A DNA stretch of 64,000 nucleotides, taken from assembly GCA_963664115.2 (NCBI GenBank), contig CAXWPJ010000001.1, positions 53,844 to 117,843 of the forward strand, written 5' to 3'. Under the pieces are notes generated by a model that was not told the origin of the DNA, made no database searches, and was given only the letters and a program-made list of their open reading frames with translations. Below are positions 1-64,000 of the stretch, one piece after another. The stretch comes from Terriglobia bacterium (GTDB lineage: Bacteria > Acidobacteriota > Terriglobia > 20CM-2-55-15). The position numbers and the translations under genes are program-made. How positions within the stretch are numbered: position 1 is the first letter of the stretch; the number at the start of each line of letters is the position of its first letter.

Positions 1-891
1 TTCGAGAGCGGGAAGCGCGGCCCAGTCCAGCGATGGGACAGGCGACACCTTTCGTTCTGGATACGTGAGTGCGTATTGGATCGGTCCCCGCATATCGGCT
101 ACGCCGAGCTGAGCCACAATCGAACCATCGACAAACTCGACCATGGAATGGATGACAGACTGGGGGTGGATCACGACATCGACCGACGAGGCCTGGATGT
201 CGAATAGCCAGCGGGCTTCGATAATCTCAAAACCCTTGTTCATCAACGTCGCTGAGTCCACCGTAATACGAGGTCCCATCTTCCAGGTCGGATGCTGGAG
301 AGCCTCTTCCGGGGTCACATTCGGGAACTCGGCAATGGGTCGGTTCAAGAACGGCCCACCCGAGGCGGTCAGGATCAGGCGGCGCACTTCCGGTCTCCGG
401 CCCGCGCGCAGACACTGGGCGATTGCGTTGTGTTCGCTATCGACCGGTAGAATGGTTCCTCCGTTTGCGTCTGCCGTTTTTCGCAGCAGCTCGCCAGCAA
501 TGACCATCGCTTCTTTGTTTGCAAGCGCAACTGGTTTTCCCGACTGCAGGGCGGCGTATGTCGGTTCCAATCCAGCGGCACCTACTGCGGCGGAAACGAC
601 GATATCCACGTCGGGGGAAGCGGCAAGTGAGCGGAGCCCTTCCGCGCCGTCCAGCACCTCGGGAACCTCGACATCGAGCGCCGCACACTCTTTACGAAAG
701 GATTCCACCTGTGAGGAGTCGGCCACAGCCACGGTGTGTGGCCGATAGCGGGCCGCCTGTTCGGCCAGAACACTCACAGACCGCCGTGCAGCCAGGCCGA
801 CGACCTTGAGTTCGTCCCCCAGGTTATCGACGACGTTCAGAGTGTTGCGGCCGACCGACCCGGTCGATCCGATTATGGCGATGCGTTTCAT
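1..891 (-). CDS. dxr: 1-deoxy-D-xylulose-5-phosphate reductoisomerase (3' end runs off the window)
   Basis: Manual translation from ATG at 891 gives MKRIAIIGSTGSVGRNTL (NADPH motif), LANKE, PVDSEH, LTASGGPF, HPTWKMG and TVDSATLMNKGFE. Follows uppS-cdsA. Confidence 0.95.
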   Translation of the reverse strand, partial: MKRIAIIGSTGSVGRNTLNVVDNLGDELKVVGLAARRSVSVLAEQAARYRPHTVAVADSSQVESFRKECAALDVEVPEVLDGAEGLRSLAASPDVDIVVSAAVGAAGLEPTYAALQSGKPVALANKEAMVIAGELLRKTADANGGTILPVDSEHNAIAQCLRAGRRPEVRRLILTASGGPFLNRPIAEFPNVTPEEALQHPTWKMGPRITVDSATLMNKGFEIIEARWLFDIQASSVDVVIHPQSVIHSMVEFVDGSIVAQLGVADMRGPIQYALTYPERKVSPVPSLDWAALPALE

Positions 892-914
892 TTACTCATC
901 TGTTCATTGGGACT

Positions 915-1691
915 TCACCCCAGCAGCAGCAGTAGATAAAATACGGGAGCAGCGAAGAGCAGGCTGTCCACGCGATCCAGGACGCCGCCATGCCCTGGCA
1001 AGCGATTTGATGAATCCTTCACACCCACACTGCGTTTGAGTGCCGACTCATACAGATCACCGGCTTGTCCGGCGAGTGCCGTAATTAATGATATGAGAGC
1101 CAGCCAGAAGTACGATGTGCCCACCAACATTCCACCGAGTCCGACGCCTGCCACCAGACTCGCAGCCAACCCGGCAACGGCTCCTTCGACCGTCTTGCCC
1201 GGACTGATTCGGGGCGCTAAACGATGGTGTCCCCACCGGCGGCCGATGTAGTAGGCGGCGGAGTCTCCGGCCCAGATTATTCCCAGAACCACGAAGACCG
1301 CAAAGCGCGGCAAGAGGATAAGAAATCCAAGGAGCAGGCAGGTATAGAACAGACCTCGAAGGCCGTTCGCGAAATGCCGCAGAGCCGGGCCCGGGGAATG
1401 CGAAGCGAGTGCCGTGATCATCAAGAGGAGCGCAGCCATCACGAACATCCCGAGCGTCGACACGGGAGGGCCGAGAAAAGAGAGCGTGAGCCCAGCTCCA
1501 ACAGGAATAAACCAGTGGCCCGGACGGCTCGTCTCCGGCTTCGAATTCTTCGATGTGCCCAGATCAAGGAATTCATCCAGCGCCAGTACGCCCACCAGCG
1601 CGACGAGTGAAGCGAAGACCCAGTCCGATCCCCAGTACGTCACGCCGAGCACGACAGGGATCCCCGCCGCGGCGGTCAGGACACGATTCAT
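915..1691 (-). CDS. cdsA: phosphatidate cytidylyltransferase
   Basis: Motifs DSAAY, SPGKTVEG, GDLYESALKR, KDSSNRLPGHGGVLDRVDS. Start moved to the ATG at 1691 that overlaps the uppS stop. Confidence 0.93.
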   Translation of the reverse strand: MNRVLTAAAGIPVVLGVTYWGSDWVFASLVALVGVLALDEFLDLGTSKNSKPETSRPGHWFIPVGAGLTLSFLGPPVSTLGMFVMAALLLMITALASHSPGPALRHFANGLRGLFYTCLLLGFLILLPRFAVFVVLGIIWAGDSAAYYIGRRWGHHRLAPRISPGKTVEGAVAGLAASLVAGVGLGGMLVGTSYFWLALISLITALAGQAGDLYESALKRSVGVKDSSNRLPGHGGVLDRVDSLLFAAPVFYLLLLLG

Positions 1692-2467
1692 CGTGAGATG
1701 GGAATGCCGACGCCACCGGCGCGTTCTGCTAATCCGCCATATCGGCGTTCGCGTTTCTGAAATGCAATAACGGCCTCGTATAAATGCTGCCGTCGAAAAT
1801 CGGGCCAGAGCGTATCTGTGATCCAAATTTCCGAATAAGCGATCTGCCAGAGAAGAAAATTGCTGATACGAAGTTCTCCGCTAGTTCGGATCAGCAGGTC
1901 CGGATCGGGGAGGTCTGCTGTGTAGAGTCTGCGGACCAGATCTTCTTCTTTGATGCCGTCGAGCAAAGCCGGGTTTTGCTTGGCCTGGGCCAGAATCGTA
2001 TTTACGGCGCGAATTATCTCTGCGCGGCCGCTGTAGTTGAGCGCGACGTTAAATCGAAGCCCTGTATTCGACCGCGTTCGGTCGACGGCATTGTCCAACT
2101 CCCGCTGAATCGCTGGGCCCAACTCGTCCGTATCACCCAGGGTGTTGAAGCGGATGTTGTTGCGATCGATGTTGTCGAGTTCCTTGTCGAGATACTCACG
2201 CAGGAGGCGCATCAGCGTTTCGACTTCCCGTTTCGGACGCTTCCAGTTTTCTGTGGAGAAGGCGTACAGGGTGAGTGCCCCAATTCCAAGTTCCGCGGAA
2301 GCCTCGAGAACATCGCGCACGGACTCGATTCCGGCGTGATGCCCGGCTACACGGGGGAGGCTGCGCCCCTTGGCCCACCGTCCATTCCCGTCCATGATAA
2401 TTGCGATGTGAACAGGCAAGGCCTTGGGATCGATCAATTGGATCAGGTCTTGCCCGGGATTAGACAT
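1688..2467 (-). CDS. uppS: undecaprenyl diphosphate synthase
   Basis: Motifs HIAIIMDGNGRWA, YAFSTENWKRP, DLLIRTSGELRISNFLLWQ. Confidence 0.97.
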   Translation of the reverse strand: MSNPGQDLIQLIDPKALPVHIAIIMDGNGRWAKGRSLPRVAGHHAGIESVRDVLEASAELGIGALTLYAFSTENWKRPKREVETLMRLLREYLDKELDNIDRNNIRFNTLGDTDELGPAIQRELDNAVDRTRSNTGLRFNVALNYSGRAEIIRAVNTILAQAKQNPALLDGIKEEDLVRRLYTADLPDPDLLIRTSGELRISNFLLWQIAYSEIWITDTLWPDFRRQHLYEAVIAFQKRERRYGGLAERAGGVGIPISR

Positions 2468-2559
2468 AAGAAAGGCTATGTTACCACTTCATCCCGTTAG
2501 CGCTGTAAGGGCCTGTCAGAGGTCAGGTGTGAAATTCGGAAGGCGATCGTCGGGCAGCG

Positions 2560-3294
2560 TCAATACTCGACAGACACTAAATGGAGGCCTTTGGCGGGAA
2601 CAGTCGGGCCTGCGCGTTGCCTGTCTCTGGCTTCAAAAATACCCGGAATTTCTTCCGGATTCAATTTGCCCCGGCCGACTTCGATCAGTGTTCCCACGAT
2701 CGTTCGGACCATGTATTGCAGAAAACCGTTCGCGCGTATCCGGAAAACCCATTCTTCACTGCTCCTCTCCCATTGTGCTTCGTAGACCTCCCGTGTGTGA
2801 CTCTTCTTGGAGGTGGCCGCGGCAGAAAAGGATGTGAATTCATGTCGCCCCGGAAAATAACGGGTGGCCTGATCAACGGTGTCCGGATCGAGATGTTGCC
2901 AAATCGAATGCACGTACCGGGAATGGAATGGGGAGACCACCGTCGATCGCCAGACATGATACTCGTAGGTTTTGGCACGAGCGGATGCCCGCGCGTGAAA
3001 ATCAAGAGGCATCTCCTCAACGGATGTGACCCGGATCTCGGGAGGTAACAACGCGTTCACACTACGATGGAAAGCATCGGTGTCGATGGCCTTTTCAGTC
3101 AGAAAGTGTGCGACCTGCCCCTGCGCATGTACGCCCGCATCGGTGCGTCCTGAGCCGTGGGTTGTGATTTCATGATCCAGAATGTTTCCGATCGCTCTCT
3201 CCAACTCGCCTTGAAGCGTCCGGACACCGGGTTGGAGCTGCCATCCATGAAAGGATGTGCCGTCGTAGGAAAGGGTTAACTTGAGGTTTCGCAT
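2560..3294 (-). CDS. truA: tRNA pseudouridine(38-40) synthase
   Basis: Motifs YDGTSFHGWQ, GRTDAGVHA, FLQYMVR. Start MRNLKL chosen. Confidence 0.95.
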   Translation of the reverse strand: MRNLKLTLSYDGTSFHGWQLQPGVRTLQGELERAIGNILDHEITTHGSGRTDAGVHAQGQVAHFLTEKAIDTDAFHRSVNALLPPEIRVTSVEEMPLDFHARASARAKTYEYHVWRSTVVSPFHSRYVHSIWQHLDPDTVDQATRYFPGRHEFTSFSAAATSKKSHTREVYEAQWERSSEEWVFRIRANGFLQYMVRTIVGTLIEVGRGKLNPEEIPGIFEARDRQRAGPTVPAKGLHLVSVEY

Positions 3295-3387
3295 GTGAAA
3301 GAAGCGACGCACTATAGCATAACTCGTGACGCTCCTTTTCCCGAGCGCCCGTAGGGAGACACTCCGCTTCTTCGGTATACTGCGGTC

Positions 3388-4224
3388 GTGGATCTGGCCA
3401 TCGCACTGTTGTTCGGACTCTGTGTCGGGAGCTTCCTCAACGTCTGTATCGCCCGCATTCCATTGGACATCTCCGTGGTCAGCCCGCGTTCCCGCTGCCC
3501 GAAATGTGAAACGCTGATTGCCGGGTACGACAATGTCCCTCTGCTGAGTTACGTGATCCTCGGTGGGCGGTGTCGGAGTTGCCGGACTTCAATCTCGCTC
3601 CGATACCCCGGGGTGGAGGGTTTGACCGCCATCATCAGTGTGTTGCTCGCCAACCAGTACGGCCTGAGTGTGTCATGGGCCGTTTATCTTGTTTTTTCGT
3701 CTTCAATAATCGTTCTCGTACTGATCGATCTGGACCACCGCATTCTCCCTGACGTAATCACCTTGAACGGAATATGGATCGGGATATTGATCAGCCTCTA
3801 TCTCGCGTCTCCCAGCCCGTTTGCCGCAACCCTTTACGCTTTCGCGGGCATTGGGGTGTCCAATCCATATGTCCTTGCGCTCACGGCGAGTCTGGCAGGT
3901 GCAGGCTTTGGTGGGGGGCTGCTCTGGTTTGTCAGGGGAGCTTTTTTCAGGGTCCGTGGAATAGAGGGCATGGGGCTCGGAGACGTCAAGATGATGGCGA
4001 TGGTCGGCGCGTTCCTAGGCTTACCGCTCACATTGCTGACCATTCTCCTGGGATCGATTCTGGGTTCCATCATAGGACTCGCCGTAATTCGGGCTTTTGG
4101 CAAAGGGCGCCACTACGAACTCCCTTTCGGCACCTTCCTCGGTGGAGGTGCAATCGTGGCGGTGCTCTATGGCAACGATCTCATTCGCTTATATTTAAAA
4201 AATTTCTTCCCTCCAGCTTCCTAG
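3388..4224 (+). CDS. pilD: prepilin peptidase / N-methyltransferase
   Basis: Motifs GSFLNV, PRSRCPKC, GRCRSC, GMGLGDVK, PFGTFL. Confidence 0.93.
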   Translation: MDLAIALLFGLCVGSFLNVCIARIPLDISVVSPRSRCPKCETLIAGYDNVPLLSYVILGGRCRSCRTSISLRYPGVEGLTAIISVLLANQYGLSVSWAVYLVFSSSIIVLVLIDLDHRILPDVITLNGIWIGILISLYLASPSPFAATLYAFAGIGVSNPYVLALTASLAGAGFGGGLLWFVRGAFFRVRGIEGMGLGDVKMMAMVGAFLGLPLTLLTILLGSILGSIIGLAVIRAFGKGRHYELPFGTFLGGGAIVAVLYGNDLIRLYLKNFFPPAS

Positions 4225-4371
4225 GGTTAGCCGTTTCGGGCTGCTTGGATAGGACCGGGTGTGGGAGGCAGCCCCTATTTCGCTTGCCCTTTCGACGCCA
4301 TTGACGTTTCATTTGAAGTTGGCACCAGCACTGTCCCTAAGACATACTTCAACAAGGACTGAAACTTTAGA

Positions 4372-4833
4372 ATGGAGCCACAGGTGCGAACATCGGGTTG
4401 CGGCAGTCAAAAGGGCATGAGCATGTTCGAGCTCTTGATCGTATTGTCGATCATTATGGTGATTATGGCGATGGCCCTGCCGCAAATGTTCAGCGTTCGG
4501 GAAGACTATCGATTGACAGCCGTGGCGACCGAACTTGTGGGTTATGCATCGAACGCGCGGATCCTGGCGATTACAGAAAACTCAGATTTCCGGGTGACCG
4601 TCATCGATTCCGATACCTACGCCATCCAGGAAGACATCAGCGGCACCTGGACAACGGACGCCAGTTACGACCTGCCGAGCGGTTTCAGCATTGCTCCGGC
4701 AAATGCCAACGAGACAGCCGAATTTCATTCGCGCGGGAACGCGACACCGGTGACAACGTTTACGATCACGAATCCCAACAACAATACACGCGATGTGGTT
4801 GTCTCATTGTCGGGACGCGTCAATGCGCAATAA
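4372..4833 (+). CDS. type IV minor pilin / pseudopilin (FimT/GspH-like)
   Basis: Class III signal KG|MSMFELLIVL with E5 and a hydrophobic helix; C-terminal SLSGRV. Confidence 0.8.
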   Translation: MEPQVRTSGCGSQKGMSMFELLIVLSIIMVIMAMALPQMFSVREDYRLTAVATELVGYASNARILAITENSDFRVTVIDSDTYAIQEDISGTWTTDASYDLPSGFSIAPANANETAEFHSRGNATPVTTFTITNPNNNTRDVVVSLSGRVNAQ

Positions 4834-5281
4834 TTATAAGGATCGCGTGGAGCGCGGCTTCACCCTGATCGAAACCCTGGTCGCGACGGGCATTCTGGTT
4901 TCGGGTTTGGTGGCGGTTGCATATCTGTTCACCTTCTCGATTCGGACGAACATGATGACGGAACAACAGACTTCGGCCACGCTGTTGCTCTCCAACAAAA
5001 TGGAAGAGTTGAGAGGCACGTCATTTTCCAGCCTGACCGTAGGCGGTGGACTCGACGCCAGCAGTCCGACGACGAGTTACTGGGATTACGTTTCGATCAG
5101 TACCAGTGGCGCGATCACCTCTGACACGAGTACCACGGATGCCACCTACCTCCGGCTCTGGCAAGTCGCGGGAACGAATACAAAAGTGGTTTCCGTCGTT
5201 GTTTATACGCAGAACGCCCGCATCGGCATGCAGCAGATGGAGTTGGCCCGTGCCAGCACGGAGGTCACCTCGGGTTTCTGA
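4823..5281 (+). CDS. type IV minor pilin (PilV-like)
   Basis: Prepilin motif RG|FTLIETLVA; overlaps neighbouring genes. Confidence 0.8.
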   Translation: MRNNYKDRVERGFTLIETLVATGILVSGLVAVAYLFTFSIRTNMMTEQQTSATLLLSNKMEELRGTSFSSLTVGGGLDASSPTTSYWDYVSISTSGAITSDTSTTDATYLRLWQVAGTNTKVVSVVVYTQNARIGMQQMELARASTEVTSGF

Positions 5282-6168
5282 TGGAACGCAGACACAAGAA
5301 AAAGCAGTCCGGCTTCTCGCTGGTTGAACTTATGTTGGCGATGTCGATCACGCTTGGCATCGGAATCATCGTCTTCCAGATGTTTCTTCAGAACGAGGGC
5401 GTGTTTCAGGACCAGACCATGGTCATGGAGATGCAGCAGAGTGTCCGGGCCGTGGCGTCGATGATCGCTGACGAAGCCCGGCTTGCCGGCCAGGGTGTTC
5501 CGGTGTACAGCGCGGCACAGGACACGACGACAGTCGAGGCGGCCCAGGTGTTTCTGGATGGGACCGATTCTGATGACCTTCGATTCCGTGCCGGAATCCG
5601 AAACGCGGCCACGACCGTCACGACCCCGCTTGTCTATAGCGGGACGACAACGGTCACGGTCGCTGATGTGAGCGGCATCAATGCCATTGTTGGCACAGAC
5701 GCCGATTATTTTGTATATCTGTGGGGGCCCACAGGCAACACGTGGACTTGGCTACGCGGGGAGGTCTCCAACATCAGCACCGGATCCAACCAGCTCGACG
5801 TTGCGTTGAGCCAGAATAGTGGGCAGGGCGCAACTTTTTCGAGTGCCCCTCGTCTGGCTCTGGAGGAAGGCATATCCTATCGGCTCAACAGCGGGTCTGT
5901 GATGCGAGGGACGACGACCGATTTCAGCAACCTGACCGCACCCACGTTTTCCGAACAGACGATAGGCACCAACTTTACGGCTTTGACCTTCACCTACTAT
6001 GACGCAGCGGGCGCCACCGTCTCGCCTACGACGCTGGCTCTTCGATCCACGATCCGCCGGGTCGATCTCGTCGTCGGAGCACAAACTTCGGGGACCCTTT
6101 CCGGTGGCTCGGTTGATAATTTCGCGATCACGCTGTCTGTCTATCCCCGCAATCTTGCCGTTAACTGA
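5281..6168 (+). CDS. type IV minor pilin (PilW-like)
   Basis: Motifs SG|FSLVELMLA and EARLAG; ends in PRNL, typical of PilW/GspJ-like proteins. Confidence 0.8.
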   Translation: MERRHKKKQSGFSLVELMLAMSITLGIGIIVFQMFLQNEGVFQDQTMVMEMQQSVRAVASMIADEARLAGQGVPVYSAAQDTTTVEAAQVFLDGTDSDDLRFRAGIRNAATTVTTPLVYSGTTTVTVADVSGINAIVGTDADYFVYLWGPTGNTWTWLRGEVSNISTGSNQLDVALSQNSGQGATFSSAPRLALEEGISYRLNSGSVMRGTTTDFSNLTAPTFSEQTIGTNFTALTFTYYDAAGATVSPTTLALRSTIRRVDLVVGAQTSGTLSGGSVDNFAITLSVYPRNLAVN

Positions 6169-6334
6169 CAACTTCGGGCGGAACCCTGCATTTCAGGTAC
6201 TGCGGTCATAGCTTTCCCAGAGTGAAATCCGTCTTCCTAAATTTCTTGAGTCAGAAGTTTGCCGCTTAACAGGATGTCCTAGTCCGATCTGATCGTCTTC
6301 TTACTCTGCCGCCTCGGCTGCCGCCTCGTTGTCC

Positions 6335-6365
6335 ACCCGCACCGTCGGAACGGTGCGGGTCTTTT
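6335..6365 (+). terminator. probable intrinsic terminator of the pilin operon
   Basis: Perfect 11-bp stem ACCCGCACCGT-CGGA-ACGGTGCGGGT followed by CTTTT. Confidence 0.55.
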
Positions 6366-6395
6366 CAGGGCATGCCTCAACCTTTCGCCGATCCC

Positions 6396-6427
6396 AAATA
6401 AGCCTCGCAATCAGGATGATTGCGAGG
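6396..6427 (-). terminator. probable intrinsic terminator of the aroB-menG operon
   Basis: Perfect 11-bp stem CCTCGCAATCA/TGATTGCGAGG followed by CTTATTT on the minus strand. Confidence 0.5.
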
Positions 6428-6539
6428 GTCGCCGGTCGTTCGGACAGGATGTCCGTTTTAACGGCCGAGCGAAATCTTGTCCCTTCGGCGAACCGGTCGG
6501 ATGACGTAGTGTGCCGGACCCGACTTCAACCACGATCTG

Positions 6540-7268
6540 CTATGACCCACCCTGCTTTGTGCCCCAGTGCAGCGCTGCGACGCCGCCCGTAAGGTTCCGG
6601 TATTGGACTCTTTCGAAACCGACGGACGTGATTATGGCGGCGAGCTCACTTTGGGATGGAAAGCGGCCGACGGAATCGGGTAGGTACTGGTAGGGCCCCT
6701 CGGCTCCAGATATCCAGGCGCCAAGACGGGGCAGGATGTGGCTGAAGTAGAACGCGAATACTGATCGAAACACCGGCAACACCGGTCGCGAGAATTCCAG
6801 TATGACGCAGCTCCCTCCGGGTTCAAGGACGCGATGCATTTCCTTGAGTCCCTGCTCGATGACCTCCACATTACGCAGACCGAATGCGATGGTTACGAAA
6901 CGGAAGGTGCCCTCACGAAACGGAAGCGCCATCGCATCCGCATCGCTGAGTTTGCTGGTCGACTGGTTCGGGCCCGATCCGAGCTTTTCCTGTGCGTGGA
7001 GCAGCATCGGATGACAGAAGTCCGCCCCTACGACCTGGAGGCCAAGCCGACGCTGGAGTTCAAGCATCAGATCGCCGGTGCCTGTGCAGAGGTCGAGGCA
7101 CATGTCGTCCGGGGAGGGTTCCATCGAGCGTATCAGGCGGACCGTGCGCCGCCGCCAGGATCGGTCGATCTGAAACGAAAGCAGCCGGTTCAGCAGATCG
7201 TAGCGACCGGCGATCGCTGCGAACATTCTCTGGACATCGGGCCCGGGTGGAGCCCGGTATGCGTTCAT
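6540..7268 (-). CDS. ubiE: demethylmenaquinone / ubiquinone methyltransferase
   Basis: Motifs YDLLNRLLS, LDLCTGTGD, TIAFGLRNV, ILEFS, YQYLPDS. Confidence 0.93.
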   Translation of the reverse strand: MNAYRAPPGPDVQRMFAAIAGRYDLLNRLLSFQIDRSWRRRTVRLIRSMEPSPDDMCLDLCTGTGDLMLELQRRLGLQVVGADFCHPMLLHAQEKLGSGPNQSTSKLSDADAMALPFREGTFRFVTIAFGLRNVEVIEQGLKEMHRVLEPGGSCVILEFSRPVLPVFRSVFAFYFSHILPRLGAWISGAEGPYQYLPDSVGRFPSQSELAAIITSVGFERVQYRNLTGGVAALHWGTKQGGS

Positions 7269-8332
7269 TGGGACACGCTCCGGATAACTGTAGCGACGAG
7301 CTTCGGAGAGATACCCGCCTCTACGTCCACCTTGCCGACCCGGCGCGGCAGTACGAAATGAATGCTTCCGTCACGAATTTTCTTGTCATGTCGCATCGAC
7401 TTCATCATTTCCTTCACGGGCAGATCCGCGATTGAAGGCAAGGTGCCGATCGACTGGATCGCCGTGACTATCCTGGACGCTTCGTTCCCGCTGATGCGTC
7501 GCAGCTGTTGGGCAATCCTCGTCGCTGCGATCATGCCGTGCCCGACAGCCTCGCCGTGCTTGATTCCGCGGTAGTGTGATGCGGCTTCGATTGCATGACC
7601 CAGCGTGTGTCCAAAGTTTAAAATTCGGCGCAACCCGTTTTCTTTTTCATCGATCCCTACGACATCGGCTTTGATTCGCAGGCACCGGTAGACCAGGTCC
7701 TCCAGAACCCGCGGTTCTTTCCGAAGGATTGCCGGAAGGCGGCGTTCGAAGTGATCAAAAAGATTCCGGTCGCGGATCACACCGTACTTGAGAGCTTCCC
7801 AGAGACCGCTCCGATAATCCCGTTCCGGGAGTGAAGCGAGCAGCCCCGGATCGGCGATGACCAAGGGTGGCTGATGGAAGCACCCGATGAGGTTCTTGCC
7901 TGCTGCATGGTTGACGCCTGTCTTTCCTCCCACGCTGGAATCGACCTGGGCCAGAAGGGTCGTGGGTACCTGGACAACCGCGATACCTCTCAAGTAGATG
8001 GAAGCCGCAAATCCTGCGACGTCACCCACGACTCCTCCGCCGAGCGCTATAACAGTGGATTGCCGGGTCAAGCCCAGTTCGAGCATGGCATCGATCAAGC
8101 GGCTTACCGTTCGGAGTGTCTTGGCACGTTCCCCATCAGAAATCGTCACAATCGGGTTTCGACCCAATGGCCGCTTTCCGACGTGGCTGAGCACCTTCTT
8201 CTGGGATACAACCATGAAGGGCGGCCCGAGGCCAGCGTCCGCGAGGTGCTCCATTATGTTCTCGTATGCACCGGTGCTCACAAGAATCCGGGACTGTGAT
8301 GCTTTAAGCTTCAAAGTTATTTTCTTCATCAC
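7265..8332 (-). CDS. aroB: 3-dehydroquinate synthase
   Basis: Motifs GGGVVGDVAGF, PTTLLAQVDSSVGGKTGVN, LNFGHTLGHAIE, HGEAV. Confidence 0.97.
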   Translation of the reverse strand: MMKKITLKLKASQSRILVSTGAYENIMEHLADAGLGPPFMVVSQKKVLSHVGKRPLGRNPIVTISDGERAKTLRTVSRLIDAMLELGLTRQSTVIALGGGVVGDVAGFAASIYLRGIAVVQVPTTLLAQVDSSVGGKTGVNHAAGKNLIGCFHQPPLVIADPGLLASLPERDYRSGLWEALKYGVIRDRNLFDHFERRLPAILRKEPRVLEDLVYRCLRIKADVVGIDEKENGLRRILNFGHTLGHAIEAASHYRGIKHGEAVGHGMIAATRIAQQLRRISGNEASRIVTAIQSIGTLPSIADLPVKEMMKSMRHDKKIRDGSIHFVLPRRVGKVDVEAGISPKLVATVIRSVSQ

Positions 8333-8339
8333 ATAAACG

Positions 8340-8368
8340 AAACGGGCGGCCTATTGGGCCGCCCGTTT
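8340..8368 (-). terminator. intrinsic terminator downstream of ctpA
   Basis: Hairpin AAACGGGCGGCC-TATTG-GGCCGCCCGTTT, with T-rich tail on the minus strand. Confidence 0.7.
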
Positions 8369-8396
8369 ATAGACAAAAAGGTCCGGAACTGATCGA

Positions 8397-9989
8397 TTAC
8401 CTGCGTTGAGCTATTTCACCGCGTGCTCTTGCGGCCAGATTTCCGGCCTCAGGTAAGAGTTCCAATGCGGCCAGGATTTGCTCATCTCCCTCCAGGAGAA
8501 CCCGGGTGGCCTCCGCCACTCCAAAACGGCTGTAGAAGATTTCGTATTTGATCTTCAGCGCAACGTAGTCTTGATTTTCGGCGACAGCAGCGTCGGTGAT
8601 CTCAATATCTCTTTCCCGGATGTGTGCGATGAAGTCGGCTATCATTTCATCGGACACCTCGAAGGACAGATCGACGACGGGGTTGTCTTGAAGGAAATCC
8701 TGGGCATAGGTATAGAAGACGAAACGTTTGTCCATCACATCCTGGGACTCGTTTAACTCGCCCATCGAAACCAGTTCATCGGGAGTGATGCCGCCCCCGC
8801 CATACACAATCCGTCCCAGGTCCGAGTACTTGATGTCGTCTTCGGAGGGAGCGGGTGGTGTGCCGCGCTGGTTGTAGTAGTCGAATTCGGAAATCGTCGA
8901 GTAGTCCCGTTGAATCAAACGCCCGCTGGGCGTATACCACTTTTGTGTCGTCAGTGCGAGGCCGGCTCGTTTGTTCAGTGGAAAGACGGACTGCACCAAT
9001 CCTTTGCCAAAACTTGTTTCACCGACAATGAGGCCTCTGTCGTGATCTTGAATCGCCCCGGCTACTATTTCCGATGCACTGGCACTTTGGTGGTTGATGA
9101 CGACTACGAGCGGGTACAGGTTGTCGTCGTTGTCACGCTTAGACGCGTAGGGACGATTGGATCCGCTCGTCCGTCCTCGAGTTTCGACGATAGTTTGATC
9201 TTTCTGGAGAAACGTTTCCGAAACATCAATGGCCTGTTGCAGGAGCCCACCCGGATTCCCGCGAAGGTCAAAAATGAGCCCATTGAGGTCGGCGTCGCGC
9301 AGGTCTCTGAGCGCCGCTCGGAGCTCGCTGCCGGTGGACTCTGCAAAGCTTTCGAGTTTGATGTAGCCGATACCGTCGCGAATGTGAAACGCGCTACTGA
9401 TCGTAAACCTGGCGATTTCGTCGCGGACAATCGTGATTTCCAGGGGTTCGTCCACGCCCGGTCTCGCGATCGTCACGTCCACGGGTGTTCCCCGGGGTCC
9501 CTTCAATTTGCCAACAACTGAATTCAGATCAGACCCTTCGGTGGCCTCTCCATTCACATGGCTGATCACATCACCGACCCGCAAGCCGACCTTTTCAGCG
9601 GGTGCGCCGGGGAATGGCGGCGAAACGACCGTGACCTTGCCGAAGCGGCTGCTCACAGTGATTCCCAGACCAAAGTAACGTCCCTGCTGATCTTCTCTGA
9701 GCCGTGTAAAATCGTCAGGCGTAAAGAACTTCGAATGCGGATCCAGCGTCCGCAGCATGCCGTCGATTGCCCCGTAGACGGCGGTCTCCGGGTTTACCTC
9801 CGTCGCGTGATTCTCTTCAACCAGGCTCAGCAAGGTTGTAAATGTCTTGAGAGCGTCATCCAGTTCTTCCTCGACTTCTTCAACTCTCACCCGGGCTTCG
9901 AGTTGCGTACCGTAAAGACTTCCGAACAGCGCAATGGCACATAGAATGGCGGTCCAGAAAAGTATTGTCCGGGATGATCGTAGCTTCAT
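8397..9989 (-). CDS. ctpA: S41 family C-terminal processing protease
   Basis: LDPHS, a PDZ domain (GLGI), DLRGNPGG, SASASEIVAG and SFGKGLVQ. Confidence 0.93.
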   Translation of the reverse strand: MKLRSSRTILFWTAILCAIALFGSLYGTQLEARVRVEEVEEELDDALKTFTTLLSLVEENHATEVNPETAVYGAIDGMLRTLDPHSKFFTPDDFTRLREDQQGRYFGLGITVSSRFGKVTVVSPPFPGAPAEKVGLRVGDVISHVNGEATEGSDLNSVVGKLKGPRGTPVDVTIARPGVDEPLEITIVRDEIARFTISSAFHIRDGIGYIKLESFAESTGSELRAALRDLRDADLNGLIFDLRGNPGGLLQQAIDVSETFLQKDQTIVETRGRTSGSNRPYASKRDNDDNLYPLVVVINHQSASASEIVAGAIQDHDRGLIVGETSFGKGLVQSVFPLNKRAGLALTTQKWYTPSGRLIQRDYSTISEFDYYNQRGTPPAPSEDDIKYSDLGRIVYGGGGITPDELVSMGELNESQDVMDKRFVFYTYAQDFLQDNPVVDLSFEVSDEMIADFIAHIRERDIEITDAAVAENQDYVALKIKYEIFYSRFGVAEATRVLLEGDEQILAALELLPEAGNLAARARGEIAQRR

Positions 9990-10113
9990 GTGAACCCCTT
10001 TCGAAACGAGTGTGTCGATTATAACAAAAGGACTCGGACAAATTCGAGGAACAAATCCTTTGTTTTGTGAGGATCACGGAATGCGATCCCCCGTTTGTTG
10101 AAGGAACTTTAAT

Positions 10114-10143
10114 TTGACGCCATTTCACGCCTGCCGCTATGAT
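10114..10143 (+). promoter_or_regulatory. putative sigma70 promoter of tatAC
   Basis: TTGACG-18 nt-TATGAT upstream of a GGAGG RBS. Confidence 0.45.
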
Positions 10144-10173
10144 GAATTGAACTTTTGTCTGGAGGAATGTTTT

Positions 10174-10527
10174 ATGGGCCAACTTGGTTTTCAGGAGCTC
10201 CTTGTAATCTTCATCATCGCGCTCCTGGTATTCGGTCCGAAAAAGTTGCCCGAACTCGGAAAGTCCTTGGGCAAGGGGCTCCGTGAATTCAAGCGTGCCA
10301 CCAACGAGTTGAAAGCAACATGGGATGACAATTTGAAGGACGCCGAGAACGAAATCTCCAGTACAGCCAAGGATTTTCGGGATATCCAGAAGGATGTCAA
10401 CGCGACCATGAACGAAGCGTCAGAAGTTGATCAGGCTGTAGATAATTCCTCGACACCGCCACCATCATCCGGACCGCCCGAGGCGGGGCCGGCTCCATCG
10501 GAGACTCCCTCGCAGAAGCCCTCATAG
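10174..10527 (+). CDS. tatA: twin-arginine translocase TatA/TatB subunit
   Basis: MGQLGFQELLVIFIIALLVFGPKKLPELGKSLGKGLREFK; GGAGG RBS. Confidence 0.9.
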   Translation: MGQLGFQELLVIFIIALLVFGPKKLPELGKSLGKGLREFKRATNELKATWDDNLKDAENEISSTAKDFRDIQKDVNATMNEASEVDQAVDNSSTPPPSSGPPEAGPAPSETPSQKPS

Positions 10528-11286
10528 ATGTCCGTATCGCCGCCAGTAGAAGCCCAGAGATCGATACTTTCTGGAGAAATGTCGTTTCTCGACCATCTGG
10601 AGGAGTTGCGGCAGCGTATTTTTAGAATTCTGATCGCGATTGCGGTCACATTCGTGGTGTGCTGGGCTTTTGTCGACCAGATTTATAGAGTCATTGCGTT
10701 TCCGATTCTCGATGCGCTCGGGGACCAGCCGCTCGTATTCATCAGTCCCACACAGCCATTCAATCTATTTGTTAAGGTGTCCTTCGTAGCGGCTCTTTTC
10801 CTGGCGTCGCCGTTCATTCTGGCGCAACTCTGGCTCTTCATTGCGCCGGGCATGTATCGGCACGAGCGTCGCTGGGCGATCCCGTTTGTACTTTCGGGAA
10901 GCCTCCTGGCCATGACCGGTGCCCTGTTTGGCTATTTTATCGCCTTTCCTTTCGCCCTGGATTTCCTGATCAATTGGGGTGAGCGCGCCGGATTGCAGGC
11001 GATGATCGATGCGACCCTCTATTTCGACCTGTTTCTCACCATCGAACTCGGCCTGGCTGTCATCTTTCAAATACCTCCCGTGATTTTCGTTTTGAGCCGC
11101 CTCGGAGTGGTTTCGGCCGGTTTCCTCTTACGGAATACGAAATATGCCGTGCTGATCGCTTTCGTTATCGCAGCCATCATCACGCCCACGGCAGACATTC
11201 CAAACATGATGATCATGGCGGGCCCCATGATCCTGCTCTATCTCGTCGGCGTCGTCGTTGCTTTCGTCTTCGGGAAACGCACTTAG
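10528..11286 (+). CDS. tatC: twin-arginine translocase subunit TatC
   Basis: Motifs MSFLDHLEELRQR, FIAPG, FQIP, AAIITP. Confidence 0.95.
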   Translation: MSVSPPVEAQRSILSGEMSFLDHLEELRQRIFRILIAIAVTFVVCWAFVDQIYRVIAFPILDALGDQPLVFISPTQPFNLFVKVSFVAALFLASPFILAQLWLFIAPGMYRHERRWAIPFVLSGSLLAMTGALFGYFIAFPFALDFLINWGERAGLQAMIDATLYFDLFLTIELGLAVIFQIPPVIFVLSRLGVVSAGFLLRNTKYAVLIAFVIAAIITPTADIPNMMIMAGPMILLYLVGVVVAFVFGKRT

Positions 11287-11370
11287 ACAATCGATCAGGA
11301 CCTTCAGCGGTAAGCTAACCGTTCCGAAAACACTGAATTCCTGGCTGAAGTGGGCTACTGAGGGTCGCGC

Positions 11371-12300
11371 TCAGGGCAGGGATTGCGCGTCGATGTCGGG
11401 AAGTGCGTGGTAGAGAACGTCTCCGATGACTTTAAGGCTATCCGCGCTGGTCTTGTCCAGAGTGTCACCGGGTGAATGCCAGTAAGGGTAGTCGAAGTCG
11501 ATCAAATTGATAGCGTCGATACCGGCTCTCAGGTAGGGGACGTGATCGTCCTCGATGAAAGACGGCGTGTTCCCAAAGTGCTCGCCGTACCCGAGGCGAT
11601 CGGCGGTTTCCCAGATGAGCGTCTTCAACCAGTCACTTGAAGCCGCCTCCTCGAGGACGGTCAAATCCCTGTCGCCAATCATGTCGACAAGTATGAGAGC
11701 CTTCAGGTCTTCGAGCGCCCCTGCTTCGAAGCGGCGCGCGATATCGTAACGACTGCCGTATAAGCTGTCGGTCGCGGTCCAGTCCAGAACCGCTTCCTCA
11801 CCGTCGAAGAATATGAATTCGAGATCGTGTTCCAGTTCCAGGTCCGCCGTGATTCGGGCCAGCTCCAGGACCACCGCCGTGCTGGACCCACCGTCGTTTG
11901 CTCCCAAAAAGCTGAAATCAAACCGCTTCGTGTCGTAATGACCTGCAACGGCAATCGCTCCGTCACCCGATGTCCCGTCCCGGATGGCCCTGATGTTAGC
12001 CATCTCGATCTCCCCGATCGGTGTCCGGGCAACAAACACGTCCAGTTGAGGGTCGAGCCCGGCACTCGCCAGCTCCGAGACGATATAGTCCCGGGTCCGC
12101 GCCAGGTTTTCACTGCCGGATGGCCGGGCTCCAAAAGCGACGACCGTTTCCAGATCCCTGAACGACCGCTCCGCGTCGAATGGAGACTCGATCGATGCCC
12201 CCGCACCCGTGCCGGGTCCCGCTTCCTGAAATCCGAGCGTGAGGACGACGACGACGGCCGGAGCGGCGAATCCCAGCAACATACGTTTGTTCTTCGACAT
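11371..12300 (-). CDS. M28 family peptidase (glutaminyl-cyclase-like)
   Basis: Motifs GHYDTK, GANDGGSSTA, FFDGEE, DMIGD, DDHVP, YWH. Confidence 0.85.
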   Translation of the reverse strand: MSKNKRMLLGFAAPAVVVVLTLGFQEAGPGTGAGASIESPFDAERSFRDLETVVAFGARPSGSENLARTRDYIVSELASAGLDPQLDVFVARTPIGEIEMANIRAIRDGTSGDGAIAVAGHYDTKRFDFSFLGANDGGSSTAVVLELARITADLELEHDLEFIFFDGEEAVLDWTATDSLYGSRYDIARRFEAGALEDLKALILVDMIGDRDLTVLEEAASSDWLKTLIWETADRLGYGEHFGNTPSFIEDDHVPYLRAGIDAINLIDFDYPYWHSPGDTLDKTSADSLKVIGDVLYHALPDIDAQSLP

Positions 12301-12412
12301 GAGACCTCTCAAACTCATGGAACACAATAACCCGTTTCCAGAGGGATGTCATGGTCCGGATGATACGATTAGAGGTAACAGCGACGATCTAAACAACGTT
12401 GTGAGGTGCAAC

Positions 12413-12760
12413 ATGTCCGGGAATAAAGCTGAGACTGTCGGATTATTCATTACGGGAGCTCTCCTTGGGCTCACTGTCGGATTTCTCTACGCTCCCCAGA
12501 GCGGCTCGCGAACCCGTAAGCAGATTCGGAAACAGGCACGACGCAGCATCGAACACCTGGATGAGATGCAGGACGACATCCGCTCGCAGGTCAACAGTTG
12601 GGTGCAGGACGTCGCCGACGCCGTCGACGAGGGATTCCATCAGGGCCGTCGGATTACGCTGGCGGGACAGGAAAGAGTCCTGGGTGTCTTCGACGATGCA
12701 AAGCAGTACGTTGATGAAGGCCGCACGCGCGTTGAGCGGCTCATCGGGACTGAGCAATAG
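12413..12760 (+). CDS. YtxH-like protein
   Basis: FITGALLGLTVGFLYAPQSGSRTR followed by an amphipathic helix. Confidence 0.8.
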   Translation: MSGNKAETVGLFITGALLGLTVGFLYAPQSGSRTRKQIRKQARRSIEHLDEMQDDIRSQVNSWVQDVADAVDEGFHQGRRITLAGQERVLGVFDDAKQYVDEGRTRVERLIGTEQ

Positions 12761-12830
12761 TTCGCCGAGACCGAAGACAGGACGCCCCGGAGTCCGGAAG
12801 TGATGCAGCGGGGCCGGGTGCGCTAAGAAG

Positions 12831-12903
12831 TGGACGGTAAGGGGATCGAACCCTCGACCTCGGCATTGCGAACGCCGCGCTCTCCCAACTGAGCTAACCG
12901 CCC
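12831..12903 (-). tRNA. tRNA-Ala(CGC); CCA not encoded
   Basis: Reverse complement GGGCGGTTAGCTCAGTTGGGAGAGCGCGGCGTTCGCAATGCCGAGGTCGAGGGTTCGATCCCCTTACCGTCCA folds as a cloverleaf with a G3:U70 pair. Confidence 0.96.
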
Positions 12904-13065
12904 GTCCGGACCTCAGGGGCAGATCCCTGGAAAAATTAAAGCACCTGCATGAACAACTGTCAATTTAAGGGCCGGATACATACTAATACTAATAACACGG
13001 CCGTTCTGAACTGCCCATCCTTTAGAAAACCAAACTCCGCTCCTGTACCTACACGAATCATTTTG

Positions 13066-13956
13066 ATGCTTGTGAATCCCCTGGCGTTGGCTCTGCTGCT
13101 GGCCGCACTGGTCGAGGCTCAGGAGCCCGAGTTCACGCTCAATGTCAACGTGGATCTGGTGGAACTCAGCGTCACGGTTCTTGACGCAAGCGACCGCCAC
13201 GTGACCGGGCTGGAAGCCGTCAACTTCGAGATCTTCGAAGACTCGGTGCAGCAGGATGTTTCCCTGTTCCTGCACGAGGACCGTCCTGTGAGTCTGGGTC
13301 TCGTCATCGACAACAGCCGCAGCATGGAACGCAAGAAGGCGCGTGTGGACATGGCCGCGGTGTCCTTTGTGCGCCTGAGCAATCCTCAGGACGAAGCTTT
13401 TCTTGTTCACTTTGACGACACCGTGCGCCTGGCGCAGGAGTTCACGTCCGACATCGGGGTTCTCGAAGAAACCCTGGAATCGATCAGTCCATACGGCCAG
13501 ACCTCTATGTTTGACGCGTTGATGACAGCTCTGGAGAAAATCAAAGAAGGGCGATATGACGAGAAAGCTATTCTCCTGGTGAGCGACGGGGCGGACAATT
13601 CCAGCACTGCGGTCTTTGAGCAGGTGTTGGAGAGCGTGCGTCAGTCTGAGGCCGCCGTCTATACCATCGGCGTCCTGAATGACTCCGCGGCAGGTCAGGA
13701 GGCGCGCATTGCCCTGGAGGCGCTCTCCGACGCAAGCGGAGGCCGGGCCTTCTTTCCTCAGACGGTCGACGAGATTCCGGCGCTGACTGAGAACATCGCC
13801 CGCGAGTTGCGCGAACTCTACACCCTGGGCTACGTTCCCACGAACGCGGGCCGCGACGGCAGTTGGCGGTCGGTGCGCGTTTACGTTCCGATGCCTCCGG
13901 AATCACCGCGCTTAAAGATCAACTACCGGCACGGCTACTACGCTCCCGATCCCTAG
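13066..13956 (+). CDS. secreted VWA-domain protein (acidobacterial VWFA-related type)
   Basis: Signal peptide; VNVDLV, MIDAS DNSRS, SDGADNSS, Y.LGY.P, RHGYYA. Confidence 0.85.
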   Translation: MLVNPLALALLLAALVEAQEPEFTLNVNVDLVELSVTVLDASDRHVTGLEAVNFEIFEDSVQQDVSLFLHEDRPVSLGLVIDNSRSMERKKARVDMAAVSFVRLSNPQDEAFLVHFDDTVRLAQEFTSDIGVLEETLESISPYGQTSMFDALMTALEKIKEGRYDEKAILLVSDGADNSSTAVFEQVLESVRQSEAAVYTIGVLNDSAAGQEARIALEALSDASGGRAFFPQTVDEIPALTENIARELRELYTLGYVPTNAGRDGSWRSVRVYVPMPPESPRLKINYRHGYYAPDP

Positions 13957-13974
13957 CGGGCTGCGACCATCATT

Positions 13975-14724
13975 TTATAATTCAGTCAGGATGAGTGGGC
14001 CATCGGGTGTCACGGCCACGGTGTGTTCGAAATGTGCGGAAGGCTGAGCGTCCAGGGTCACCACGGTCCAACCGTCATCCAGTATTTTTACTTTCTCGGT
14101 CCCGAGGTTGATCATCGGCTCCAGGGCAAGGACCAGACCGACCTTTATCTTGGGGCCCCGGCCGTTCTGGACGTAATTGAGGACGGGCGGATCTTCATGC
14201 AGCGCTCTGCCGATTCCATGTCCGCAGAATTCCCGGACGATCCCATAGTTGTGGGGTTCGACCGTTTGCTGAATCGCCGCTGAGATATCGGATAGGTAAT
14301 TCCCGGCCCGTGTTTGTTCGATCCCGCGGTACAGCGATTCCCGGGTCACGCGCATCAGTTCAGTCACCTCCGGGGGGACGTCGCCGATCGGTACCGTCAT
14401 TGCGTGGTCCCCGACGAAGCCGTCATAGGTGATTCCGAAGTCGATACCAATAATGTCACCCGTCTTGAGAACGTTCTGTTTCGAAGGGATGCCGTGAACC
14501 ACCTCGTGGTTGAGCGATGTGCACAGAGAGGCGGGAAAGCCGCGGTAGCCTTTGAACGTCGGCGTTCCGTTCCTCTTGATCGTCTCTTCTTCCGCGATCC
14601 TGTCCAGGTCGTAGGTTGAAACACCATCGACACAGTTTTCACGGACGATCGCAAGGATTTCGGCGTTGATTCGTGCCGGCACCTTCATCCGCTCGATCTC
14701 TTGGAGTGTCTTGAGTTGAATCAT
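13975..14724 (-). CDS. map: methionine aminopeptidase type I
   Basis: Motifs SLNHEVVHGIP, GHGIG, EPMIN, SAHFEHT. Confidence 0.97.
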   Translation of the reverse strand: MIQLKTLQEIERMKVPARINAEILAIVRENCVDGVSTYDLDRIAEEETIKRNGTPTFKGYRGFPASLCTSLNHEVVHGIPSKQNVLKTGDIIGIDFGITYDGFVGDHAMTVPIGDVPPEVTELMRVTRESLYRGIEQTRAGNYLSDISAAIQQTVEPHNYGIVREFCGHGIGRALHEDPPVLNYVQNGRGPKIKVGLVLALEPMINLGTEKVKILDDGWTVVTLDAQPSAHFEHTVAVTPDGPLILTEL

Positions 14725-14792
14725 TTAAAACGTTGCCACGAGGCCATGTACCGGTTTGATTCTAACAAGAAATCAGAGAAATCGTTGAATCC

Positions 14793-14930
14793 GGTCTGGC
14801 CAAACCAGGAATGGAGATTCGCCATGAAGCTCTCGGCAAGATTGCCCTGCTTTCACAGGGACTGCCACACTATGCGCACTTGCTGAGAATTTATAGTGCG
14901 CGGATAGCAATCGAATCGACAATCAGTCAC
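14793..14930 (+). pseudogene. fragment resembling an AAA+/P-loop ATPase lid region
   Basis: EALGKIALLSQGLPHYAHLL resembles the GxP lid motif; no Walker motifs or full ORF. Confidence 0.35.
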
Positions 14931-15160
14931 GTGTCGAGAGAATTTGATGGGAGCCGCGCGAGGCCACCCACCCTCACGAACCAAGCTTTCGATGTCCGTC
15001 TGTGAACCCGAACATTCTTGGCGATATTTAGACCATTACGGACATATAAAGAAGCCGCGCCCCGTCGAGTTAATTGACAAAACCGCAGGGTTTTGATATC
15101 TCCCAATGACAAGGGCCGGTTGGACGCTTAAGGGGTTGCACTCAATCTGGAGGTAGCAGA

Positions 15161-15676
15161 ATGAAAGTCAAGGTATTCGTTTTTTTGGGGTTGACGGCAG
15201 GGTTGCTCATGATTTCGGGTTCGGTTTTGGCACACCACTCGAATGCGCCATCAGACAAGGACCGCCTGGTGACACTGACGGGAACGGTAACGAACTTCGC
15301 GTTCCGGAATCCGCATGTGGGCGTGTCTATTGACGTCACGGATGACCAAGGCAACGTTGTGAATTGGTTTGCCTCCGGCGGCTCTCCTAGAAACCTCGCC
15401 AGGGATGCCGGCTGGAACAACAAGACACTTACCAAGGGAGAACAGATCCTTGTTCAAGGCCACCCGAATCGAGACGGCAGGCCACTGCTCCTGTTCATGA
15501 GATATTATCGATGTAGTGGCGAAATGATCCCGGTAGATAACAATAAGACCCTTGCAGGAGCGTACTTAACACGCGTACAAATGGCACCCCTCGAAGCGAC
15601 TCGCGTCCAGGCCGTTTGCGCTGGACGAGAGCAGATTCCCGATATTTTTGGCCCGCTAGCCGGGGACACAAACTAG
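15161..15676 (+). CDS. exported DUF6152-like protein
   Basis: Signal peptide followed by AHHS, G.VT.F.F.NPH and W; GGAGG RBS. Confidence 0.75.
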   Translation: MKVKVFVFLGLTAGLLMISGSVLAHHSNAPSDKDRLVTLTGTVTNFAFRNPHVGVSIDVTDDQGNVVNWFASGGSPRNLARDAGWNNKTLTKGEQILVQGHPNRDGRPLLLFMRYYRCSGEMIPVDNNKTLAGAYLTRVQMAPLEATRVQAVCAGREQIPDIFGPLAGDTN

Positions 15677-15756
15677 ACACGGGAACCTAACAGAGTCATC
15701 GCTGGGACGCACGAATGAAGCGCTGACGTTCGCAAGACGGAAGGAGAATTTTAAAA

Positions 15757-16608
15757 ATGAGGATGAGCTTTGCAGTTTTGACCTCGGCCGCGCTACTGGC
15801 CTTCGCGCCCGGCATCTTTGCGCAGACTGCACCGGACGCAAGTAGTGCAGGAATAATGCGAACTGCGGATGGTCTGCCAGATTTTTCCGGATACTGGGTG
15901 CGCGGAGGCGGCGGAGGTGGCGGAGGCGGTGCAAGACAGCTGAGCGAGTTTCAGGGGGGTGACGCCCCCCGCGCCCCGACCCGAATCGAATTGGCCGAGG
16001 CGCTTCCTCTCACCCCTGAGGGGAGGAGATTAGTCGAACAATACACGTCAACCGATGGGGAATGGGCTGGAGAAACGGGCCTTTTCAATGATGCCGGCCA
16101 TCACCGCGTCCCTTGCGGCCCGGCGAGCCCTGGAGACCTCGGCCCCCCGGTCGAGATCGTTCAGAATCCGGCGCGCCTGCTCATGGTCTATACGGGAGGC
16201 GACACGAAATGGATCCGTCAGATCTGGATCGGGCGACAGCATCCCGAGGACCTCACGGACTACGAGACGGCTTGGATGGGTCATTCGGTTGGCCACTGGG
16301 AGGGAGACACCCTCGTGGTCGATACCGTCAGGGTGACTACAACACCCGGACTCATGGTGGATTTTAATACGGCCGCACCCCAGGGCCCTGACTTTCACCT
16401 GATTGAGCGTATGAGTTTGGCTCCCGACCAGCAATTGCACATCGAGAAAACGCTCGAAGACCCGGAAATGTATGTCCGCCCTTGGACGAAAAGCCAGGTT
16501 CTTCGGAAGGAGACGAACTGGGACGACGTTGCATTTGACTGGGAGATAGAAGAACAGCACCTCGTGTGCGAGGATGGCCGCTACCCATCGGACAACAACC
16601 CTTACTAA
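15757..16608 (+). CDS. exported hypothetical protein (PDFSGYW / GHSVGHWEGDTLVVDT family)
   Basis: Signal peptide, Gly9 linker, HSVGHWEGDTLVVDT, EDP.MY..PW, two Cys. Confidence 0.7.
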   Translation: MRMSFAVLTSAALLAFAPGIFAQTAPDASSAGIMRTADGLPDFSGYWVRGGGGGGGGGARQLSEFQGGDAPRAPTRIELAEALPLTPEGRRLVEQYTSTDGEWAGETGLFNDAGHHRVPCGPASPGDLGPPVEIVQNPARLLMVYTGGDTKWIRQIWIGRQHPEDLTDYETAWMGHSVGHWEGDTLVVDTVRVTTTPGLMVDFNTAAPQGPDFHLIERMSLAPDQQLHIEKTLEDPEMYVRPWTKSQVLRKETNWDDVAFDWEIEEQHLVCEDGRYPSDNNPY

Positions 16609-16792
16609 CGACCCTTGACACCCGTTTGAGAAGCGCACCCCACCCGGGGTGCGTCTAGGGTGCAGATGCGCTGATTTCCCTCGCGGATCTTAGTAGACTC
16701 TTCCTACCCTGCACGCTTGAAGCTATTGAAACGGCAAAGATGGACATCGTTTAAAAAGGTATAATCCTCCTCACATTGGAGGAGATATTGCG

Positions 16793-17329
16793 ATGGGAAA
16801 GAAGCTTGAGGGGAAGACGGTACTGCTGATCGTTCCCCCGACCCAGTTCAGAGAAGAGGAAGTATTTGAGCCAAAGCGAATCCTTGAAAAGGAAGGAGCG
16901 GATGTCGTGGTGGCTTCGACCACCGCCCGAATCTGCCGTGGAACGCGCGGGGGTGTGGTCGACGCGACCGTGGCCATTGAGGGTGCGACTGCCGAGTCCT
17001 TTGATGCCGTTGTGTTGGCAGGCGGCCTCTCGGTTCCCGATTACTTCTGGAAAGACACGAAACTCGCCGAATTTGTTGCGGCGATGTCCGAGGCTGGAAA
17101 GCTGGTCGCCGCAATCTCTCTCTCCACCGTCGTTTTGGCGAAAGCGAAACTGCTTGAAGGCCGTGAAGCCACCGTGTACTACCTGCCTGAAGCGCTTGAA
17201 GAGCTCAAAAATGGCGGAGCGGCCTACGTCGAAAAAAAACTGATCGTCGATGGCAACCTGGTGATGGCCGAAGGACCCGGCGCTGTCGGTTCCTTTACGG
17301 ACGCCATCGTGACGGCGCTGGCTAATTAA
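16793..17329 (+). CDS. DJ-1/PfpI family protein
   Basis: FREEE, DAVVLAGG, VAAISLS, LLEGREAT, VDGNLV. Confidence 0.85.
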   Translation: MGKKLEGKTVLLIVPPTQFREEEVFEPKRILEKEGADVVVASTTARICRGTRGGVVDATVAIEGATAESFDAVVLAGGLSVPDYFWKDTKLAEFVAAMSEAGKLVAAISLSTVVLAKAKLLEGREATVYYLPEALEELKNGGAAYVEKKLIVDGNLVMAEGPGAVGSFTDAIVTALAN

Positions 17330-17723
17330 CCGTGTCCGCCGGCGGGGCTGGAATTGACATCACGCTGAAGCTACTCTCCCGCACCAGATCGCCGGAAAGA
17401 AAGATCTGGAGGGCGTAGCTCCCAGGTTCGTCAAATGTGACATTCGTAAAGAAGGTGATGTTGTCGGCAGGGCCCGGGCTGGCAATGGCGAATCGTCCGG
17501 GTGTGGAGCGTACGGTTTCCTTCCGGTGTGGATTCAAAATTCGAACTTCCGTCTGGAACACCCCCTGGCCTTCCCAGTGATTGACGACAGCGAACTTGAT
17601 CACAGCTGCCGGAAACTTCGGCACGTACACGTTCTGAAATACTCCCATCAGGGATAATTTATGGCCGGCTTCGAGCCGGACGTCGTCGCAGAGTATCGAG
17701 TAAGACAGCGTCGCTGAATCCAT
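17322..17723 (-). CDS. hypothetical protein (DUF6941-like)
   Basis: LCDDVR.E...KLSL.G.F and F..PG.Y pattern; downstream of mpl on the same strand. Confidence 0.65.
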   Translation of the reverse strand: MDSATLSYSILCDDVRLEAGHKLSLMGVFQNVYVPKFPAAVIKFAVVNHWEGQGVFQTEVRILNPHRKETVRSTPGRFAIASPGPADNITFFTNVTFDEPGSYALQIFLSGDLVRESSFSVMSIPAPPADTVN

Positions 17724-17734
17724 TAGTATCCTCT

Positions 17735-19177
17735 CTAAACGGCTTCGCCGTCGCCCACACCGGTCATGGACTCCCGATTCAGCCGTTCCAGCAAGCGACG
17801 GTGGATATCATCAAAGCTACCGTTTGACATGATGACGATCCGGTCTCCGGGCCCGGCTCGGGTCGCGACAAAGTCGATAATCTCTTCAGATGAGCCCATT
17901 GCATGGGCTTCGGTTCCACCATGGCCCGCTTCGGCGGCCACACGCTGCGGGGACAACACGCCCTCCGCTTTGATGTGCGCCGCGGAGTAAACGGGGGCGA
18001 TGAGAACCATGTCGGCGATGCTGAGAGCGCGGGCAAACTCACTTTCGAACAGCCGGCGCCGGGACGTCTGGGAACGCGGCTCGAAGACGGCCCATAGGCG
18101 CGATGCTGGGAACTGACTCCGAACGCCCTTAAGTGTTTCGCGAACGGCTGTCGGGTGATGGGCGAAATCATCGTAGACAGTGATGCGGGCGACCTCCCCT
18201 CGAATTTCCAGGCGCCTCCGTACGTTTTTGAAGGTCTTGAGGGCCGTGGCTGTTTCCTCTTTCGAAAGCCCGAGCCTATCGGCCACGACGATCGCACTCA
18301 AAGCGTTGGCGACATTGAACTCCCCCACAAGAGGAGTCCAGACGCTATGCCAGAAATTCCCCTCTCTGATCACATCGAAGCGGGTGCCATCTTCTTCGTG
18401 GGTTATGTTCCGTGTCGTCCAGTCGCCGGTTTCGAGACCGAAGGTTTGTACGGGAGCGGGTGCGTCATCGAGTAGATTCCCGACGGCCGGGCTCTCCGCT
18501 CCGGCGATTATCAGTCCGGAGCGCGGCACGATGTGCATCAACCTTCGAAACGACAGCTGAATAGCTTCGAGATCCGTATAGATATCGGCGTGGTCGAACT
18601 CTATGTTCTTGATCAAAGCAATGTGTGGAAGGTAGTGGAGAAACTTGGGTCCCTTGTCAAAGAAGGCCGTGTCGTATTCGTCGCCCTCAACGACGAAGTC
18701 AGGTCCCGAGCCCAGCCGATAGCTGCTGGAAAAATTCTCCGCAACGCCCCCCACGAGGAAAGACGGTTCCCGGCCGCTGCTGTGGAGCATCCACGCAAGT
18801 AGCGCCGTGGTCGTTGTCTTGCCATGGGTTCCCGCTACGACGGTCGATCGATGTCCCCGAATGAAAAATTCTTTAAGGGTTTCGGCCATGGAGCTATAGC
18901 GGATGCCCGTATCCAGGACGTGTTCAACTTCCGGGTTTCCTCTCGAAAGCGCGTTGCCGATCACAACCAGGTCCGGAGCGGCATTTTTGATGTGTGTTTC
19001 GGAGAAGCCTTCAAACACAGGAATGCCCAGGCTTTCCAGAAACGTCGACATCGGAGGGTAAACGGCCTGATCGGAGCCGGAAACACTGTAGCCGGCGGTG
19101 GTCAGCATTCCGGCCAATGAAGCCATGGCAGTACCGCAGATTCCTGAGAGAAAGACCTTGTGGATTTGCTCCTGCAC
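17735..19177 (-). CDS. mpl: UDP-MurNAc:tripeptide ligase (murein peptide ligase)
   Basis: GICGTAM, GNALSRGNPE, AGTHGKTTT, EGDEYDTAFFDK, DDFAHHPTA. GTG start at 19177 inferred. Confidence 0.93.
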   Translation of the reverse strand: MQEQIHKVFLSGICGTAMASLAGMLTTAGYSVSGSDQAVYPPMSTFLESLGIPVFEGFSETHIKNAAPDLVVIGNALSRGNPEVEHVLDTGIRYSSMAETLKEFFIRGHRSTVVAGTHGKTTTTALLAWMLHSSGREPSFLVGGVAENFSSSYRLGSGPDFVVEGDEYDTAFFDKGPKFLHYLPHIALIKNIEFDHADIYTDLEAIQLSFRRLMHIVPRSGLIIAGAESPAVGNLLDDAPAPVQTFGLETGDWTTRNITHEEDGTRFDVIREGNFWHSVWTPLVGEFNVANALSAIVVADRLGLSKEETATALKTFKNVRRRLEIRGEVARITVYDDFAHHPTAVRETLKGVRSQFPASRLWAVFEPRSQTSRRRLFESEFARALSIADMVLIAPVYSAAHIKAEGVLSPQRVAAEAGHGGTEAHAMGSSEEIIDFVATRAGPGDRIVIMSNGSFDDIHRRLLERLNRESMTGVGDGEAV

Positions 19178-19190
19178 TCTTAGTTTCTTC

Positions 19191-20126
19191 TTATCGATCG
19201 ACAGCGGATTCCAGAAGTTTGAACTGAGCGCCCTGTTCGAGCGAGAGACGGGCCTGCACGCCGAAGGGGACGATGGCGTTGGGTTTAGAGGCATGACCGG
19301 TCGGAAATCCGAAAAGAACCGGCACCTTCAGGTCTCCGAGCGCATCACGGAAGACATCCTCAATTGTGTACTTCTGGTCCGGGTGCTGTGTGCATCCCAA
19401 CATCTCACCGACGACGCAGCCGCGAATGCGGTCGAATTTTCCTGATTGACGGAGGTGGGTCAGCATCCGGTCCACCTGGTAGGGACGGCAATCGGCGTCC
19501 TCCAGAACAAGAATGGCATCGGTCGTGTCAATTTCCCACGGTGTGCCCAGCGTCGAGACCACGAGCGAAAGACACCCTCCCGTCAGGGGTCCCTCCCCAT
19601 TTCCAGCGTGGAGGATGCTGCATCCGTCCAACGGAAATTCAACCGCTTCGCCTTCCACCAGCATCCGCATCAACAGTCCCTGGTCATATCCTGCATCGCC
19701 TTGCCGCAAGGCTGTCGCAACCATGGGGCCATGAAACCCGACCACACCCGCTCTCTGGAAAGCCGCCAGAAGCATGGTCACATCGCTGGAACCGCAGAAG
19801 ATTTTGGGATGGGAACGTATTTCCGATTCATCGATGAGCGGCAGCAAATGTCCGCTGCCGTAGCCGCCACGAGCGCAGAAAATCGCGCTCACGGTGTCAT
19901 CCAGTAACATCGACCTCAGTTCTTCCACGCGGCGGGTTGCGGAGCCCGCGGTGTAACGATCCACTTCCAGAATACCTTCGGCCACACGCGTCTTGAAGCC
20001 CAAGGATTCCAACTCGCCGAGCCCCTCGGCGAGCATTTCGGCTTTGAGATTACTGGCAGGGGCAATCACTCCTATGGTATCGCCCGTTCGGAGCGCGCGG
20101 GGTTTGCTGGGGTTCGGGCTCGGCAT
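19191..20126 (-). CDS. ldcA: LD-carboxypeptidase (S66)
   Basis: ARGGYG, GSSDVT, HGPM, GGCLS, LED, TGH; adjacent to mpl. Confidence 0.9.
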   Translation of the reverse strand: MPSPNPSKPRALRTGDTIGVIAPASNLKAEMLAEGLGELESLGFKTRVAEGILEVDRYTAGSATRRVEELRSMLLDDTVSAIFCARGGYGSGHLLPLIDESEIRSHPKIFCGSSDVTMLLAAFQRAGVVGFHGPMVATALRQGDAGYDQGLLMRMLVEGEAVEFPLDGCSILHAGNGEGPLTGGCLSLVVSTLGTPWEIDTTDAILVLEDADCRPYQVDRMLTHLRQSGKFDRIRGCVVGEMLGCTQHPDQKYTIEDVFRDALGDLKVPVLFGFPTGHASKPNAIVPFGVQARLSLEQGAQFKLLESAVDR

Positions 20127-20133
20127 GTTGATC

Positions 20134-21129
20134 TCAGGAGCGACGTGTGTCCCAGGCCTCCGGGTTTACCAGGTTTGCGGGGCGATCTCCGTTCAAGCCG
20201 GACAGGAGGTTCTGACCCGCCATCATGCACATGCGCAGCCGGGTTTCATGGGAACTGCTTGCGATATGGGGTGCGAGCACGACGTTGTCAAGCCCCATCA
20301 ATCCCTCCACAAGAGCGGGTTCGAACTCGTACACATCGAGTCCGGCGCCGGCGATCACATCGGCCGTAAGAGCCCGGACCAGCGCGTTCTCGTCAACGAC
20401 CGGTCCGCGGGAGGTATTGATGAGGATCGCGGTGGTTTTCATCGAGCGAAGAGCCTCGTCGTCGATGAGGTGGCGGGTGCTCTCGAGCAAGGGAACATGG
20501 AGGCTGACGAAATCGGACTGCCGAAGAATCGTATCCATGGGGACGGACTCTGCTCCGAGTTCCGCCGCGACATCGTCCCCGACGGGATAAGGATCGTAAA
20601 AAAGGACCCGCATTCCGAAGCCCTGGGCTCTCCGTGCGACTGCTTGTCCGATTCTTCCCAGGCCAACAACCCCCAGAACCTTGCCGCATATGTCGTGACC
20701 CAGAAGCATGCGAGGCCCCCAGGCGTCAAACTTGCCTGCCCTCACGAATCGGTCCGCTTCGACGATCCGGCGGGCTGTGGCCAGCATAAGCGACCATGCG
20801 AAGTCTGCCGTAGTTTCGGTGAGAACGCCGGGAGTATTCGTGACCAGAATGCCCCGTTCGGTCGCGCCCTTGATGTCAATGTTGTCGAAACCCACCGCGA
20901 AATTTGCGATGACCTTCAACTTGGGGCATCGGTCCATCAGCTGCGGACTGATGGAGTCCGTGAGCAGTGCGAGAACGCCGTCCACATCTTGAATCCCCTC
21001 TTCCAGCGCGTCGGGAGCAAGGACCTGATCGGTCGGATTTCCGTCCACCTGAACCTGATTTTTCAGGAAAGAAACCGCTTCGTCAAAAACCCTGCGGGTG
21101 ATGAAGACCTTCTGAAACACTCGAAACAC
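20134..21129 (-). CDS. D-glycerate dehydrogenase / glyoxylate reductase
   Basis: NTPGVLTETTAD, GLGRIG, NTSRG, GLDVYE.EP, PHIAS. Confidence 0.9.
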   Translation of the reverse strand: MFRVFQKVFITRRVFDEAVSFLKNQVQVDGNPTDQVLAPDALEEGIQDVDGVLALLTDSISPQLMDRCPKLKVIANFAVGFDNIDIKGATERGILVTNTPGVLTETTADFAWSLMLATARRIVEADRFVRAGKFDAWGPRMLLGHDICGKVLGVVGLGRIGQAVARRAQGFGMRVLFYDPYPVGDDVAAELGAESVPMDTILRQSDFVSLHVPLLESTRHLIDDEALRSMKTTAILINTSRGPVVDENALVRALTADVIAGAGLDVYEFEPALVEGLMGLDNVVLAPHIASSSHETRLRMCMMAGQNLLSGLNGDRPANLVNPEAWDTRRS

Positions 21130-21316
21130 TCCAAACCTAGGGCGCCGTGGACTTTAGGCGAACCGGACCCGATCCGGGCCGGTCCCGGAGTGACGTTCCG
21201 GACTGACAATGCCGCGATGTCACTCTGTTGTCGGGCTGACAACGTCTGACGGGGTCAAGCGTATGCTATAATTCGGGGCTTTGTCGAACCTGTATTCGCA
21301 ATAGGAGTTGGATGGA

Positions 21317-22756
21317 ATGAATCGTGTCTCACTTCTCGCTTTGGCCGCACTGGTGCTCGGCGCCTGCGGTGCCCCTGAGGAAATCGAATCCACCGAACCC
21401 GAACGTGTTGTCACGTTTTTTGAAGGTGGCCGAGCAATACTTGGCAATGGAAGCGAAGTCATCGAGGACGTCGCTTTTGTCGTGGACGACGGAATCGTAA
21501 CCGCGATCGGTCCAGTGGCTGAGGTTGAGCATCCTCCTGGCGCCGAACGCTACGACCTGTCCGATCACACGGTGGTCCCTTTTCTGCACAACATGCATGG
21601 GCACGTGGGCTACCTGGACCGCTTTGGCGAAATGTCCGCCGACCAGTACACGCGTGAAAACATCCTGATCGATCTCGACCGATACCTGTACTACGGCGTC
21701 GGCACGGTAGCCGTCCTTGGCTCCGACCGGGATGACACGGCCTTCCAGATCCGTGGTGAGCAGCAGGGCGCCGGCTTGACTACGACGCGACTCATGACCG
21801 CGGGTCGCGGCATTACTGCGAGAAACGGGTTCCCATTGCGGATCGAGCCCTTGTCGGACGTGCCCTACCAGATCGCAAGCGAGGATGAAGCCCGTGCCGC
21901 AGTTCAGGGGTTGGCCGCTCAGGGCGTCGACTTTGTAAAAGTCTGGCTCGACGATGACCGGCGGGTCTCCGGTCAGGTCTACCGATTCGGGCAGCTGACG
22001 AATCAGTACTCGACGGTTACCAAGCTGAGTCCGGCGCTTTACGGGGCCATCATCGACGAAGCGCATCAAAACAATCTGAGGGTCGTGGCTCATGTCAGAT
22101 ATCTCGCTGACGCAAAGGGCCTGGTCGAGGCGGGCATCGACGGATTGGTCCACAGCATTCGAGACCGGGCGGTCGATAGTGCCCTGATCCAGGCGATGCT
22201 CGATAACGACGTTTTTTATGTACCGACCCTGACCGCGCATGAATCCACTTTCATTTACGCTGATGAGCCGGCGTGGCTGAGGGAAGGCGCCCTGCGCGAA
22301 AGTGTATCCGGCGCGATAATCGGCCGGCTGTCAAGCCGGGGAATCGTGGGAACGATGCAGCAGGATCCGAACCTGACGCTCTTGCGTGGGGAATTCGAGA
22401 ACGCGATGGAAAACTTCAAAGCGCTCTACGATGCGGGCGTCGCCGTAGGTCTGGGAACCGATTCGGGCGGAACCCACAGGTTCCCGGGATTCTTCGAACA
22501 TCGAGAGTTGGAATTGATGGTCCAGGCTGGACTGACGCCTCTTCAGGCAATCACGGTCGGCACTCAGGAATCCGGCCGGCTTCTGGGACTGGAAGACACC
22601 GGAACCCTCGAAGTGGGAAGGAGGGGAGACTTCATCATCGTTCCCGACGACCCGCTGACCGATATCACCGCAACCCGTAACATCGCTGAGGTGTTCCGAG
22701 GTGGCGTCGAGGTCGAACGATCGACCATGATGAGCACATTCACAACGGTGAACTAA
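21317..22756 (+). CDS. amidohydrolase-family lipoprotein
   Basis: Lipobox LGAC, MHGH, VKVW, AH, VHS, GTDSG, GTLEVG. Confidence 0.8.
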   Translation: MNRVSLLALAALVLGACGAPEEIESTEPERVVTFFEGGRAILGNGSEVIEDVAFVVDDGIVTAIGPVAEVEHPPGAERYDLSDHTVVPFLHNMHGHVGYLDRFGEMSADQYTRENILIDLDRYLYYGVGTVAVLGSDRDDTAFQIRGEQQGAGLTTTRLMTAGRGITARNGFPLRIEPLSDVPYQIASEDEARAAVQGLAAQGVDFVKVWLDDDRRVSGQVYRFGQLTNQYSTVTKLSPALYGAIIDEAHQNNLRVVAHVRYLADAKGLVEAGIDGLVHSIRDRAVDSALIQAMLDNDVFYVPTLTAHESTFIYADEPAWLREGALRESVSGAIIGRLSSRGIVGTMQQDPNLTLLRGEFENAMENFKALYDAGVAVGLGTDSGGTHRFPGFFEHRELELMVQAGLTPLQAITVGTQESGRLLGLEDTGTLEVGRRGDFIIVPDDPLTDITATRNIAEVFRGGVEVERSTMMSTFTTVN

Positions 22757-22959
22757 CAGTCCCGATTCAGAGAGATGAGCGGGGTGCCGCCCTCGTGTGG
22801 TGGGCGCCTCAACGTCTCGGCCGGTCCGGCAGAATCAGGTTTATCCTTCCATTCCACCGTTTAATTTTTCGTTGTTGAAGGACGCGGTCGTCCACGGGCC
22901 GGACATTCGGACGACCCGCAAAGAACCCGCAATCGCAAGCCTCAAGAGAGGACGCCGTC

Positions 22960-24060
22960 ATGGCAAAGTATAAGCGAACAGTTCTCTGCGAACTTCAGCT
23001 TGCCCGGGGAGCGCGACTGGTTCCCTTTGGCGCATGGGAAATGCCGGTGGAGTATAGCGGGATTTCTAAGGAGCATCATGCCGTTCGCACGGGGGTTGGT
23101 CTTTTCGATGTCAGCCATATGGGGGAGTTCTTGGTGCGGGGTCCGGGATCGCTTGATCTTTTACAACACGTCACGACGAACGACGTGGCCCGCCTCTCCG
23201 CTGGGGCAGCCCAATATACGACGATGGCATCCGAAGATGGTACGGTCGTCGATGATTTGCTCCTATACCGTCTGGCGCAAGACGAGTACATGATGGTCGT
23301 CAATGCAACGAATACAGATTCCGATTTCCACTGGTTAGGCACCCATAACAAGTTCGACTCACAATTAGAAGATGTCAGTCACAAAACGACTCTTCTTGCG
23401 CTCCAGGGACCGCGCGCCCAGGAAATGCTGCAGCCGTTGACTGAAGCGGATCTGTCGACCCTTGCCTCGTTTCGTTGCATTCAGACCCGAGTTGGGGGAG
23501 TGGAAGGAATCCTCTCCAGAACCGGATACACGGGGGAGGACGGTTTCGAGTTCTATTTCTCAAATTCAGACGCCCACGCGGTCTGGGGTACGCTCATTGA
23601 AGCGGGAACGCCGTTCGGCGTTCTCCCTGTCGGTTTGGGCGCCCGTAACACGCTTCGCCTGGAAGCGGGACTGTTGCTTCATGGGAACGATATGGATCAG
23701 ACGACAACCCCCATCGAAGCGGGTATAGGATGGGTCGTGAAACTTGAAAAGGGAGACTTCATAGGACGTGAGGCCCTTTTGCGTCAGGTGAAAGCCGGCG
23801 TCACGCGAAGGCTGACCGGTTTCCAGATGATGGGGCCCTTGATCGCGCGTGACGGCTATCCTGTCCTTGTTGACGGCCAGACCGTGGGTCAAGTCACCAG
23901 CGGGAGCCCATCTATTACCTTGAAGAAGAATATTGGTTTAGCGTATCTTCCTGCCGAACACACCGCCGATGGAACACGGCTTCAAGTGCGAATACGCAAG
24001 AGTGTTGGTGAGGCCGAGGTCGTGCCCACGCCATTTTACAAACGGAGAGCCTCGATATGA
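22960..24060 (+). CDS. gcvT: glycine cleavage system aminomethyltransferase T
   Basis: FDVSHMG, SRTGYTGEDGFE, GLGARNTLRLEAG. Confidence 0.97.
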   Translation: MAKYKRTVLCELQLARGARLVPFGAWEMPVEYSGISKEHHAVRTGVGLFDVSHMGEFLVRGPGSLDLLQHVTTNDVARLSAGAAQYTTMASEDGTVVDDLLLYRLAQDEYMMVVNATNTDSDFHWLGTHNKFDSQLEDVSHKTTLLALQGPRAQEMLQPLTEADLSTLASFRCIQTRVGGVEGILSRTGYTGEDGFEFYFSNSDAHAVWGTLIEAGTPFGVLPVGLGARNTLRLEAGLLLHGNDMDQTTTPIEAGIGWVVKLEKGDFIGREALLRQVKAGVTRRLTGFQMMGPLIARDGYPVLVDGQTVGQVTSGSPSITLKKNIGLAYLPAEHTADGTRLQVRIRKSVGEAEVVPTPFYKRRASI

Positions 24061-24455
24061 ACCCAGATGATTTGCTCTACTCAAAAGAACACGAGTGGGT
24101 CTTTGTCGAAGATGAAGTCGCAACGATCGGCATCACCTCGCACGCGGAACAGGAGTTGGGAGAAGTCGTCTATGTCGAGTTGCCGAAGGCCGGGGATCAG
24201 TTGGACGCCAACGACACATTTGGTACGGTCGAATCCGTCAAGGCGGTATCCGAGCTGTTCATGCCGGTCTCTGGTGAGGTAATCGAAATCAACGATGCAC
24301 TCGACCCCTCCCCTGAACTCGTCAACGATGATGCCTATGGGAAAGGGTGGATGATCCGCATTCGGATGCGTGATCAATCGGAACTCAAGAACCTGATTTC
24401 ACCTGACGAGTATGCGGAGTACACCTCCGGATCCGAATCAAAACCGGAGGGATAG
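24057..24455 (+). CDS. gcvH: glycine cleavage system H protein
   Basis: HEWV, lipoyl motif ESVKA, GKGW. Confidence 0.97.
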   Translation: MNPDDLLYSKEHEWVFVEDEVATIGITSHAEQELGEVVYVELPKAGDQLDANDTFGTVESVKAVSELFMPVSGEVIEINDALDPSPELVNDDAYGKGWMIRIRMRDQSELKNLISPDEYAEYTSGSESKPEG

Positions 24456-24458
24456 TCC

Positions 24459-25805
24459 TTGCGTTACATTCCGAATTCTCCGACCGGCCGCGGAGAAATG
24501 CTGCGCGAAATCGGCGTTGATGGGATCGAAGAGCTATTCGCTGGAATTCCCGGTAATCTGCGTCTGAAACGCCTTCTGGATCTTCCCCCGGCGATGACAG
24601 AACCGGAATTGCTGGGTTATTTCGATGACGCAGCGCGACGCAACCACACAACGGCAACGTCCTTTCTCGGGGCCGGCATTTATCCCCATCACATTCCTGT
24701 CGTCGTGGATGCCCTGATCTCCAGGTCTGAATTCTTCACGGCATATACCCCCTACCAGGCTGAAATTGCCCAGGGCACTCTGCAGGCGATTTTTGAATTT
24801 CAGACCTACATCACGCAACTGACAGGAATGGACGTTGCCAACGCCTCCCTCTATGACGGGAGTACGGCCTTGGCCGAAGCCGTACTGATGGCGCATCGAA
24901 TCCGGGGAAGAAACCGCTTTATTGTCGCGCGATCGGTGCATCCGGAGTATCGGCAAGTCGTGGATACTCACATGAAGCGGCTCGGAGTACGCTTCGACAC
25001 GATCGGGTTTTCCAATAGCGGGCAGGTCGATATGGACTCGCTGCGGTCCGCCCTCGATTCCGAGGTCGCAGCAGTCATCGTCCAGTCCCCCAATTTCTTC
25101 GGTGGCATCGAGGACGTGGGCGCCGTGTCGGAGTTGGCGCACCGCCACGGAGCTCTTGCTATCGTCAACGTCTGTGAAGCGATGTCGTTCGGACTTCTCG
25201 CTCCACCCGGTGCCTCAGACCGGGACGAGCGCTGTGGGGACATCGTCGTCGGTGAAGCTCAGTCACTGGGAATTCCGATGAATTTCGGAGGGCCTCATCT
25301 GGGATTTATCGCGACGCGCCAGGACTTCGTGAGGCAGTTGCCCGGTCGAATCGTGGGTATGGGACGCGACTCCGAAAGTCGACGGGGATTTGTTCTGACC
25401 CTGGCAACCCGGGAACAGCATATTCGCCGGGAAAAAGCGACTTCAAATATCTGTACCAACCAGTCGCTGTGTGCACTGATGACTACTGTTTTCCTGGCGC
25501 TCGTGGGTCCGCATGGACTTCGCGAGTTTGCCACCCAGAACGTTCAGAAGAGCGCATACCTCATGGATCGAATTGCGAACGACACACCCCATGAAATCCA
25601 GTTTTCCGGCCCGCGCTTCAACGAGTTTGTCGTCAAACTCGATGGGGATTACGCCGCGATATCTTCGCGATTGGAAAAATCCGGATTGGTCCCGGGGCTG
25701 CACCTGGGCCGCTTCTATCCAGATCTCGAGAACTCCTTGCTCATCTGCGCGACGGAAGTTCACCAGAAGGAAGAAATGGATGCGCTCGTAAAAGGCATGT
25801 CTTGA
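24459..25805 (+). CDS. gcvPA: glycine dehydrogenase subunit 1
   Basis: YTPYQAEIAQG, NASLYDG, REQHIRREKATSNICTNQ. Confidence 0.97.
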   Translation: MRYIPNSPTGRGEMLREIGVDGIEELFAGIPGNLRLKRLLDLPPAMTEPELLGYFDDAARRNHTTATSFLGAGIYPHHIPVVVDALISRSEFFTAYTPYQAEIAQGTLQAIFEFQTYITQLTGMDVANASLYDGSTALAEAVLMAHRIRGRNRFIVARSVHPEYRQVVDTHMKRLGVRFDTIGFSNSGQVDMDSLRSALDSEVAAVIVQSPNFFGGIEDVGAVSELAHRHGALAIVNVCEAMSFGLLAPPGASDRDERCGDIVVGEAQSLGIPMNFGGPHLGFIATRQDFVRQLPGRIVGMGRDSESRRGFVLTLATREQHIRREKATSNICTNQSLCALMTTVFLALVGPHGLREFATQNVQKSAYLMDRIANDTPHEIQFSGPRFNEFVVKLDGDYAAISSRLEKSGLVPGLHLGRFYPDLENSLLICATEVHQKEEMDALVKGMS

Positions 25806-27304
25806 TGGATAGAATGGATAGAGCAGGATCGCATATCAGTTTGAACGAAGCGCTCCTGTTCGAAGAGAGCGCACCCGGTCGACGGGCCTTCGACCTTCCC
25901 CCGCTAGACATCCCCGAACGCGACATGGACTCGCTGATACCGCCCGAATTGTGCCGCAGCAGTCTCGAGGGTATGCCCGAACTCAGTGAAAGCGACGTCG
26001 TGCGCCACTTCACACGCCTGTCGACCTGGAACTACAGCATTGATCTGGGTTTGTATCCCCTGGGTTCGTGCACGATGAAGTACAATCCCCGGATCAACGA
26101 ATGCGTCGCCCGGCTCAGTGGCTTTACTGCGGCGCATCCCTACATGCCCCCGGAGTTCGTTCAGGGTGCACTCCATATTCAAAAAACTCTCGAAGACTGT
26201 CTGGCCGAAATTACGGGCATGCAAGCAGTCACTTTACAGCCCGCTGCTGGAGCCCATGGTGAGCTGACGGGACTGCTGCTGATCCGGGCCTATCACGAAG
26301 CCCAGGGAAATCCCCGGAGGACTATTCTCGTTCCGGATTCCGCCCACGGCACAAATCCGGCCAGTGTTGCGATATCGGGATATGAGTCTCTACAGGTTCA
26401 GAGCGGTGAGGACGGTACCCTGGATCTGGATCACCTGGAAGCTCTGGTCGATGAAGATGTGGCGGCCATCATGATCACGAATCCCAATACATTGGGGATT
26501 TTTGAACGCGAAATCGAAAGAATCACCGCGCTGCTTCACGCCAACGGCGCATTGGTTTACATGGACGGTGCAAATATGAACGCCATGATGGGGGTGACCC
26601 GTCCGGGAGATTTCGGTGTTGACGTATTGCATCTCAACCTGCACAAGACCTTTACGACACCGCATGGTGGCGGCGGACCCGGAAGCGGTCCGGTTGCGGT
26701 CGGGGCGCGGCTGGAGCCTTTTTTACCGAAGCCAATCATTGTAAGACACCCGGACGGTACGTATAGCGTTGATCTGGACCGCCCTCAGTCGATCGGAAGA
26801 GTCAAGGCTTTCGCTGGCCAGTTCGGTATGCATGTGCGCGCCCTGGCCTATATCCTGGCCAACGGAGGCGAAGGACTGCGCGAGACGTCGGAAACGGCGG
26901 TTCTGAACGCCAACTATTTACGGAAGAAGCTGGAAGGCCGGTATCATCTGCCCTATAGCGGGCGATCGCTACACGAGGTTGTCTTCTCAGACCTCTATCA
27001 GAGAAAGAATGGCGTACGGGTTGGGGATATCGGGAAGAGGCTGATGGACTACGGATTCCACCCGCCTACGGTCTCGTTTCCACTGATCGTGTCCGGCGCG
27101 ATCATGATCGAACCGACGGAAACCGAAAGCCGGCAGGAGCTGGATGCGTTCATTGAGGCCATGCTTCAGATCGCCGACGAAGCGGAGACCGACCCCGAGA
27201 AAGTCAAAACGGCTCCCCACAGCACGCGTATAGGACGCATCGACGAGGCAGCTGCGGCACGCAGACCCGTTCTTCGGTGGCAACCGGGCGTCGACGAGAA
27301 ATGA
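25805..27304 (+). CDS. gcvPB: glycine dehydrogenase subunit 2
   Basis: PLGSCTMKYN, PDSAHGTNPAS, PLP motif HLNLHKTF.TPHGGGGPG. Confidence 0.97.
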   Translation: MDRMDRAGSHISLNEALLFEESAPGRRAFDLPPLDIPERDMDSLIPPELCRSSLEGMPELSESDVVRHFTRLSTWNYSIDLGLYPLGSCTMKYNPRINECVARLSGFTAAHPYMPPEFVQGALHIQKTLEDCLAEITGMQAVTLQPAAGAHGELTGLLLIRAYHEAQGNPRRTILVPDSAHGTNPASVAISGYESLQVQSGEDGTLDLDHLEALVDEDVAAIMITNPNTLGIFEREIERITALLHANGALVYMDGANMNAMMGVTRPGDFGVDVLHLNLHKTFTTPHGGGGPGSGPVAVGARLEPFLPKPIIVRHPDGTYSVDLDRPQSIGRVKAFAGQFGMHVRALAYILANGGEGLRETSETAVLNANYLRKKLEGRYHLPYSGRSLHEVVFSDLYQRKNGVRVGDIGKRLMDYGFHPPTVSFPLIVSGAIMIEPTETESRQELDAFIEAMLQIADEAETDPEKVKTAPHSTRIGRIDEAAAARRPVLRWQPGVDEK

Positions 27305-27413
27305 ACGGGTACTGAAGCCCCGACATTACGGTCTCCCTCACCTCGTCACCCTCAAACCAACCCGCCCAGTTGACTTTATAAAGCATTAGAAGAGAGAGTA
27401 GGCAGGAGTTCCA

Positions 27414-29867
27414 ATGGCTCGCGTTCAGGAGAACCCAGTGCCCAAATCAGAGTCGGACGGAAAGTTGCTGCCCCTGCTGGTCGTTTTGTTTATTGGTAGC
27501 GGGTGCGCCGCACTCATCTACGAGGTGGTCTGGTTTCAGTTGCTGTCGCTCGTGATCGGAGCGTCGTCGGTCTCGCTCGGAGTGCTGTTGGGCACTTTTA
27601 TGGGTGGTATGTGCCTGGGAAGTATTCTCCTTCCCCGCCTGATTTCTTCCAGGCACCACCCATTGCGCGTCTATGCCTTCATGGAATTGGGCATCGGCGT
27701 GATTGGCGTCGGCATTCTCTACGCAATGCCTTTGATCGGCGGAGTTTACAGTGCGTGGGCAGGATCCGGACCGCTGGGCATGTTCGTGAGGGCGCTGGTT
27801 GCGGCGATCTGCCTCCTTCCGCCCACGATCCTCATGGGTGCTACGCTCCCGGCGATTGCACGCTGGATCGAAACGACCCCGCGGGGCGTTTCCTGGCTCG
27901 GCTTCTTTTACGCCGGCAATATCGGTGGCGCCGTTGTCGGGAGTGTGCTGGCTGGCTTCTACCTGTTGCGTATCTACGACGTAGCGGTCGCAACGTCTGT
28001 TGCTGTGACGATCAACTTCGCGGTGGCCGGGTTGAGCTTGATATTCGCGAAGCGGACGCCCTATGAGGAGCATCCCCCGCTCGAGTTGAGCCGCGCCCGA
28101 GCCAGGGCGGATTGGCCGGTATATGTGACGATCGCACTGTCGGGCATGACAGCCTTAGCCGCCGAAGTGATCTGGACCCGGCATCTGTCCATTCTGTTTG
28201 GCGCGACCGTGTACACCTTCGCTCTCATTCTGGCCGTCTTTCTCATGGGGCTTGGCATCGGGAGCAGCGCGGGGTCTCTTGCGGGCCGGGCACTCAAGGC
28301 CCCACGGGTGGCTTTGGGCGTATGTCAGTTTCTTCTCTGTGGGGGAATCGCCTGGGCGGCATATTCCATCTCAGAATTTCTGCCGTACTGGCCTCTCGAT
28401 GTGACGCTTGATTCGACCCCGTGGGTCACGCTTCAGTTGGACCTCATCCGGGCTGTCTGGACCCTGTTGCCTCCCGCCATACTCTGGGGGGCGAGCTTTC
28501 CGCTGGCACTTGCCGCTGCGGCCGGAGCCGGGGGCGACCCCGGCCGGCTTGTGGGTGGACTCTACGCAGCCAACACGGTGGGTGCGATCGTGGGATCCCT
28601 GGGCGCCAGTTTGATCCTGGTCGTTGCGATCGGGAGCCAGCATGCCCAGCAGCTCTTGATTTTCGCTTCTGCGGTGTCCGGACTGCTGATGCTGGGGCCG
28701 ATTATGCTGTCGCGACTTCGGGATGCCGGTTTCGATTTTCGGAAATTGACTACCGCGGTATTCGCTTCCCTGGCGGTTGCCGGATTGATCGCCAGCGTGC
28801 CGGCCATTCCGGGTGAGTTCGTCGCTTATGGCCGCTTCTTGCCGACGCGCGGCGCGGGCACTGAAGTGATTTATATGGGTGAAGGCCTCACGGCATCGGT
28901 TGCCGTGACGCGTCATCCGAGTGGCATTTTGAACTACCACAACGCGGGTAAGGTTCAGGCCTCGAGCTACGCACCAGACATGCGGCTTCAACGCATGCTG
29001 GGGCATCTGGTAACGCTGGCCCCGGAGAACAACGCCTCATTCCTGGTAATCGGATTGGGCGCCGGTGTGACCGCCGGAGCTGTCAGTATCGACCCTCAGG
29101 CCGAACGCGTTGTCATTGCCGAGATCGAGCCGCTCGTACCTCGAGTGGTCTCCGAGCATTTCGGGGAGTACAACTTCAACGTTGTCGATAACCCGAAGGT
29201 CGATATCCGCATCGATGACGGGCGGCACTTTTTGCTGACGACAGATGAGACCTTCGACGGGATAACCTCCGATCCCCTCGATCCCTGGGTTAAAGGTGCC
29301 GCCGCGCTCTACACCGAAGAGTTCTGGGCACTGGTCAAGTCGCATCTCAATCCTGGGGGCGTCGTGACCGTATTCGTCCAACTTTACGAAAGCACGGAAG
29401 AAGCGGTGAAGAGTGAAGTTGCCACGTTTCTGGAAGTTTTTCCCAACGGTGCAGTGTTCGCGAACACGATCGATGGTTCGGGCTATGACCTGGTCCTGTT
29501 CGGACAGGCGGATCCTCGGTTCACCATCGATATCGGGCGCATGGACCGCCGTTTGGAACGTCCGGAATATGCACAGGTGAGGGCATCACTGCGCGAAGTG
29601 GGGCTCTCGTCCATCCTCGATCTGCTGGGTACCTACTCGGGTCAGGCCAGCGATCTGTCCGGATGGCTCGAAGACGCAGCCATCAATCGGGATCGCAATC
29701 TCCGTTTGCAGTACCTGGCGGGCATGGGATTGAACCTGTACCGCGCCGATGTCATCTTCAGGAACATGGTGGCGGGGGGTGTGCGCTTTCCTGAGCAATT
29801 ATTCGCCGGCCCCAGGGCGTCGTTAGAGGAATTGGAGCGAATCGTTCGGCTTCGGGTGGGTCCCTGA
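27414..29867 (+). CDS. fused membrane domain / spermidine-synthase-like protein
   Basis: Multi-TM N-terminus (SGCAALIYEV.W); C-terminal IGLGAGVT, EIEP, DDGRHFL, DP.DPW. Confidence 0.85.
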   Translation: MARVQENPVPKSESDGKLLPLLVVLFIGSGCAALIYEVVWFQLLSLVIGASSVSLGVLLGTFMGGMCLGSILLPRLISSRHHPLRVYAFMELGIGVIGVGILYAMPLIGGVYSAWAGSGPLGMFVRALVAAICLLPPTILMGATLPAIARWIETTPRGVSWLGFFYAGNIGGAVVGSVLAGFYLLRIYDVAVATSVAVTINFAVAGLSLIFAKRTPYEEHPPLELSRARARADWPVYVTIALSGMTALAAEVIWTRHLSILFGATVYTFALILAVFLMGLGIGSSAGSLAGRALKAPRVALGVCQFLLCGGIAWAAYSISEFLPYWPLDVTLDSTPWVTLQLDLIRAVWTLLPPAILWGASFPLALAAAAGAGGDPGRLVGGLYAANTVGAIVGSLGASLILVVAIGSQHAQQLLIFASAVSGLLMLGPIMLSRLRDAGFDFRKLTTAVFASLAVAGLIASVPAIPGEFVAYGRFLPTRGAGTEVIYMGEGLTASVAVTRHPSGILNYHNAGKVQASSYAPDMRLQRMLGHLVTLAPENNASFLVIGLGAGVTAGAVSIDPQAERVVIAEIEPLVPRVVSEHFGEYNFNVVDNPKVDIRIDDGRHFLLTTDETFDGITSDPLDPWVKGAAALYTEEFWALVKSHLNPGGVVTVFVQLYESTEEAVKSEVATFLEVFPNGAVFANTIDGSGYDLVLFGQADPRFTIDIGRMDRRLERPEYAQVRASLREVGLSSILDLLGTYSGQASDLSGWLEDAAINRDRNLRLQYLAGMGLNLYRADVIFRNMVAGGVRFPEQLFAGPRASLEELERIVRLRVGP

Positions 29868-29913
29868 GACTAAGCTCACTCAGCTGTTGAACTTCAGCCT
29901 TCCCATTTCCCCA

Positions 29914-30609
29914 TCAAGCCTGGCCTTCCACCCACACCTCCCCGTCTTCGAAGTGCTCCTTTTTCCAGATCGGAACGATTTGCTTGAGGCGGTCGATCGC
30001 GTAGTGACAGGCGTCGAATGCGGCCCGGCGATGAGCGGAGGTCACGATCACAGCTACGGAGGCTTCACCAATTTCCAATCGACCCAGGCGATGAACAATA
30101 GCGATGGAATCGATATCCCATGTGTTGCGGACGCGTTGACCGATCTCCCCCAGAGTCTTGAGCGCCATCCCTTCATAGGCTTCATAGATCAGGTACTGGG
30201 TCGACTTCCCTTTCGACTCATTTCTAACCACGCCTTCGAACACACAGATTGCGCCATCTGCGTCGCGCAACAATTCGCGGGAAATCTTCCCGGCATCGAT
30301 GGGGTCATGGGTGATTTCGTAGAACTCGTGCGGGCTCGAATGCTTTAAAGAGTTACCTGGGGTTCCACCCCCGCTCACGGGCGGGAAAAGCGCGATCTCA
30401 TCCCCGTCTCTCACGGTTTGGGATCGGTCGGCGTACTCTTCGTTTACCGCCGTCAACAGGAGAGAGCGATAGTCCTTGAGACCGGGATAGCTGGATTCGA
30501 GTTGTTCGAGAATCTCCCCCAGTGCCGTGTCATCGTCAACATCGAGGGTGAGCTTTCTGGATCCGACGATATCCGCCAGTGAAGCAAACAAAAGAACCTT
30601 GATCCGCAC
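29914..30609 (-). CDS. molybdopterin synthase MoaD-MoaE fusion
   Basis: MoaD part ends PPVSGG and is followed by MoaE (F.GVVR, YEAY, HRLG, SAHR, PIWKKE). GTG start inferred. Confidence 0.9.
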   Translation of the reverse strand: MRIKVLLFASLADIVGSRKLTLDVDDDTALGEILEQLESSYPGLKDYRSLLLTAVNEEYADRSQTVRDGDEIALFPPVSGGGTPGNSLKHSSPHEFYEITHDPIDAGKISRELLRDADGAICVFEGVVRNESKGKSTQYLIYEAYEGMALKTLGEIGQRVRNTWDIDSIAIVHRLGRLEIGEASVAVIVTSAHRRAAFDACHYAIDRLKQIVPIWKKEHFEDGEVWVEGQA

Positions 30610-30753
30610 TCGACTCCTCGGTATTCGAGAGGATGCTGAAACAGCGGGTCCCGTCATTTGAAAGTGACCCACAGACGGCTATTAGCTGCCATTTAACGCG
30701 TTCGGCCTGAATTGGATTGGATCATATCACAACGTGATAGACTCGTATTCTTG

Positions 30754-31338
30754 ATGAAATACGCGGGTTTTATGGCTCTGATAACGGTTCTCCTTGCTGC
30801 GGTCAGCGGCTGTGGTCCCGGCTTGTCGGCCCGCAACGCGCGTTCCCAGATTGCCCGCCTGGGAGCGGCCGAGCTTGTACCCTCAGACGTTGCCATCGAA
30901 CGGATCATCACGGAGGCCGGAGACCGCATGATCGCGGAGACCACGGTCAAGATGGCCTTTCAATTCGAGAGAGGCGAAGACGGAGAGTGGCAGATCGTGT
31001 CGGCGCGGCTGGGTGACCGTCAGTGGATCGATCTCGCAACATTCCTCACAGCTCTGGAGTCTCAGTTTGAGGATCAAACCTCGGATGCGATGGAGAGGCT
31101 GGCACTCGCCGTGGACGCATACCGGGATGAAAACGGCAGTCTTCCTGAAATCGCGCCGGATGACTACTTGTCGGATGTCTTACACCCACTCTTCATGCCG
31201 GACTTGATCCGGGACGATGCCTGGGGCAGCACAATTCGTTACGAGACGGACAACGGAAGTTATCAGCTCCGTTCTTCCGGGCCTGACGGTGTGGTGGGCA
31301 GCGCGGATGACATCATGGTGAGCCCAGCATTCAACTGA
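30754..31338 (+). CDS. lipoprotein with C-terminal GspG-like domain
   Basis: Lipobox VSGC; C-terminal DAWG...Y and LRSSGPDG..G.ADD. Confidence 0.65.
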   Translation: MKYAGFMALITVLLAAVSGCGPGLSARNARSQIARLGAAELVPSDVAIERIITEAGDRMIAETTVKMAFQFERGEDGEWQIVSARLGDRQWIDLATFLTALESQFEDQTSDAMERLALAVDAYRDENGSLPEIAPDDYLSDVLHPLFMPDLIRDDAWGSTIRYETDNGSYQLRSSGPDGVVGSADDIMVSPAFN

Positions 31339-31379
31339 CCGAAAAAACGACCCTTCCGGCGTGCTAGTATTATCTTCAT

Positions 31380-31973
31380 ATGGCAATTCGTAAAGTGGCG
31401 GAGGCGGCGCTGCCGACGAAATTCGGTACGTTCCGAATATTCGGTTTCGAGGACAAACCCGGCAACGAAAGCATCATAGCCCTGGTCATGGGCACACCCT
31501 GGACCCAACCGTCAGCGCTGGTCCGCATCCACTCCCAATGTCTCACCGGTGAGAACTTTTCTTCCTCACGGTGCGACTGCGGTGACCAACTCGAACTTGC
31601 CCTTCAGAGAATTTCCGAAGAGGGCGAGGGCGTTCTGATCTACCAGTTGGCTGAGGGTCGAGGGATCGGCCTCATGAACAAACTGCTGGCCTACGAACTG
31701 CAGGACTCCGGCCATGATACGGTCGAAGCCAATCACCAGTTGGGATTTGAAGCTGACGTGCGTTCCTATACGCTGTGCGTGGCGGTTTTAAACGAGTTCG
31801 ATATCCGAAGAATACGGCTGATGTCCAACAATCCGCGTAAGCTCGAGGCCCTGCAAAAGGCCGGCATCGAACAGGTCGAGCGTGTAGCTATCGAAATCTC
31901 GCCTTCAAACACGACCGAACATTACCTGCGGACAAAAAAAGACAAGCTCGGACACCTGTTGCGCAAAGTTTAA
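31380..31973 (+). CDS. ribA: GTP cyclohydrolase II
   Basis: RIHSQCLTG, RCDCG.QL, EGRGIGL.NK, NNPRK. Confidence 0.95.
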   Translation: MAIRKVAEAALPTKFGTFRIFGFEDKPGNESIIALVMGTPWTQPSALVRIHSQCLTGENFSSSRCDCGDQLELALQRISEEGEGVLIYQLAEGRGIGLMNKLLAYELQDSGHDTVEANHQLGFEADVRSYTLCVAVLNEFDIRRIRLMSNNPRKLEALQKAGIEQVERVAIEISPSNTTEHYLRTKKDKLGHLLRKV

Positions 31974-31996
31974 TTCCCTGCCGTAAGCGGACCCTG

Positions 31997-33331
31997 TCAC
32001 CAGGAGATATTTTTGAGGCGAGCGGCGATCGTTGCGGCTCGGGATACCAGTTCCGAGGCGTCCCGGTCCACGCGCCTGCCGCCCAGAAAAGTAGCGACGA
32101 CATTATTCCGGTTCGCCGAATAGACCATCGTCGCCACGGGATCGTAGACGGGTTGTAGCGCGGGGTCGTTCAGATCCACGACCGCCATGTCAGCCAGCTT
32201 GCCCCGCTCCAGGCTGCCGACATCCTTTTCCATGCCCAGAGCCCGGGCACCTCCGAGTGTCGCCAGATGGAGTGCCTCGGACGCACTGATCGGCATTGAG
32301 TCGATGGAGTTGCCTGCTCGCGTTCTCTGAAGAAAGGCAGCGGTACGCATCTCTTCAAACATGTCGACGGCGTTGTTGCTTGCCACGCTGTCGGTTCCGA
32401 GACCGACAGCGATATTGGATTCAAGGAATTCTTTCAATGGAGCGATCTGGTGGCCCAGTTTCAGGTTCGACTTCGGACAATGGGCAATTCCAACGCCGTT
32501 CTTTTTGAGCCGGGCGACATCGTCTGCGTCGCAATCGATGGCATGAATCACAAGCGTTCCGGTCCCCAGCACCTCCAAACTGTCGAGATAGGCAATAGGA
32601 GTCATTCCCCGAGCGGACACGGGTATGCCGCGGCCTTTCAGAAATTCGGCAAACGGACCGGTGCCCTTGCGGACGAATTCTCCTTCGGCCGCCGACTCCG
32701 CCAGATGGACGGCGATGGGAAGATTCTCTCTGGCGGCGTATCGTCTGACTTGTTGATACAGGCCGGCGGATACCGTGAAGGGCGCGTGGGGAGAAACTCC
32801 GATGCGGCATGTAGGTGAGGCCTGGTGGCGAAGCGTGTCGACTTTCTCTTCGAGCGCTTCGAGTGCCTCAGATGCGGAAGCTTCAGCCGGACCGAAAACT
32901 TCCTGATAGGCCACGCCCCGTAGACCCGATCGGGTCATGGCGTTCCAGCCGGCACCGACATCGGTCACCTCGCCGACTGTTGTCACTCCGGCCCGTAGGC
33001 ACTCGAGGGCACCGAGTTCGGCTGAGATCCTAAGATCCTCGTCACTGAGATGATCGTATTTCGCGCGAGTGAGGCGGCGTATCCATTCGAAAAACGGAAG
33101 GTTCTCAAGGAATCCCCGCAAGACGGTGAGTTCCAGATGGATGTGGGTGTTGACGAAACCCGGCAAAATGGCGCAACCGTCGAAGGACTCCACGGATATT
33201 CCGTCCGGCACGGTTGCCACGACATCCACAATGCGGGTCCCATCGATCAGGACGGCGCCATCCGGGACCGGGGGGCTCGCCACAGGACAGATCCAATCGG
33301 CGCGAATAGCCTGAATGCGGGAGTTGGGCAT
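31997..33331 (-). CDS. amidohydrolase (MTA/SAH-deaminase-like)
   Basis: PGFVNTHIH, SPHAP, HLAE, HCPKSN, GTDS, GSLE.GK.AD. Confidence 0.85.
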   Translation of the reverse strand: MPNSRIQAIRADWICPVASPPVPDGAVLIDGTRIVDVVATVPDGISVESFDGCAILPGFVNTHIHLELTVLRGFLENLPFFEWIRRLTRAKYDHLSDEDLRISAELGALECLRAGVTTVGEVTDVGAGWNAMTRSGLRGVAYQEVFGPAEASASEALEALEEKVDTLRHQASPTCRIGVSPHAPFTVSAGLYQQVRRYAARENLPIAVHLAESAAEGEFVRKGTGPFAEFLKGRGIPVSARGMTPIAYLDSLEVLGTGTLVIHAIDCDADDVARLKKNGVGIAHCPKSNLKLGHQIAPLKEFLESNIAVGLGTDSVASNNAVDMFEEMRTAAFLQRTRAGNSIDSMPISASEALHLATLGGARALGMEKDVGSLERGKLADMAVVDLNDPALQPVYDPVATMVYSANRNNVVATFLGGRRVDRDASELVSRAATIAARLKNISW

Positions 33332-33342
33332 GAGCGCCGGGT

Positions 33343-34146
33343 CTACTTGCCCTTCTTCTTGGCCTGTTGCCAGAGAGATTCCATTTCTTCAAGGGACCAT
33401 TCGGAACGGGCCTTACCTGCTCGAACCAGCGCCTGTTCCACGTACTCGAACCGAGACCGGAATTTTCGATTTGCGCTCTTGAGCGCCGACTCGCTATCCA
33501 ATTCCAGAAATCGCGCGATGTTGACCAGTACGAAGAAGGTGTCACCCAGTTCACTCTCGATGGCATCACGATGCGTTGCACCGTCAGTCCGCGCTATCTC
33601 ATCCCTCAGTTCCTGAATTTCTTCCTGAAGCTTGTCGAATACGGCATCGATTTCGGGCCATTCAAAGCCCGCACGGGCCACCCGGGAAGAAATTTTGTGT
33701 GCTTCGTGCAGTGCGGGAAGCTTTCGCGGAATCCCGTCGAGCAGGGCGGGCGAATCCCCGGCTCCTTTGCTAGCTTTTTCCTGACGCTTGATAGCCTCCC
33801 AGTTGTCCACAACGTCACGGGCACTTGTGGCTTCTTCATCGCCAAACACGTGGGGATGTCGCCGGATCAGCTTTTCCGAAATGCTGTCAATGACATCATC
33901 AATTTGAAATCGACCCAGTTCCTCTCCCAGGCGCGCATGGAAGACCACATGTAACAGTAGATCTCCGAGTTCTTCGGCCAGACCCTGATAGTCCTCCGCA
34001 TCGATCGCTTCGAGGACTTCATAGACTTCTTCAACAAGCATCGGTTTCAAAGACTTGAAATCCTGCTCCCGGTCCCAGGGACAGCCGTCAGGACCCCTCA
34101 GCCTGGCCATAATCTGAACCAGCCCTTCAAACTTGCCGCCCGTCAT
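33343..34146 (-). CDS. mazG: nucleoside triphosphate pyrophosphohydrolase
   Basis: GCPWD, EELGDLL, KLIRRHPHVF, ELGD, KFRSRF. Confidence 0.95.
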   Translation of the reverse strand: MTGGKFEGLVQIMARLRGPDGCPWDREQDFKSLKPMLVEEVYEVLEAIDAEDYQGLAEELGDLLLHVVFHARLGEELGRFQIDDVIDSISEKLIRRHPHVFGDEEATSARDVVDNWEAIKRQEKASKGAGDSPALLDGIPRKLPALHEAHKISSRVARAGFEWPEIDAVFDKLQEEIQELRDEIARTDGATHRDAIESELGDTFFVLVNIARFLELDSESALKSANRKFRSRFEYVEQALVRAGKARSEWSLEEMESLWQQAKKKGK

Positions 34147-34529
34147 CCTGCCTCCCTGTAAAAGTGGTTATTATAACGTCATCCAATAGATTGAATGACT
34201 TATCTGGCCCTCGGTGTGGATAAAATGCGGATAGGGCCCGGCAGCGGAAGATCGAAGTGCAGAAACGCATTTGAAATTTCGTTTTCACCGCCTCCGCGAC
34301 TTTCCGTCGCCCTTTCGCCCCACAGCCGCAGAACGCGACAGCTAAACGATTCTTCCGATCCTCGGCTGCGATTGGCGATTTCCCCTCTGTCCTCCAGTAT
34401 CTTTTTGTGATCGACATCACGGAAGACAATAGGCTATAAACGGATCACGAGACCGCGTCACAATCCTGGCCTGTGCTTTTTTGGCACATTCAGAAAGAAA
34501 GGCGCAGGTTGCCGTGAGGAGTCCACACG

Positions 34530-35114
34530 ATGAAAATGAATCTAGTTGCCCGGTGCCTGTGTCTAGCAAGCGCTCTTCTAATGATTTCATCCACGACGAA
34601 TGCCCAGACGCCAACGAGTGGGGGACGAAGAACCGAGTTGGAATATCTGGAGAGAGGTTTCGATCTGCCGGGAATCGATGTGCCAAGAGAACCCGAGCTG
34701 TTCTGGGAAACACCCGAAGGAAAGCTCAGGTACGAACAGAATCAAGCGGAACGACTCGCGGAGAACACAGAGCAGCTGGCGGAGCTGGGGAAAGAAGACT
34801 GGACCGGTCAATATGATTCGCTGTCAGACACTCGGACTCGCCAAGACTTCGAGAATCGGACAGAAGTTTTAGAGAACGTCGCCGACGACATGAGCAAATA
34901 CTTCGAGTGGAAGTTTGACGCGGAGCCCGTCGAAGTTGACGCACCTTCCGAGGAAGGACTTAGAGATCAATTGGTGCAGATCACTCCGATGGTGGAGCAG
35001 ATAGTGGAAACAATCTCGACGTTGGCAAGCGGTGGCATTAATGTTCAAGAGTTCGTTGCAATGCGGAGAAACCTTGCTTACATACACGCGCTCGCCCAGG
35101 TTTTGCGCGACTGA
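34530..35114 (+). CDS. exported hypothetical protein
   Basis: GAGGAG RBS, signal peptide, acidic helical sequence; no family recognised. Confidence 0.6.
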   Translation: MKMNLVARCLCLASALLMISSTTNAQTPTSGGRRTELEYLERGFDLPGIDVPREPELFWETPEGKLRYEQNQAERLAENTEQLAELGKEDWTGQYDSLSDTRTRQDFENRTEVLENVADDMSKYFEWKFDAEPVEVDAPSEEGLRDQLVQITPMVEQIVETISTLASGGINVQEFVAMRRNLAYIHALAQVLRD

Positions 35115-35421
35115 GACTGACGTAATCAATTACAAGTTCTGATACGGGAGAAAATCATTTCGTCGCCCTTCCCGCGACAGCAACGCCAAAGCAACAGCTG
35201 CCCCTCACCCCCGGGCAGGCGTCTGCGGTTGGCACTCTACGCATATAGCTGCAATCACGCCAAGCCCGGACCTATCCACGTCGATACCTATCTCAAGTTA
35301 CCGGGCGCTAGCGGAGCGGCCCAGCTTGCCTCCCGACGGGCTCCGTAAACGTCGCCTCGAACAGAATGTTTGCCTGGCGGTGGCGTCTCGTAGTATGAAG
35401 GGGGCCTTTGAAGGGGGCATC

Positions 35422-36342
35422 ATGAGACACATGAATCAGACCTTGCGGCTGATGGCGGCCGGCTGGATGGTGCTGGGGCTGACCGCCGTCCAGGCGACAG
35501 CTCAGACGCCGGCAGGTGCGGAGACGTGGGCTTCGGTGGCCGCAGGCCTCGAAGATGAGCGCGGAAACGAGGAACTGCAGCGCGTTCCGCCGTTCAAGGT
35601 GTTCGACAACCTCTATTACGTGGGCGTCGGCTACACGGGAAGCTGGCTGCTCACCACCGACGACGGGCTGATCGTGCTAGACGCGGTCGATCAGCGCTAT
35701 GCGGATCACCTGATCTCGAGCATCCGGGGGCTCGGCTTCGATCCGGACGACGTCAGGTATCTGATCATCGGCCAGGCGCATGCCGACCATCTGGGCGCCG
35801 CGGCGACGCTCCAGAACGACCATGGCACCACGGTGGGTATGGGCGAGCAGGACTGGGTCTTCATGGAAGAGACGGCGGCTGCGGGCCGTTTGAGGGCGGA
35901 CGCGCCGAGCCGGGACCTCGTGATTCGTGAAGGGGACACGCTGACTTTGGGAGGCACGACGCTGCGGTTCTACTCGACCCCCGGTCACACGCCGGGCACG
36001 ACCTCCTACGAGTTCCCGGTCTACGACAATGGAACGGAGCACCTGGCGTTCGTGTTTGGAGGCTCGGCGCCGGCCAGAGGCCTGGAGGCGGCCGAGCAGT
36101 TCATGAAGACGGTGGAGCGGATCGAGCAGCTGCAGGACCGCGTTGAGGTCAGCGTGGTGAATCACCCGTGGCGCCAAATGGATCCCGAATTCTGGAATCG
36201 CGTCGACCGGCTCCAGCACCGCCAGGCGGGCGATCCCCACCCGTTCGTTGATCCGGCGCGATTCCGAGCGTGGATAGCGGAGACGATGGTGGAAGCCACG
36301 ACGGCGCTCGAGGCGGCACGCGCGGAGGGGGCCGGCGGCTAG
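35422..36342 (+). CDS. subclass B3-like metallo-beta-lactamase-fold protein
   Basis: PFKVFDNLYYVG, QAHADH, TPGHTPG, NHP; signal peptide. Confidence 0.8.
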   Translation: MRHMNQTLRLMAAGWMVLGLTAVQATAQTPAGAETWASVAAGLEDERGNEELQRVPPFKVFDNLYYVGVGYTGSWLLTTDDGLIVLDAVDQRYADHLISSIRGLGFDPDDVRYLIIGQAHADHLGAAATLQNDHGTTVGMGEQDWVFMEETAAAGRLRADAPSRDLVIREGDTLTLGGTTLRFYSTPGHTPGTTSYEFPVYDNGTEHLAFVFGGSAPARGLEAAEQFMKTVERIEQLQDRVEVSVVNHPWRQMDPEFWNRVDRLQHRQAGDPHPFVDPARFRAWIAETMVEATTALEAARAEGAGG

Positions 36343-36449
36343 CTCCGGCGTTGTTGCTTGGCAGCCTGGCGAGGCGCTGCACCTCGGCGGGTGCTGCGAT
36401 CAGAGAATCGAGGGCCTGGACCACTTGTCCAAGACTCTGAAATCCACTG

Positions 36450-36483
36450 TCAACGCCTCACAAGTCACCTTCTCGGACGTTGA
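36450..36483. repeat. 34-bp palindromic dif-like site, copy A
   Basis: TCAACGCCTCACAA-GTCACC-TTCTCGGACGTTGA, followed by GAATTG as in copy B. Confidence 0.65.
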
Positions 36484-36492
36484 GAATTGCCA

Positions 36493-38742
36493 ATGTACGG
36501 AGGTTCGATCCGATTGCAACGAGTCCTTCATCTCGTTCTCACGTGCGGCTTGCTGTGTGCCGCATGGCCAAGGCCTGCAACAGGCCAAGTGCCTGACGCC
36601 GTCCCTCGCATCACAGTAGGTCGCACCGCGGAAGGGGAGCGCCCGATTATTGACGGACGCGTCGATGATGGAGTCTGGGTGGCCGCACAGCCATTCAGCG
36701 ATTTCATCCAGCAGGAGCCGAACGAAGGCGAGCCCGCCACGGAACGCACTGTAATCCGGTTTCTGCTTGACAGCGAGAACCTTTATATCGCAGTCATCTG
36801 CTTCGACTCCGAACCCGGCCAGATCATCGTCAGCGAGAGCCGCCGCGATGCCGATCTGGGCGATACCGATTCCATCCGGATACTGCTCGACACATTCAAC
36901 GACGGACAAAACGCGTTCGTCTTTGGAACGAATCCGTTCGGGATCGAGTACGACGGTCAGGTCATGGCCGAAGGCCAGGCCGGCCGTGGAGGGCAGGGAT
37001 TCAATGTGAACTGGGATGCCGACTGGGTCGTTGGCACTCAAATAACCGAGCGCGGCTGGGAGGCCGAGTTTGCCATTCCACTCAGGACCTTGAGGTATAA
37101 CCCGGGACAGGAGCGCACCTGGGGCGTAAATACCGTGCGCAATATTCGCCGTAAGAATGAACAGGTGTTCCTGTCTCGGGTACCCCGAGGCTATGACCTG
37201 AATAGGGTTTCCGTAGCCGGCAAACTCGATGGTCTGGACCTGCCGGCGCGGCGAGATCTGACGCTGTTGCCGTATGTATCCGGCTCCGTAATCGACGACA
37301 GAATCCTGCGACCCGACAACGCGCGCCGCAGCGGCGACGTCGGCTTGGATCTCAAGTGGGGCGTCCGCGCCGATCTCACGCTGGATCTGACGTTGAATAC
37401 CGATTTTGCGCAGGTTGAAGCCGACGAACAGCAGGTCAACCTGACACGCTTTCCGCTGTTCTTTCCCGAAAAGCGGCCGTTCTTCCTTGAAAATGCCCAA
37501 CTCTTTCAAGTGGGACAGGGTCGGACTGTCGATCTCTTCTTCTCACGGCGAATCGGCCTCTCACCCAACGGCGAACCGTTACCGATCCGGGCAGGCGCAA
37601 GGCTCAGCGGCAAATTGGGAGGATACAACGTCGGACTGCTCAATATGCAGACCGCTGAGAAGATAGACGAACGAACCGGACAGACGCTGCCCGCCAACAA
37701 CTTCACGGTGCTGCGCATCCAGCGGGAATTCGGCCGGTCCAACTTCGGGGCGATATATGTGGGCCGCGAGGCGCTCGGCGACCACGCGTCGGAGGACCCT
37801 TACAACCGCGCATACGCCGTCGATCTCGGCTGGCAGGCAACGACCAACGGGCGATTATCTGCGTTCTTCGCTCGAACGGATTCGCCTCCGAGCAAAGGCG
37901 CGTCCGATTACGCTGGCCGCGCGGCGTACTCCTACACGAACGAACTCTGGAGCGCCACTGGCGCTTATGCGCAAGTCGGCGATCGCTTCAATCCCGAAGT
38001 CGGATTCCTGCGACGGCGGGGCTATCGCCAGCTTGAAGGGCGCTTCAACCTCAGTTACCCGCCAGAACGGTGGCCGTGGATCCGCCGGATCCAGCCACAT
38101 GCCAACTTCAGCGCTTATTTCAACTTGGACGACGAGCTGGAAAGCTCACAGGGACACTGGCACGTTTTCGACATCAGGACTCAGACCGGTGCCCGATTCG
38201 GGTATCTTTTCGAGACACAGCAGGACCGGCCCAAGCGCCCGTTCACGGTGTACGAGGACGTCACAGGGCAGAGCGTTGCCATCCCTCCCGGCCATTACGC
38301 GTGGACCAGAGGCGTTTTCGAGGGAAACACGAACCTAAGCGCCCCGTTGAGCGTTGCCTTGCGGCATCGTATAGGTAGCTTCTATGACGGTGATTATCAC
38401 GGCTGGGAGCTCACCGTTCGGATGCGTGCGGGTGCAAGGTTGATATCCGAGATCGGGTGGGATCGTGACGATGTCACGCTGCCGGGCGGCAAATTCATAA
38501 ACGATCTGGTGCCGATTCGGGTGAGTTATGCGTTCACGAGTCTGGCAAGTCTGCAGGGATTGATCCAGTACAACCGTCAGACCTCGACGATTTCCTCAAA
38601 TGTCCGCCTTGCGTTGCTGACCCGCAGTAGCACGGGCTTATTCATCGTCTACAACGATCGCCGCGAGACTTCCTCCCTGACCCCAGACGGATTGCTGGGT
38701 CGGTCGTTCACCGTCAAGTACACTCGCCTGTTTGATTTTTAG
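36493..38742 (+). CDS. outer-membrane protein with CBM9-like N-terminus (DUF5916-like)
   Basis: P.IDG..DD..W, GWEAEFAIP, NTDFAQVEAD, F.EKRPFFLE, LFFSRRIG; ends in Phe as for a beta-barrel. Confidence 0.8.
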   Translation: MYGGSIRLQRVLHLVLTCGLLCAAWPRPATGQVPDAVPRITVGRTAEGERPIIDGRVDDGVWVAAQPFSDFIQQEPNEGEPATERTVIRFLLDSENLYIAVICFDSEPGQIIVSESRRDADLGDTDSIRILLDTFNDGQNAFVFGTNPFGIEYDGQVMAEGQAGRGGQGFNVNWDADWVVGTQITERGWEAEFAIPLRTLRYNPGQERTWGVNTVRNIRRKNEQVFLSRVPRGYDLNRVSVAGKLDGLDLPARRDLTLLPYVSGSVIDDRILRPDNARRSGDVGLDLKWGVRADLTLDLTLNTDFAQVEADEQQVNLTRFPLFFPEKRPFFLENAQLFQVGQGRTVDLFFSRRIGLSPNGEPLPIRAGARLSGKLGGYNVGLLNMQTAEKIDERTGQTLPANNFTVLRIQREFGRSNFGAIYVGREALGDHASEDPYNRAYAVDLGWQATTNGRLSAFFARTDSPPSKGASDYAGRAAYSYTNELWSATGAYAQVGDRFNPEVGFLRRRGYRQLEGRFNLSYPPERWPWIRRIQPHANFSAYFNLDDELESSQGHWHVFDIRTQTGARFGYLFETQQDRPKRPFTVYEDVTGQSVAIPPGHYAWTRGVFEGNTNLSAPLSVALRHRIGSFYDGDYHGWELTVRMRAGARLISEIGWDRDDVTLPGGKFINDLVPIRVSYAFTSLASLQGLIQYNRQTSTISSNVRLALLTRSSTGLFIVYNDRRETSSLTPDGLLGRSFTVKYTRLFDF

Positions 38743-38863
38743 TTGTCCGTTACAACCGTGCTTTGAAGACTTGCATCAATAGGTAACCGTTTCTCCCTTC
38801 AGATAAAGCAGATGCCTCGGTGATCCGTCGTTCTTGCTGTCTGTTCCGGAGTCAGCTAAGAGG

Positions 38864-38962
38864 CAGGGTTTCCTCATACTGCAAGGCGAAAACACAGATC
38901 CTCGGATCAATATCGTCCTCAATCGGTTTGAAGAACTGAAGAAAGGGATCCCCGTGCCCTAA
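38864..38962 (+). pseudogene. C-terminal fragment resembling acidobacterial Ser/Thr kinase-beta-propeller proteins
   Basis: QGFLILQGENTDPRINIVLNRFEELKKGIPVP* resembles the IxVVLNWFEELK tail (recalled, not searched). Confidence 0.55.
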
Positions 38963-38971
38963 TTTTCCGGA

Positions 38972-39005
38972 TCAAGTCCCGAGAAATCATCTTGTCGGAC
39001 GTTGA
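38972..39005. repeat. 34-bp palindromic dif-like site, copy B
   Basis: TCAAGTCCCGAGAA-ATCATC-TTGTCGGACGTTGA. Confidence 0.7.
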
Positions 39006-39121
39006 GAATTGAACGTACCACTTGTCCGGTTAGGGGGTTAGAACTAAGCCGCAGGCGCTCGGAGTCGGCGTACAGCAGATAGAGTCTGTCCCATAAAGTA
39101 GCGGTCATAAGGAGGTGTCTT

Positions 39122-40003
39122 ATGACCCAACTACGAGAACGGATGCTGGAGGAACTCCAGCGACGGAACTATTCCCCGGCCACGAGTCGTGGCTACATTC
39201 TGGCAGTCGAACAATTCGCGAATTACTTCGGCAAGTCTCCGGCCTTGATGGGAGCCGAGGAGGTACGGCGTTTTCAGCTGTACTTACTGACCGAAAAGAA
39301 GCTGGCGGCGAGTACGGTCGGGATGCGGACCTCGGCGATACGATTCCTTTACAAGAAGGTGCTGCTGCGACGTGCGGATCTGGAACTGGATGATCTGCCC
39401 ATGCCCAAGAGTGCGCGGAAACTACCCACGATCCTGGGTCCGTCTGAAGTCCGCCGGTTGATCCAAGCCGCATTGAGTCCGATGCACCGGGCCATCCTGA
39501 TGGTGCTCTACGGGACCGGGATGCGACGGGCCGAAGCCGCCGTGTTGAAGGTGGCCGACATCGACAGTGAACGGATGCTGGTGCATATCCGCGACGGGAA
39601 AGGGCGTCGGGACCGGGATGTCCCGTTGAGTCGCAATCTGCTTGAAGCGTTACGGGGGTACTGGTTATTGAAAAAGCCCGAGGTCTATCTGTTTCACAGC
39701 AGTGCAGGACACCGGGGCACGGATGCTCCGATCTCGGACAAGGTGGTCTGGCATGCCGTTCATGGGGCCGCCCAGCGTGCGGGTCTGACCCAGAGGATCG
39801 GTCCGCACACGCTACGGCACAGCTTCGCGACCCACCTGCTAGAGTCCGGGACCGACTTGCGCACGATCCAGCTCTTGATGGGACACAGTCGGCTCAGCGA
39901 TACCACGCTCTACCTGCAACTGTCCCGGCGCCATCTTCGAACCGCGCGCAATCCTCTGGATCAGTTGAAGCTTTCACCTGTGGTTAAGGATCCAAAGAAG
40001 TGA
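39122..40003 (+). CDS. tyrosine recombinase (Xer/integrase-like)
   Basis: Intact catalytic set: GMRRAE, GKG, HTLRHSFATH, LMGH, TTLY; AGGAGG RBS. Confidence 0.95.
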   Translation: MTQLRERMLEELQRRNYSPATSRGYILAVEQFANYFGKSPALMGAEEVRRFQLYLLTEKKLAASTVGMRTSAIRFLYKKVLLRRADLELDDLPMPKSARKLPTILGPSEVRRLIQAALSPMHRAILMVLYGTGMRRAEAAVLKVADIDSERMLVHIRDGKGRRDRDVPLSRNLLEALRGYWLLKKPEVYLFHSSAGHRGTDAPISDKVVWHAVHGAAQRAGLTQRIGPHTLRHSFATHLLESGTDLRTIQLLMGHSRLSDTTLYLQLSRRHLRTARNPLDQLKLSPVVKDPKK

Positions 40004-41184
40004 GCCGGCCACCCTTTGAGGTGGCTGACGTGATTCGCATCGTCGGAGACCGATTCCGACAACGGTATTTGAAAGCGCTGGCCTGGCCCCAGGTCAAGGT
40101 CCTCAACGCGATTACCCATTGCCGGACCGCCGCACTGGGCGGGAACCGGAAACGATGCGACCACTGTGGCCACCAAACGCTGGTCTACCACTCGTGCCGG
40201 AACCGCCACTGCCCGAAGTGCCAGACCAATGCGCGGAACACCTGGGTCGAGAAACGGCAACAGGAACTGCTACCGATCGGATACTTCCATCTGGTCTTCA
40301 GCCTGCCCCATCAGTTGATCCCATTGATCTGGCAGAACAAGAAGGTGCTCTATGCGCTTCTGTTCCGAACCAGTGCGGCGGCGCTGATCGAAGTGGCCCG
40401 AAACCCCAGGTATCTGGGCGGCGAGATCGGATTCCTCAGCATCCTGCATACCTGGGGACAAACCCTGCAACGCCATCCCCATATCCACTGTGTGGTTCCC
40501 GGTGGCGGACTGTCCCCGGATCACGACCGGTGGATCCACTCCTCCCGGACCGACTTCTTCCTCCCGGTCCAGAAGCTCAGCTACGTTTTCAGAGAAAAGT
40601 TTCTCGACGGTTTAGCCGAAGCCTTCGGAAACAAGACGCTCGTTTTCCATGGGGAGTGTCTGGAACTGGCCACCGAATCCACCTTCGAGCGGTTCCTCGA
40701 CGATCTGAAGGATCGGAACTGGGTGGTGTACGCCAAAGAACCATTCGGCGGACCCCAACACGTCCTTCAGTACCTGGCCCGCTATACCCATCGGGTGGCC
40801 ATCTCGAATCATCGCATCCTCGATGTCAACCAATCCGGCGTTACATTCCGCTGGAAGGACTATCGCCACAATGGCCGTCCACGAACAATGACACTCCAAC
40901 CCGAAGAGTTCCTCCGTCGATTCCTCCTGCATGTCTTACCGAAAGGCTTTCCCCGCATCCGGTACTACGGATGGATGGCAAATCGGAAACGCAAGACGAT
41001 GCTGGAACTCTGTCGGCACCTCTTAGGTCAGGAGTCCATCACCGAGCCGGAGTCCGAGGCGGGTGCTACCCCACCGGCACCGTGTCCGATCTGCCGGGGA
41101 CCGATGCGTCTGGTCGAGCGATTAACCGCGGCACAGCTCGCCGCTCTCGAATCAAAGGAGGTTCCAATTCAGGATAGTGCGTAG
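40000..41184 (+). CDS. IS91-family (Y2, HUH) transposase
   Basis: Zn-binding CDHC and SCRNRHCPKC, HTWG..L..HPHIH (HUH), YLARY, HVLPKGF.RIRYYG; overlaps the recombinase stop (GTGA). Confidence 0.95.
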   Translation: MSRPPFEVADVIRIVGDRFRQRYLKALAWPQVKVLNAITHCRTAALGGNRKRCDHCGHQTLVYHSCRNRHCPKCQTNARNTWVEKRQQELLPIGYFHLVFSLPHQLIPLIWQNKKVLYALLFRTSAAALIEVARNPRYLGGEIGFLSILHTWGQTLQRHPHIHCVVPGGGLSPDHDRWIHSSRTDFFLPVQKLSYVFREKFLDGLAEAFGNKTLVFHGECLELATESTFERFLDDLKDRNWVVYAKEPFGGPQHVLQYLARYTHRVAISNHRILDVNQSGVTFRWKDYRHNGRPRTMTLQPEEFLRRFLLHVLPKGFPRIRYYGWMANRKRKTMLELCRHLLGQESITEPESEAGATPPAPCPICRGPMRLVERLTAAQLAALESKEVPIQDSA

Positions 41185-41609
41185 CCATCGACACTCAACA
41201 ATTCCAGCCCAACGCGGTCGTCCAGACTGCATCGCCGAAGTGTGTCCAGACGCCAAAAACACGCGTGCTCAAGTGCCCTTTCGCTATATCCAACCCACCC
41301 CACTCGGGCGATCGACAGTGATTTTCCGCTACAACCACCCCCCACCATCACTGCGTCTCCCCGATTCAGCCTCCAATCCATGGATTGAAAACCCATAGGT
41401 CTTCTCGTTCCCGGCCGCGCCTGCGCCTCACTTCAAACCATTCTATCCGACATGCCCCGGCATCATTTTTTGTCACTGTCGGTGCCGGACCATCTCCGAT
41501 ACAAAACTGACGTTATACGTCCATGTGACCTGTTCGTTGAACTCAAGTCCCTTCAATCGTATTATGTAGCGAGGCAAGAGAGACATCACCTTCGAACGAG
41601 GTCACAACA

Positions 41610-41840
41610 TTGAATCGACTGGATTTCCATGAACTGCTCATAATATTCGTGATCGCAGTGTTCGTGTTCGGTCCGTTCAACGGAAAGCTGTCTCACAAGA
41701 TTGCGATTCAGTGATTCGACGGGTCGTTGCGGCTCGATCAACAGGATGAACCGACATTTGGAAAGGCTTTCTCTATAGCCATAGCTTTGCTCCTTGGCGT
41801 GATTCTCCTCGTTCAGTTCTGGCTCTGGAGCGCCAATTAA
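41610..41840 (+). pseudogene. small TatA-like membrane ORF interrupted by an in-frame TGA
   Basis: TTG start after GAGG; LNRLDFHELLIIFVIAVFVFGP, TGA at 41712, then the frame continues to a second hydrophobic helix. Confidence 0.5.
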
Positions 41841-41917
41841 GAGTAAGGTTCAGCGCGGCTGAAACTCGAAGACCGTAGTTGTTTAAACGAAACCCACCTG
41901 AATACGAGGAGATCACC

Positions 41918-42721
41918 ATGTCACACGCAGATGGTCCATGGCTTCGAATCCAGCTCCTTTACTTGACGCTGGGCGTGTTCCTGCTTCCGGGTTCCGCCCT
42001 GGCGCAGAGCGTTTTTACGCACGTGCACATGAGGGTGCCGGATACGACTGAGGCGGCGGTGTGGCATCAGGCGCTGCTCGGCGGCGAGGTAATCTCGCGT
42101 GGCCCTGGACAGGCTGTCCGGTATGGCAACGGCATGGTCATGACAATGCCGGCCGAAGGTGAGACGCCACCGAGCCAGGGCGGTGTCATCGATCACTTTG
42201 GCATCGCTGTTGAAGACGTCGCGGCTACCGTGGCACTCGCAAGGGAAATGGGCGCACAGATCCGGGACGAGCCGCGGGTCGGCATCACGGCATCGACTAT
42301 TGCGTTTATCGAGGATCCCTGGGGCACGCGAATCGAACTACTCGAGGACCCGGTCTACACGGGAGTGAATCACGTCCATATGATGGCGAGCGACGCGGAC
42401 GGCGTTCACGAATGGTTCCTTGAAGTGTTCGGCGGCGAGGATATTCCGGCGCGCGGCAAGGGGCAGTTTCATACCATCTTATATGGCGACTTATGGATCC
42501 AGATTTCGCAGGTCCCGGAGGGTAATGCGGCGCCGAGCCGCTACCGGTCACTCGATCACATAGGTTTCCGCGTGCCCTCGCTGGAAGAGTTCGGCAGAGT
42601 TCTCCAAGCCTCAGGATACGAACCCTACCTGGTCAGACCCAACCCGCCGGGCTCAGACTTGATGTTCTTCGAAGGGCCCGAAGGCATCCACTTCGAGATC
42701 GCGGAGGTCGTCGCCCCCTAG
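41918..42721 (+). CDS. exported VOC/glyoxalase-family protein
   Basis: HVHM, DHFGIAV, DPWG..IEL, DHIGF, GPEG..FE; GAGGAG RBS and signal peptide. Confidence 0.8.
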   Translation: MSHADGPWLRIQLLYLTLGVFLLPGSALAQSVFTHVHMRVPDTTEAAVWHQALLGGEVISRGPGQAVRYGNGMVMTMPAEGETPPSQGGVIDHFGIAVEDVAATVALAREMGAQIRDEPRVGITASTIAFIEDPWGTRIELLEDPVYTGVNHVHMMASDADGVHEWFLEVFGGEDIPARGKGQFHTILYGDLWIQISQVPEGNAAPSRYRSLDHIGFRVPSLEEFGRVLQASGYEPYLVRPNPPGSDLMFFEGPEGIHFEIAEVVAP

Positions 42722-42879
42722 CCGAGACCACGTGCGACCCGATGTCGGAAATGACATTTGGAATTAACATCGTCAACTTCGGCCAGGGAACGGGCCCTGA
42801 GATCTTCGGGAATAATGCGGCCCAGCGGGCCGGGGACTGGGATACAATTTCTGAATTCTTGCCGATTTAAGGAGATGTC

Positions 42880-44064
42880 ATGATGAACCGACGCCAACTT
42901 TTGGGCACGGCCGCAGGTCTTGCGCTGCTCGCCCGCCTCCCGAATGCCCGTGCGGCAACCTACGACCTGCTCATCAAAGGCGGCCGCGTCATCGACCCTT
43001 CCATCGGCCTCGACGGCATCCGTGACGTGGCCATCGTAGGGGGGCGCATCGCAGCGGTCGAAGCCAGCATCAGCGACGATGCCACGGAGACGATCGATGT
43101 GCGTGGCAAGATCGTCGCCCCGGGTTTGATCGACATCCATACCCACGCGGGTCGCGACCTGGAAGCTCCGGCGCTGGCGCTCAAGGACGGCGTTACGGGC
43201 TTCGTCGATGCCGGATCGGCCGGCGCCGATAACATCGACGACATCGCCGCTGTCCTCCGGGCAGCACCACAAACTGCTTGCGCTCTGATCAACATCGCGC
43301 GCACGGGCGTCGTGTCCGGCGGCGAACTCAAGGACATCAACGCCGCCAATGTATCCCTAACCCGTGGGGCCATAGCCCGCAATCGCGACGTGGTTGTCGG
43401 CGTCAAGGTGCGGCTCTCAGAAAGCGTGGTTGGCAGTTACGATCTCGAGGCCCTGCGGCGTTCGCAGCAAGCGGCAGCGCCCTTCGATCTCCCCGTGATG
43501 ATACACGTCGGCCAGAATTTCTCGCCCATGCGTGCCATTCTGCCACTGCTCAAGCGCGGCGACATCGTCACGCACATGTACGCGCCGCCGCCAAACAGCA
43601 TTCTCGACGAGCAGGGCCATCTCTTCAGCGACGTCGCTGCCGCGCGTCGCCGCGGTGTCACCTTCGACTTTGGTAACGGAGTTAACGGCCACTTCACATG
43701 GGACATGCTGGAGCGCGCGACCGGGCAGGGCTTCTGGCCCGACACTTTGTCCACGGATTGGAACGTCTTGTCCCCCACTACAGGTGTCGTCGACTTCCCG
43801 AACGTCATGTCGAAGCTCTTGATGGTCGGCATGCCGCTTTCTGAAGTCGTGGCATCTGCGACGACCCGTCCGGCGCGCGCGTTTCGGGCGTTCGAGGATC
43901 GCGGCACGCTGAATGTGGGTGCGCCGGCCGACGTGGCGATCATGGAGCTGCGTGAGGGGGATTTCGAGTTTGTCGACAACTACCAAGGCACGCGGAACAG
44001 CCGCGAGCGGCTGTTCCCTTTCGAGACGGTGCTCGACGGCAAGCGCGTGCCAACGGCGGCTTAA
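42880..44064 (+). CDS. Tat-exported amidohydrolase (dihydroorotase/deacetylase-like)
   Basis: NRRQLL Tat motif, PGLIDIHTH, GVKVR, MIH, THMY, STD. Confidence 0.85.
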   Translation: MMNRRQLLGTAAGLALLARLPNARAATYDLLIKGGRVIDPSIGLDGIRDVAIVGGRIAAVEASISDDATETIDVRGKIVAPGLIDIHTHAGRDLEAPALALKDGVTGFVDAGSAGADNIDDIAAVLRAAPQTACALINIARTGVVSGGELKDINAANVSLTRGAIARNRDVVVGVKVRLSESVVGSYDLEALRRSQQAAAPFDLPVMIHVGQNFSPMRAILPLLKRGDIVTHMYAPPPNSILDEQGHLFSDVAAARRRGVTFDFGNGVNGHFTWDMLERATGQGFWPDTLSTDWNVLSPTTGVVDFPNVMSKLLMVGMPLSEVVASATTRPARAFRAFEDRGTLNVGAPADVAIMELREGDFEFVDNYQGTRNSRERLFPFETVLDGKRVPTAA

Positions 44065-44107
44065 GCGTTGACTTGTGGTCGGCGGATATCCCCGCGGGTC
44101 TCGGCGA

Positions 44108-45259
44108 TCACAGCTCGGGCCGTGGCCCCATCCCATTAAAGACGAACTTCTGGACCCGCCGGTTGACGGGATCGAGTGGCGTGACCTCCGTAACGTAGAG
44201 GTTGCCTTCCGAATCCACGTCCATGTGGTGGAGGGTGCCGAACTCGCCGGGCGCCGATCCCCAGCGGCCGAACGAGTACAGGATCTCGAGCGTTTCGCGT
44301 TCGAGCACCATGACCCGCGCCTGACTCCGGTTGCCGACGTACAAGAAGCGCTGCTCCGGATCCTCGGAGAAGGCCGCGCTGGCGGCCGTCGTGCCGTTAC
44401 CACACTCCGGAGCCAGGCAGTCCCGACCGATGAACACCTGCGAAACGTACTCCCCTTCGGTGGTGAAGACCTGCACCCGCTTTCCGGCACGGTCGGAGAC
44501 GTAAACAAGGCCGTCGTTGGACACCTTGGCCGCGTGCACCGGAGGGGCGAACTGCGGGGGGCCGGACCCCTCTTGCTCCTCGGCCCACGACGGATCCGTC
44601 TCGACGTCGGCCGCTTCGTTGCCGAACGCGCCCCACATCCGCCTGAAGTCCCCCGTGTCGGCGTCATAAACAATGACACGCCGGTTGCCGTATCCGTCCG
44701 CAACGAAGAGCTCATTCGTCGGCGGATGGACCCAGACGTCTGCGGGCCGGCCCAGGTTCGCAGTGTCGCTGTTGCCCCGGCTCTCGCCGGACTGACCGAT
44801 CTGCATGACGAATTCCCCACTCATCGTGAACTTGAGCACCTGGTGGTCATCGGGACCGTTGCCTCCAACCCAGACGTAATCGTTGTGGTCCACGAATATG
44901 CCGTGTTCCGACCCGGGCCAATCGTAGTCCGGGTCCGGCCCGCCCCATCCCTGCTGGAAGTTGCCTTCAGGGTCGAACTCGAGTACCGGCGGTGCGGCCA
45001 TCGACGCCTCTTCCGGCCCCAGCGAACCCGGCCGTTGCAGCACCCACACGTGATCCCTGTCGTCCACGGCTACGCTGGCCACGACGCCCAGGACCCACCC
45101 GTCGGGAATCGTAGGCCAGCTTGGATCGACCTCGAACCTCGGCACGTCGCCGAGGGCCGACTCCGGGGCGGTCACAATCTCGTCGCCGTCGCGGCTGAGG
45201 GCGATGACCAACGCGAGCGACGCCACTAGTGCCACGCCTATCCATATCGTTCGACTCAT
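44108..45259 (-). CDS. NHL-repeat beta-propeller protein
   Basis: FEVDPSWP, ADGYGNRR, YVSDR...RVQVF, G..PGEF...H, RVQKF; GGAGG RBS. Confidence 0.85.
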   Translation of the reverse strand: MSRTIWIGVALVASLALVIALSRDGDEIVTAPESALGDVPRFEVDPSWPTIPDGWVLGVVASVAVDDRDHVWVLQRPGSLGPEEASMAAPPVLEFDPEGNFQQGWGGPDPDYDWPGSEHGIFVDHNDYVWVGGNGPDDHQVLKFTMSGEFVMQIGQSGESRGNSDTANLGRPADVWVHPPTNELFVADGYGNRRVIVYDADTGDFRRMWGAFGNEAADVETDPSWAEEQEGSGPPQFAPPVHAAKVSNDGLVYVSDRAGKRVQVFTTEGEYVSQVFIGRDCLAPECGNGTTAASAAFSEDPEQRFLYVGNRSQARVMVLERETLEILYSFGRWGSAPGEFGTLHHMDVDSEGNLYVTEVTPLDPVNRRVQKFVFNGMGPRPEL

Positions 45260-45751
45260 GACCGACCTCCCGGAAAATTGTTTCCACTGCTGTTAGTACG
45301 TTCTCGGGCACCATCTGCAATGTCGCGAGTTCACCGTTGTCTGCGGATGAGGGCCAAACCGTCTCCGAGTCCGTTATACGCCAGGACGTGCTGCTGTGTC
45401 CCTCAATATATCATTGCAGCAAGGTGTCACGGATTCTGACCCAAGGCGATAGTACTTCCCGCAAAATTCAAAACCTCAAGCCGTCGATCTCGATCCGAAG
45501 CCTGATTCTCCACGTTTGTGCGTCCCCGGTCACGGGTCGTGCTGATCTCAATCTACGCCCGGGTGCGTCGCGCTGCCCCACTGCGGCAATTTGTGTGGGT
45601 CCTGCGGGATGGCACGACATGCATGCCGCTGAAATCATTGAAAACGCGGCGCTGGCAACGAAATTGGTTATTATTACGGGTTGATATTACGGCCTGCAGC
45701 TTACAGTGCCTGGCCGGCTGGAGATCGACCCATCCCCGGAGCGCATGGTTG

Positions 45752-46723
45752 ATGAAAATTATTCATTCTTTGGCCGAAGCGGATCCGTCCGTTGCTAGCG
45801 TCGTGACCGTGGGAAATTTCGACGGCGTCCATCGGGGCCACCAGGCGATATTGTCTGTCGTTCGGGCGCGCGCTCGGGAGTTGGGCGTTCAGTCCGCGGC
45901 GATCACTTTCGAACCGCACCCGCTCACCTGCATTGCACCGGACCGGGCCCCGACGCCGATTTCAACTCTTGAACAAAAGACCTGCCTGATCGAGGAAGCC
46001 GGCATCGACGTTCTCCTGATTCAGCAATTCACCGAGGCGTTCTCCCGATTGCCTGCCGAGGCGTTCATCGAGAAATATTTCGTCAGCGGTTTGAACGCCC
46101 GGTCGTTATGCGTGGGCCAGAACTTTCGATTTGGACACCGGCATCGGGGCGATATCCATACGCTGCGTGCTTCGAAATTCGATTTCGAAGTCGTCGAGGT
46201 GCCCGCCGTCATCATCGGAGACCGATCCGTCAGCAGTTCCCGCCTCCGGGAGCAGATCGTTGGAGGGCGTCCCCGGGACGCGCGCCGCATGCTCGGGCGC
46301 TGTTACGAAGTTCAGGGCAGAATCGTCCGAGGGGAGGGCCGCGGCGGCAAAGTCACTGTGCCCACACTCAACCTCGAGCCTGACAACAAGCTCCTCCCCG
46401 GAGACGGTGTGTATGTGACCCGGATCGCGGTGGATAACGAGGCCTGGGCCGACGCCCTGACCAATGTCGGGCTCCGGCCGACCTTTTTGGAAAGCGAACG
46501 CACTGTTGAAACTCACCTTCTCAACTGGGCTCCGCCGGAGGGTGCCGGGCGGGCGCGACTTCGTTTCCTGGCGCGGCTTCGTGATGAACAGAAGTTTCCG
46601 AGCGCGGAGGCCCTCAGGGAACAGATCGAGTGCGACCGTACTGATGGGGAGAGATTCTTCCGGCGCTTCGAGCATGTTCGCCGGGCGGAAGCCCCCGAGT
46701 GCACGCCACAGAACCTGCGATGA
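45752..46723 (+). CDS. ribF: bifunctional riboflavin kinase / FAD synthetase
   Basis: GNFDGVHRGHQ, TFEPHP, G.NFRFG, VSSS..R, PTLN, NVG.RPT, ETH, LRDEQKF. Confidence 0.93.
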   Translation: MKIIHSLAEADPSVASVVTVGNFDGVHRGHQAILSVVRARARELGVQSAAITFEPHPLTCIAPDRAPTPISTLEQKTCLIEEAGIDVLLIQQFTEAFSRLPAEAFIEKYFVSGLNARSLCVGQNFRFGHRHRGDIHTLRASKFDFEVVEVPAVIIGDRSVSSSRLREQIVGGRPRDARRMLGRCYEVQGRIVRGEGRGGKVTVPTLNLEPDNKLLPGDGVYVTRIAVDNEAWADALTNVGLRPTFLESERTVETHLLNWAPPEGAGRARLRFLARLRDEQKFPSAEALREQIECDRTDGERFFRRFEHVRRAEAPECTPQNLR

Positions 46724-46977
46724 GCGATGACATCGAGATCGAAGTCTTTTCCCGACCCGAGTGCCACTTGTGTGATGTCCTGTTGGAGCTCGTCGGAGAG
46801 CTCGAAGGGCGCTATCCTCTGAACTTGAAGGTGACCAACGTTGAAACAGACCCGCAGCTTGAACAGAAATACGGAAGCCAGGTTCCAGTCGTTCGTATTG
46901 CCGGCCACACGACGTTCACATACCCGATTCGACCGGCGGCGCTGGAAAGAGAGCTGAAGCGATTGTGGAAACGGTAG
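46720..46977 (+). CDS. glutaredoxin-like protein (DUF836-like)
   Basis: SRPECHLCD (CxxC) and Y...VPV; translationally coupled to its neighbours. Confidence 0.8.
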   Translation: MSDDIEIEVFSRPECHLCDVLLELVGELEGRYPLNLKVTNVETDPQLEQKYGSQVPVVRIAGHTTFTYPIRPAALERELKRLWKR

Positions 46978-47681
46978 ACATCCTCACGATCGCCGCCCAC
47001 CCGGATGATGTCGAGCTGACCTGTGGCGGTACGCTGCTCAAGATGGTCGACCAGGGCTACTCGGTCGGAATCCTCGACCTGACCCAGGGTGAAATGGGGA
47101 CGCGGGGCACTCCTGAAATCAGAGCCGAGGAAGCGGAAGCCGCCCGGGCCGTCCTGGGTGCCCGCTTTCGAACCCGGATGAACCTCGGGGATTCCCAGCT
47201 GACGGCCTCGATCCCAAACAGAATGGCTGTGGCGCAGGAGATCCGGAATCGGCGACCGCGTACGGTGATCCTCCCCTACTGGGAGGGACGTCACCCCGAT
47301 CACACCACCACGGCGACTCTGGGTTATGAGGCCTGTTACGCAGCTGGCCTCAAGAAGGCGGATCTTCAGGGAGAACCGCACCGTCCCCACAAAATCCTGT
47401 ATGCGACCATCTACTGGGATGTGAACCCAACGTTTGCCGTCGACATCAGCCCGTACTTTGAAAGGAAGCTGGAAGCGATCAATTGTTTCGCCTCTCAGTT
47501 CCATGGAGACATGTCGGAGGTCGAAAAACTCTTTCCCGCCTGGGCACGCCTGATCGATCGTATCCGAACTCAGTGCCGTTTTTATGGGCATCAACTCGGG
47601 GTGGAGTACGCTGAACCTTATGTAGTAAAAGAACTTGTGGCGATTGAAGATGTTGTTGCGATGCCTGTTGCTTCCGTTTGA
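46965..47681 (+). CDS. bshB1: bacillithiol biosynthesis deacetylase (PIG-L family)
   Basis: AHPDDVE, DLTQGEMGTRG, RHPDH, G..YAE. Confidence 0.85.
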   Translation: METVDILTIAAHPDDVELTCGGTLLKMVDQGYSVGILDLTQGEMGTRGTPEIRAEEAEAARAVLGARFRTRMNLGDSQLTASIPNRMAVAQEIRNRRPRTVILPYWEGRHPDHTTTATLGYEACYAAGLKKADLQGEPHRPHKILYATIYWDVNPTFAVDISPYFERKLEAINCFASQFHGDMSEVEKLFPAWARLIDRIRTQCRFYGHQLGVEYAEPYVVKELVAIEDVVAMPVASV

Positions 47682-47876
47682 ACGCCGTCTCGAACAAAAT
47701 ACTTCGGGAGGCTTTAAACCAAGGAATCGGTAATCCTGTCTGCCTTAGGTAAGACGTTCCTGAAGAAGAATATGACAAAGGTTCTTCCAAAGTTGAGTTT
47801 CAAGCGTCCAATTACCTTGACACCGCCGAACCGCGGTCATTACGATGAGTAAATCTGTTTCCTGGAGAACCGAACC

Positions 47877-48962
47877 ATGATCGACAAGCTGATCCGGTTG
47901 ACGATGGCCGCAATCTTCTTGGTCGTGACAACTGCCAGTCCGGCGCTTGCTCAGGACAGACCCAAGAACGGTGACATCGAAAACATAGGAAACCGCGACA
48001 TCAACTCGGGGTTCTTCAGCTGGAACTTCACCTCGCTCGAGAAGGAAATAGCTCTTGGACGCGGGATGGCGGCTGAGCTGGAACGTCAGGTTCGCCTAGT
48101 TGATGATCCGGTAATCAACGAATACGTCAATCGCGTCGGCCAGAACCTCGTTCGCAACTCCGACGCCCAGGTGCCCTTCACCTTCAAGGTCATCGAAGAC
48201 GACACCATCAACGCGCTGGCTCTGCCCGGTGGATTCGTGTTCATTAACACGGGCGTTATCTTGAGTGCCGACGAAGAGTCCGAACTGGCCGGTGTGCTCT
48301 CTCACGAGATTGCCCATGTTACGGCGCGCCATGGCACCGAAAACGCGACCAAGGGCCAGATCATCAATTGGGCAACGATTCCGCTGATCTTTCTCGGGGG
48401 TGTCGCTGGTTTTGGCATCCGCCAGGCCGCTGGCTTCGCCATTCCGGCCCAGTTCATGAAGTTCAGCCGTAGCGCAGAGGAAGAAGCCGATTTTCTGGGG
48501 AGCCAGTACGCCTACAAGACTGGCTATGACCCGAACGCGGCCGTAACATTCTTTGAAAAGATGCAGGCACGGGAGACGGCAAAACCTGGAACGATTTCCT
48601 CGCTGTTCTCGTCGCATCCTCCCACGAAGGACAGGATTGAAAAGACCCAGCGGAACATCGCACGGGTCTTGCCCGAGCGCGATCGATACGTCCTGACGAC
48701 CTCGGAATTTCTCGACGTCCAGCAAAAGCTGATCGACTACGAGAACCGACGCCCGGTCGACGAAGAGGATGACAGTCGCCCCAGCCTGAGACGGCGGACC
48801 GCGGCTTCCCCCGATAGCGGTGACGATGATAGGGCAGACGAAGAGATCATCACCAGTGGGGAGGATGAGCGGCCCCGGCTGGAGCGCCGTGACGAGGACG
48901 ATCCCGACCGTGAACCGCTCGAGGACGACCGTCCGGTCTTGAGACGACGCTCTCGCGACTGA
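47877..48962 (+). CDS. M48 family metallopeptidase
   Basis: INALALPGG, HEIAH, E.EAD, SSHP; acidic tail with RPxLxRR repeats. Confidence 0.9.
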   Translation: MIDKLIRLTMAAIFLVVTTASPALAQDRPKNGDIENIGNRDINSGFFSWNFTSLEKEIALGRGMAAELERQVRLVDDPVINEYVNRVGQNLVRNSDAQVPFTFKVIEDDTINALALPGGFVFINTGVILSADEESELAGVLSHEIAHVTARHGTENATKGQIINWATIPLIFLGGVAGFGIRQAAGFAIPAQFMKFSRSAEEEADFLGSQYAYKTGYDPNAAVTFFEKMQARETAKPGTISSLFSSHPPTKDRIEKTQRNIARVLPERDRYVLTTSEFLDVQQKLIDYENRRPVDEEDDSRPSLRRRTAASPDSGDDDRADEEIITSGEDERPRLERRDEDDPDREPLEDDRPVLRRRSRD

Positions 48963-48986
48963 ACGTTTTCCCAACGGAAGAGGATT

Positions 48987-49018
48987 AAAAAGGGTGGCCC
49001 CTGTGGCCGCCCTTTTTT
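48987..49018 (+). terminator. intrinsic terminator
   Basis: AAAAAGGGTGGCC-CCTGT-GGCCGCCCTTTTTT. Confidence 0.8.
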
Positions 49019-49046
49019 CTTGGGAGTTCCCCCGCCCGAATGGGTA

Positions 49047-49076
49047 TTGATACCAAGACCATGCAGCGGGTATCAT
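49047..49076 (+). promoter_or_regulatory. putative sigma70 promoter of tRNA-Asp
   Basis: TTGATA-18 nt-TATCAT, 14 nt before the tRNA. Confidence 0.45.
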
Positions 49077-49090
49077 CTCCACTTGTCTAC

Positions 49091-49164
49091 GGGGTCGTAG
49101 TTCAGCTGGTTAGAACGCCGGCCTGTCACGCCGGAGGTCGCGAGTTCGAATCTCGTCGGCCCCG
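49091..49164 (+). tRNA. tRNA-Asp(GTC); CCA not encoded
   Basis: GGGGTCGTAGTTCAGCTGGTTAGAACGCCGGCCTGTCACGCCGGAGGTCGCGAGTTCGAATCTCGTCGGCCCCG folds as a cloverleaf. Confidence 0.96.
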
Positions 49165-49528
49165 TTTAGATGCAGCAAGTTAGCGGGGGAGCAATCCCCC
49201 GTTTGCTGTTTGGGTGCAGATAGGGTGCGGATTTGATGAGTAAACGCGCTGTGGATTCTGAAACTCCGGTACCGTCTCAACGCTCAATTGTCCGCGCGGC
49301 TGAAGTGGCCGATGAGATCCAGCTTTCATATAGAGCACGCTTTGCAGAGACTGCCGAGAACGGTCCTCTCCTCAACCTCGACGCTAAACTCTCCGACCTG
49401 TGGTGGAAACTTCTGTACCAAAACGACTTCGAGGATTGGATGGTTACGCATGCGAAAGACACGTTCAAGTTTCAGTGGCTGAAGGTCCTGGTTGCACTCA
49501 GAAATCGAAATCAATCTTTCTTCTACAG

Positions 49529-49769
49529 TTACGGAATCCCTTCGCGTCGGCACAGCTCTGCGATGCTCTCTTCGCCTCGTAACCCTTCCAACACGATCCG
49601 CACCTTCTCTTCAGACGAGTACTTCTTTCGCGTCTTTCGACGGATCTCCCGTACCCGCTTCTCTGTCGACACTTTCTCTCTCATTCGATCCTCCTTCAGA
49701 TCGTTCCGATCAGAATAGTGTCTCTTAGTTTTTTAGCGGTTTCTGTCCGAAATGCTCTGACGGGCTACA
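49529..49769 (-). mobile_element. truncated IS3-family element (left end plus OrfA fragment)
   Basis: ORF 49684-49529 MREKVSTEKRVREIRRKTRKKYSSEEKVRIVLEGLRGEESIAELCRREGIP (HTH) with AGGAGG RBS; TG-starting end TGTAGCCCGTCAGAGC at 49769. Confidence 0.8.
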
Positions 49770-50015
49770 TATCCTTCATCTCGGACTCCTTCTTTACACA
49801 TGTGCGTGTGTTTAGCCCGCTTTATTGCAAGGCTTCTTAATGACTTTGGCACTTTAGATGCCGATTAAGTCAAAGGAGGAGTCCATCTCATCAACAATGT
49901 CGTTTATCAGGACCGGACAATTACAGGACCTGAGAATTTAATAACGCCTAAATCCCTCCCTTAGTATTCTTTACCGAGATTTTTACGGTTCTTTCAGCGA
50001 CACACTTTAAACACG

Positions 50016-50135
50016 GAATCTGGCACCCAACTCGGCCACTACGAGATCAGCACACTCCTAGGTAAGGGTGGAATGGGAGAGGTGTGGCGGGCGCGTGACA
50101 CGAAGCTGGGTCGTGAAGTCGCAATCAAGACGCTG
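50016..50135 (+). pseudogene. N-terminal fragment of a Hanks-type Ser/Thr kinase
   Basis: [40 protein letters not shown] (Gly loop and VAIK); no start codon; similarity ends abruptly. Confidence 0.85.
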
Positions 50136-50700
50136 CGGATAAGCGGTATAAGCAGGGTCCGACGGCTATGGCAGCACTGGCAAGGTCGTCGTATGAGTGT
50201 TATTTCAATCCGCGCGCAGCCACAGGCCGTCGCGCGGCCAAAATGAAGAAGGGGATCAAGGAGAGAAGCGCAAAATAAGCCAGAGCCGCTGCGGAAATGA
50301 AACACTGGGTCTGAACAAAGATGTGGAATGTATCTTCGAGGACACCGTTATTCAGCCTCTGAACTCTTGAATGCATGAATGGGTACTGTGAGCCTAAGGA
50401 GAATCCGTCCGTTTTGAGGACGGACTCCGCTGGCGCCGAGACCAGTCATCAATAACTTAGAGCTGGTAGAGGGCGTCAACAACTCTTCCAACCAGCTTAA
50501 CTTGAAAGGACCGAACCCCTTGCATAAAGCGTTCACGGCCGGGCGTTCACCAAGTCTCGGCGTCAATGGCCCATGACGGATTGACTTTGGTTCGCATCTC
50601 GGTAAAAAGAGGGAAACAGGGAAACGCGTTATTATTGTGATGCCGTGATACTCCCCTTTGACGCGCCTAGGTGGCAACTCATAATCAGCGAGGACAAGAC

Positions 50701-51330
50701 ATGCACGAAGCCAGTAAGGCGATCATGCGCCGAATGCACGACAGCAGGTTCGCGACCAGATATTTTGTCGGTGATGGCATAGACATCGGCGCTGGTCCTG
50801 ACGCTCTAGTCCAATATGAGGAGCAGTTTCCGCTAATGCGCAGTTGCCGCCTGTGGGACATTGAAGAGGGCGACGCGCAACTGCTGGCATTGGTAGCTGA
50901 CAGCTCGTTGGACTTTGTTCACTCCAGTCACTGTTTGGAACATATGCGCCACCCAAGCGAGGCTTTGCTCCACTGGCTGCGCGTGCTCAAACCCGCCGGG
51001 CATGCCGTCATCACCGTTCCCGATGAAGACCTCTACGAACAAGGCGTATTCCCTTCGACGTTCAACACCGACCATAAATGGACTTTCACTATGCACAAGG
51101 CCACCAGCTGGTCTGCCAGGTCTGTCAACCTGATGGACATGCTCACGCAATTCTCCGACATTGCACAAGTCGTCAAGATCGAGCAACTTGACGCCACTTT
51201 CCGCTTTGGACTGCCCCGAATTGACCAGACCCTCACTCCTGTGGCCGAGTGCGCGCTGGAGTTCATTTTGCGCAAGCGTCCGGCCAACGAAATTGCCCGG
51301 AAGGGCCGCTACCCCGAGCTGTCCGCGTGA
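50701..51330 (+). CDS. class I SAM-dependent methyltransferase
   Basis: GIDIGAG, GDA, DFVHSSHCLEH, RVLKPAG, VPD. Confidence 0.85.
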   Translation: MHEASKAIMRRMHDSRFATRYFVGDGIDIGAGPDALVQYEEQFPLMRSCRLWDIEEGDAQLLALVADSSLDFVHSSHCLEHMRHPSEALLHWLRVLKPAGHAVITVPDEDLYEQGVFPSTFNTDHKWTFTMHKATSWSARSVNLMDMLTQFSDIAQVVKIEQLDATFRFGLPRIDQTLTPVAECALEFILRKRPANEIARKGRYPELSA

Positions 51331-51345
51331 CCGGGCAGACTCATC

Positions 51346-52128
51346 ATGAAAAAAACTTGCTTAATTCATCAGCAACAGGGCGTCGGCGACCTCATCTTTA
51401 TTCAGAAGATCGTGAGGCAATATTCTGAAGATGGCTTCAATGTCATCTGCCCGATTCTGAATCAACACAAAGTTATCCGGAACCTTTTCTCAACAGAGAG
51501 CGCCCGCTATCCATTGATTTCGGACAAAAGCGCGCTGCTTGAGTCTTTTGATTTTGCTCAAGAACACGTCTACCTGGTTACCCAGTGCGAAACTCACTTC
51601 GGTGATTCCCTTTTTACGAAGCCGATTGATGCCGGTGATTTCGTTTTTCTGGCTCTGGGCCCGTCCTATAAGAGATTGCCCGCCGATGGACTGATGGAAT
51701 CGAAGTATCGACTCGCCGGTATAGACTCCTCTGGCTGGCAAGATTTCGTGTCCATGAAAAGAAATCAGTCCAAGGAGAATTCCCTGCTCAGGCTCCTGGG
51801 TGTTGATAAGAACTCGAAATATACTTTGATCAACGAGCATTCGAGCAATGGCCGCATCGAAATCCAGGATCCGGGCGACGCCATCTACATGCGGCAAATC
51901 AAGGGATACACGCTATTCGATTGGCTCCCTCTCATAGAGGCTTGCAGCCGGATAATCACTGTCGATACCTCCGTCGTGTTACTCGCTGAAGTGTTCCTTA
52001 ATAAAGACATACCGGCGTACCTTGTTTCGAAATGGCCGAGGGGTGACCCCTCATACATCGACTTCCAACGGAACCTGAAGTTGCCCTGGAAATTTGCTCC
52101 GCACGCGTCCGACTTGAAGATCGATTGA
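51346..52128 (+). CDS. hypothetical protein, glycosyltransferase (GT9)-like
   Basis: N-terminal GVGDLIF and C-terminal ITVDTS...AE resemble heptosyltransferase-fold motifs. Confidence 0.55.
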   Translation: MKKTCLIHQQQGVGDLIFIQKIVRQYSEDGFNVICPILNQHKVIRNLFSTESARYPLISDKSALLESFDFAQEHVYLVTQCETHFGDSLFTKPIDAGDFVFLALGPSYKRLPADGLMESKYRLAGIDSSGWQDFVSMKRNQSKENSLLRLLGVDKNSKYTLINEHSSNGRIEIQDPGDAIYMRQIKGYTLFDWLPLIEACSRIITVDTSVVLLAEVFLNKDIPAYLVSKWPRGDPSYIDFQRNLKLPWKFAPHASDLKID

Positions 52129-52650
52129 AAGACTCCGACGGACTCGGGCGGATAAGTAAAACAAGCAGGGTTTGCAGTGCAATGGATGGCAAGATGCCGG
52201 CAAAACTGTCGCCGTTGGGCTGTTATATTTAGGGCAGAAGGCAGAACGACGGTTGGGCCTTAGTTCGTTGATTGCCGGGGTGGCGTGCGCGCAGGCGGTT
52301 TGCTCTCGACTTGGCCGTATAACGTCAGTTTTGTATCGGAGATGGTCCGGCACCGACAGTGACAAAAAATGATGCCGGGGCATGTCGGATAGAATGGTTT
52401 GAAGTGAGGCGCAGGCGCGGCCGGGAACGAGAAGACCTATGGGTTTTCAATCCATGGATTGGAGGCTGAATCGGGGAGACGCAGTGATGGTGGGGGGTGG
52501 TTGTAGCGGAAAATCACTGTCGATCGCCCGAGTGGGGTGGGTTGGATATAGCGAAAGGGCACTTGAGCACGCGTGTTTTTGGCGTCTGGACACACTTCGG
52601 CGATGCAGTCTGGACGACCGCGTTGGGCTGGAATTGTTGAGTGTCGATGG

Positions 52651-53835
52651 CTACGCACTATCCTGAATTGGAACCTCCTTTGATTCGAGAGCGGCGAGCT
52701 GTGCCGCGGTTAATCGCTCGACCAGACGCATCGGTCCCCGGCAGATCGGACACGGTGCCGGTGGGGTAGCACCCGCCTCGGACTCCGGCTCGGTGATGGA
52801 CTCCTGACCTAAGAGGTGCCGACAGAGTTCCAGCATCGTCTTGCGTTTCCGATTTGCCATCCATCCGTAGTACCGGATGCGGGGAAAGCCTTTCGGTAAG
52901 ACATGCAGGAGGAATCGACGGAGGAACTCTTCGGGTTGGAGTGTCATTGTTCGTGGACGGCCATTGTGGCGATAGTCCTTCCAGCGGAATGTAACGCCGG
53001 ATTGGTTGACATCGAGGATGCGATGATTCGAGATGGCCACCCGATGGGTATAGCGGGCCAGGTACTGAAGGACGTGTTGGGGTCCGCCGAATGGTTCTTT
53101 GGCGTACACCACCCAGTTCCGATCCTTCAGATCGTCGAGGAACCGCTCGAAGGTGGATTCGGTGGCCAGTTCCAGACACTCCCCATGGAAAACGAGCGTC
53201 TTGTTTCCGAAGGCTTCGGCTAAACCGTCGAGAAACTTTTCTCTGAAAACGTAGCTGAGCTTCTGGACCGGGAGGAAGAAGTCGGTCCGGGAGGAGTGGA
53301 TCCACCGGTCGTGATCCGGGGACAGTCCGCCACCGGGAACCACACAGTGGATATGGGGATGGCGTTGCAGGGTTTGTCCCCAGGTATGCAGGATGCTGAG
53401 GAATCCGATCTCGCCGCCCAGATACCTGGGGTTTCGGGCCACTTCGATCAGCGCCGCCGCACTGGTTCGGAACAGAAGCGCATAGAGCACCTTCTTGTTC
53501 TGCCAGATCAATGGGATCAACTGATGGGGCAGGCTGAAGACCAGATGGAAGTATCCGATCGGTAGCAGTTCCTGTTGCCGTTTCTCGACCCAGGTGTTCC
53601 GCGCATTGGTCTGGCACTTCGGGCAGTGGCGGTTCCGGCACGAGTGGTAGACCAGCGTTTGGTGGCCACAGTGGTCGCATCGTTTCCGGTTCCCGCCCAG
53701 TGCGGCGGTCCGGCAATGGGTAATCGCGTTGAGGACCTTGACCTGGGGCCAGGCCAGCGCTTTCAAATACCGTTGTCGGAATCGGTCTCCGACGATGCGA
53801 ATCACGTCAGCCACCTCAAAGGGTGGCCGGCTCAC
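52651..53835 (-). CDS. IS91-family (Y2, HUH) transposase
   Basis: Same protein as 40000-41184. Confidence 0.95.
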   Translation of the reverse strand: MSRPPFEVADVIRIVGDRFRQRYLKALAWPQVKVLNAITHCRTAALGGNRKRCDHCGHQTLVYHSCRNRHCPKCQTNARNTWVEKRQQELLPIGYFHLVFSLPHQLIPLIWQNKKVLYALLFRTSAAALIEVARNPRYLGGEIGFLSILHTWGQTLQRHPHIHCVVPGGGLSPDHDRWIHSSRTDFFLPVQKLSYVFREKFLDGLAEAFGNKTLVFHGECLELATESTFERFLDDLKDRNWVVYAKEPFGGPQHVLQYLARYTHRVAISNHRILDVNQSGVTFRWKDYRHNGRPRTMTLQPEEFLRRFLLHVLPKGFPRIRYYGWMANRKRKTMLELCRHLLGQESITEPESEAGATPPAPCPICRGPMRLVERLTAAQLAALESKEVPIQDSA

Positions 53836-54713
53836 TTCTTTGGATCCTTAACCACAGGTGAAAGCTTCAACTGATCCAGAGGATTGCGCGCGGTTCGAAG
53901 ATGGCGCCGGGACAGTTGCAGGTAGAGCGTGGTATCGCTGAGCCGACTGTGTCCCATCAAGAGCTGGATCGTGCGCAAGTCGGTCCCGGACTCTAGCAGG
54001 TGGGTCGCGAAGCTGTGCCGTAGCGTGTGCGGACCGATCCTCTGGGTCAGACCCGCACGCTGGGCGGCCCCATGAACGGCATGCCAGACCACCTTGTCCG
54101 AGATCGGAGCATCCGTGCCCCGGTGTCCTGCACTGCTGTGAAACAGATAGACCTCGGGCTTTTTCAATAACCAGTACCCCCGTAACGCTTCAAGCAGATT
54201 GCGACTCAACGGGACATCCCGGTCCCGACGCCCTTTCCCGTCGCGGATATGCACCAGCATCCGTTCACTGTCGATGTCGGCCACCTTCAACACGGCGGCT
54301 TCGGCCCGTCGCATCCCGGTCCCGTAGAGCACCATCAGGATGGCCCGGTGCATCGGACTCAATGCGGCTTGGATCAACCGGCGGACTTCAGACGGACCCA
54401 GGATCGTGGGTAGTTTCCGCGCACTCTTGGGCATGGGCAGATCATCCAGTTCCAGATCCGCACGTCGCAGCAGCACCTTCTTGTAAAGGAATCGTATCGC
54501 CGAGGTCCGCATCCCGACCGTACTCGCCGCCAGCTTCTTTTCGGTCAGTAAGTACAGCTGAAAACGCCGTACCTCCTCGGCTCCCATCAAGGCCGGAGAC
54601 TTGCCGAAGTAATTCGCGAATTGTTCGACTGCCAGAATGTAGCCACGACTCGTGGCCGGGGAATAGTTCCGTCGCTGGAGTTCCTCCAGCATCCGTTCTC
54701 GTAGTTGGGTCAT
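53832..54713 (-). CDS. tyrosine recombinase
   Basis: Same protein as 39122-40003. Confidence 0.95.
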   Translation of the reverse strand: MTQLRERMLEELQRRNYSPATSRGYILAVEQFANYFGKSPALMGAEEVRRFQLYLLTEKKLAASTVGMRTSAIRFLYKKVLLRRADLELDDLPMPKSARKLPTILGPSEVRRLIQAALSPMHRAILMVLYGTGMRRAEAAVLKVADIDSERMLVHIRDGKGRRDRDVPLSRNLLEALRGYWLLKKPEVYLFHSSAGHRGTDAPISDKVVWHAVHGAAQRAGLTQRIGPHTLRHSFATHLLESGTDLRTIQLLMGHSRLSDTTLYLQLSRRHLRTARNPLDQLKLSPVVKDPKK

Positions 54714-54822
54714 AAGACACCTCCTTATGACCGCTACTTTATGGGACAGACTCTATCTGCTGTACGCCGACTCCGAGCGCCTGCGGCTTAGTTCAAACCG
54801 GCCATGAGGACAAATGTCGTTC

Positions 54823-54853
54823 TCAAGTCCCGTATCATCTTGTCGGAAGTTGA
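54823..54853. repeat. palindromic dif-like site, copy C (left arm 3 nt short)
   Basis: TCAAGTCCCGT-ATCATC-TTGTCGGAAGTTGA. Confidence 0.7.
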
Positions 54854-54865
54854 GAAATGTCCTAG

Positions 54866-56714
54866 ACCCAAAACAAGCGCATAACCAGTCCGCCGAGGCC
54901 CAGTTCGCGCCGATAGAATTCGAGGCATAGAATCCCGTTCCCGGATGGCCTGTTCCAGGTATCGAGTTTCTGTTGAATCTGTTTCAGTTCAGCCTCGCTG
55001 GTGTTGGACGGTTGACAGAAACCGGGACCTCGATCGCCCGGGCTCAGAGTCATGATCGGGTCAACATCGCAGAGGCTGACGCAACACATCCACCCCGCGG
55101 AACAAGACCGGCAACCACCGGTTCCAGGCCAGGATCCGGAACAGAATGCGCCGCCCGGTGCGCACGAGTTGGCACGGCACAAGCATGAAAGCGTTCAAGA
55201 AGGTTTTGAACTCCATGCGCAGCACGGTTTGCTTCTCAGCCTGATATTTTTGGCCCCAACGTCCGGTTTCGGGAAGCAGCAATGCAAACCACGCTTTCAG
55301 TGTCCAGGCCAGTGACGCGATCACCATGTAGGCCCAGTTGCTGGTCTGATCTCCGACCGGCATCCGCAACGCCTGAACGCCGTTCTTCAACTGCTCAATG
55401 AGATTCTCCTGATTGCACCGTTGATTGGCACGCATCACAATCTGGTCGGCCGGATCCGAACGGTTGGTAATGTAGAAGAAGTACCGGATGTCGTCAAACA
55501 ACACCTGCTCTCCTTTGGCCACCGACAGATTCTTCCGCACCACGACGACACGGTAGTCCCGATCGCAGGCTCCGGGTCGATACCGAAACTCGGCCACATC
55601 CTCACCCTGCAAGCGGATATTGTCGAAACCGCGCTGCCGAACGATCTCTTCCTTCACGTTGTCGGGACGTTGGCGCGGTTCGGTCGCCACGTCGTATTTC
55701 GCGGGCCGTTCCAGGCGCTTCCACTGGCGCGGCTCCAGTTCATCGGCCCGGGCCTTCAGGTTCGCCATCGCGTCAATCCCGAATATGAAACCCACCTGCT
55801 GGTCGTCCCATCCGTCCAGATGCCGGGTCTGGCTGAAGTCCGTGTCCCCGCGCAGCAGGATCTGGCGAAACCCCGCATGCCGGCACAATGCGATGGCTTG
55901 GTCGAACCGGACCGCGGCTCCTTCATGCGACGGCCGGTTGCCGCTACGATTGACCAGATACAGCGGTTCGGCGGTGTTGGCCAGCGAGATCATCAGCGGG
56001 TGATATCCCCACGTCCCGTCGTAGGCCACGTCCATCCCTTGCTTGCATTCCCCCGTGGTTTCGGCCAGTGTCCCGTCCGCGTCCAACACCGCTTCTTCGA
56101 AAAACGCCGCCGGTTGCTGTCGCCAGACTCCGAGCCGGACTTGATTGGTTGCCTCCATCAGACACTCCACGTCGTCGGCCTCGAATCTCCGGCAGAAGTC
56201 TCCCGCCGTCGTCGGATCCGGAATCCGTTGCGCTCCCAGCGCATCCAGATACACCGCATCGTTGCGCCGCAGTTCGATGTCTTCCAGGCACGTTCCTCCG
56301 CTCAAGGCGTTGTAGGCGATGTTCAGCACGTGATCCGACTCGTGATACGGCAGGTGCCGCTTCAACACATGCACGCCCTTGTCGATGGCTTCGATCAGCC
56401 CGGTCCGCCGCGCCACCAGTTGCATCGTCCCGATACCACCAACCGATGTGCCCCGCGTCCGCTCTCCCATCTCGTACTGAATGTTGCTCGCCGAAAACAT
56501 CGGCTCTACCTGATCCGTCCAATGCCGGTCCCCAAGCCGACGTTCGATTCGCCGCTTGCGGTTCCTCATGTTCTTGCGCGTATAATCGTTCATCTGAAAT
56601 GCCTCCTTTTCCGAAGAATCTGTTCAAGGTTTTTTTCGCACGGAGAGGGGGCATTTCGGGTACTTCCGCTCTTATTGCACTATCATTTCCTCGTCAATCA
56701 CGCTTGTTCAGGGC
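54866..56714 (-). mobile_element. IS1380-family insertion sequence
   Basis: Imperfect IRs ACCCAAAACAAGCG / GCCCTGAACAAGCG; CTAG on both sides (54862-54865 and 56715-56718). Confidence 0.85.
55061..56593 (-). CDS. IS1380-family DDE transposase
   Basis: PDPTT.GDF.RRF, LDADGT, GYHPL, LRGDTDF, R.NQEN.IEQLK. Confidence 0.9.
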   Translation of the reverse strand: MNDYTRKNMRNRKRRIERRLGDRHWTDQVEPMFSASNIQYEMGERTRGTSVGGIGTMQLVARRTGLIEAIDKGVHVLKRHLPYHESDHVLNIAYNALSGGTCLEDIELRRNDAVYLDALGAQRIPDPTTAGDFCRRFEADDVECLMEATNQVRLGVWRQQPAAFFEEAVLDADGTLAETTGECKQGMDVAYDGTWGYHPLMISLANTAEPLYLVNRSGNRPSHEGAAVRFDQAIALCRHAGFRQILLRGDTDFSQTRHLDGWDDQQVGFIFGIDAMANLKARADELEPRQWKRLERPAKYDVATEPRQRPDNVKEEIVRQRGFDNIRLQGEDVAEFRYRPGACDRDYRVVVVRKNLSVAKGEQVLFDDIRYFFYITNRSDPADQIVMRANQRCNQENLIEQLKNGVQALRMPVGDQTSNWAYMVIASLAWTLKAWFALLLPETGRWGQKYQAEKQTVLRMEFKTFLNAFMLVPCQLVRTGRRILFRILAWNRWLPVLFRGVDVLRQPLRC

Positions 56715-56823
56715 CTAGATACGGGCGTTGACCTTCTGATGTGAGACTTTTCTTGCGTATAAATCCCATCTGTAGTTAGATTTACCCAACCATTTACGGC
56801 CTGCTTCGACACACACTAAAACG

Positions 56824-57843
56824 ATGTACCGGCGTCAGTTTCTTAAGGCATCAGCGTTGATTGGCGGTGGCCTGATCGTAGGCACTCCGGTATTCAACAC
56901 CAACGCTCAGCAATCCGGTCAAACTGGTACCAGCGAGACACCCATTCGCATCACCCTGGGAGGGTACGGCCCAACAACGTCAAGTTTTAGCCAGGGATTA
57001 AAGCAAATCGGCGATCGCCTCGGCGCCAGATTTGGCGACGATGTCGAGATCGAATATCTCTACAATATTTTAGATCTTGGTTATGAGGCAGCAGGCGATC
57101 TGACCCGGCTAGTTGATAACGGTGTGCTCTCGCTCGCGTACTTAACCATGTCCGACCAGATTCCCGCGTTGGAAGTCGCCGCGCTTCCATTTCTGTTTGC
57201 GAACAGTGCCACAGCAAGGGTTGCGATGGATGGAGCGCTAGGACAGTCAGCAATAAATACTATCGAGGCTGATACGAACTTTCGCGTTTTGGGATTTTTC
57301 GAAAATGGCTTTCGCCATGTATCGAACAGTGTCAGGCCGGTTCACAGCCCGGCCGACTTGAACGGCCTCGCTATTCGCGTTCTTGGTGTGCAAGCCAGAA
57401 CATTTGAGTTGCTTGGGGCCAACCCGAAGGTCACGCCTCTACCAGCCGTATTCGATGGCCTTCAGTCCGGCGAATTGGATGGTCAGGAAAACCCTTTTGA
57501 AAACGTCGTCAGCTACAACCTCTACCACGCGCAGCGTTATTACACTGAGACTTATCATTCGTACTTGTCTCGACCAATTTTCGTTCACCGCCCTTCATTT
57601 GATGTCTGGCCTGCTGCACTGCGAATGGAGATGCGCGCGGCCGTCAAAGAAGCGGTAGCCCTTCAGCGGCAGCTGCATGATCAGGCAGAAATCGATTCTG
57701 CTGAGATTATTCGTGAGGCGGGCGGGGAAATTGTTACGCTCACGCCGCAGCAACGCCAGTCGTTTGTCGATGCCGTTGCGCCTATTTACGCAGACGCTCA
57801 GAATCAATACGATCGCGAACTGCTGAATCTGGTAGGTCTATAA
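56824..57843 (+). CDS. TRAP transporter substrate-binding protein (DctP family), Tat-exported
   Basis: RRQFLK, LPFLF, ENGFRH, DLNGL.IR, LQSGELDGQENP. Confidence 0.9.
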   Translation: MYRRQFLKASALIGGGLIVGTPVFNTNAQQSGQTGTSETPIRITLGGYGPTTSSFSQGLKQIGDRLGARFGDDVEIEYLYNILDLGYEAAGDLTRLVDNGVLSLAYLTMSDQIPALEVAALPFLFANSATARVAMDGALGQSAINTIEADTNFRVLGFFENGFRHVSNSVRPVHSPADLNGLAIRVLGVQARTFELLGANPKVTPLPAVFDGLQSGELDGQENPFENVVSYNLYHAQRYYTETYHSYLSRPIFVHRPSFDVWPAALRMEMRAAVKEAVALQRQLHDQAEIDSAEIIREAGGEIVTLTPQQRQSFVDAVAPIYADAQNQYDRELLNLVGL

Positions 57844-57971
57844 ACACCAATTGTCAGTGACTGATCAGCTTTTATGGTGGGCCCTGTTTGACCTCCGCTT
57901 ACGTCGTTCGAGATTCTGTTTCACTTCTCTGATAGGGCCAGGGTACGACGCCGGATAGAATGGGGCCGTGG

Positions 57972-58940
57972 CTAAGGTGTGGCCCGGGCCAGTTCGGTAT
58001 AGACCATTTCGGTATAGCTCATTCCCCGATAGGGGCGGAAGATCTCGAGACCCGGAATCTCCGGGAGCTGTCGGGCAAACATCTGCCGCAGCGACTGTGC
58101 GGTACCCGGGGGTGGCGGTGGCCCCAGGCTGTCTCCCATCTCGGTTTCCGCCTCGGCCAGGGACCTGCCGGCCTCGAACAGTTGAACGATCCTGGCTCGT
58201 CTCTGGGTCACCTCGGCCAGGTTCTCCTGCAGTTGATCTTTCGTGAAGGGGTCGCCATGTCCGCCAAGGTAAAGATCCGCATCGAGAGCCACGATCTGTT
58301 TCAGACTCTCGATCGCCCCCTCCGTTGAGCCCAGGTCTTCCAAATGAACACCGGCTCCACCGGCGAGATCCCCGATGAGCGCCACATTTTGATCGGGGAG
58401 GAAGGCGACCAGATCGCCATTGGTGTGCGCCGGAGCCCAATGCAGTAAGGTGATGTTCACGCCGTGGAGGTTCAGATCCGCCCGCTTGTCCACGATGTGT
58501 GTGGGTTGAAAATGCACCCGCTCCCCGTCCCGCAGATAATGGAAAATCGATTCGATCTTCGCTGCGCTGTTCTCTTGGCAAATGATGGTCAAGCCCCTGG
58601 GATAAGCGAAGATCCCCTTGATGTGATCCGGATTGGTGTGACTGACTATAAGGTGCGTCACTGGCTTCGGCGTAATCCTGGCGAGTTCCTGTTGTCCGTC
58701 CCTGACCGCACTGGCGAGTTCGAAAACGTCGAAGGCGATGACGCCATCGTCCCCAATTATGTAGGCCGTGTTGGCGCCCACCGCACCTCCCTGGGCCCAA
58801 TACACATTTCCCCGCAAGAGCTTCAGATCCGGGGGCGCTGCGACTTGCCGCTGTGCGTTCGCTACCGTGATCCATCCGGTCAAGGTAACGATGGCCGCAA
58901 AAGCCAAAGCAAACGTCTTCTTATATTTCATCGGAAACAT
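57972..58940 (-). CDS. exported MBL-fold metallo-hydrolase (cyclase-like)
   Basis: SHTNPDH, AHTNGD, GDL, GGHG; signal peptide. Confidence 0.8.
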   Translation of the reverse strand: MFPMKYKKTFALAFAAIVTLTGWITVANAQRQVAAPPDLKLLRGNVYWAQGGAVGANTAYIIGDDGVIAFDVFELASAVRDGQQELARITPKPVTHLIVSHTNPDHIKGIFAYPRGLTIICQENSAAKIESIFHYLRDGERVHFQPTHIVDKRADLNLHGVNITLLHWAPAHTNGDLVAFLPDQNVALIGDLAGGAGVHLEDLGSTEGAIESLKQIVALDADLYLGGHGDPFTKDQLQENLAEVTQRRARIVQLFEAGRSLAEAETEMGDSLGPPPPPGTAQSLRQMFARQLPEIPGLEIFRPYRGMSYTEMVYTELARATP

Positions 58941-59505
58941 TCTAATCCCTCCGTCTTCTCGAATTGCGATTGGGGGAATCGCGTCTGAAGCATAGGCTGC
59001 ACCACTAAGCGGTCAATGTTTATCCGGCTTAAGGGAAGCCCTGAAACCCAAGGTATCTCTGCCCCATTCTAACGCGCTGTGCGCCCTCCGGCATCCTTTT
59101 GCGGCGACGGCCAACTTGAGCCGAGCCGGCGGAGGGAACCGGATGCAGCCAGACCCGCCATTCTGATTCGAGCACGCACATCAGCTTTGCTGAAGACAAT
59201 TGTCGGAGAACCGAGACAAGAGATTTGAGCCTGCTTGACAGAAGGAGTCCAGATGCGGAAGTTGCGCATTGGGGGGAATGCTGGCCTTGACCTTCTGATT
59301 GCGTACAAACCGTAGCTCTAGTATCGTTTAGCGAGTTTCAACAAGTCTGTTTAGGACACACCCTGAAGAATGTCGGGGCCGTCACTATCGTGGGCCGATT
59401 TTGGGTGAGGGCCGAGGCTGGATGCAGCTTGAATGGGCGAGTGCCCCGATCGGCTGACCCAGATCAATCAGTTGATTTCAGAAAACAAGAACACTTCAAG
59501 AAAGG

Positions 59506-60381
59506 ATGCGACCGATGCAACCAGACGAGCGACTCGAATACTCTGCAATCGTTGACCGGCCTCCGCCGAAGCTCCCTGACGGCGCTCGCATGATCGTTTG
59601 GACAATCGTCAACGTCGAAGTGTGGGACAGCATGAACGTCATGCCGCGCACGGTTCTTACGCCTCCGGCCGGTGGGGCGCCCATTCCCGATATCCCGAAC
59701 TGGGCATGGCATGAATACGGAAATCGAGTCGGTTTCTGGCGAATCAAAGACATCCTGGATGCGCACGAGGTCCGTGCCACGCTCGCGTTGAACGGCAGTG
59801 TCTGTACGACGTATCCCCGGATTGCAGAGGCCGCTCTGGAATCAAACTGGGAATTTATGGGCCACGGGTATTCACAAAAGAACATGCAGAAGGTTGATGA
59901 CGAACGGCTGGATATCCAAAAAACTCGAGATGCGATCGAAAAATTCACTGGAAAGGTGCCGCGAGGTTGGTTGGGTCCGGGTCTCACCGAGACCTTTGAA
60001 ACCGTGGATCTGTTGAAGGAGGAGGGCTTCGAATACGTTGCGGACTGGGTCCTGGACGATCAGCCTGTCGAGCTGAAAACGCGCGCGGGAAACCTCGTCA
60101 ACGTGCCCTACACACAGGAAATAAACGATGTCGCAATGATGCTCATTCAGCACCACAAAGCGTCAGAATATGCAAATCGCGCACTCGATCAATTTGAAAC
60201 GCTCTATGAAGACTCCCTGAAGCAACCCCGCGTCATGGCCATCGTCTGCCATCCCTATATTGTAGGTGTGCCACACCGCATAAAGTACTTCCGCAAGATC
60301 TTCGAGACGATTCGTCAAAAGCCAGGTGTTCTTTTCTGGACCGGAGAACAGATTCTGGATTGGTACCAGAGTCTGAAATGA
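59506..60381 (+). CDS. polysaccharide deacetylase family protein (PuuE-like)
   Basis: NVE.W, EYGNRVG.WR, EFMGHG, PRGWLGP, DDQP, HPYIVG.PHR. Confidence 0.85.
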   Translation: MRPMQPDERLEYSAIVDRPPPKLPDGARMIVWTIVNVEVWDSMNVMPRTVLTPPAGGAPIPDIPNWAWHEYGNRVGFWRIKDILDAHEVRATLALNGSVCTTYPRIAEAALESNWEFMGHGYSQKNMQKVDDERLDIQKTRDAIEKFTGKVPRGWLGPGLTETFETVDLLKEEGFEYVADWVLDDQPVELKTRAGNLVNVPYTQEINDVAMMLIQHHKASEYANRALDQFETLYEDSLKQPRVMAIVCHPYIVGVPHRIKYFRKIFETIRQKPGVLFWTGEQILDWYQSLK

Positions 60382-60414
60382 GCTGCCGCACTGTTGGTTG
60401 GGCGCGACGTGGCT

Positions 60415-60500
60415 CTGGAGGGAGTCTGCGTCACCCTCAACAGTCAGCGATTATATTTGTGGCCTGCAGTGGATCAAGACCCTGATGTGACTGACGCCCT
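60415..60500 (+). pseudogene. IS6-family transposase relic
   Basis: VTLNSQRLYLWPAVDQDPDVTDAL resembles the IS6 YLWRAVDxxGxxLD motif. Confidence 0.6.
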
Positions 60501-60563
60501 GCCTCCAGTCGTCGCACCACCGGCCGGAGCTTTGACGCTCTGCCAGACTACTCAGGAGACGGA

Positions 60564-62225
60564 ATGGAGATTCTGATCGAGACTTTAACGGCCGTGCTTT
60601 TGGTTGCCGGACTGGGCTTCGGGCTCCAGCATGGTGATCGGCCGGCTCCAAATAGCAGCGGCACGCGATCTCCTGTGCTCGGGCTGAACGGGATGGTCGC
60701 GACGAGCCAACCCCTGGCGTCGGCTGCTGCGCTGAGAATTCTGCAGGAAGGCGGCAACGCCGTCGATGCAGCCATTACGGCCGCCGCGGTCCTCAACGTT
60801 GTCGAACCGCCGATGACCGGTATCGGCGGAGACATGTTCGCTCTCCTGTTCATGCAAGAAGAGGGGAAGCTGACTGCACTCAATGGCAGCGGATGGGCCG
60901 GATCGAAGGCAACAATCGATCACTTCAAATCGCAGGACATGAACAGCATTCCAGATGGAATGGCTTCTGTTTCGGTTCCCGGGGCGGTTGCGGGTTGGTT
61001 CAAACTTCATACGCGCTACGGCAAGCTGCCAATGTCTCGCCTTCTGGGGCCCGCCATCGGATACGCCGAAAATGGATTTCCGGTATCGGAAATCATTGCG
61101 GGTCAGTGGCACGACACTGAAGAAAAGCTTCGCGAGAATGAGGCCGCCGCCGGCACTTACCTCATCGACGGCCGGGCACCGCGTCATGGCGAGGTGTTTC
61201 GATCGGCCGACATTGCCAGAACATTTCACCTGCTGGTGGACGAGGGCCGGGATGCGTTCTACAAGGGCGAGATTGCACGGAAAATCGTGGCGACGTCGGA
61301 CGCGCTCGGTGGATTCCTCACGCTTGCCGACTTTGCGGAATTCGACGCGCAGTGGGTGGAACCGGTGTCAACAAACTATCGTGGATACGATGTATACGAA
61401 CTGCCGCCAAACACACAGGGAGTCATCGCCCTCGAAATGCTCAACATCCTGGAAAACTTCGATCTGAAAGCTTTGGGGCACAATTCGGTGGACTACCTTC
61501 ACACCCTGACCGAGGCAAAGAAGCTGGCATTCGCGGATCGCGATTTCTTCATTGCCGATCCGGATCTTGTGGACCTGCCCACCGAAAGGCTGATCTCGAA
61601 GCAATACGGCCGCGAACGCCAAAGGCTGATCGATCCCGACAGGGCTCAGGCAGAGGTCTCACCGGGAAATTCCGAAGCAGGCGACACGGTGTACCTGAGC
61701 GTGGTCGACCGCGATCGAAACGCCGTATCCTTCATCAACAGCTTGTTTTTCTCCTTCGGATCGGGAGTCGTAGCGGATGGCACGGGTATCATGCTCCACA
61801 ACAGAGGCGGATCGTATTCTCTGGACCCGACGCACCGCAACAGCCTGGCTCCAAGGAAACGTCCCTTCCATACGCTTGTGCCGGCGATGATCCTCAAGGA
61901 CGGCCAGCCGTTCTTCTCTTTCGGTGTTATGGGAGGCGACATGCAGCCCCAGGGACATGTTCAGGTCGTCGCGAACATCGTCGATTTCGGAATGGATGCG
62001 CAACACGCCGGGGAAGCCCCACGCTTCCGTCACTCCAGCGAAGGCCTGGCTCTGGAATCTGCTATTGATGGAGACGTGCGAGCTGGCCTGGCCCGGAAGG
62101 GCCATCGCATCATCGACCAGTTCGGCGCTTACGGGGGTTATCAGGGCATCCTGATCGATCCCGAAAACGGCGTACTGATGGGCGGTTCCGACCCACGAAA
62201 AGATGGGCAGGCGCTGGGTTGGTAG
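60564..62225 (+). CDS. ggt: gamma-glutamyltransferase
   Basis: GGNAVDAA, GIGGD.F, VPGAV, nucleophile Thr in GDTVY, KRPFHT, GVMGG, DPRKDG. Confidence 0.93.
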   Translation: MEILIETLTAVLLVAGLGFGLQHGDRPAPNSSGTRSPVLGLNGMVATSQPLASAAALRILQEGGNAVDAAITAAAVLNVVEPPMTGIGGDMFALLFMQEEGKLTALNGSGWAGSKATIDHFKSQDMNSIPDGMASVSVPGAVAGWFKLHTRYGKLPMSRLLGPAIGYAENGFPVSEIIAGQWHDTEEKLRENEAAAGTYLIDGRAPRHGEVFRSADIARTFHLLVDEGRDAFYKGEIARKIVATSDALGGFLTLADFAEFDAQWVEPVSTNYRGYDVYELPPNTQGVIALEMLNILENFDLKALGHNSVDYLHTLTEAKKLAFADRDFFIADPDLVDLPTERLISKQYGRERQRLIDPDRAQAEVSPGNSEAGDTVYLSVVDRDRNAVSFINSLFFSFGSGVVADGTGIMLHNRGGSYSLDPTHRNSLAPRKRPFHTLVPAMILKDGQPFFSFGVMGGDMQPQGHVQVVANIVDFGMDAQHAGEAPRFRHSSEGLALESAIDGDVRAGLARKGHRIIDQFGAYGGYQGILIDPENGVLMGGSDPRKDGQALGW

Positions 62226-62484
62226 TGTCAACCCACAGGTCCCTCTAGCATCCCCGCAGTGCTGAAGATCTGAATGAACGGATGACGGTGCCTTAGAGTC
62301 GGTTGTCGCCCCTCCTGTCCTCCGGTCCTCAACAGCCGGACCCCAGTCCTGGTGTCGGGGTGCTGGACGCCTTCAGAAATAAACTCGCTGCGACGGGCAG
62401 TCCGGTGTAATATCGGGTCATTCTGCACAGCCAAACAGACTAGAGATTCGTCACCCAGGGGTGGGGAGTTCGGGAGGACCAACG

Positions 62485-63126
62485 ATGCGCCTGTATCCAG
62501 TCATCGCAGCGGCGTTAAGCCTGTTTATTTCGTGCCCTTTGTTCGCGCAAGGCTGGATCGAGTTTGCCAGCCGGGAGGATTTCTTCACCGTCAATTTCCC
62601 GGGTGAGCCAGCGGTCGGAGACATCACCTACGACACGGAATATTTCATCGCCCTGCCGGGACGTGTCTATAGTTACGAGTCCGGCGCCAGCCGCTACTCG
62701 GTCACGGTGGTTAATTACGCGGACGCCGCTGAAAGACACGCAGAGCGAGTCGTCGACTGCCTCGCTGCTCTGGGAGATGGGGACAGTTGCAACAACCGAA
62801 CGCAAACCGATATACGGGGAGCGCTCGACTACGCGACGTGGAATTTCCTTCAAAGGGAGGCTGATCTGACGCATTTTGTGTACTATATCGCGGACTACGT
62901 TGTAGGACGTACGTTTCACCTCACCAACACCGATGGCTCACGCACATTCGCCGCAGTCAATATGCACGAAGACCGTCTCTATATGCTGGAGGGAACCGTG
63001 CCCGCGGATTCACCGCCGCCGTTGCTGTTCCAGCAATCGTTGGGATTCCTCGACTCCGAGGGCAAAAGAATCCGCTACGCGACGCCGTATTCCAACGGAT
63101 ATCCAGCACCCCCCCGTACCCGATGA
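62485..63126 (+). CDS. exported hypothetical protein
   Basis: GGAGG RBS, signal peptide ending AQ, F.VNFPG.P, FQQSL. Confidence 0.65.
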   Translation: MRLYPVIAAALSLFISCPLFAQGWIEFASREDFFTVNFPGEPAVGDITYDTEYFIALPGRVYSYESGASRYSVTVVNYADAAERHAERVVDCLAALGDGDSCNNRTQTDIRGALDYATWNFLQREADLTHFVYYIADYVVGRTFHLTNTDGSRTFAAVNMHEDRLYMLEGTVPADSPPPLLFQQSLGFLDSEGKRIRYATPYSNGYPAPPRTR

Positions 63127-63342
63127 CCCCGGGCCGAACGACTCGATAGTAAGTGATTGATTTTATTTATGAACTCGATTGCCCCGGCTCGGAGCTCTGT
63201 TCCTCGAATCCTTAGTGCATCTCACCCGGCCGTATTCCCGTTGCCGGAGCCTCGCTGTTGCCGCATACTCTCCTCTTAAGAGCTTGGTTTCGAGGCTTGC
63301 TTGAACCGCAGTTTTTCGAATCCTGAACGCAAGAGGTGCTTC

Positions 63343-63759
63343 ATGAGCATGGACCGACGTGTTGCTGCTGTGGCTCTTCCCCTGGTTTCTATAGTCCTTG
63401 GCCCGATGGTTGCATCCGCCCACCACTCCACCGCGGGCTACGACCTGGAGCATACGATTGCAATGACGGGAGTCGTTACGGAATTCAACTGGATTAACCC
63501 CCACACCTTCCTTGTCTGGGTGGTCACGGACGCAGACGGAAACGAGGTGGAGTGGACGGGTGAAATGCTGTCCATACAGACGGTAACGAGTTGGGGCTTG
63601 ACCCGCAGATCTTTCGAGGCGGGAGACCAGGTGAGGGTTACCGGCTTTCCTTCAAGGACGGGTACGCCTCACAGCATGATTCAGAAAATCGTGATGACTG
63701 CGGACGGCAGCGTTGTGGTGGATCGAACCGGGAACGAAGACCCCGACGGAATTCCCTAG
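63343..63759 (+). CDS. exported DUF6152-like protein (paralog of 15161-15676)
   Basis: AHHS, GVVTEFNWINPH, W.GE. Confidence 0.75.
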   Translation: MSMDRRVAAVALPLVSIVLGPMVASAHHSTAGYDLEHTIAMTGVVTEFNWINPHTFLVWVVTDADGNEVEWTGEMLSIQTVTSWGLTRRSFEAGDQVRVTGFPSRTGTPHSMIQKIVMTADGSVVVDRTGNEDPDGIP

Positions 63760-63867
63760 ACTCACAATTGGGGCCTTGTCGATGGGAGTGCGGCAGAGCC
63801 ACTGTGTGTTGCGAGCACCCTTGGGTGGCCGAGCGCTGAGTCTTCAGCAATTGGGGAGAAACGACCG

Positions 63868-64000
63868 ATGCGAAAGCGAAATTTTATCTCGATGACCGTA
63901 GGGGTGATTTTGTGGGCTTATTCGCCGGCCGCGTCCGCTCAGACTTCGGAACGTCCCACCTGGAAACCCTGTGCACAATGTATTGATGATGCGACCACAG
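63868..64000 (+). CDS. exported hypothetical protein (5' part only)
   Basis: GGAG RBS; MRKRNFISMTVGVILWAYSPAASAQ signal peptide, CAQC; open to the window end. Confidence 0.55.
   Translation, partial: MRKRNFISMTVGVILWAYSPAASAQTSERPTWKPCAQCIDDATT

Follow-up and report, generated by a model that had tools for sequence, protein, structure and literature searches.

Xer-type gene modules have so far been described mainly from Acinetobacter plasmids as dif (pdif or xrs) modules, and chromosomal dif-module islands have been reported as well (PMC13141974, PMC12907356, bioRxiv 10.1101/2022.12.17.520857). In the portions of these reports available to us, each site consists of a XerC arm, a 6-bp spacer and a XerD arm like those of the host dif, C and D types alternate in inverse orientation, accessory modules of one or few genes stand in arrays, exchange takes place between sites with identical or near-identical spacers, modules with their ends at sites occur in different contexts, no dedicated recombinase lies beside the arrays, and insertion sequences (IS1202) target the sites. 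Sedentary chromosomal integrons and CALINs, as far as the available part of PMC9229058 goes, form long co-oriented arrays that often hold one gene per segment, and their sites are invaded by IS110-family elements and group II introns. The acidobacterial chromosomal dif, the target of XerC and XerD, has a 6-bp spacer (PMC3025954, available in part), and the ISShvi3 group combines an IS91 element with an upstream tyrosine recombinase of an integron-like group (bioRxiv 10.1101/542381 and PMC9229058, likewise in part). Our literature search, which covered few subscription papers and no supplements, found the site family reported here described nowhere.

The window, meaning the whole 64,000-nt stretch of Terriglobia DNA that was analysed, had been presented in a preliminary description as carrying three related sites, A, B and C, at cargo junctions. 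Their coordinates and sequences were reproduced, including the trailing GAATTG, GAATTG and GAAATG, as were the 9 nt between A and the ATG of the DUF5916 gene and the 9 nt between the stop of the kinase C-terminal remnant and B. A relaxed scan of the first 36 kb gave no site; the preliminary description had seen none in the first 35 kb of housekeeping DNA. The features of the window are as follows.

34178..45661, no strand, variable region between mazG and ribF, containing A, B and IS91 copy 1
35326..36342, +, metallo-beta-lactamase-fold gene upstream of site A (Pfam Lactamase_B)
36450..36483, +, site A: left arm, variant spacer GTCACC, right arm, then GAATTG
36493..38742, +, DUF5916/CBM9-like gene, cargo between A and B (Pfam PF19313, PF06452)
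38900..38962, +, 3' end of a Ser/Thr kinase-PD40 gene; such ends flank the left arm of sites more often than anything else
38972..39005, +, site B: class-1, spacer ATCATC, then GAATTG
39041..41514, +, IS91-family element copy 1, left end 35 bp from B (PF00589, PF04986, NF033538; ends from flank comparison)
39122..40003 and 40000..41184, +, genes of copy 1: tyrosine recombinase and Y2 transposase
49090..49165, +, tRNA-Asp; synteny with relatives stops ~50 bp downstream
49898..49917, -, site D: class-2 half-site (left arm and ACGACA), right arm replaced by an IS110-type end
50015..50136, +, 5' kinase remnant behind the leader following site D
50671..52128, +, cargo: methyltransferase and a 260-aa ORF without Pfam match
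52321..54794, -, IS91-family element copy 2; its left end is 28 bp from C
54823..54853, +, site C: class-1 (ATCATC), left arm 3 bp short, then GAAATG
54861..56718, -, IS1380-family element, inserted 7 bp after C (NF033539)
56741..57843, +, kinase-type leader, then DctP solute-binding gene

The leader and DctP stretch is 94% identical to a copy in another locus (L017), where it follows a class-1/class-2 site pair; leaders were recognised by eye. The DUF5916 frame in the ORF list opens at a TTG, at 36487, and Rfam at gathering thresholds recovered tRNAs only from the whole window. The mazG-ribF variable region is missing in the genomes G002 and G007, holds other DNA in G001, G003 and G004, and has edges that do not coincide with sites. 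The end of the lactamase-fold gene, the atypical left arm of A and its GTCACC spacer recur in G002 and G004 with different DNA downstream; site A, with its variant spacer, has also changed its downstream neighbour. That A and B bracket a mobile unit was not supported: neither a second copy nor a precise empty site was seen. Contigs from four other runs carry A with both flanks and stop inside B, and a check of these runs for an empty site gave no precise excision, with a single joint across A-B that lies 7 bp out of register.

The site family itself is real but far larger than three members. The genome of this uncultured acidobacterium holds 265 catalogued full or half copies of a 34-bp two-armed site, A, B and C being three of them, and the window contains a fourth, the inverted half-site D. 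A position weight matrix built from 130 seed sites and applied to the 4.89-Mb genome at a threshold of 20 bits gave 171 full-site matches, compared with 0 in a hexamer-block shuffle, and a chance origin of the family is excluded. The sites are spread over some 570 kb, and about 12% of an acidobacterial chromosome is organised by one such site; 27 clusters have three or more sites, and 206 of the 265 sites lie in runs of at least three with gaps up to 5 kb (38 expected). Class-1 orientation is uniform within clusters (for example 12/12, 12/12, 9/9 and 8/8) and mixed in two, on contigs C6 and C11; array orientation shows no clear tie to local GC skew, with clusters of both signs, and contig C3 gave no evident circle. 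As had been proposed, the sites are located where shuffled gene blocks meet, and they lie between genes: although 85% of the genome is coding, predicted ORFs contain only 7 of the 143 strong sites. Among the genomes scanned, the site was found in just two sister genera of Terriglobia. A CRISPR-like duplication of the repeat on insertion was rejected, as neighbouring copies are not significantly more alike than random ones (3.41 differing positions over 128 adjacent pairs, 3.52 for random pairs, p=0.22).

Two main spacers are in use, class-1 ATCATC and class-2 ACGACA, and the flanks of the two classes hardly mix. ATC-type spacers are preceded by the kinase end in 138 of 279 cases and by the promoter-side flank in 1; for ACG-type spacers the promoter-side flank precedes in 33 of 45 and the kinase end in 1. 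The 310 site-to-site segments are mostly bounded by direct sites (235), with 58 having left arms inside and 17 right arms inside, in contrast to the inverse alternation reported for dif modules; there are also 39 short linkers, and those joining the two classes are gene-free and 55-148 bp long. One gene is present in 60 of 127 direct segments, 44 of these 60 being co-oriented, while many segments have their own leader, several genes or reversed genes, and inverted sites also occur. Whole segments recur in 14 groups (39 of the 310 segments), two of which are IS elements and several of which are block duplicates. Recurrence with different neighbours was seen for segments of 1289 bp (3 copies, 99.7%), 715 bp (2 here, 1 in G001), 389 bp, 684 bp, 400 bp and 316 bp.

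Arrays of small accessory modules, a two-armed site with a 6-bp spacer, modules that change context with their ends at sites, arrays with no dedicated recombinase beside them and insertions aimed at the sites are all features shared with dif modules as reported in the available text. The absence of a XerD arm, the restriction to two main spacers, the scale of the system, the gene-free linkers and the identity of the insertions (IS110, IS30, IS91 and an intron) set it apart from the same accounts. The site system works like Acinetobacter dif modules yet departs from their defining arm make-up and site orientation. Co-oriented arrays of gene-sized units and invasion by IS110-family elements and group II introns also recall the integrons and CALINs of the partly available account. 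Unlike attC, which is defined by R and L boxes and by structure over sequence, the site is short and conserved in sequence, with no hairpin covariation and no linked IntI or attI; the true IntI lies >190 kb from any site. The system is not an integron in the strict sense. The earlier label "pdif-module-like or integron-like" is partly supported: matching-spacer exchange, recurring modules and co-oriented arrays are seen, and the XerD arm, the C/D alternation and the IntI and attC hallmarks are not.

Exchange between matching spacers is seen at C11:55501, where the DNA upstream of C6:39794(+) continues into the right arm of C6:27135(-) and its downstream flank. The junction is the exact recombinant of two inverted sites, both ATCATC; this one parent/recombinant triple is read from the assembly alone, in which C6 and C11 may be two strain haplotypes. 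The expectation that sites coincide with synteny breakpoints was borne out in part. In DNA shared across species, 33 of 267 ends, or 33 of the 194 near arrays, lie in both genomes at most 30 bp from the centre of a site, as a random array position would 2.5% of the time, an enrichment inflated by BLAST running through the site and by paralogous flanks and counted in relatives' loci that were chosen around sites. Away from sites lie 211 of the 267 ends. For repeats within the genome, 24 of 138 ends are at sites (65 of the 138 being near sites on both sides), a count that includes some IS or intron copies. Between species with a core identity of ~84%, array DNA often reaches 92-98%, and gene blocks have, as judged from these sequences, been shared recently between species.

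Both arms had been described as palindromic and dif-arm-like, with no TTATGT arm. The two-armed geometry stands, but the palindrome is imperfect, with one out-of-register base per arm, and only the right arm resembles a XerC arm. Scored in reverse with a matrix of 15 acidobacterial dif XerC arms, it ranks with the best 1% of random AA-ended 14-mers, and it is identical to the host XerC arm at 8 of 11 positions and to other acidobacterial XerC arms at up to 11 of 14; the 9/11 match to a Bacillus subtilis dif arm is correct by letter count against the reference arm as given in the preliminary description. No significant XerC or XerD likeness was detected in the left arm (9-12% of random), no XerD arm is present, and the CATAA/TTATG core of the host dif is kept by neither arm. 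Arm scores have medians of 0.5 and -7.9 bits, compared with 16.6 for true dif arms. Like the acidobacterial dif of the partial account cited above, the site has a 6-bp spacer; unlike it, the repeat is dispersed and has no XerD arm, the host having one canonical dif, at the GC-skew switch on contig C2. XerC and XerD were found in every site-rich genome, G003 included, and no other tyrosine recombinase was found in all of them; the residues of the XerC and XerD recognition helices do not separate the site-bearing genera.

The reading we prefer, on which we judge the balance to be even, is that the 34-bp repeat, the joint of the shuffled blocks, would be a dif-derived tyrosine-recombinase site served by host XerC, with or without XerD, and not by the recombinase of the IS91 element nearby. 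Where their spacers agree, sites would cross over, and modules would in this way be excised, inserted or inverted. Foreign DNA may then replace the middle of an existing module, through IS activity or off-site joins, to give a new module, with the two ends of an ancestral kinase module staying behind as remnants. How new modules originate has yet to be settled both for integron cassettes and for dif modules, and the kinase remnants show how they may be made. If this is a site cut by Xer, it represents a large, undescribed cousin of known gene-cassette systems in another phylum, and if host Xer acts on it, Xer recombines far from dif on sites without a XerD arm. A more far-reaching version, which we put forward tentatively and consider well short of probable, is a third class of chromosomal gene cassettes, neither integron nor pdif, in which XerC without XerD or FtsK would act on two XerC-type arms to shuffle hundreds of modules, the spacer classes and linkers would set which joints can be exchanged, and cassettes would be born by capture of foreign DNA inside the ancestral kinase module; on that version, cassette genesis would be visible in the sequence. 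Recombination by XerC alone has a precedent in CTX-phage integration; the part of PMC5357621 available to us contains nothing on such reactions.

Several observations could also be read as the work of a passive homology anchor, spread with the kinase family and joined by homologous or homology-facilitated illegitimate recombination starting in 35-150 bp of repeat and shared flank together, for example after DNA uptake, which we regard as unlikely. Arm variants are unlinked from both flanks: in 19 pairs sharing an upstream flank the left arm agrees at 0/31 informative positions, and in 31 pairs sharing a downstream flank the right arm agrees at 13/60, the pairs not being independent. This argues against a crossover confined to the spacer, although a single strand exchange, with branch migration and resolution by the host thereafter, would, speculatively, explain the shuffled variants under host Xer as well. 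Breakpoints fall for the most part outside sites, at IS ends or shared short words, the 5' remnants of the kinase stop at varied points (32 to 803 bp), and the high identity of array DNA between species also suits an anchor. It accounts poorly for a 34-bp core conserved far better than its several unrelated flank families, for the maintained arm-6 bp-arm geometry and XerC-like arm, for spacer classes that stay separate though their arms are homologous, and for the many sites with unique flanks. The best kinase homologues outside the two genera are site-flanked in 0/29 loci (29 other acidobacterial genomes, one best locus each; the search tally of 87/301 genomes includes G063 and G189, which the 29 loci exclude), so the kinase gene does not simply bring the site with it. 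We find it similarly improbable that a mobile tyrosine recombinase acts in trans, chiefly the IntI-related IS91-type enzyme. The preliminary description had proposed the adjacent 293-aa recombinase, or host Xer, as the driver. A dedicated role of the 293-aa enzyme is not supported; it is the first gene of the IS91-family element beside B and C, which has the two-gene layout of the ISShvi3 group in the accounts available in part and, like that group, a recombinase of integron-like type below the IntI cut-off (best NCBIfam match integron integrase, 187 bits against 265, in two stretches). Its Y2 HUH transposase matches NF033538 with 437 bits (cut-off 125) and PF04986, and its seven copies, one cut by a contig end, have identical proteins, a common right end, differing flanks and fixed ends without terminal inverted repeats. 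Such an element is a neighbour and not the site family, though here its left end lands in or beside sites. Of 10 left ends of IS91-type elements, 8 are no more than 55 bp away from a site (such zones make up 0.6% of the genome), and 3 are fused to the site precisely where arm meets spacer, as are both G002 copies and one G004 copy. Four unrelated selfish families (IS110, IS30, a group II intron and IS91) are inserted in the site, with ends at it for 7/8 left ends of IS110-a, 6/8 of IS110-b, 9/13 of IS30 and 3/3 of the intron. Enzyme and sites are moreover uncoupled across genomes: G013 has a 96%-identical recombinase and zero sites, G017 has 46 matches and 1 site, and in G003, with 52 sites, no IS91-type recombinase, Y2 transposase, IntI or C5-type recombinase was found, although one may have been missed as that genome is 95% complete. 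Because of G003 and G013, the IS91 recombinase is probably not the driver. Relatives of the element also insert at unrelated cores and attC-like sequences, and IS91-type elements thus look like parasites of recombination sites. The other mobile candidate, a 316-aa recombinase on contig C5, sits between two class-2 sites that are identical on both sides, but 8 homologues in other genomes have no sites nearby and the enzyme was not found in G002 or G003. None of 31 other recombinase loci in G001-G004 and G007, in about half of which the recombinase ORF was recognised, lies between two sites, leaving C5 the sole case, and host serine resolvases are at least 6 kb from any site.

A very improbable reading takes the sites for short single-strand hairpins of attC type that the genome's IntI would recombine. 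The out-of-register base in each arm, a feature also present in attC hairpins, the co-oriented arrays and the true IntI of G000, G001 and G002 would fit; the fold is weak, however (about -4 kcal/mol per site, native arm pairs -4.0 against -3.8 when shuffled), the would-be paired positions do not co-vary (p=0.10), the AAC core is missing from the consensus left arm, a search of G003, G004, G007 and G017 gave no IntI, and the IntI locus has attC-like sites of its own with no 34-bp site within 190 kb. A transcription-factor operator, which the preliminary description had named as one outcome that would overturn its proposal, has the least claim of all and is scarcely credible. In 42 of 54 kinase 5' pieces a site does lie within 200 bp of the start, with the same few distances recurring, but sites are found equally often just past stops (77 of 125 kinase 3' pieces are within 60 bp of one), precede unrelated genes in both orientations and coincide with rearrangement joints, and none was found near core genes in the window.

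Beyond the genomes, viral contigs gave no match to the site. Metagenomes yielded 11 short loci of the same architecture, which added no context beyond those already seen, and runs labelled sponge metagenome contain 0.38-0.58 of the sampled words.

The window's three copies of a 34-bp repeat, which consists of two arms around a 6-bp spacer, lie at the positions given in the preliminary description, and its distances from A to the DUF5916 start and from B to the stop of the kinase remnant also hold. A relaxed scan recovered these sites together with an inverted half-site that had been missed, and returned no site in the first 36 kb, in agreement with the absence reported for the early window:

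36450-36483, site A
38972-39005, site B
49898-49917, site D, inverted half-site
54823-54853, site C

The 34-bp site family is real. The window is part of a genome (G000) of 4.89 Mb in 12 contigs, in which a PWM trained on 130 seed sites gave 171 full-site matches above the threshold of 20 bits, against 0 in shuffled sequence; the inclusion of half-sites raises the count to 265 copies. The consensus is TCAAGTCCTGA(G/C/T)AA-ATCATC-TT(C/G)TCGGAC(G/C/A)TTGA. Among 143 strong sites 7 are intragenic, with genes predicted by a crude in-house caller covering 85% of the genome. The sites form arrays: runs with gaps of <=5 kb hold 206 of the 265 copies versus 38 expected, and 27 clusters together cover 568 kb. 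Matches with <=3 mismatches occur in 6 of 41 genomes (G000, 130; G002, 91; G003, 42; G001, 10; G007 and G017, 1 each). A looser pattern is positive in 9 of the 35 family genomes scanned, which are G000, all 4 congeners and 4 of the 5 genomes of the sister genus, and is absent from nine other genera; G004 employs a variant spacer, ATCCGG. No description of this site family was found in the literature searched, supplements and subscription papers lying outside that search.

The spacers of 323 intact sites, pooled over all loci, are ATCATC in 243 (class 1) and ACGACA or ACGACC in 27 (class 2), the rest being rare variants and hybrids. Class 1 sites are usually preceded by a gene end; class 2 sites are mostly inverted, with a promoter-side leader on the left arm. 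The 310 segments of 0.2-8 kb between neighbouring sites comprise 235 bounded by direct repeats, 58 with both left arms inside and 17 with both right arms inside, and 39 additional short segments with both right arms inside are mostly gene-free linkers of ~57 or ~148 bp running from class 1 to class 2. The most frequent flanks are the ends of a single Ser/Thr kinase-PD40 gene: a site lies <=200 bp from 42 of its 54 5' pieces and <=60 bp from 77 of its 125 3' pieces. Truncation points of the 5' pieces are scattered and full-length matches number only 6; in 29 further genomes of Acidobacteriota the best kinase homologues lack the site. Cargo is varied, many proteins starting with what by eye resembles a signal peptide. 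A short repeat starting CGGATAAGCGG (window 50137-50200; extracted locus L001:6530-6620) is found at mosaic joints, among them those of several truncated kinase starts.

Segments bounded by sites recur in different surroundings. A 1289-bp segment is present three times at 99.7% identity, and its neighbours on both sides differ between contig C2 and contigs C6/C11; a 715-bp segment has 2 copies in G000 and 1 in G001, and four shorter segments show the same recurrence. In G002 and G004, too, the unusual left arm and spacer of site A accompany the upstream gene, but the DNA downstream is different. One G000 array matches relatives piecewise at scattered locations, often at 92-98% identity; core DNA is collinear with relatives at 74-85%. 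The junction at C11:55501 has the same upstream flank as C6:39794(+), and its right arm and downstream flank are those of C6:27135(-), the product expected of an inversion; it is known from the assembly alone, and C6 and C11 are possibly haplotypes. Long near-identical blocks (G000:C6:1-46165 and C11:1-83160; C2:1-14093 and 153240-167331; the C5 start and the C9 end) may represent haplotypes of different strains or overlaps in the assembly. For comparison across genomes, 1.07 Mb of relative loci picked around sites gave 698 matches, reduced to 135 once multi-copy ones were removed. The proposed concentration of sites at breakpoints was found in part: 33 of 267 match ends lie <=30 bp from a site centre in both genomes, against 2.5% for a random array position and with an enrichment inflated by BLAST extending through the site, but 211 are off-site in both genomes (23 at a site in one). 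Low-copy repeats within G000 have a site on both sides at 24 of 138 ends.

If crossovers took place only within the spacer, each arm should stay with its flank. Pairs that share both flanks have identical sites (10 of 10, from about three block duplications). With one flank >=97% identical and the other different, the arm beside the flank in common is not the same in 5 of 8 and 5 of 10 pairs. Under a less strict threshold, agreement of the left arm with the upstream flank was seen at 0 of 31 informative positions, and of the right arm with the downstream flank at 13 of 60. The model therefore needs a further step, either conversion across the site or homologous exchange. Speculatively, arm conversion might be explained by single-strand exchange followed by host resolution, for which there is a CTX-type precedent. 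Mosaic joints are mostly away from sites. A and B lie in a variable region (34178-45661; missing in G002) whose boundaries are not sites, and precise excision of the A-B unit was not seen in four other sequencing runs, which keep A with both flanks. A shared short word, TGGTTATTAT, flanks this mazG-ribF region (window 34160-34180 and 45660-45680), whose content is different or missing in four relatives, and is possibly the att site of another element.

We consider it probable that a tyrosine recombinase exchanges DNA between sites of the same spacer, and new modules would arise as the middle of an existing module gets replaced. The 293-aa recombinase beside B had been suggested as one possible driver. 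Its gene overlaps a Y2 transposase gene, and together they make up an IS91-family element of 2.47 kb, of which G000 has seven copies besides two remoter relatives and one fragment; the available part of one source (10.1101/542381) describes recombinases of such elements as the closest IntI homologues, without IntI's insertion. Its distribution does not follow the sites, which argues against this role: G013 has a 96%-identical recombinase and zero sites, G017 combines 46 matches with a single site, and in G003, with its 52 sites, no IS91-type recombinase was found. For host XerC, with or without XerD, we put the chance of being the exchanging enzyme at about even overall. When scored as a XerC arm with a PWM built from 15 dif sites of Acidobacteriota, the right arm in reversed orientation outranks 99% of random 14-mers ending in AA. 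Its variable base parallels the alternation of C and T seen in natural XerC arms. The left arm gave no significant fit to the XerC or XerD arm with this PWM; one left-arm variant equals a XerC arm at 12 of 14 positions. Arm scores are well under those of real dif arms, and the Xer protein helices compared have no genus-specific change. Host Xer is thus a candidate enzyme, the most economical one. The host's single canonical dif (G000:C2:108118-108141) coincides with the switch in GC skew on C2; extra dif-like sites, two in G002 and one in G017 (L227-L229), may be att sites of Xer-exploiting elements.

Acinetobacter dif modules, as far as the available parts of the sources describe them, alternate as C and D modules between inversely oriented sites, exchange with matching spacers (PMC13141974) and also form chromosomal islands (PMC12907356). 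The 34-bp system works in like manner, as the pdif-module-like reading had it, but has neither their XerD arm nor the C/D alternation, and since these two defining features failed we do not file it as a member. Nor is it an integron; an integron-like system had been offered as an alternative in the preliminary description. IntI is present in 12 of the 35 family genomes searched and was not found in G003, G004, G007 and G017. Apart from the 34-bp system, G000:C9:711000-715600 (L166) encodes a true integron integrase (TIGR02249, 440 bits), behind which lie cassette-like ORFs and one or more hairpins of typical attC-like form. A further tyrosine recombinase gene, of 316 aa (G000:C5:52079-53250; L001:5060-6270), lies between two identical inverted class 2 sites; searches of G002 and G003 did not recover it, and sites are absent at its 8 homologues. 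Kinase leaders reading outward flank this invertible-looking unit on both sides.

Selfish elements target the sites. Left ends of IS91-type elements are <=55 bp from a site in 8 of 10 cases and fused at the arm/spacer boundary in 3; in relatives the same left end abuts other cores and attC-like sequences. Two IS110 families, one IS30 and one group II intron of ~700 nt without a long ORF also invade the site, the intron having entered the right arm after its fourth base in all 3 copies:

L165:2366-3050, group II intron
L165:5489-6180, group II intron
L004:3817-4500, group II intron

The attC and pdif sites are likewise invaded by selfish elements, according to the available parts of two sources (PMC9229058, 10.1101/2022.12.17.520857). 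Beyond the IS91 left end (window 54795-54822, 39006-39040) come AA/TA, the word ACCNNN (6 bp) and a box resembling TAYTCGGACAA; this third type of core is frequently ahead of left arms. Similar targets, without any 34-bp site, are used by the 96%-identical element of G013. At the IS91 right end (window 41425-41514, 52321-52410) the bottom strand folds into a long imperfect hairpin terminating at GTT, reminiscent of attC, and two copies elsewhere carry a tandem duplication of part of this end.
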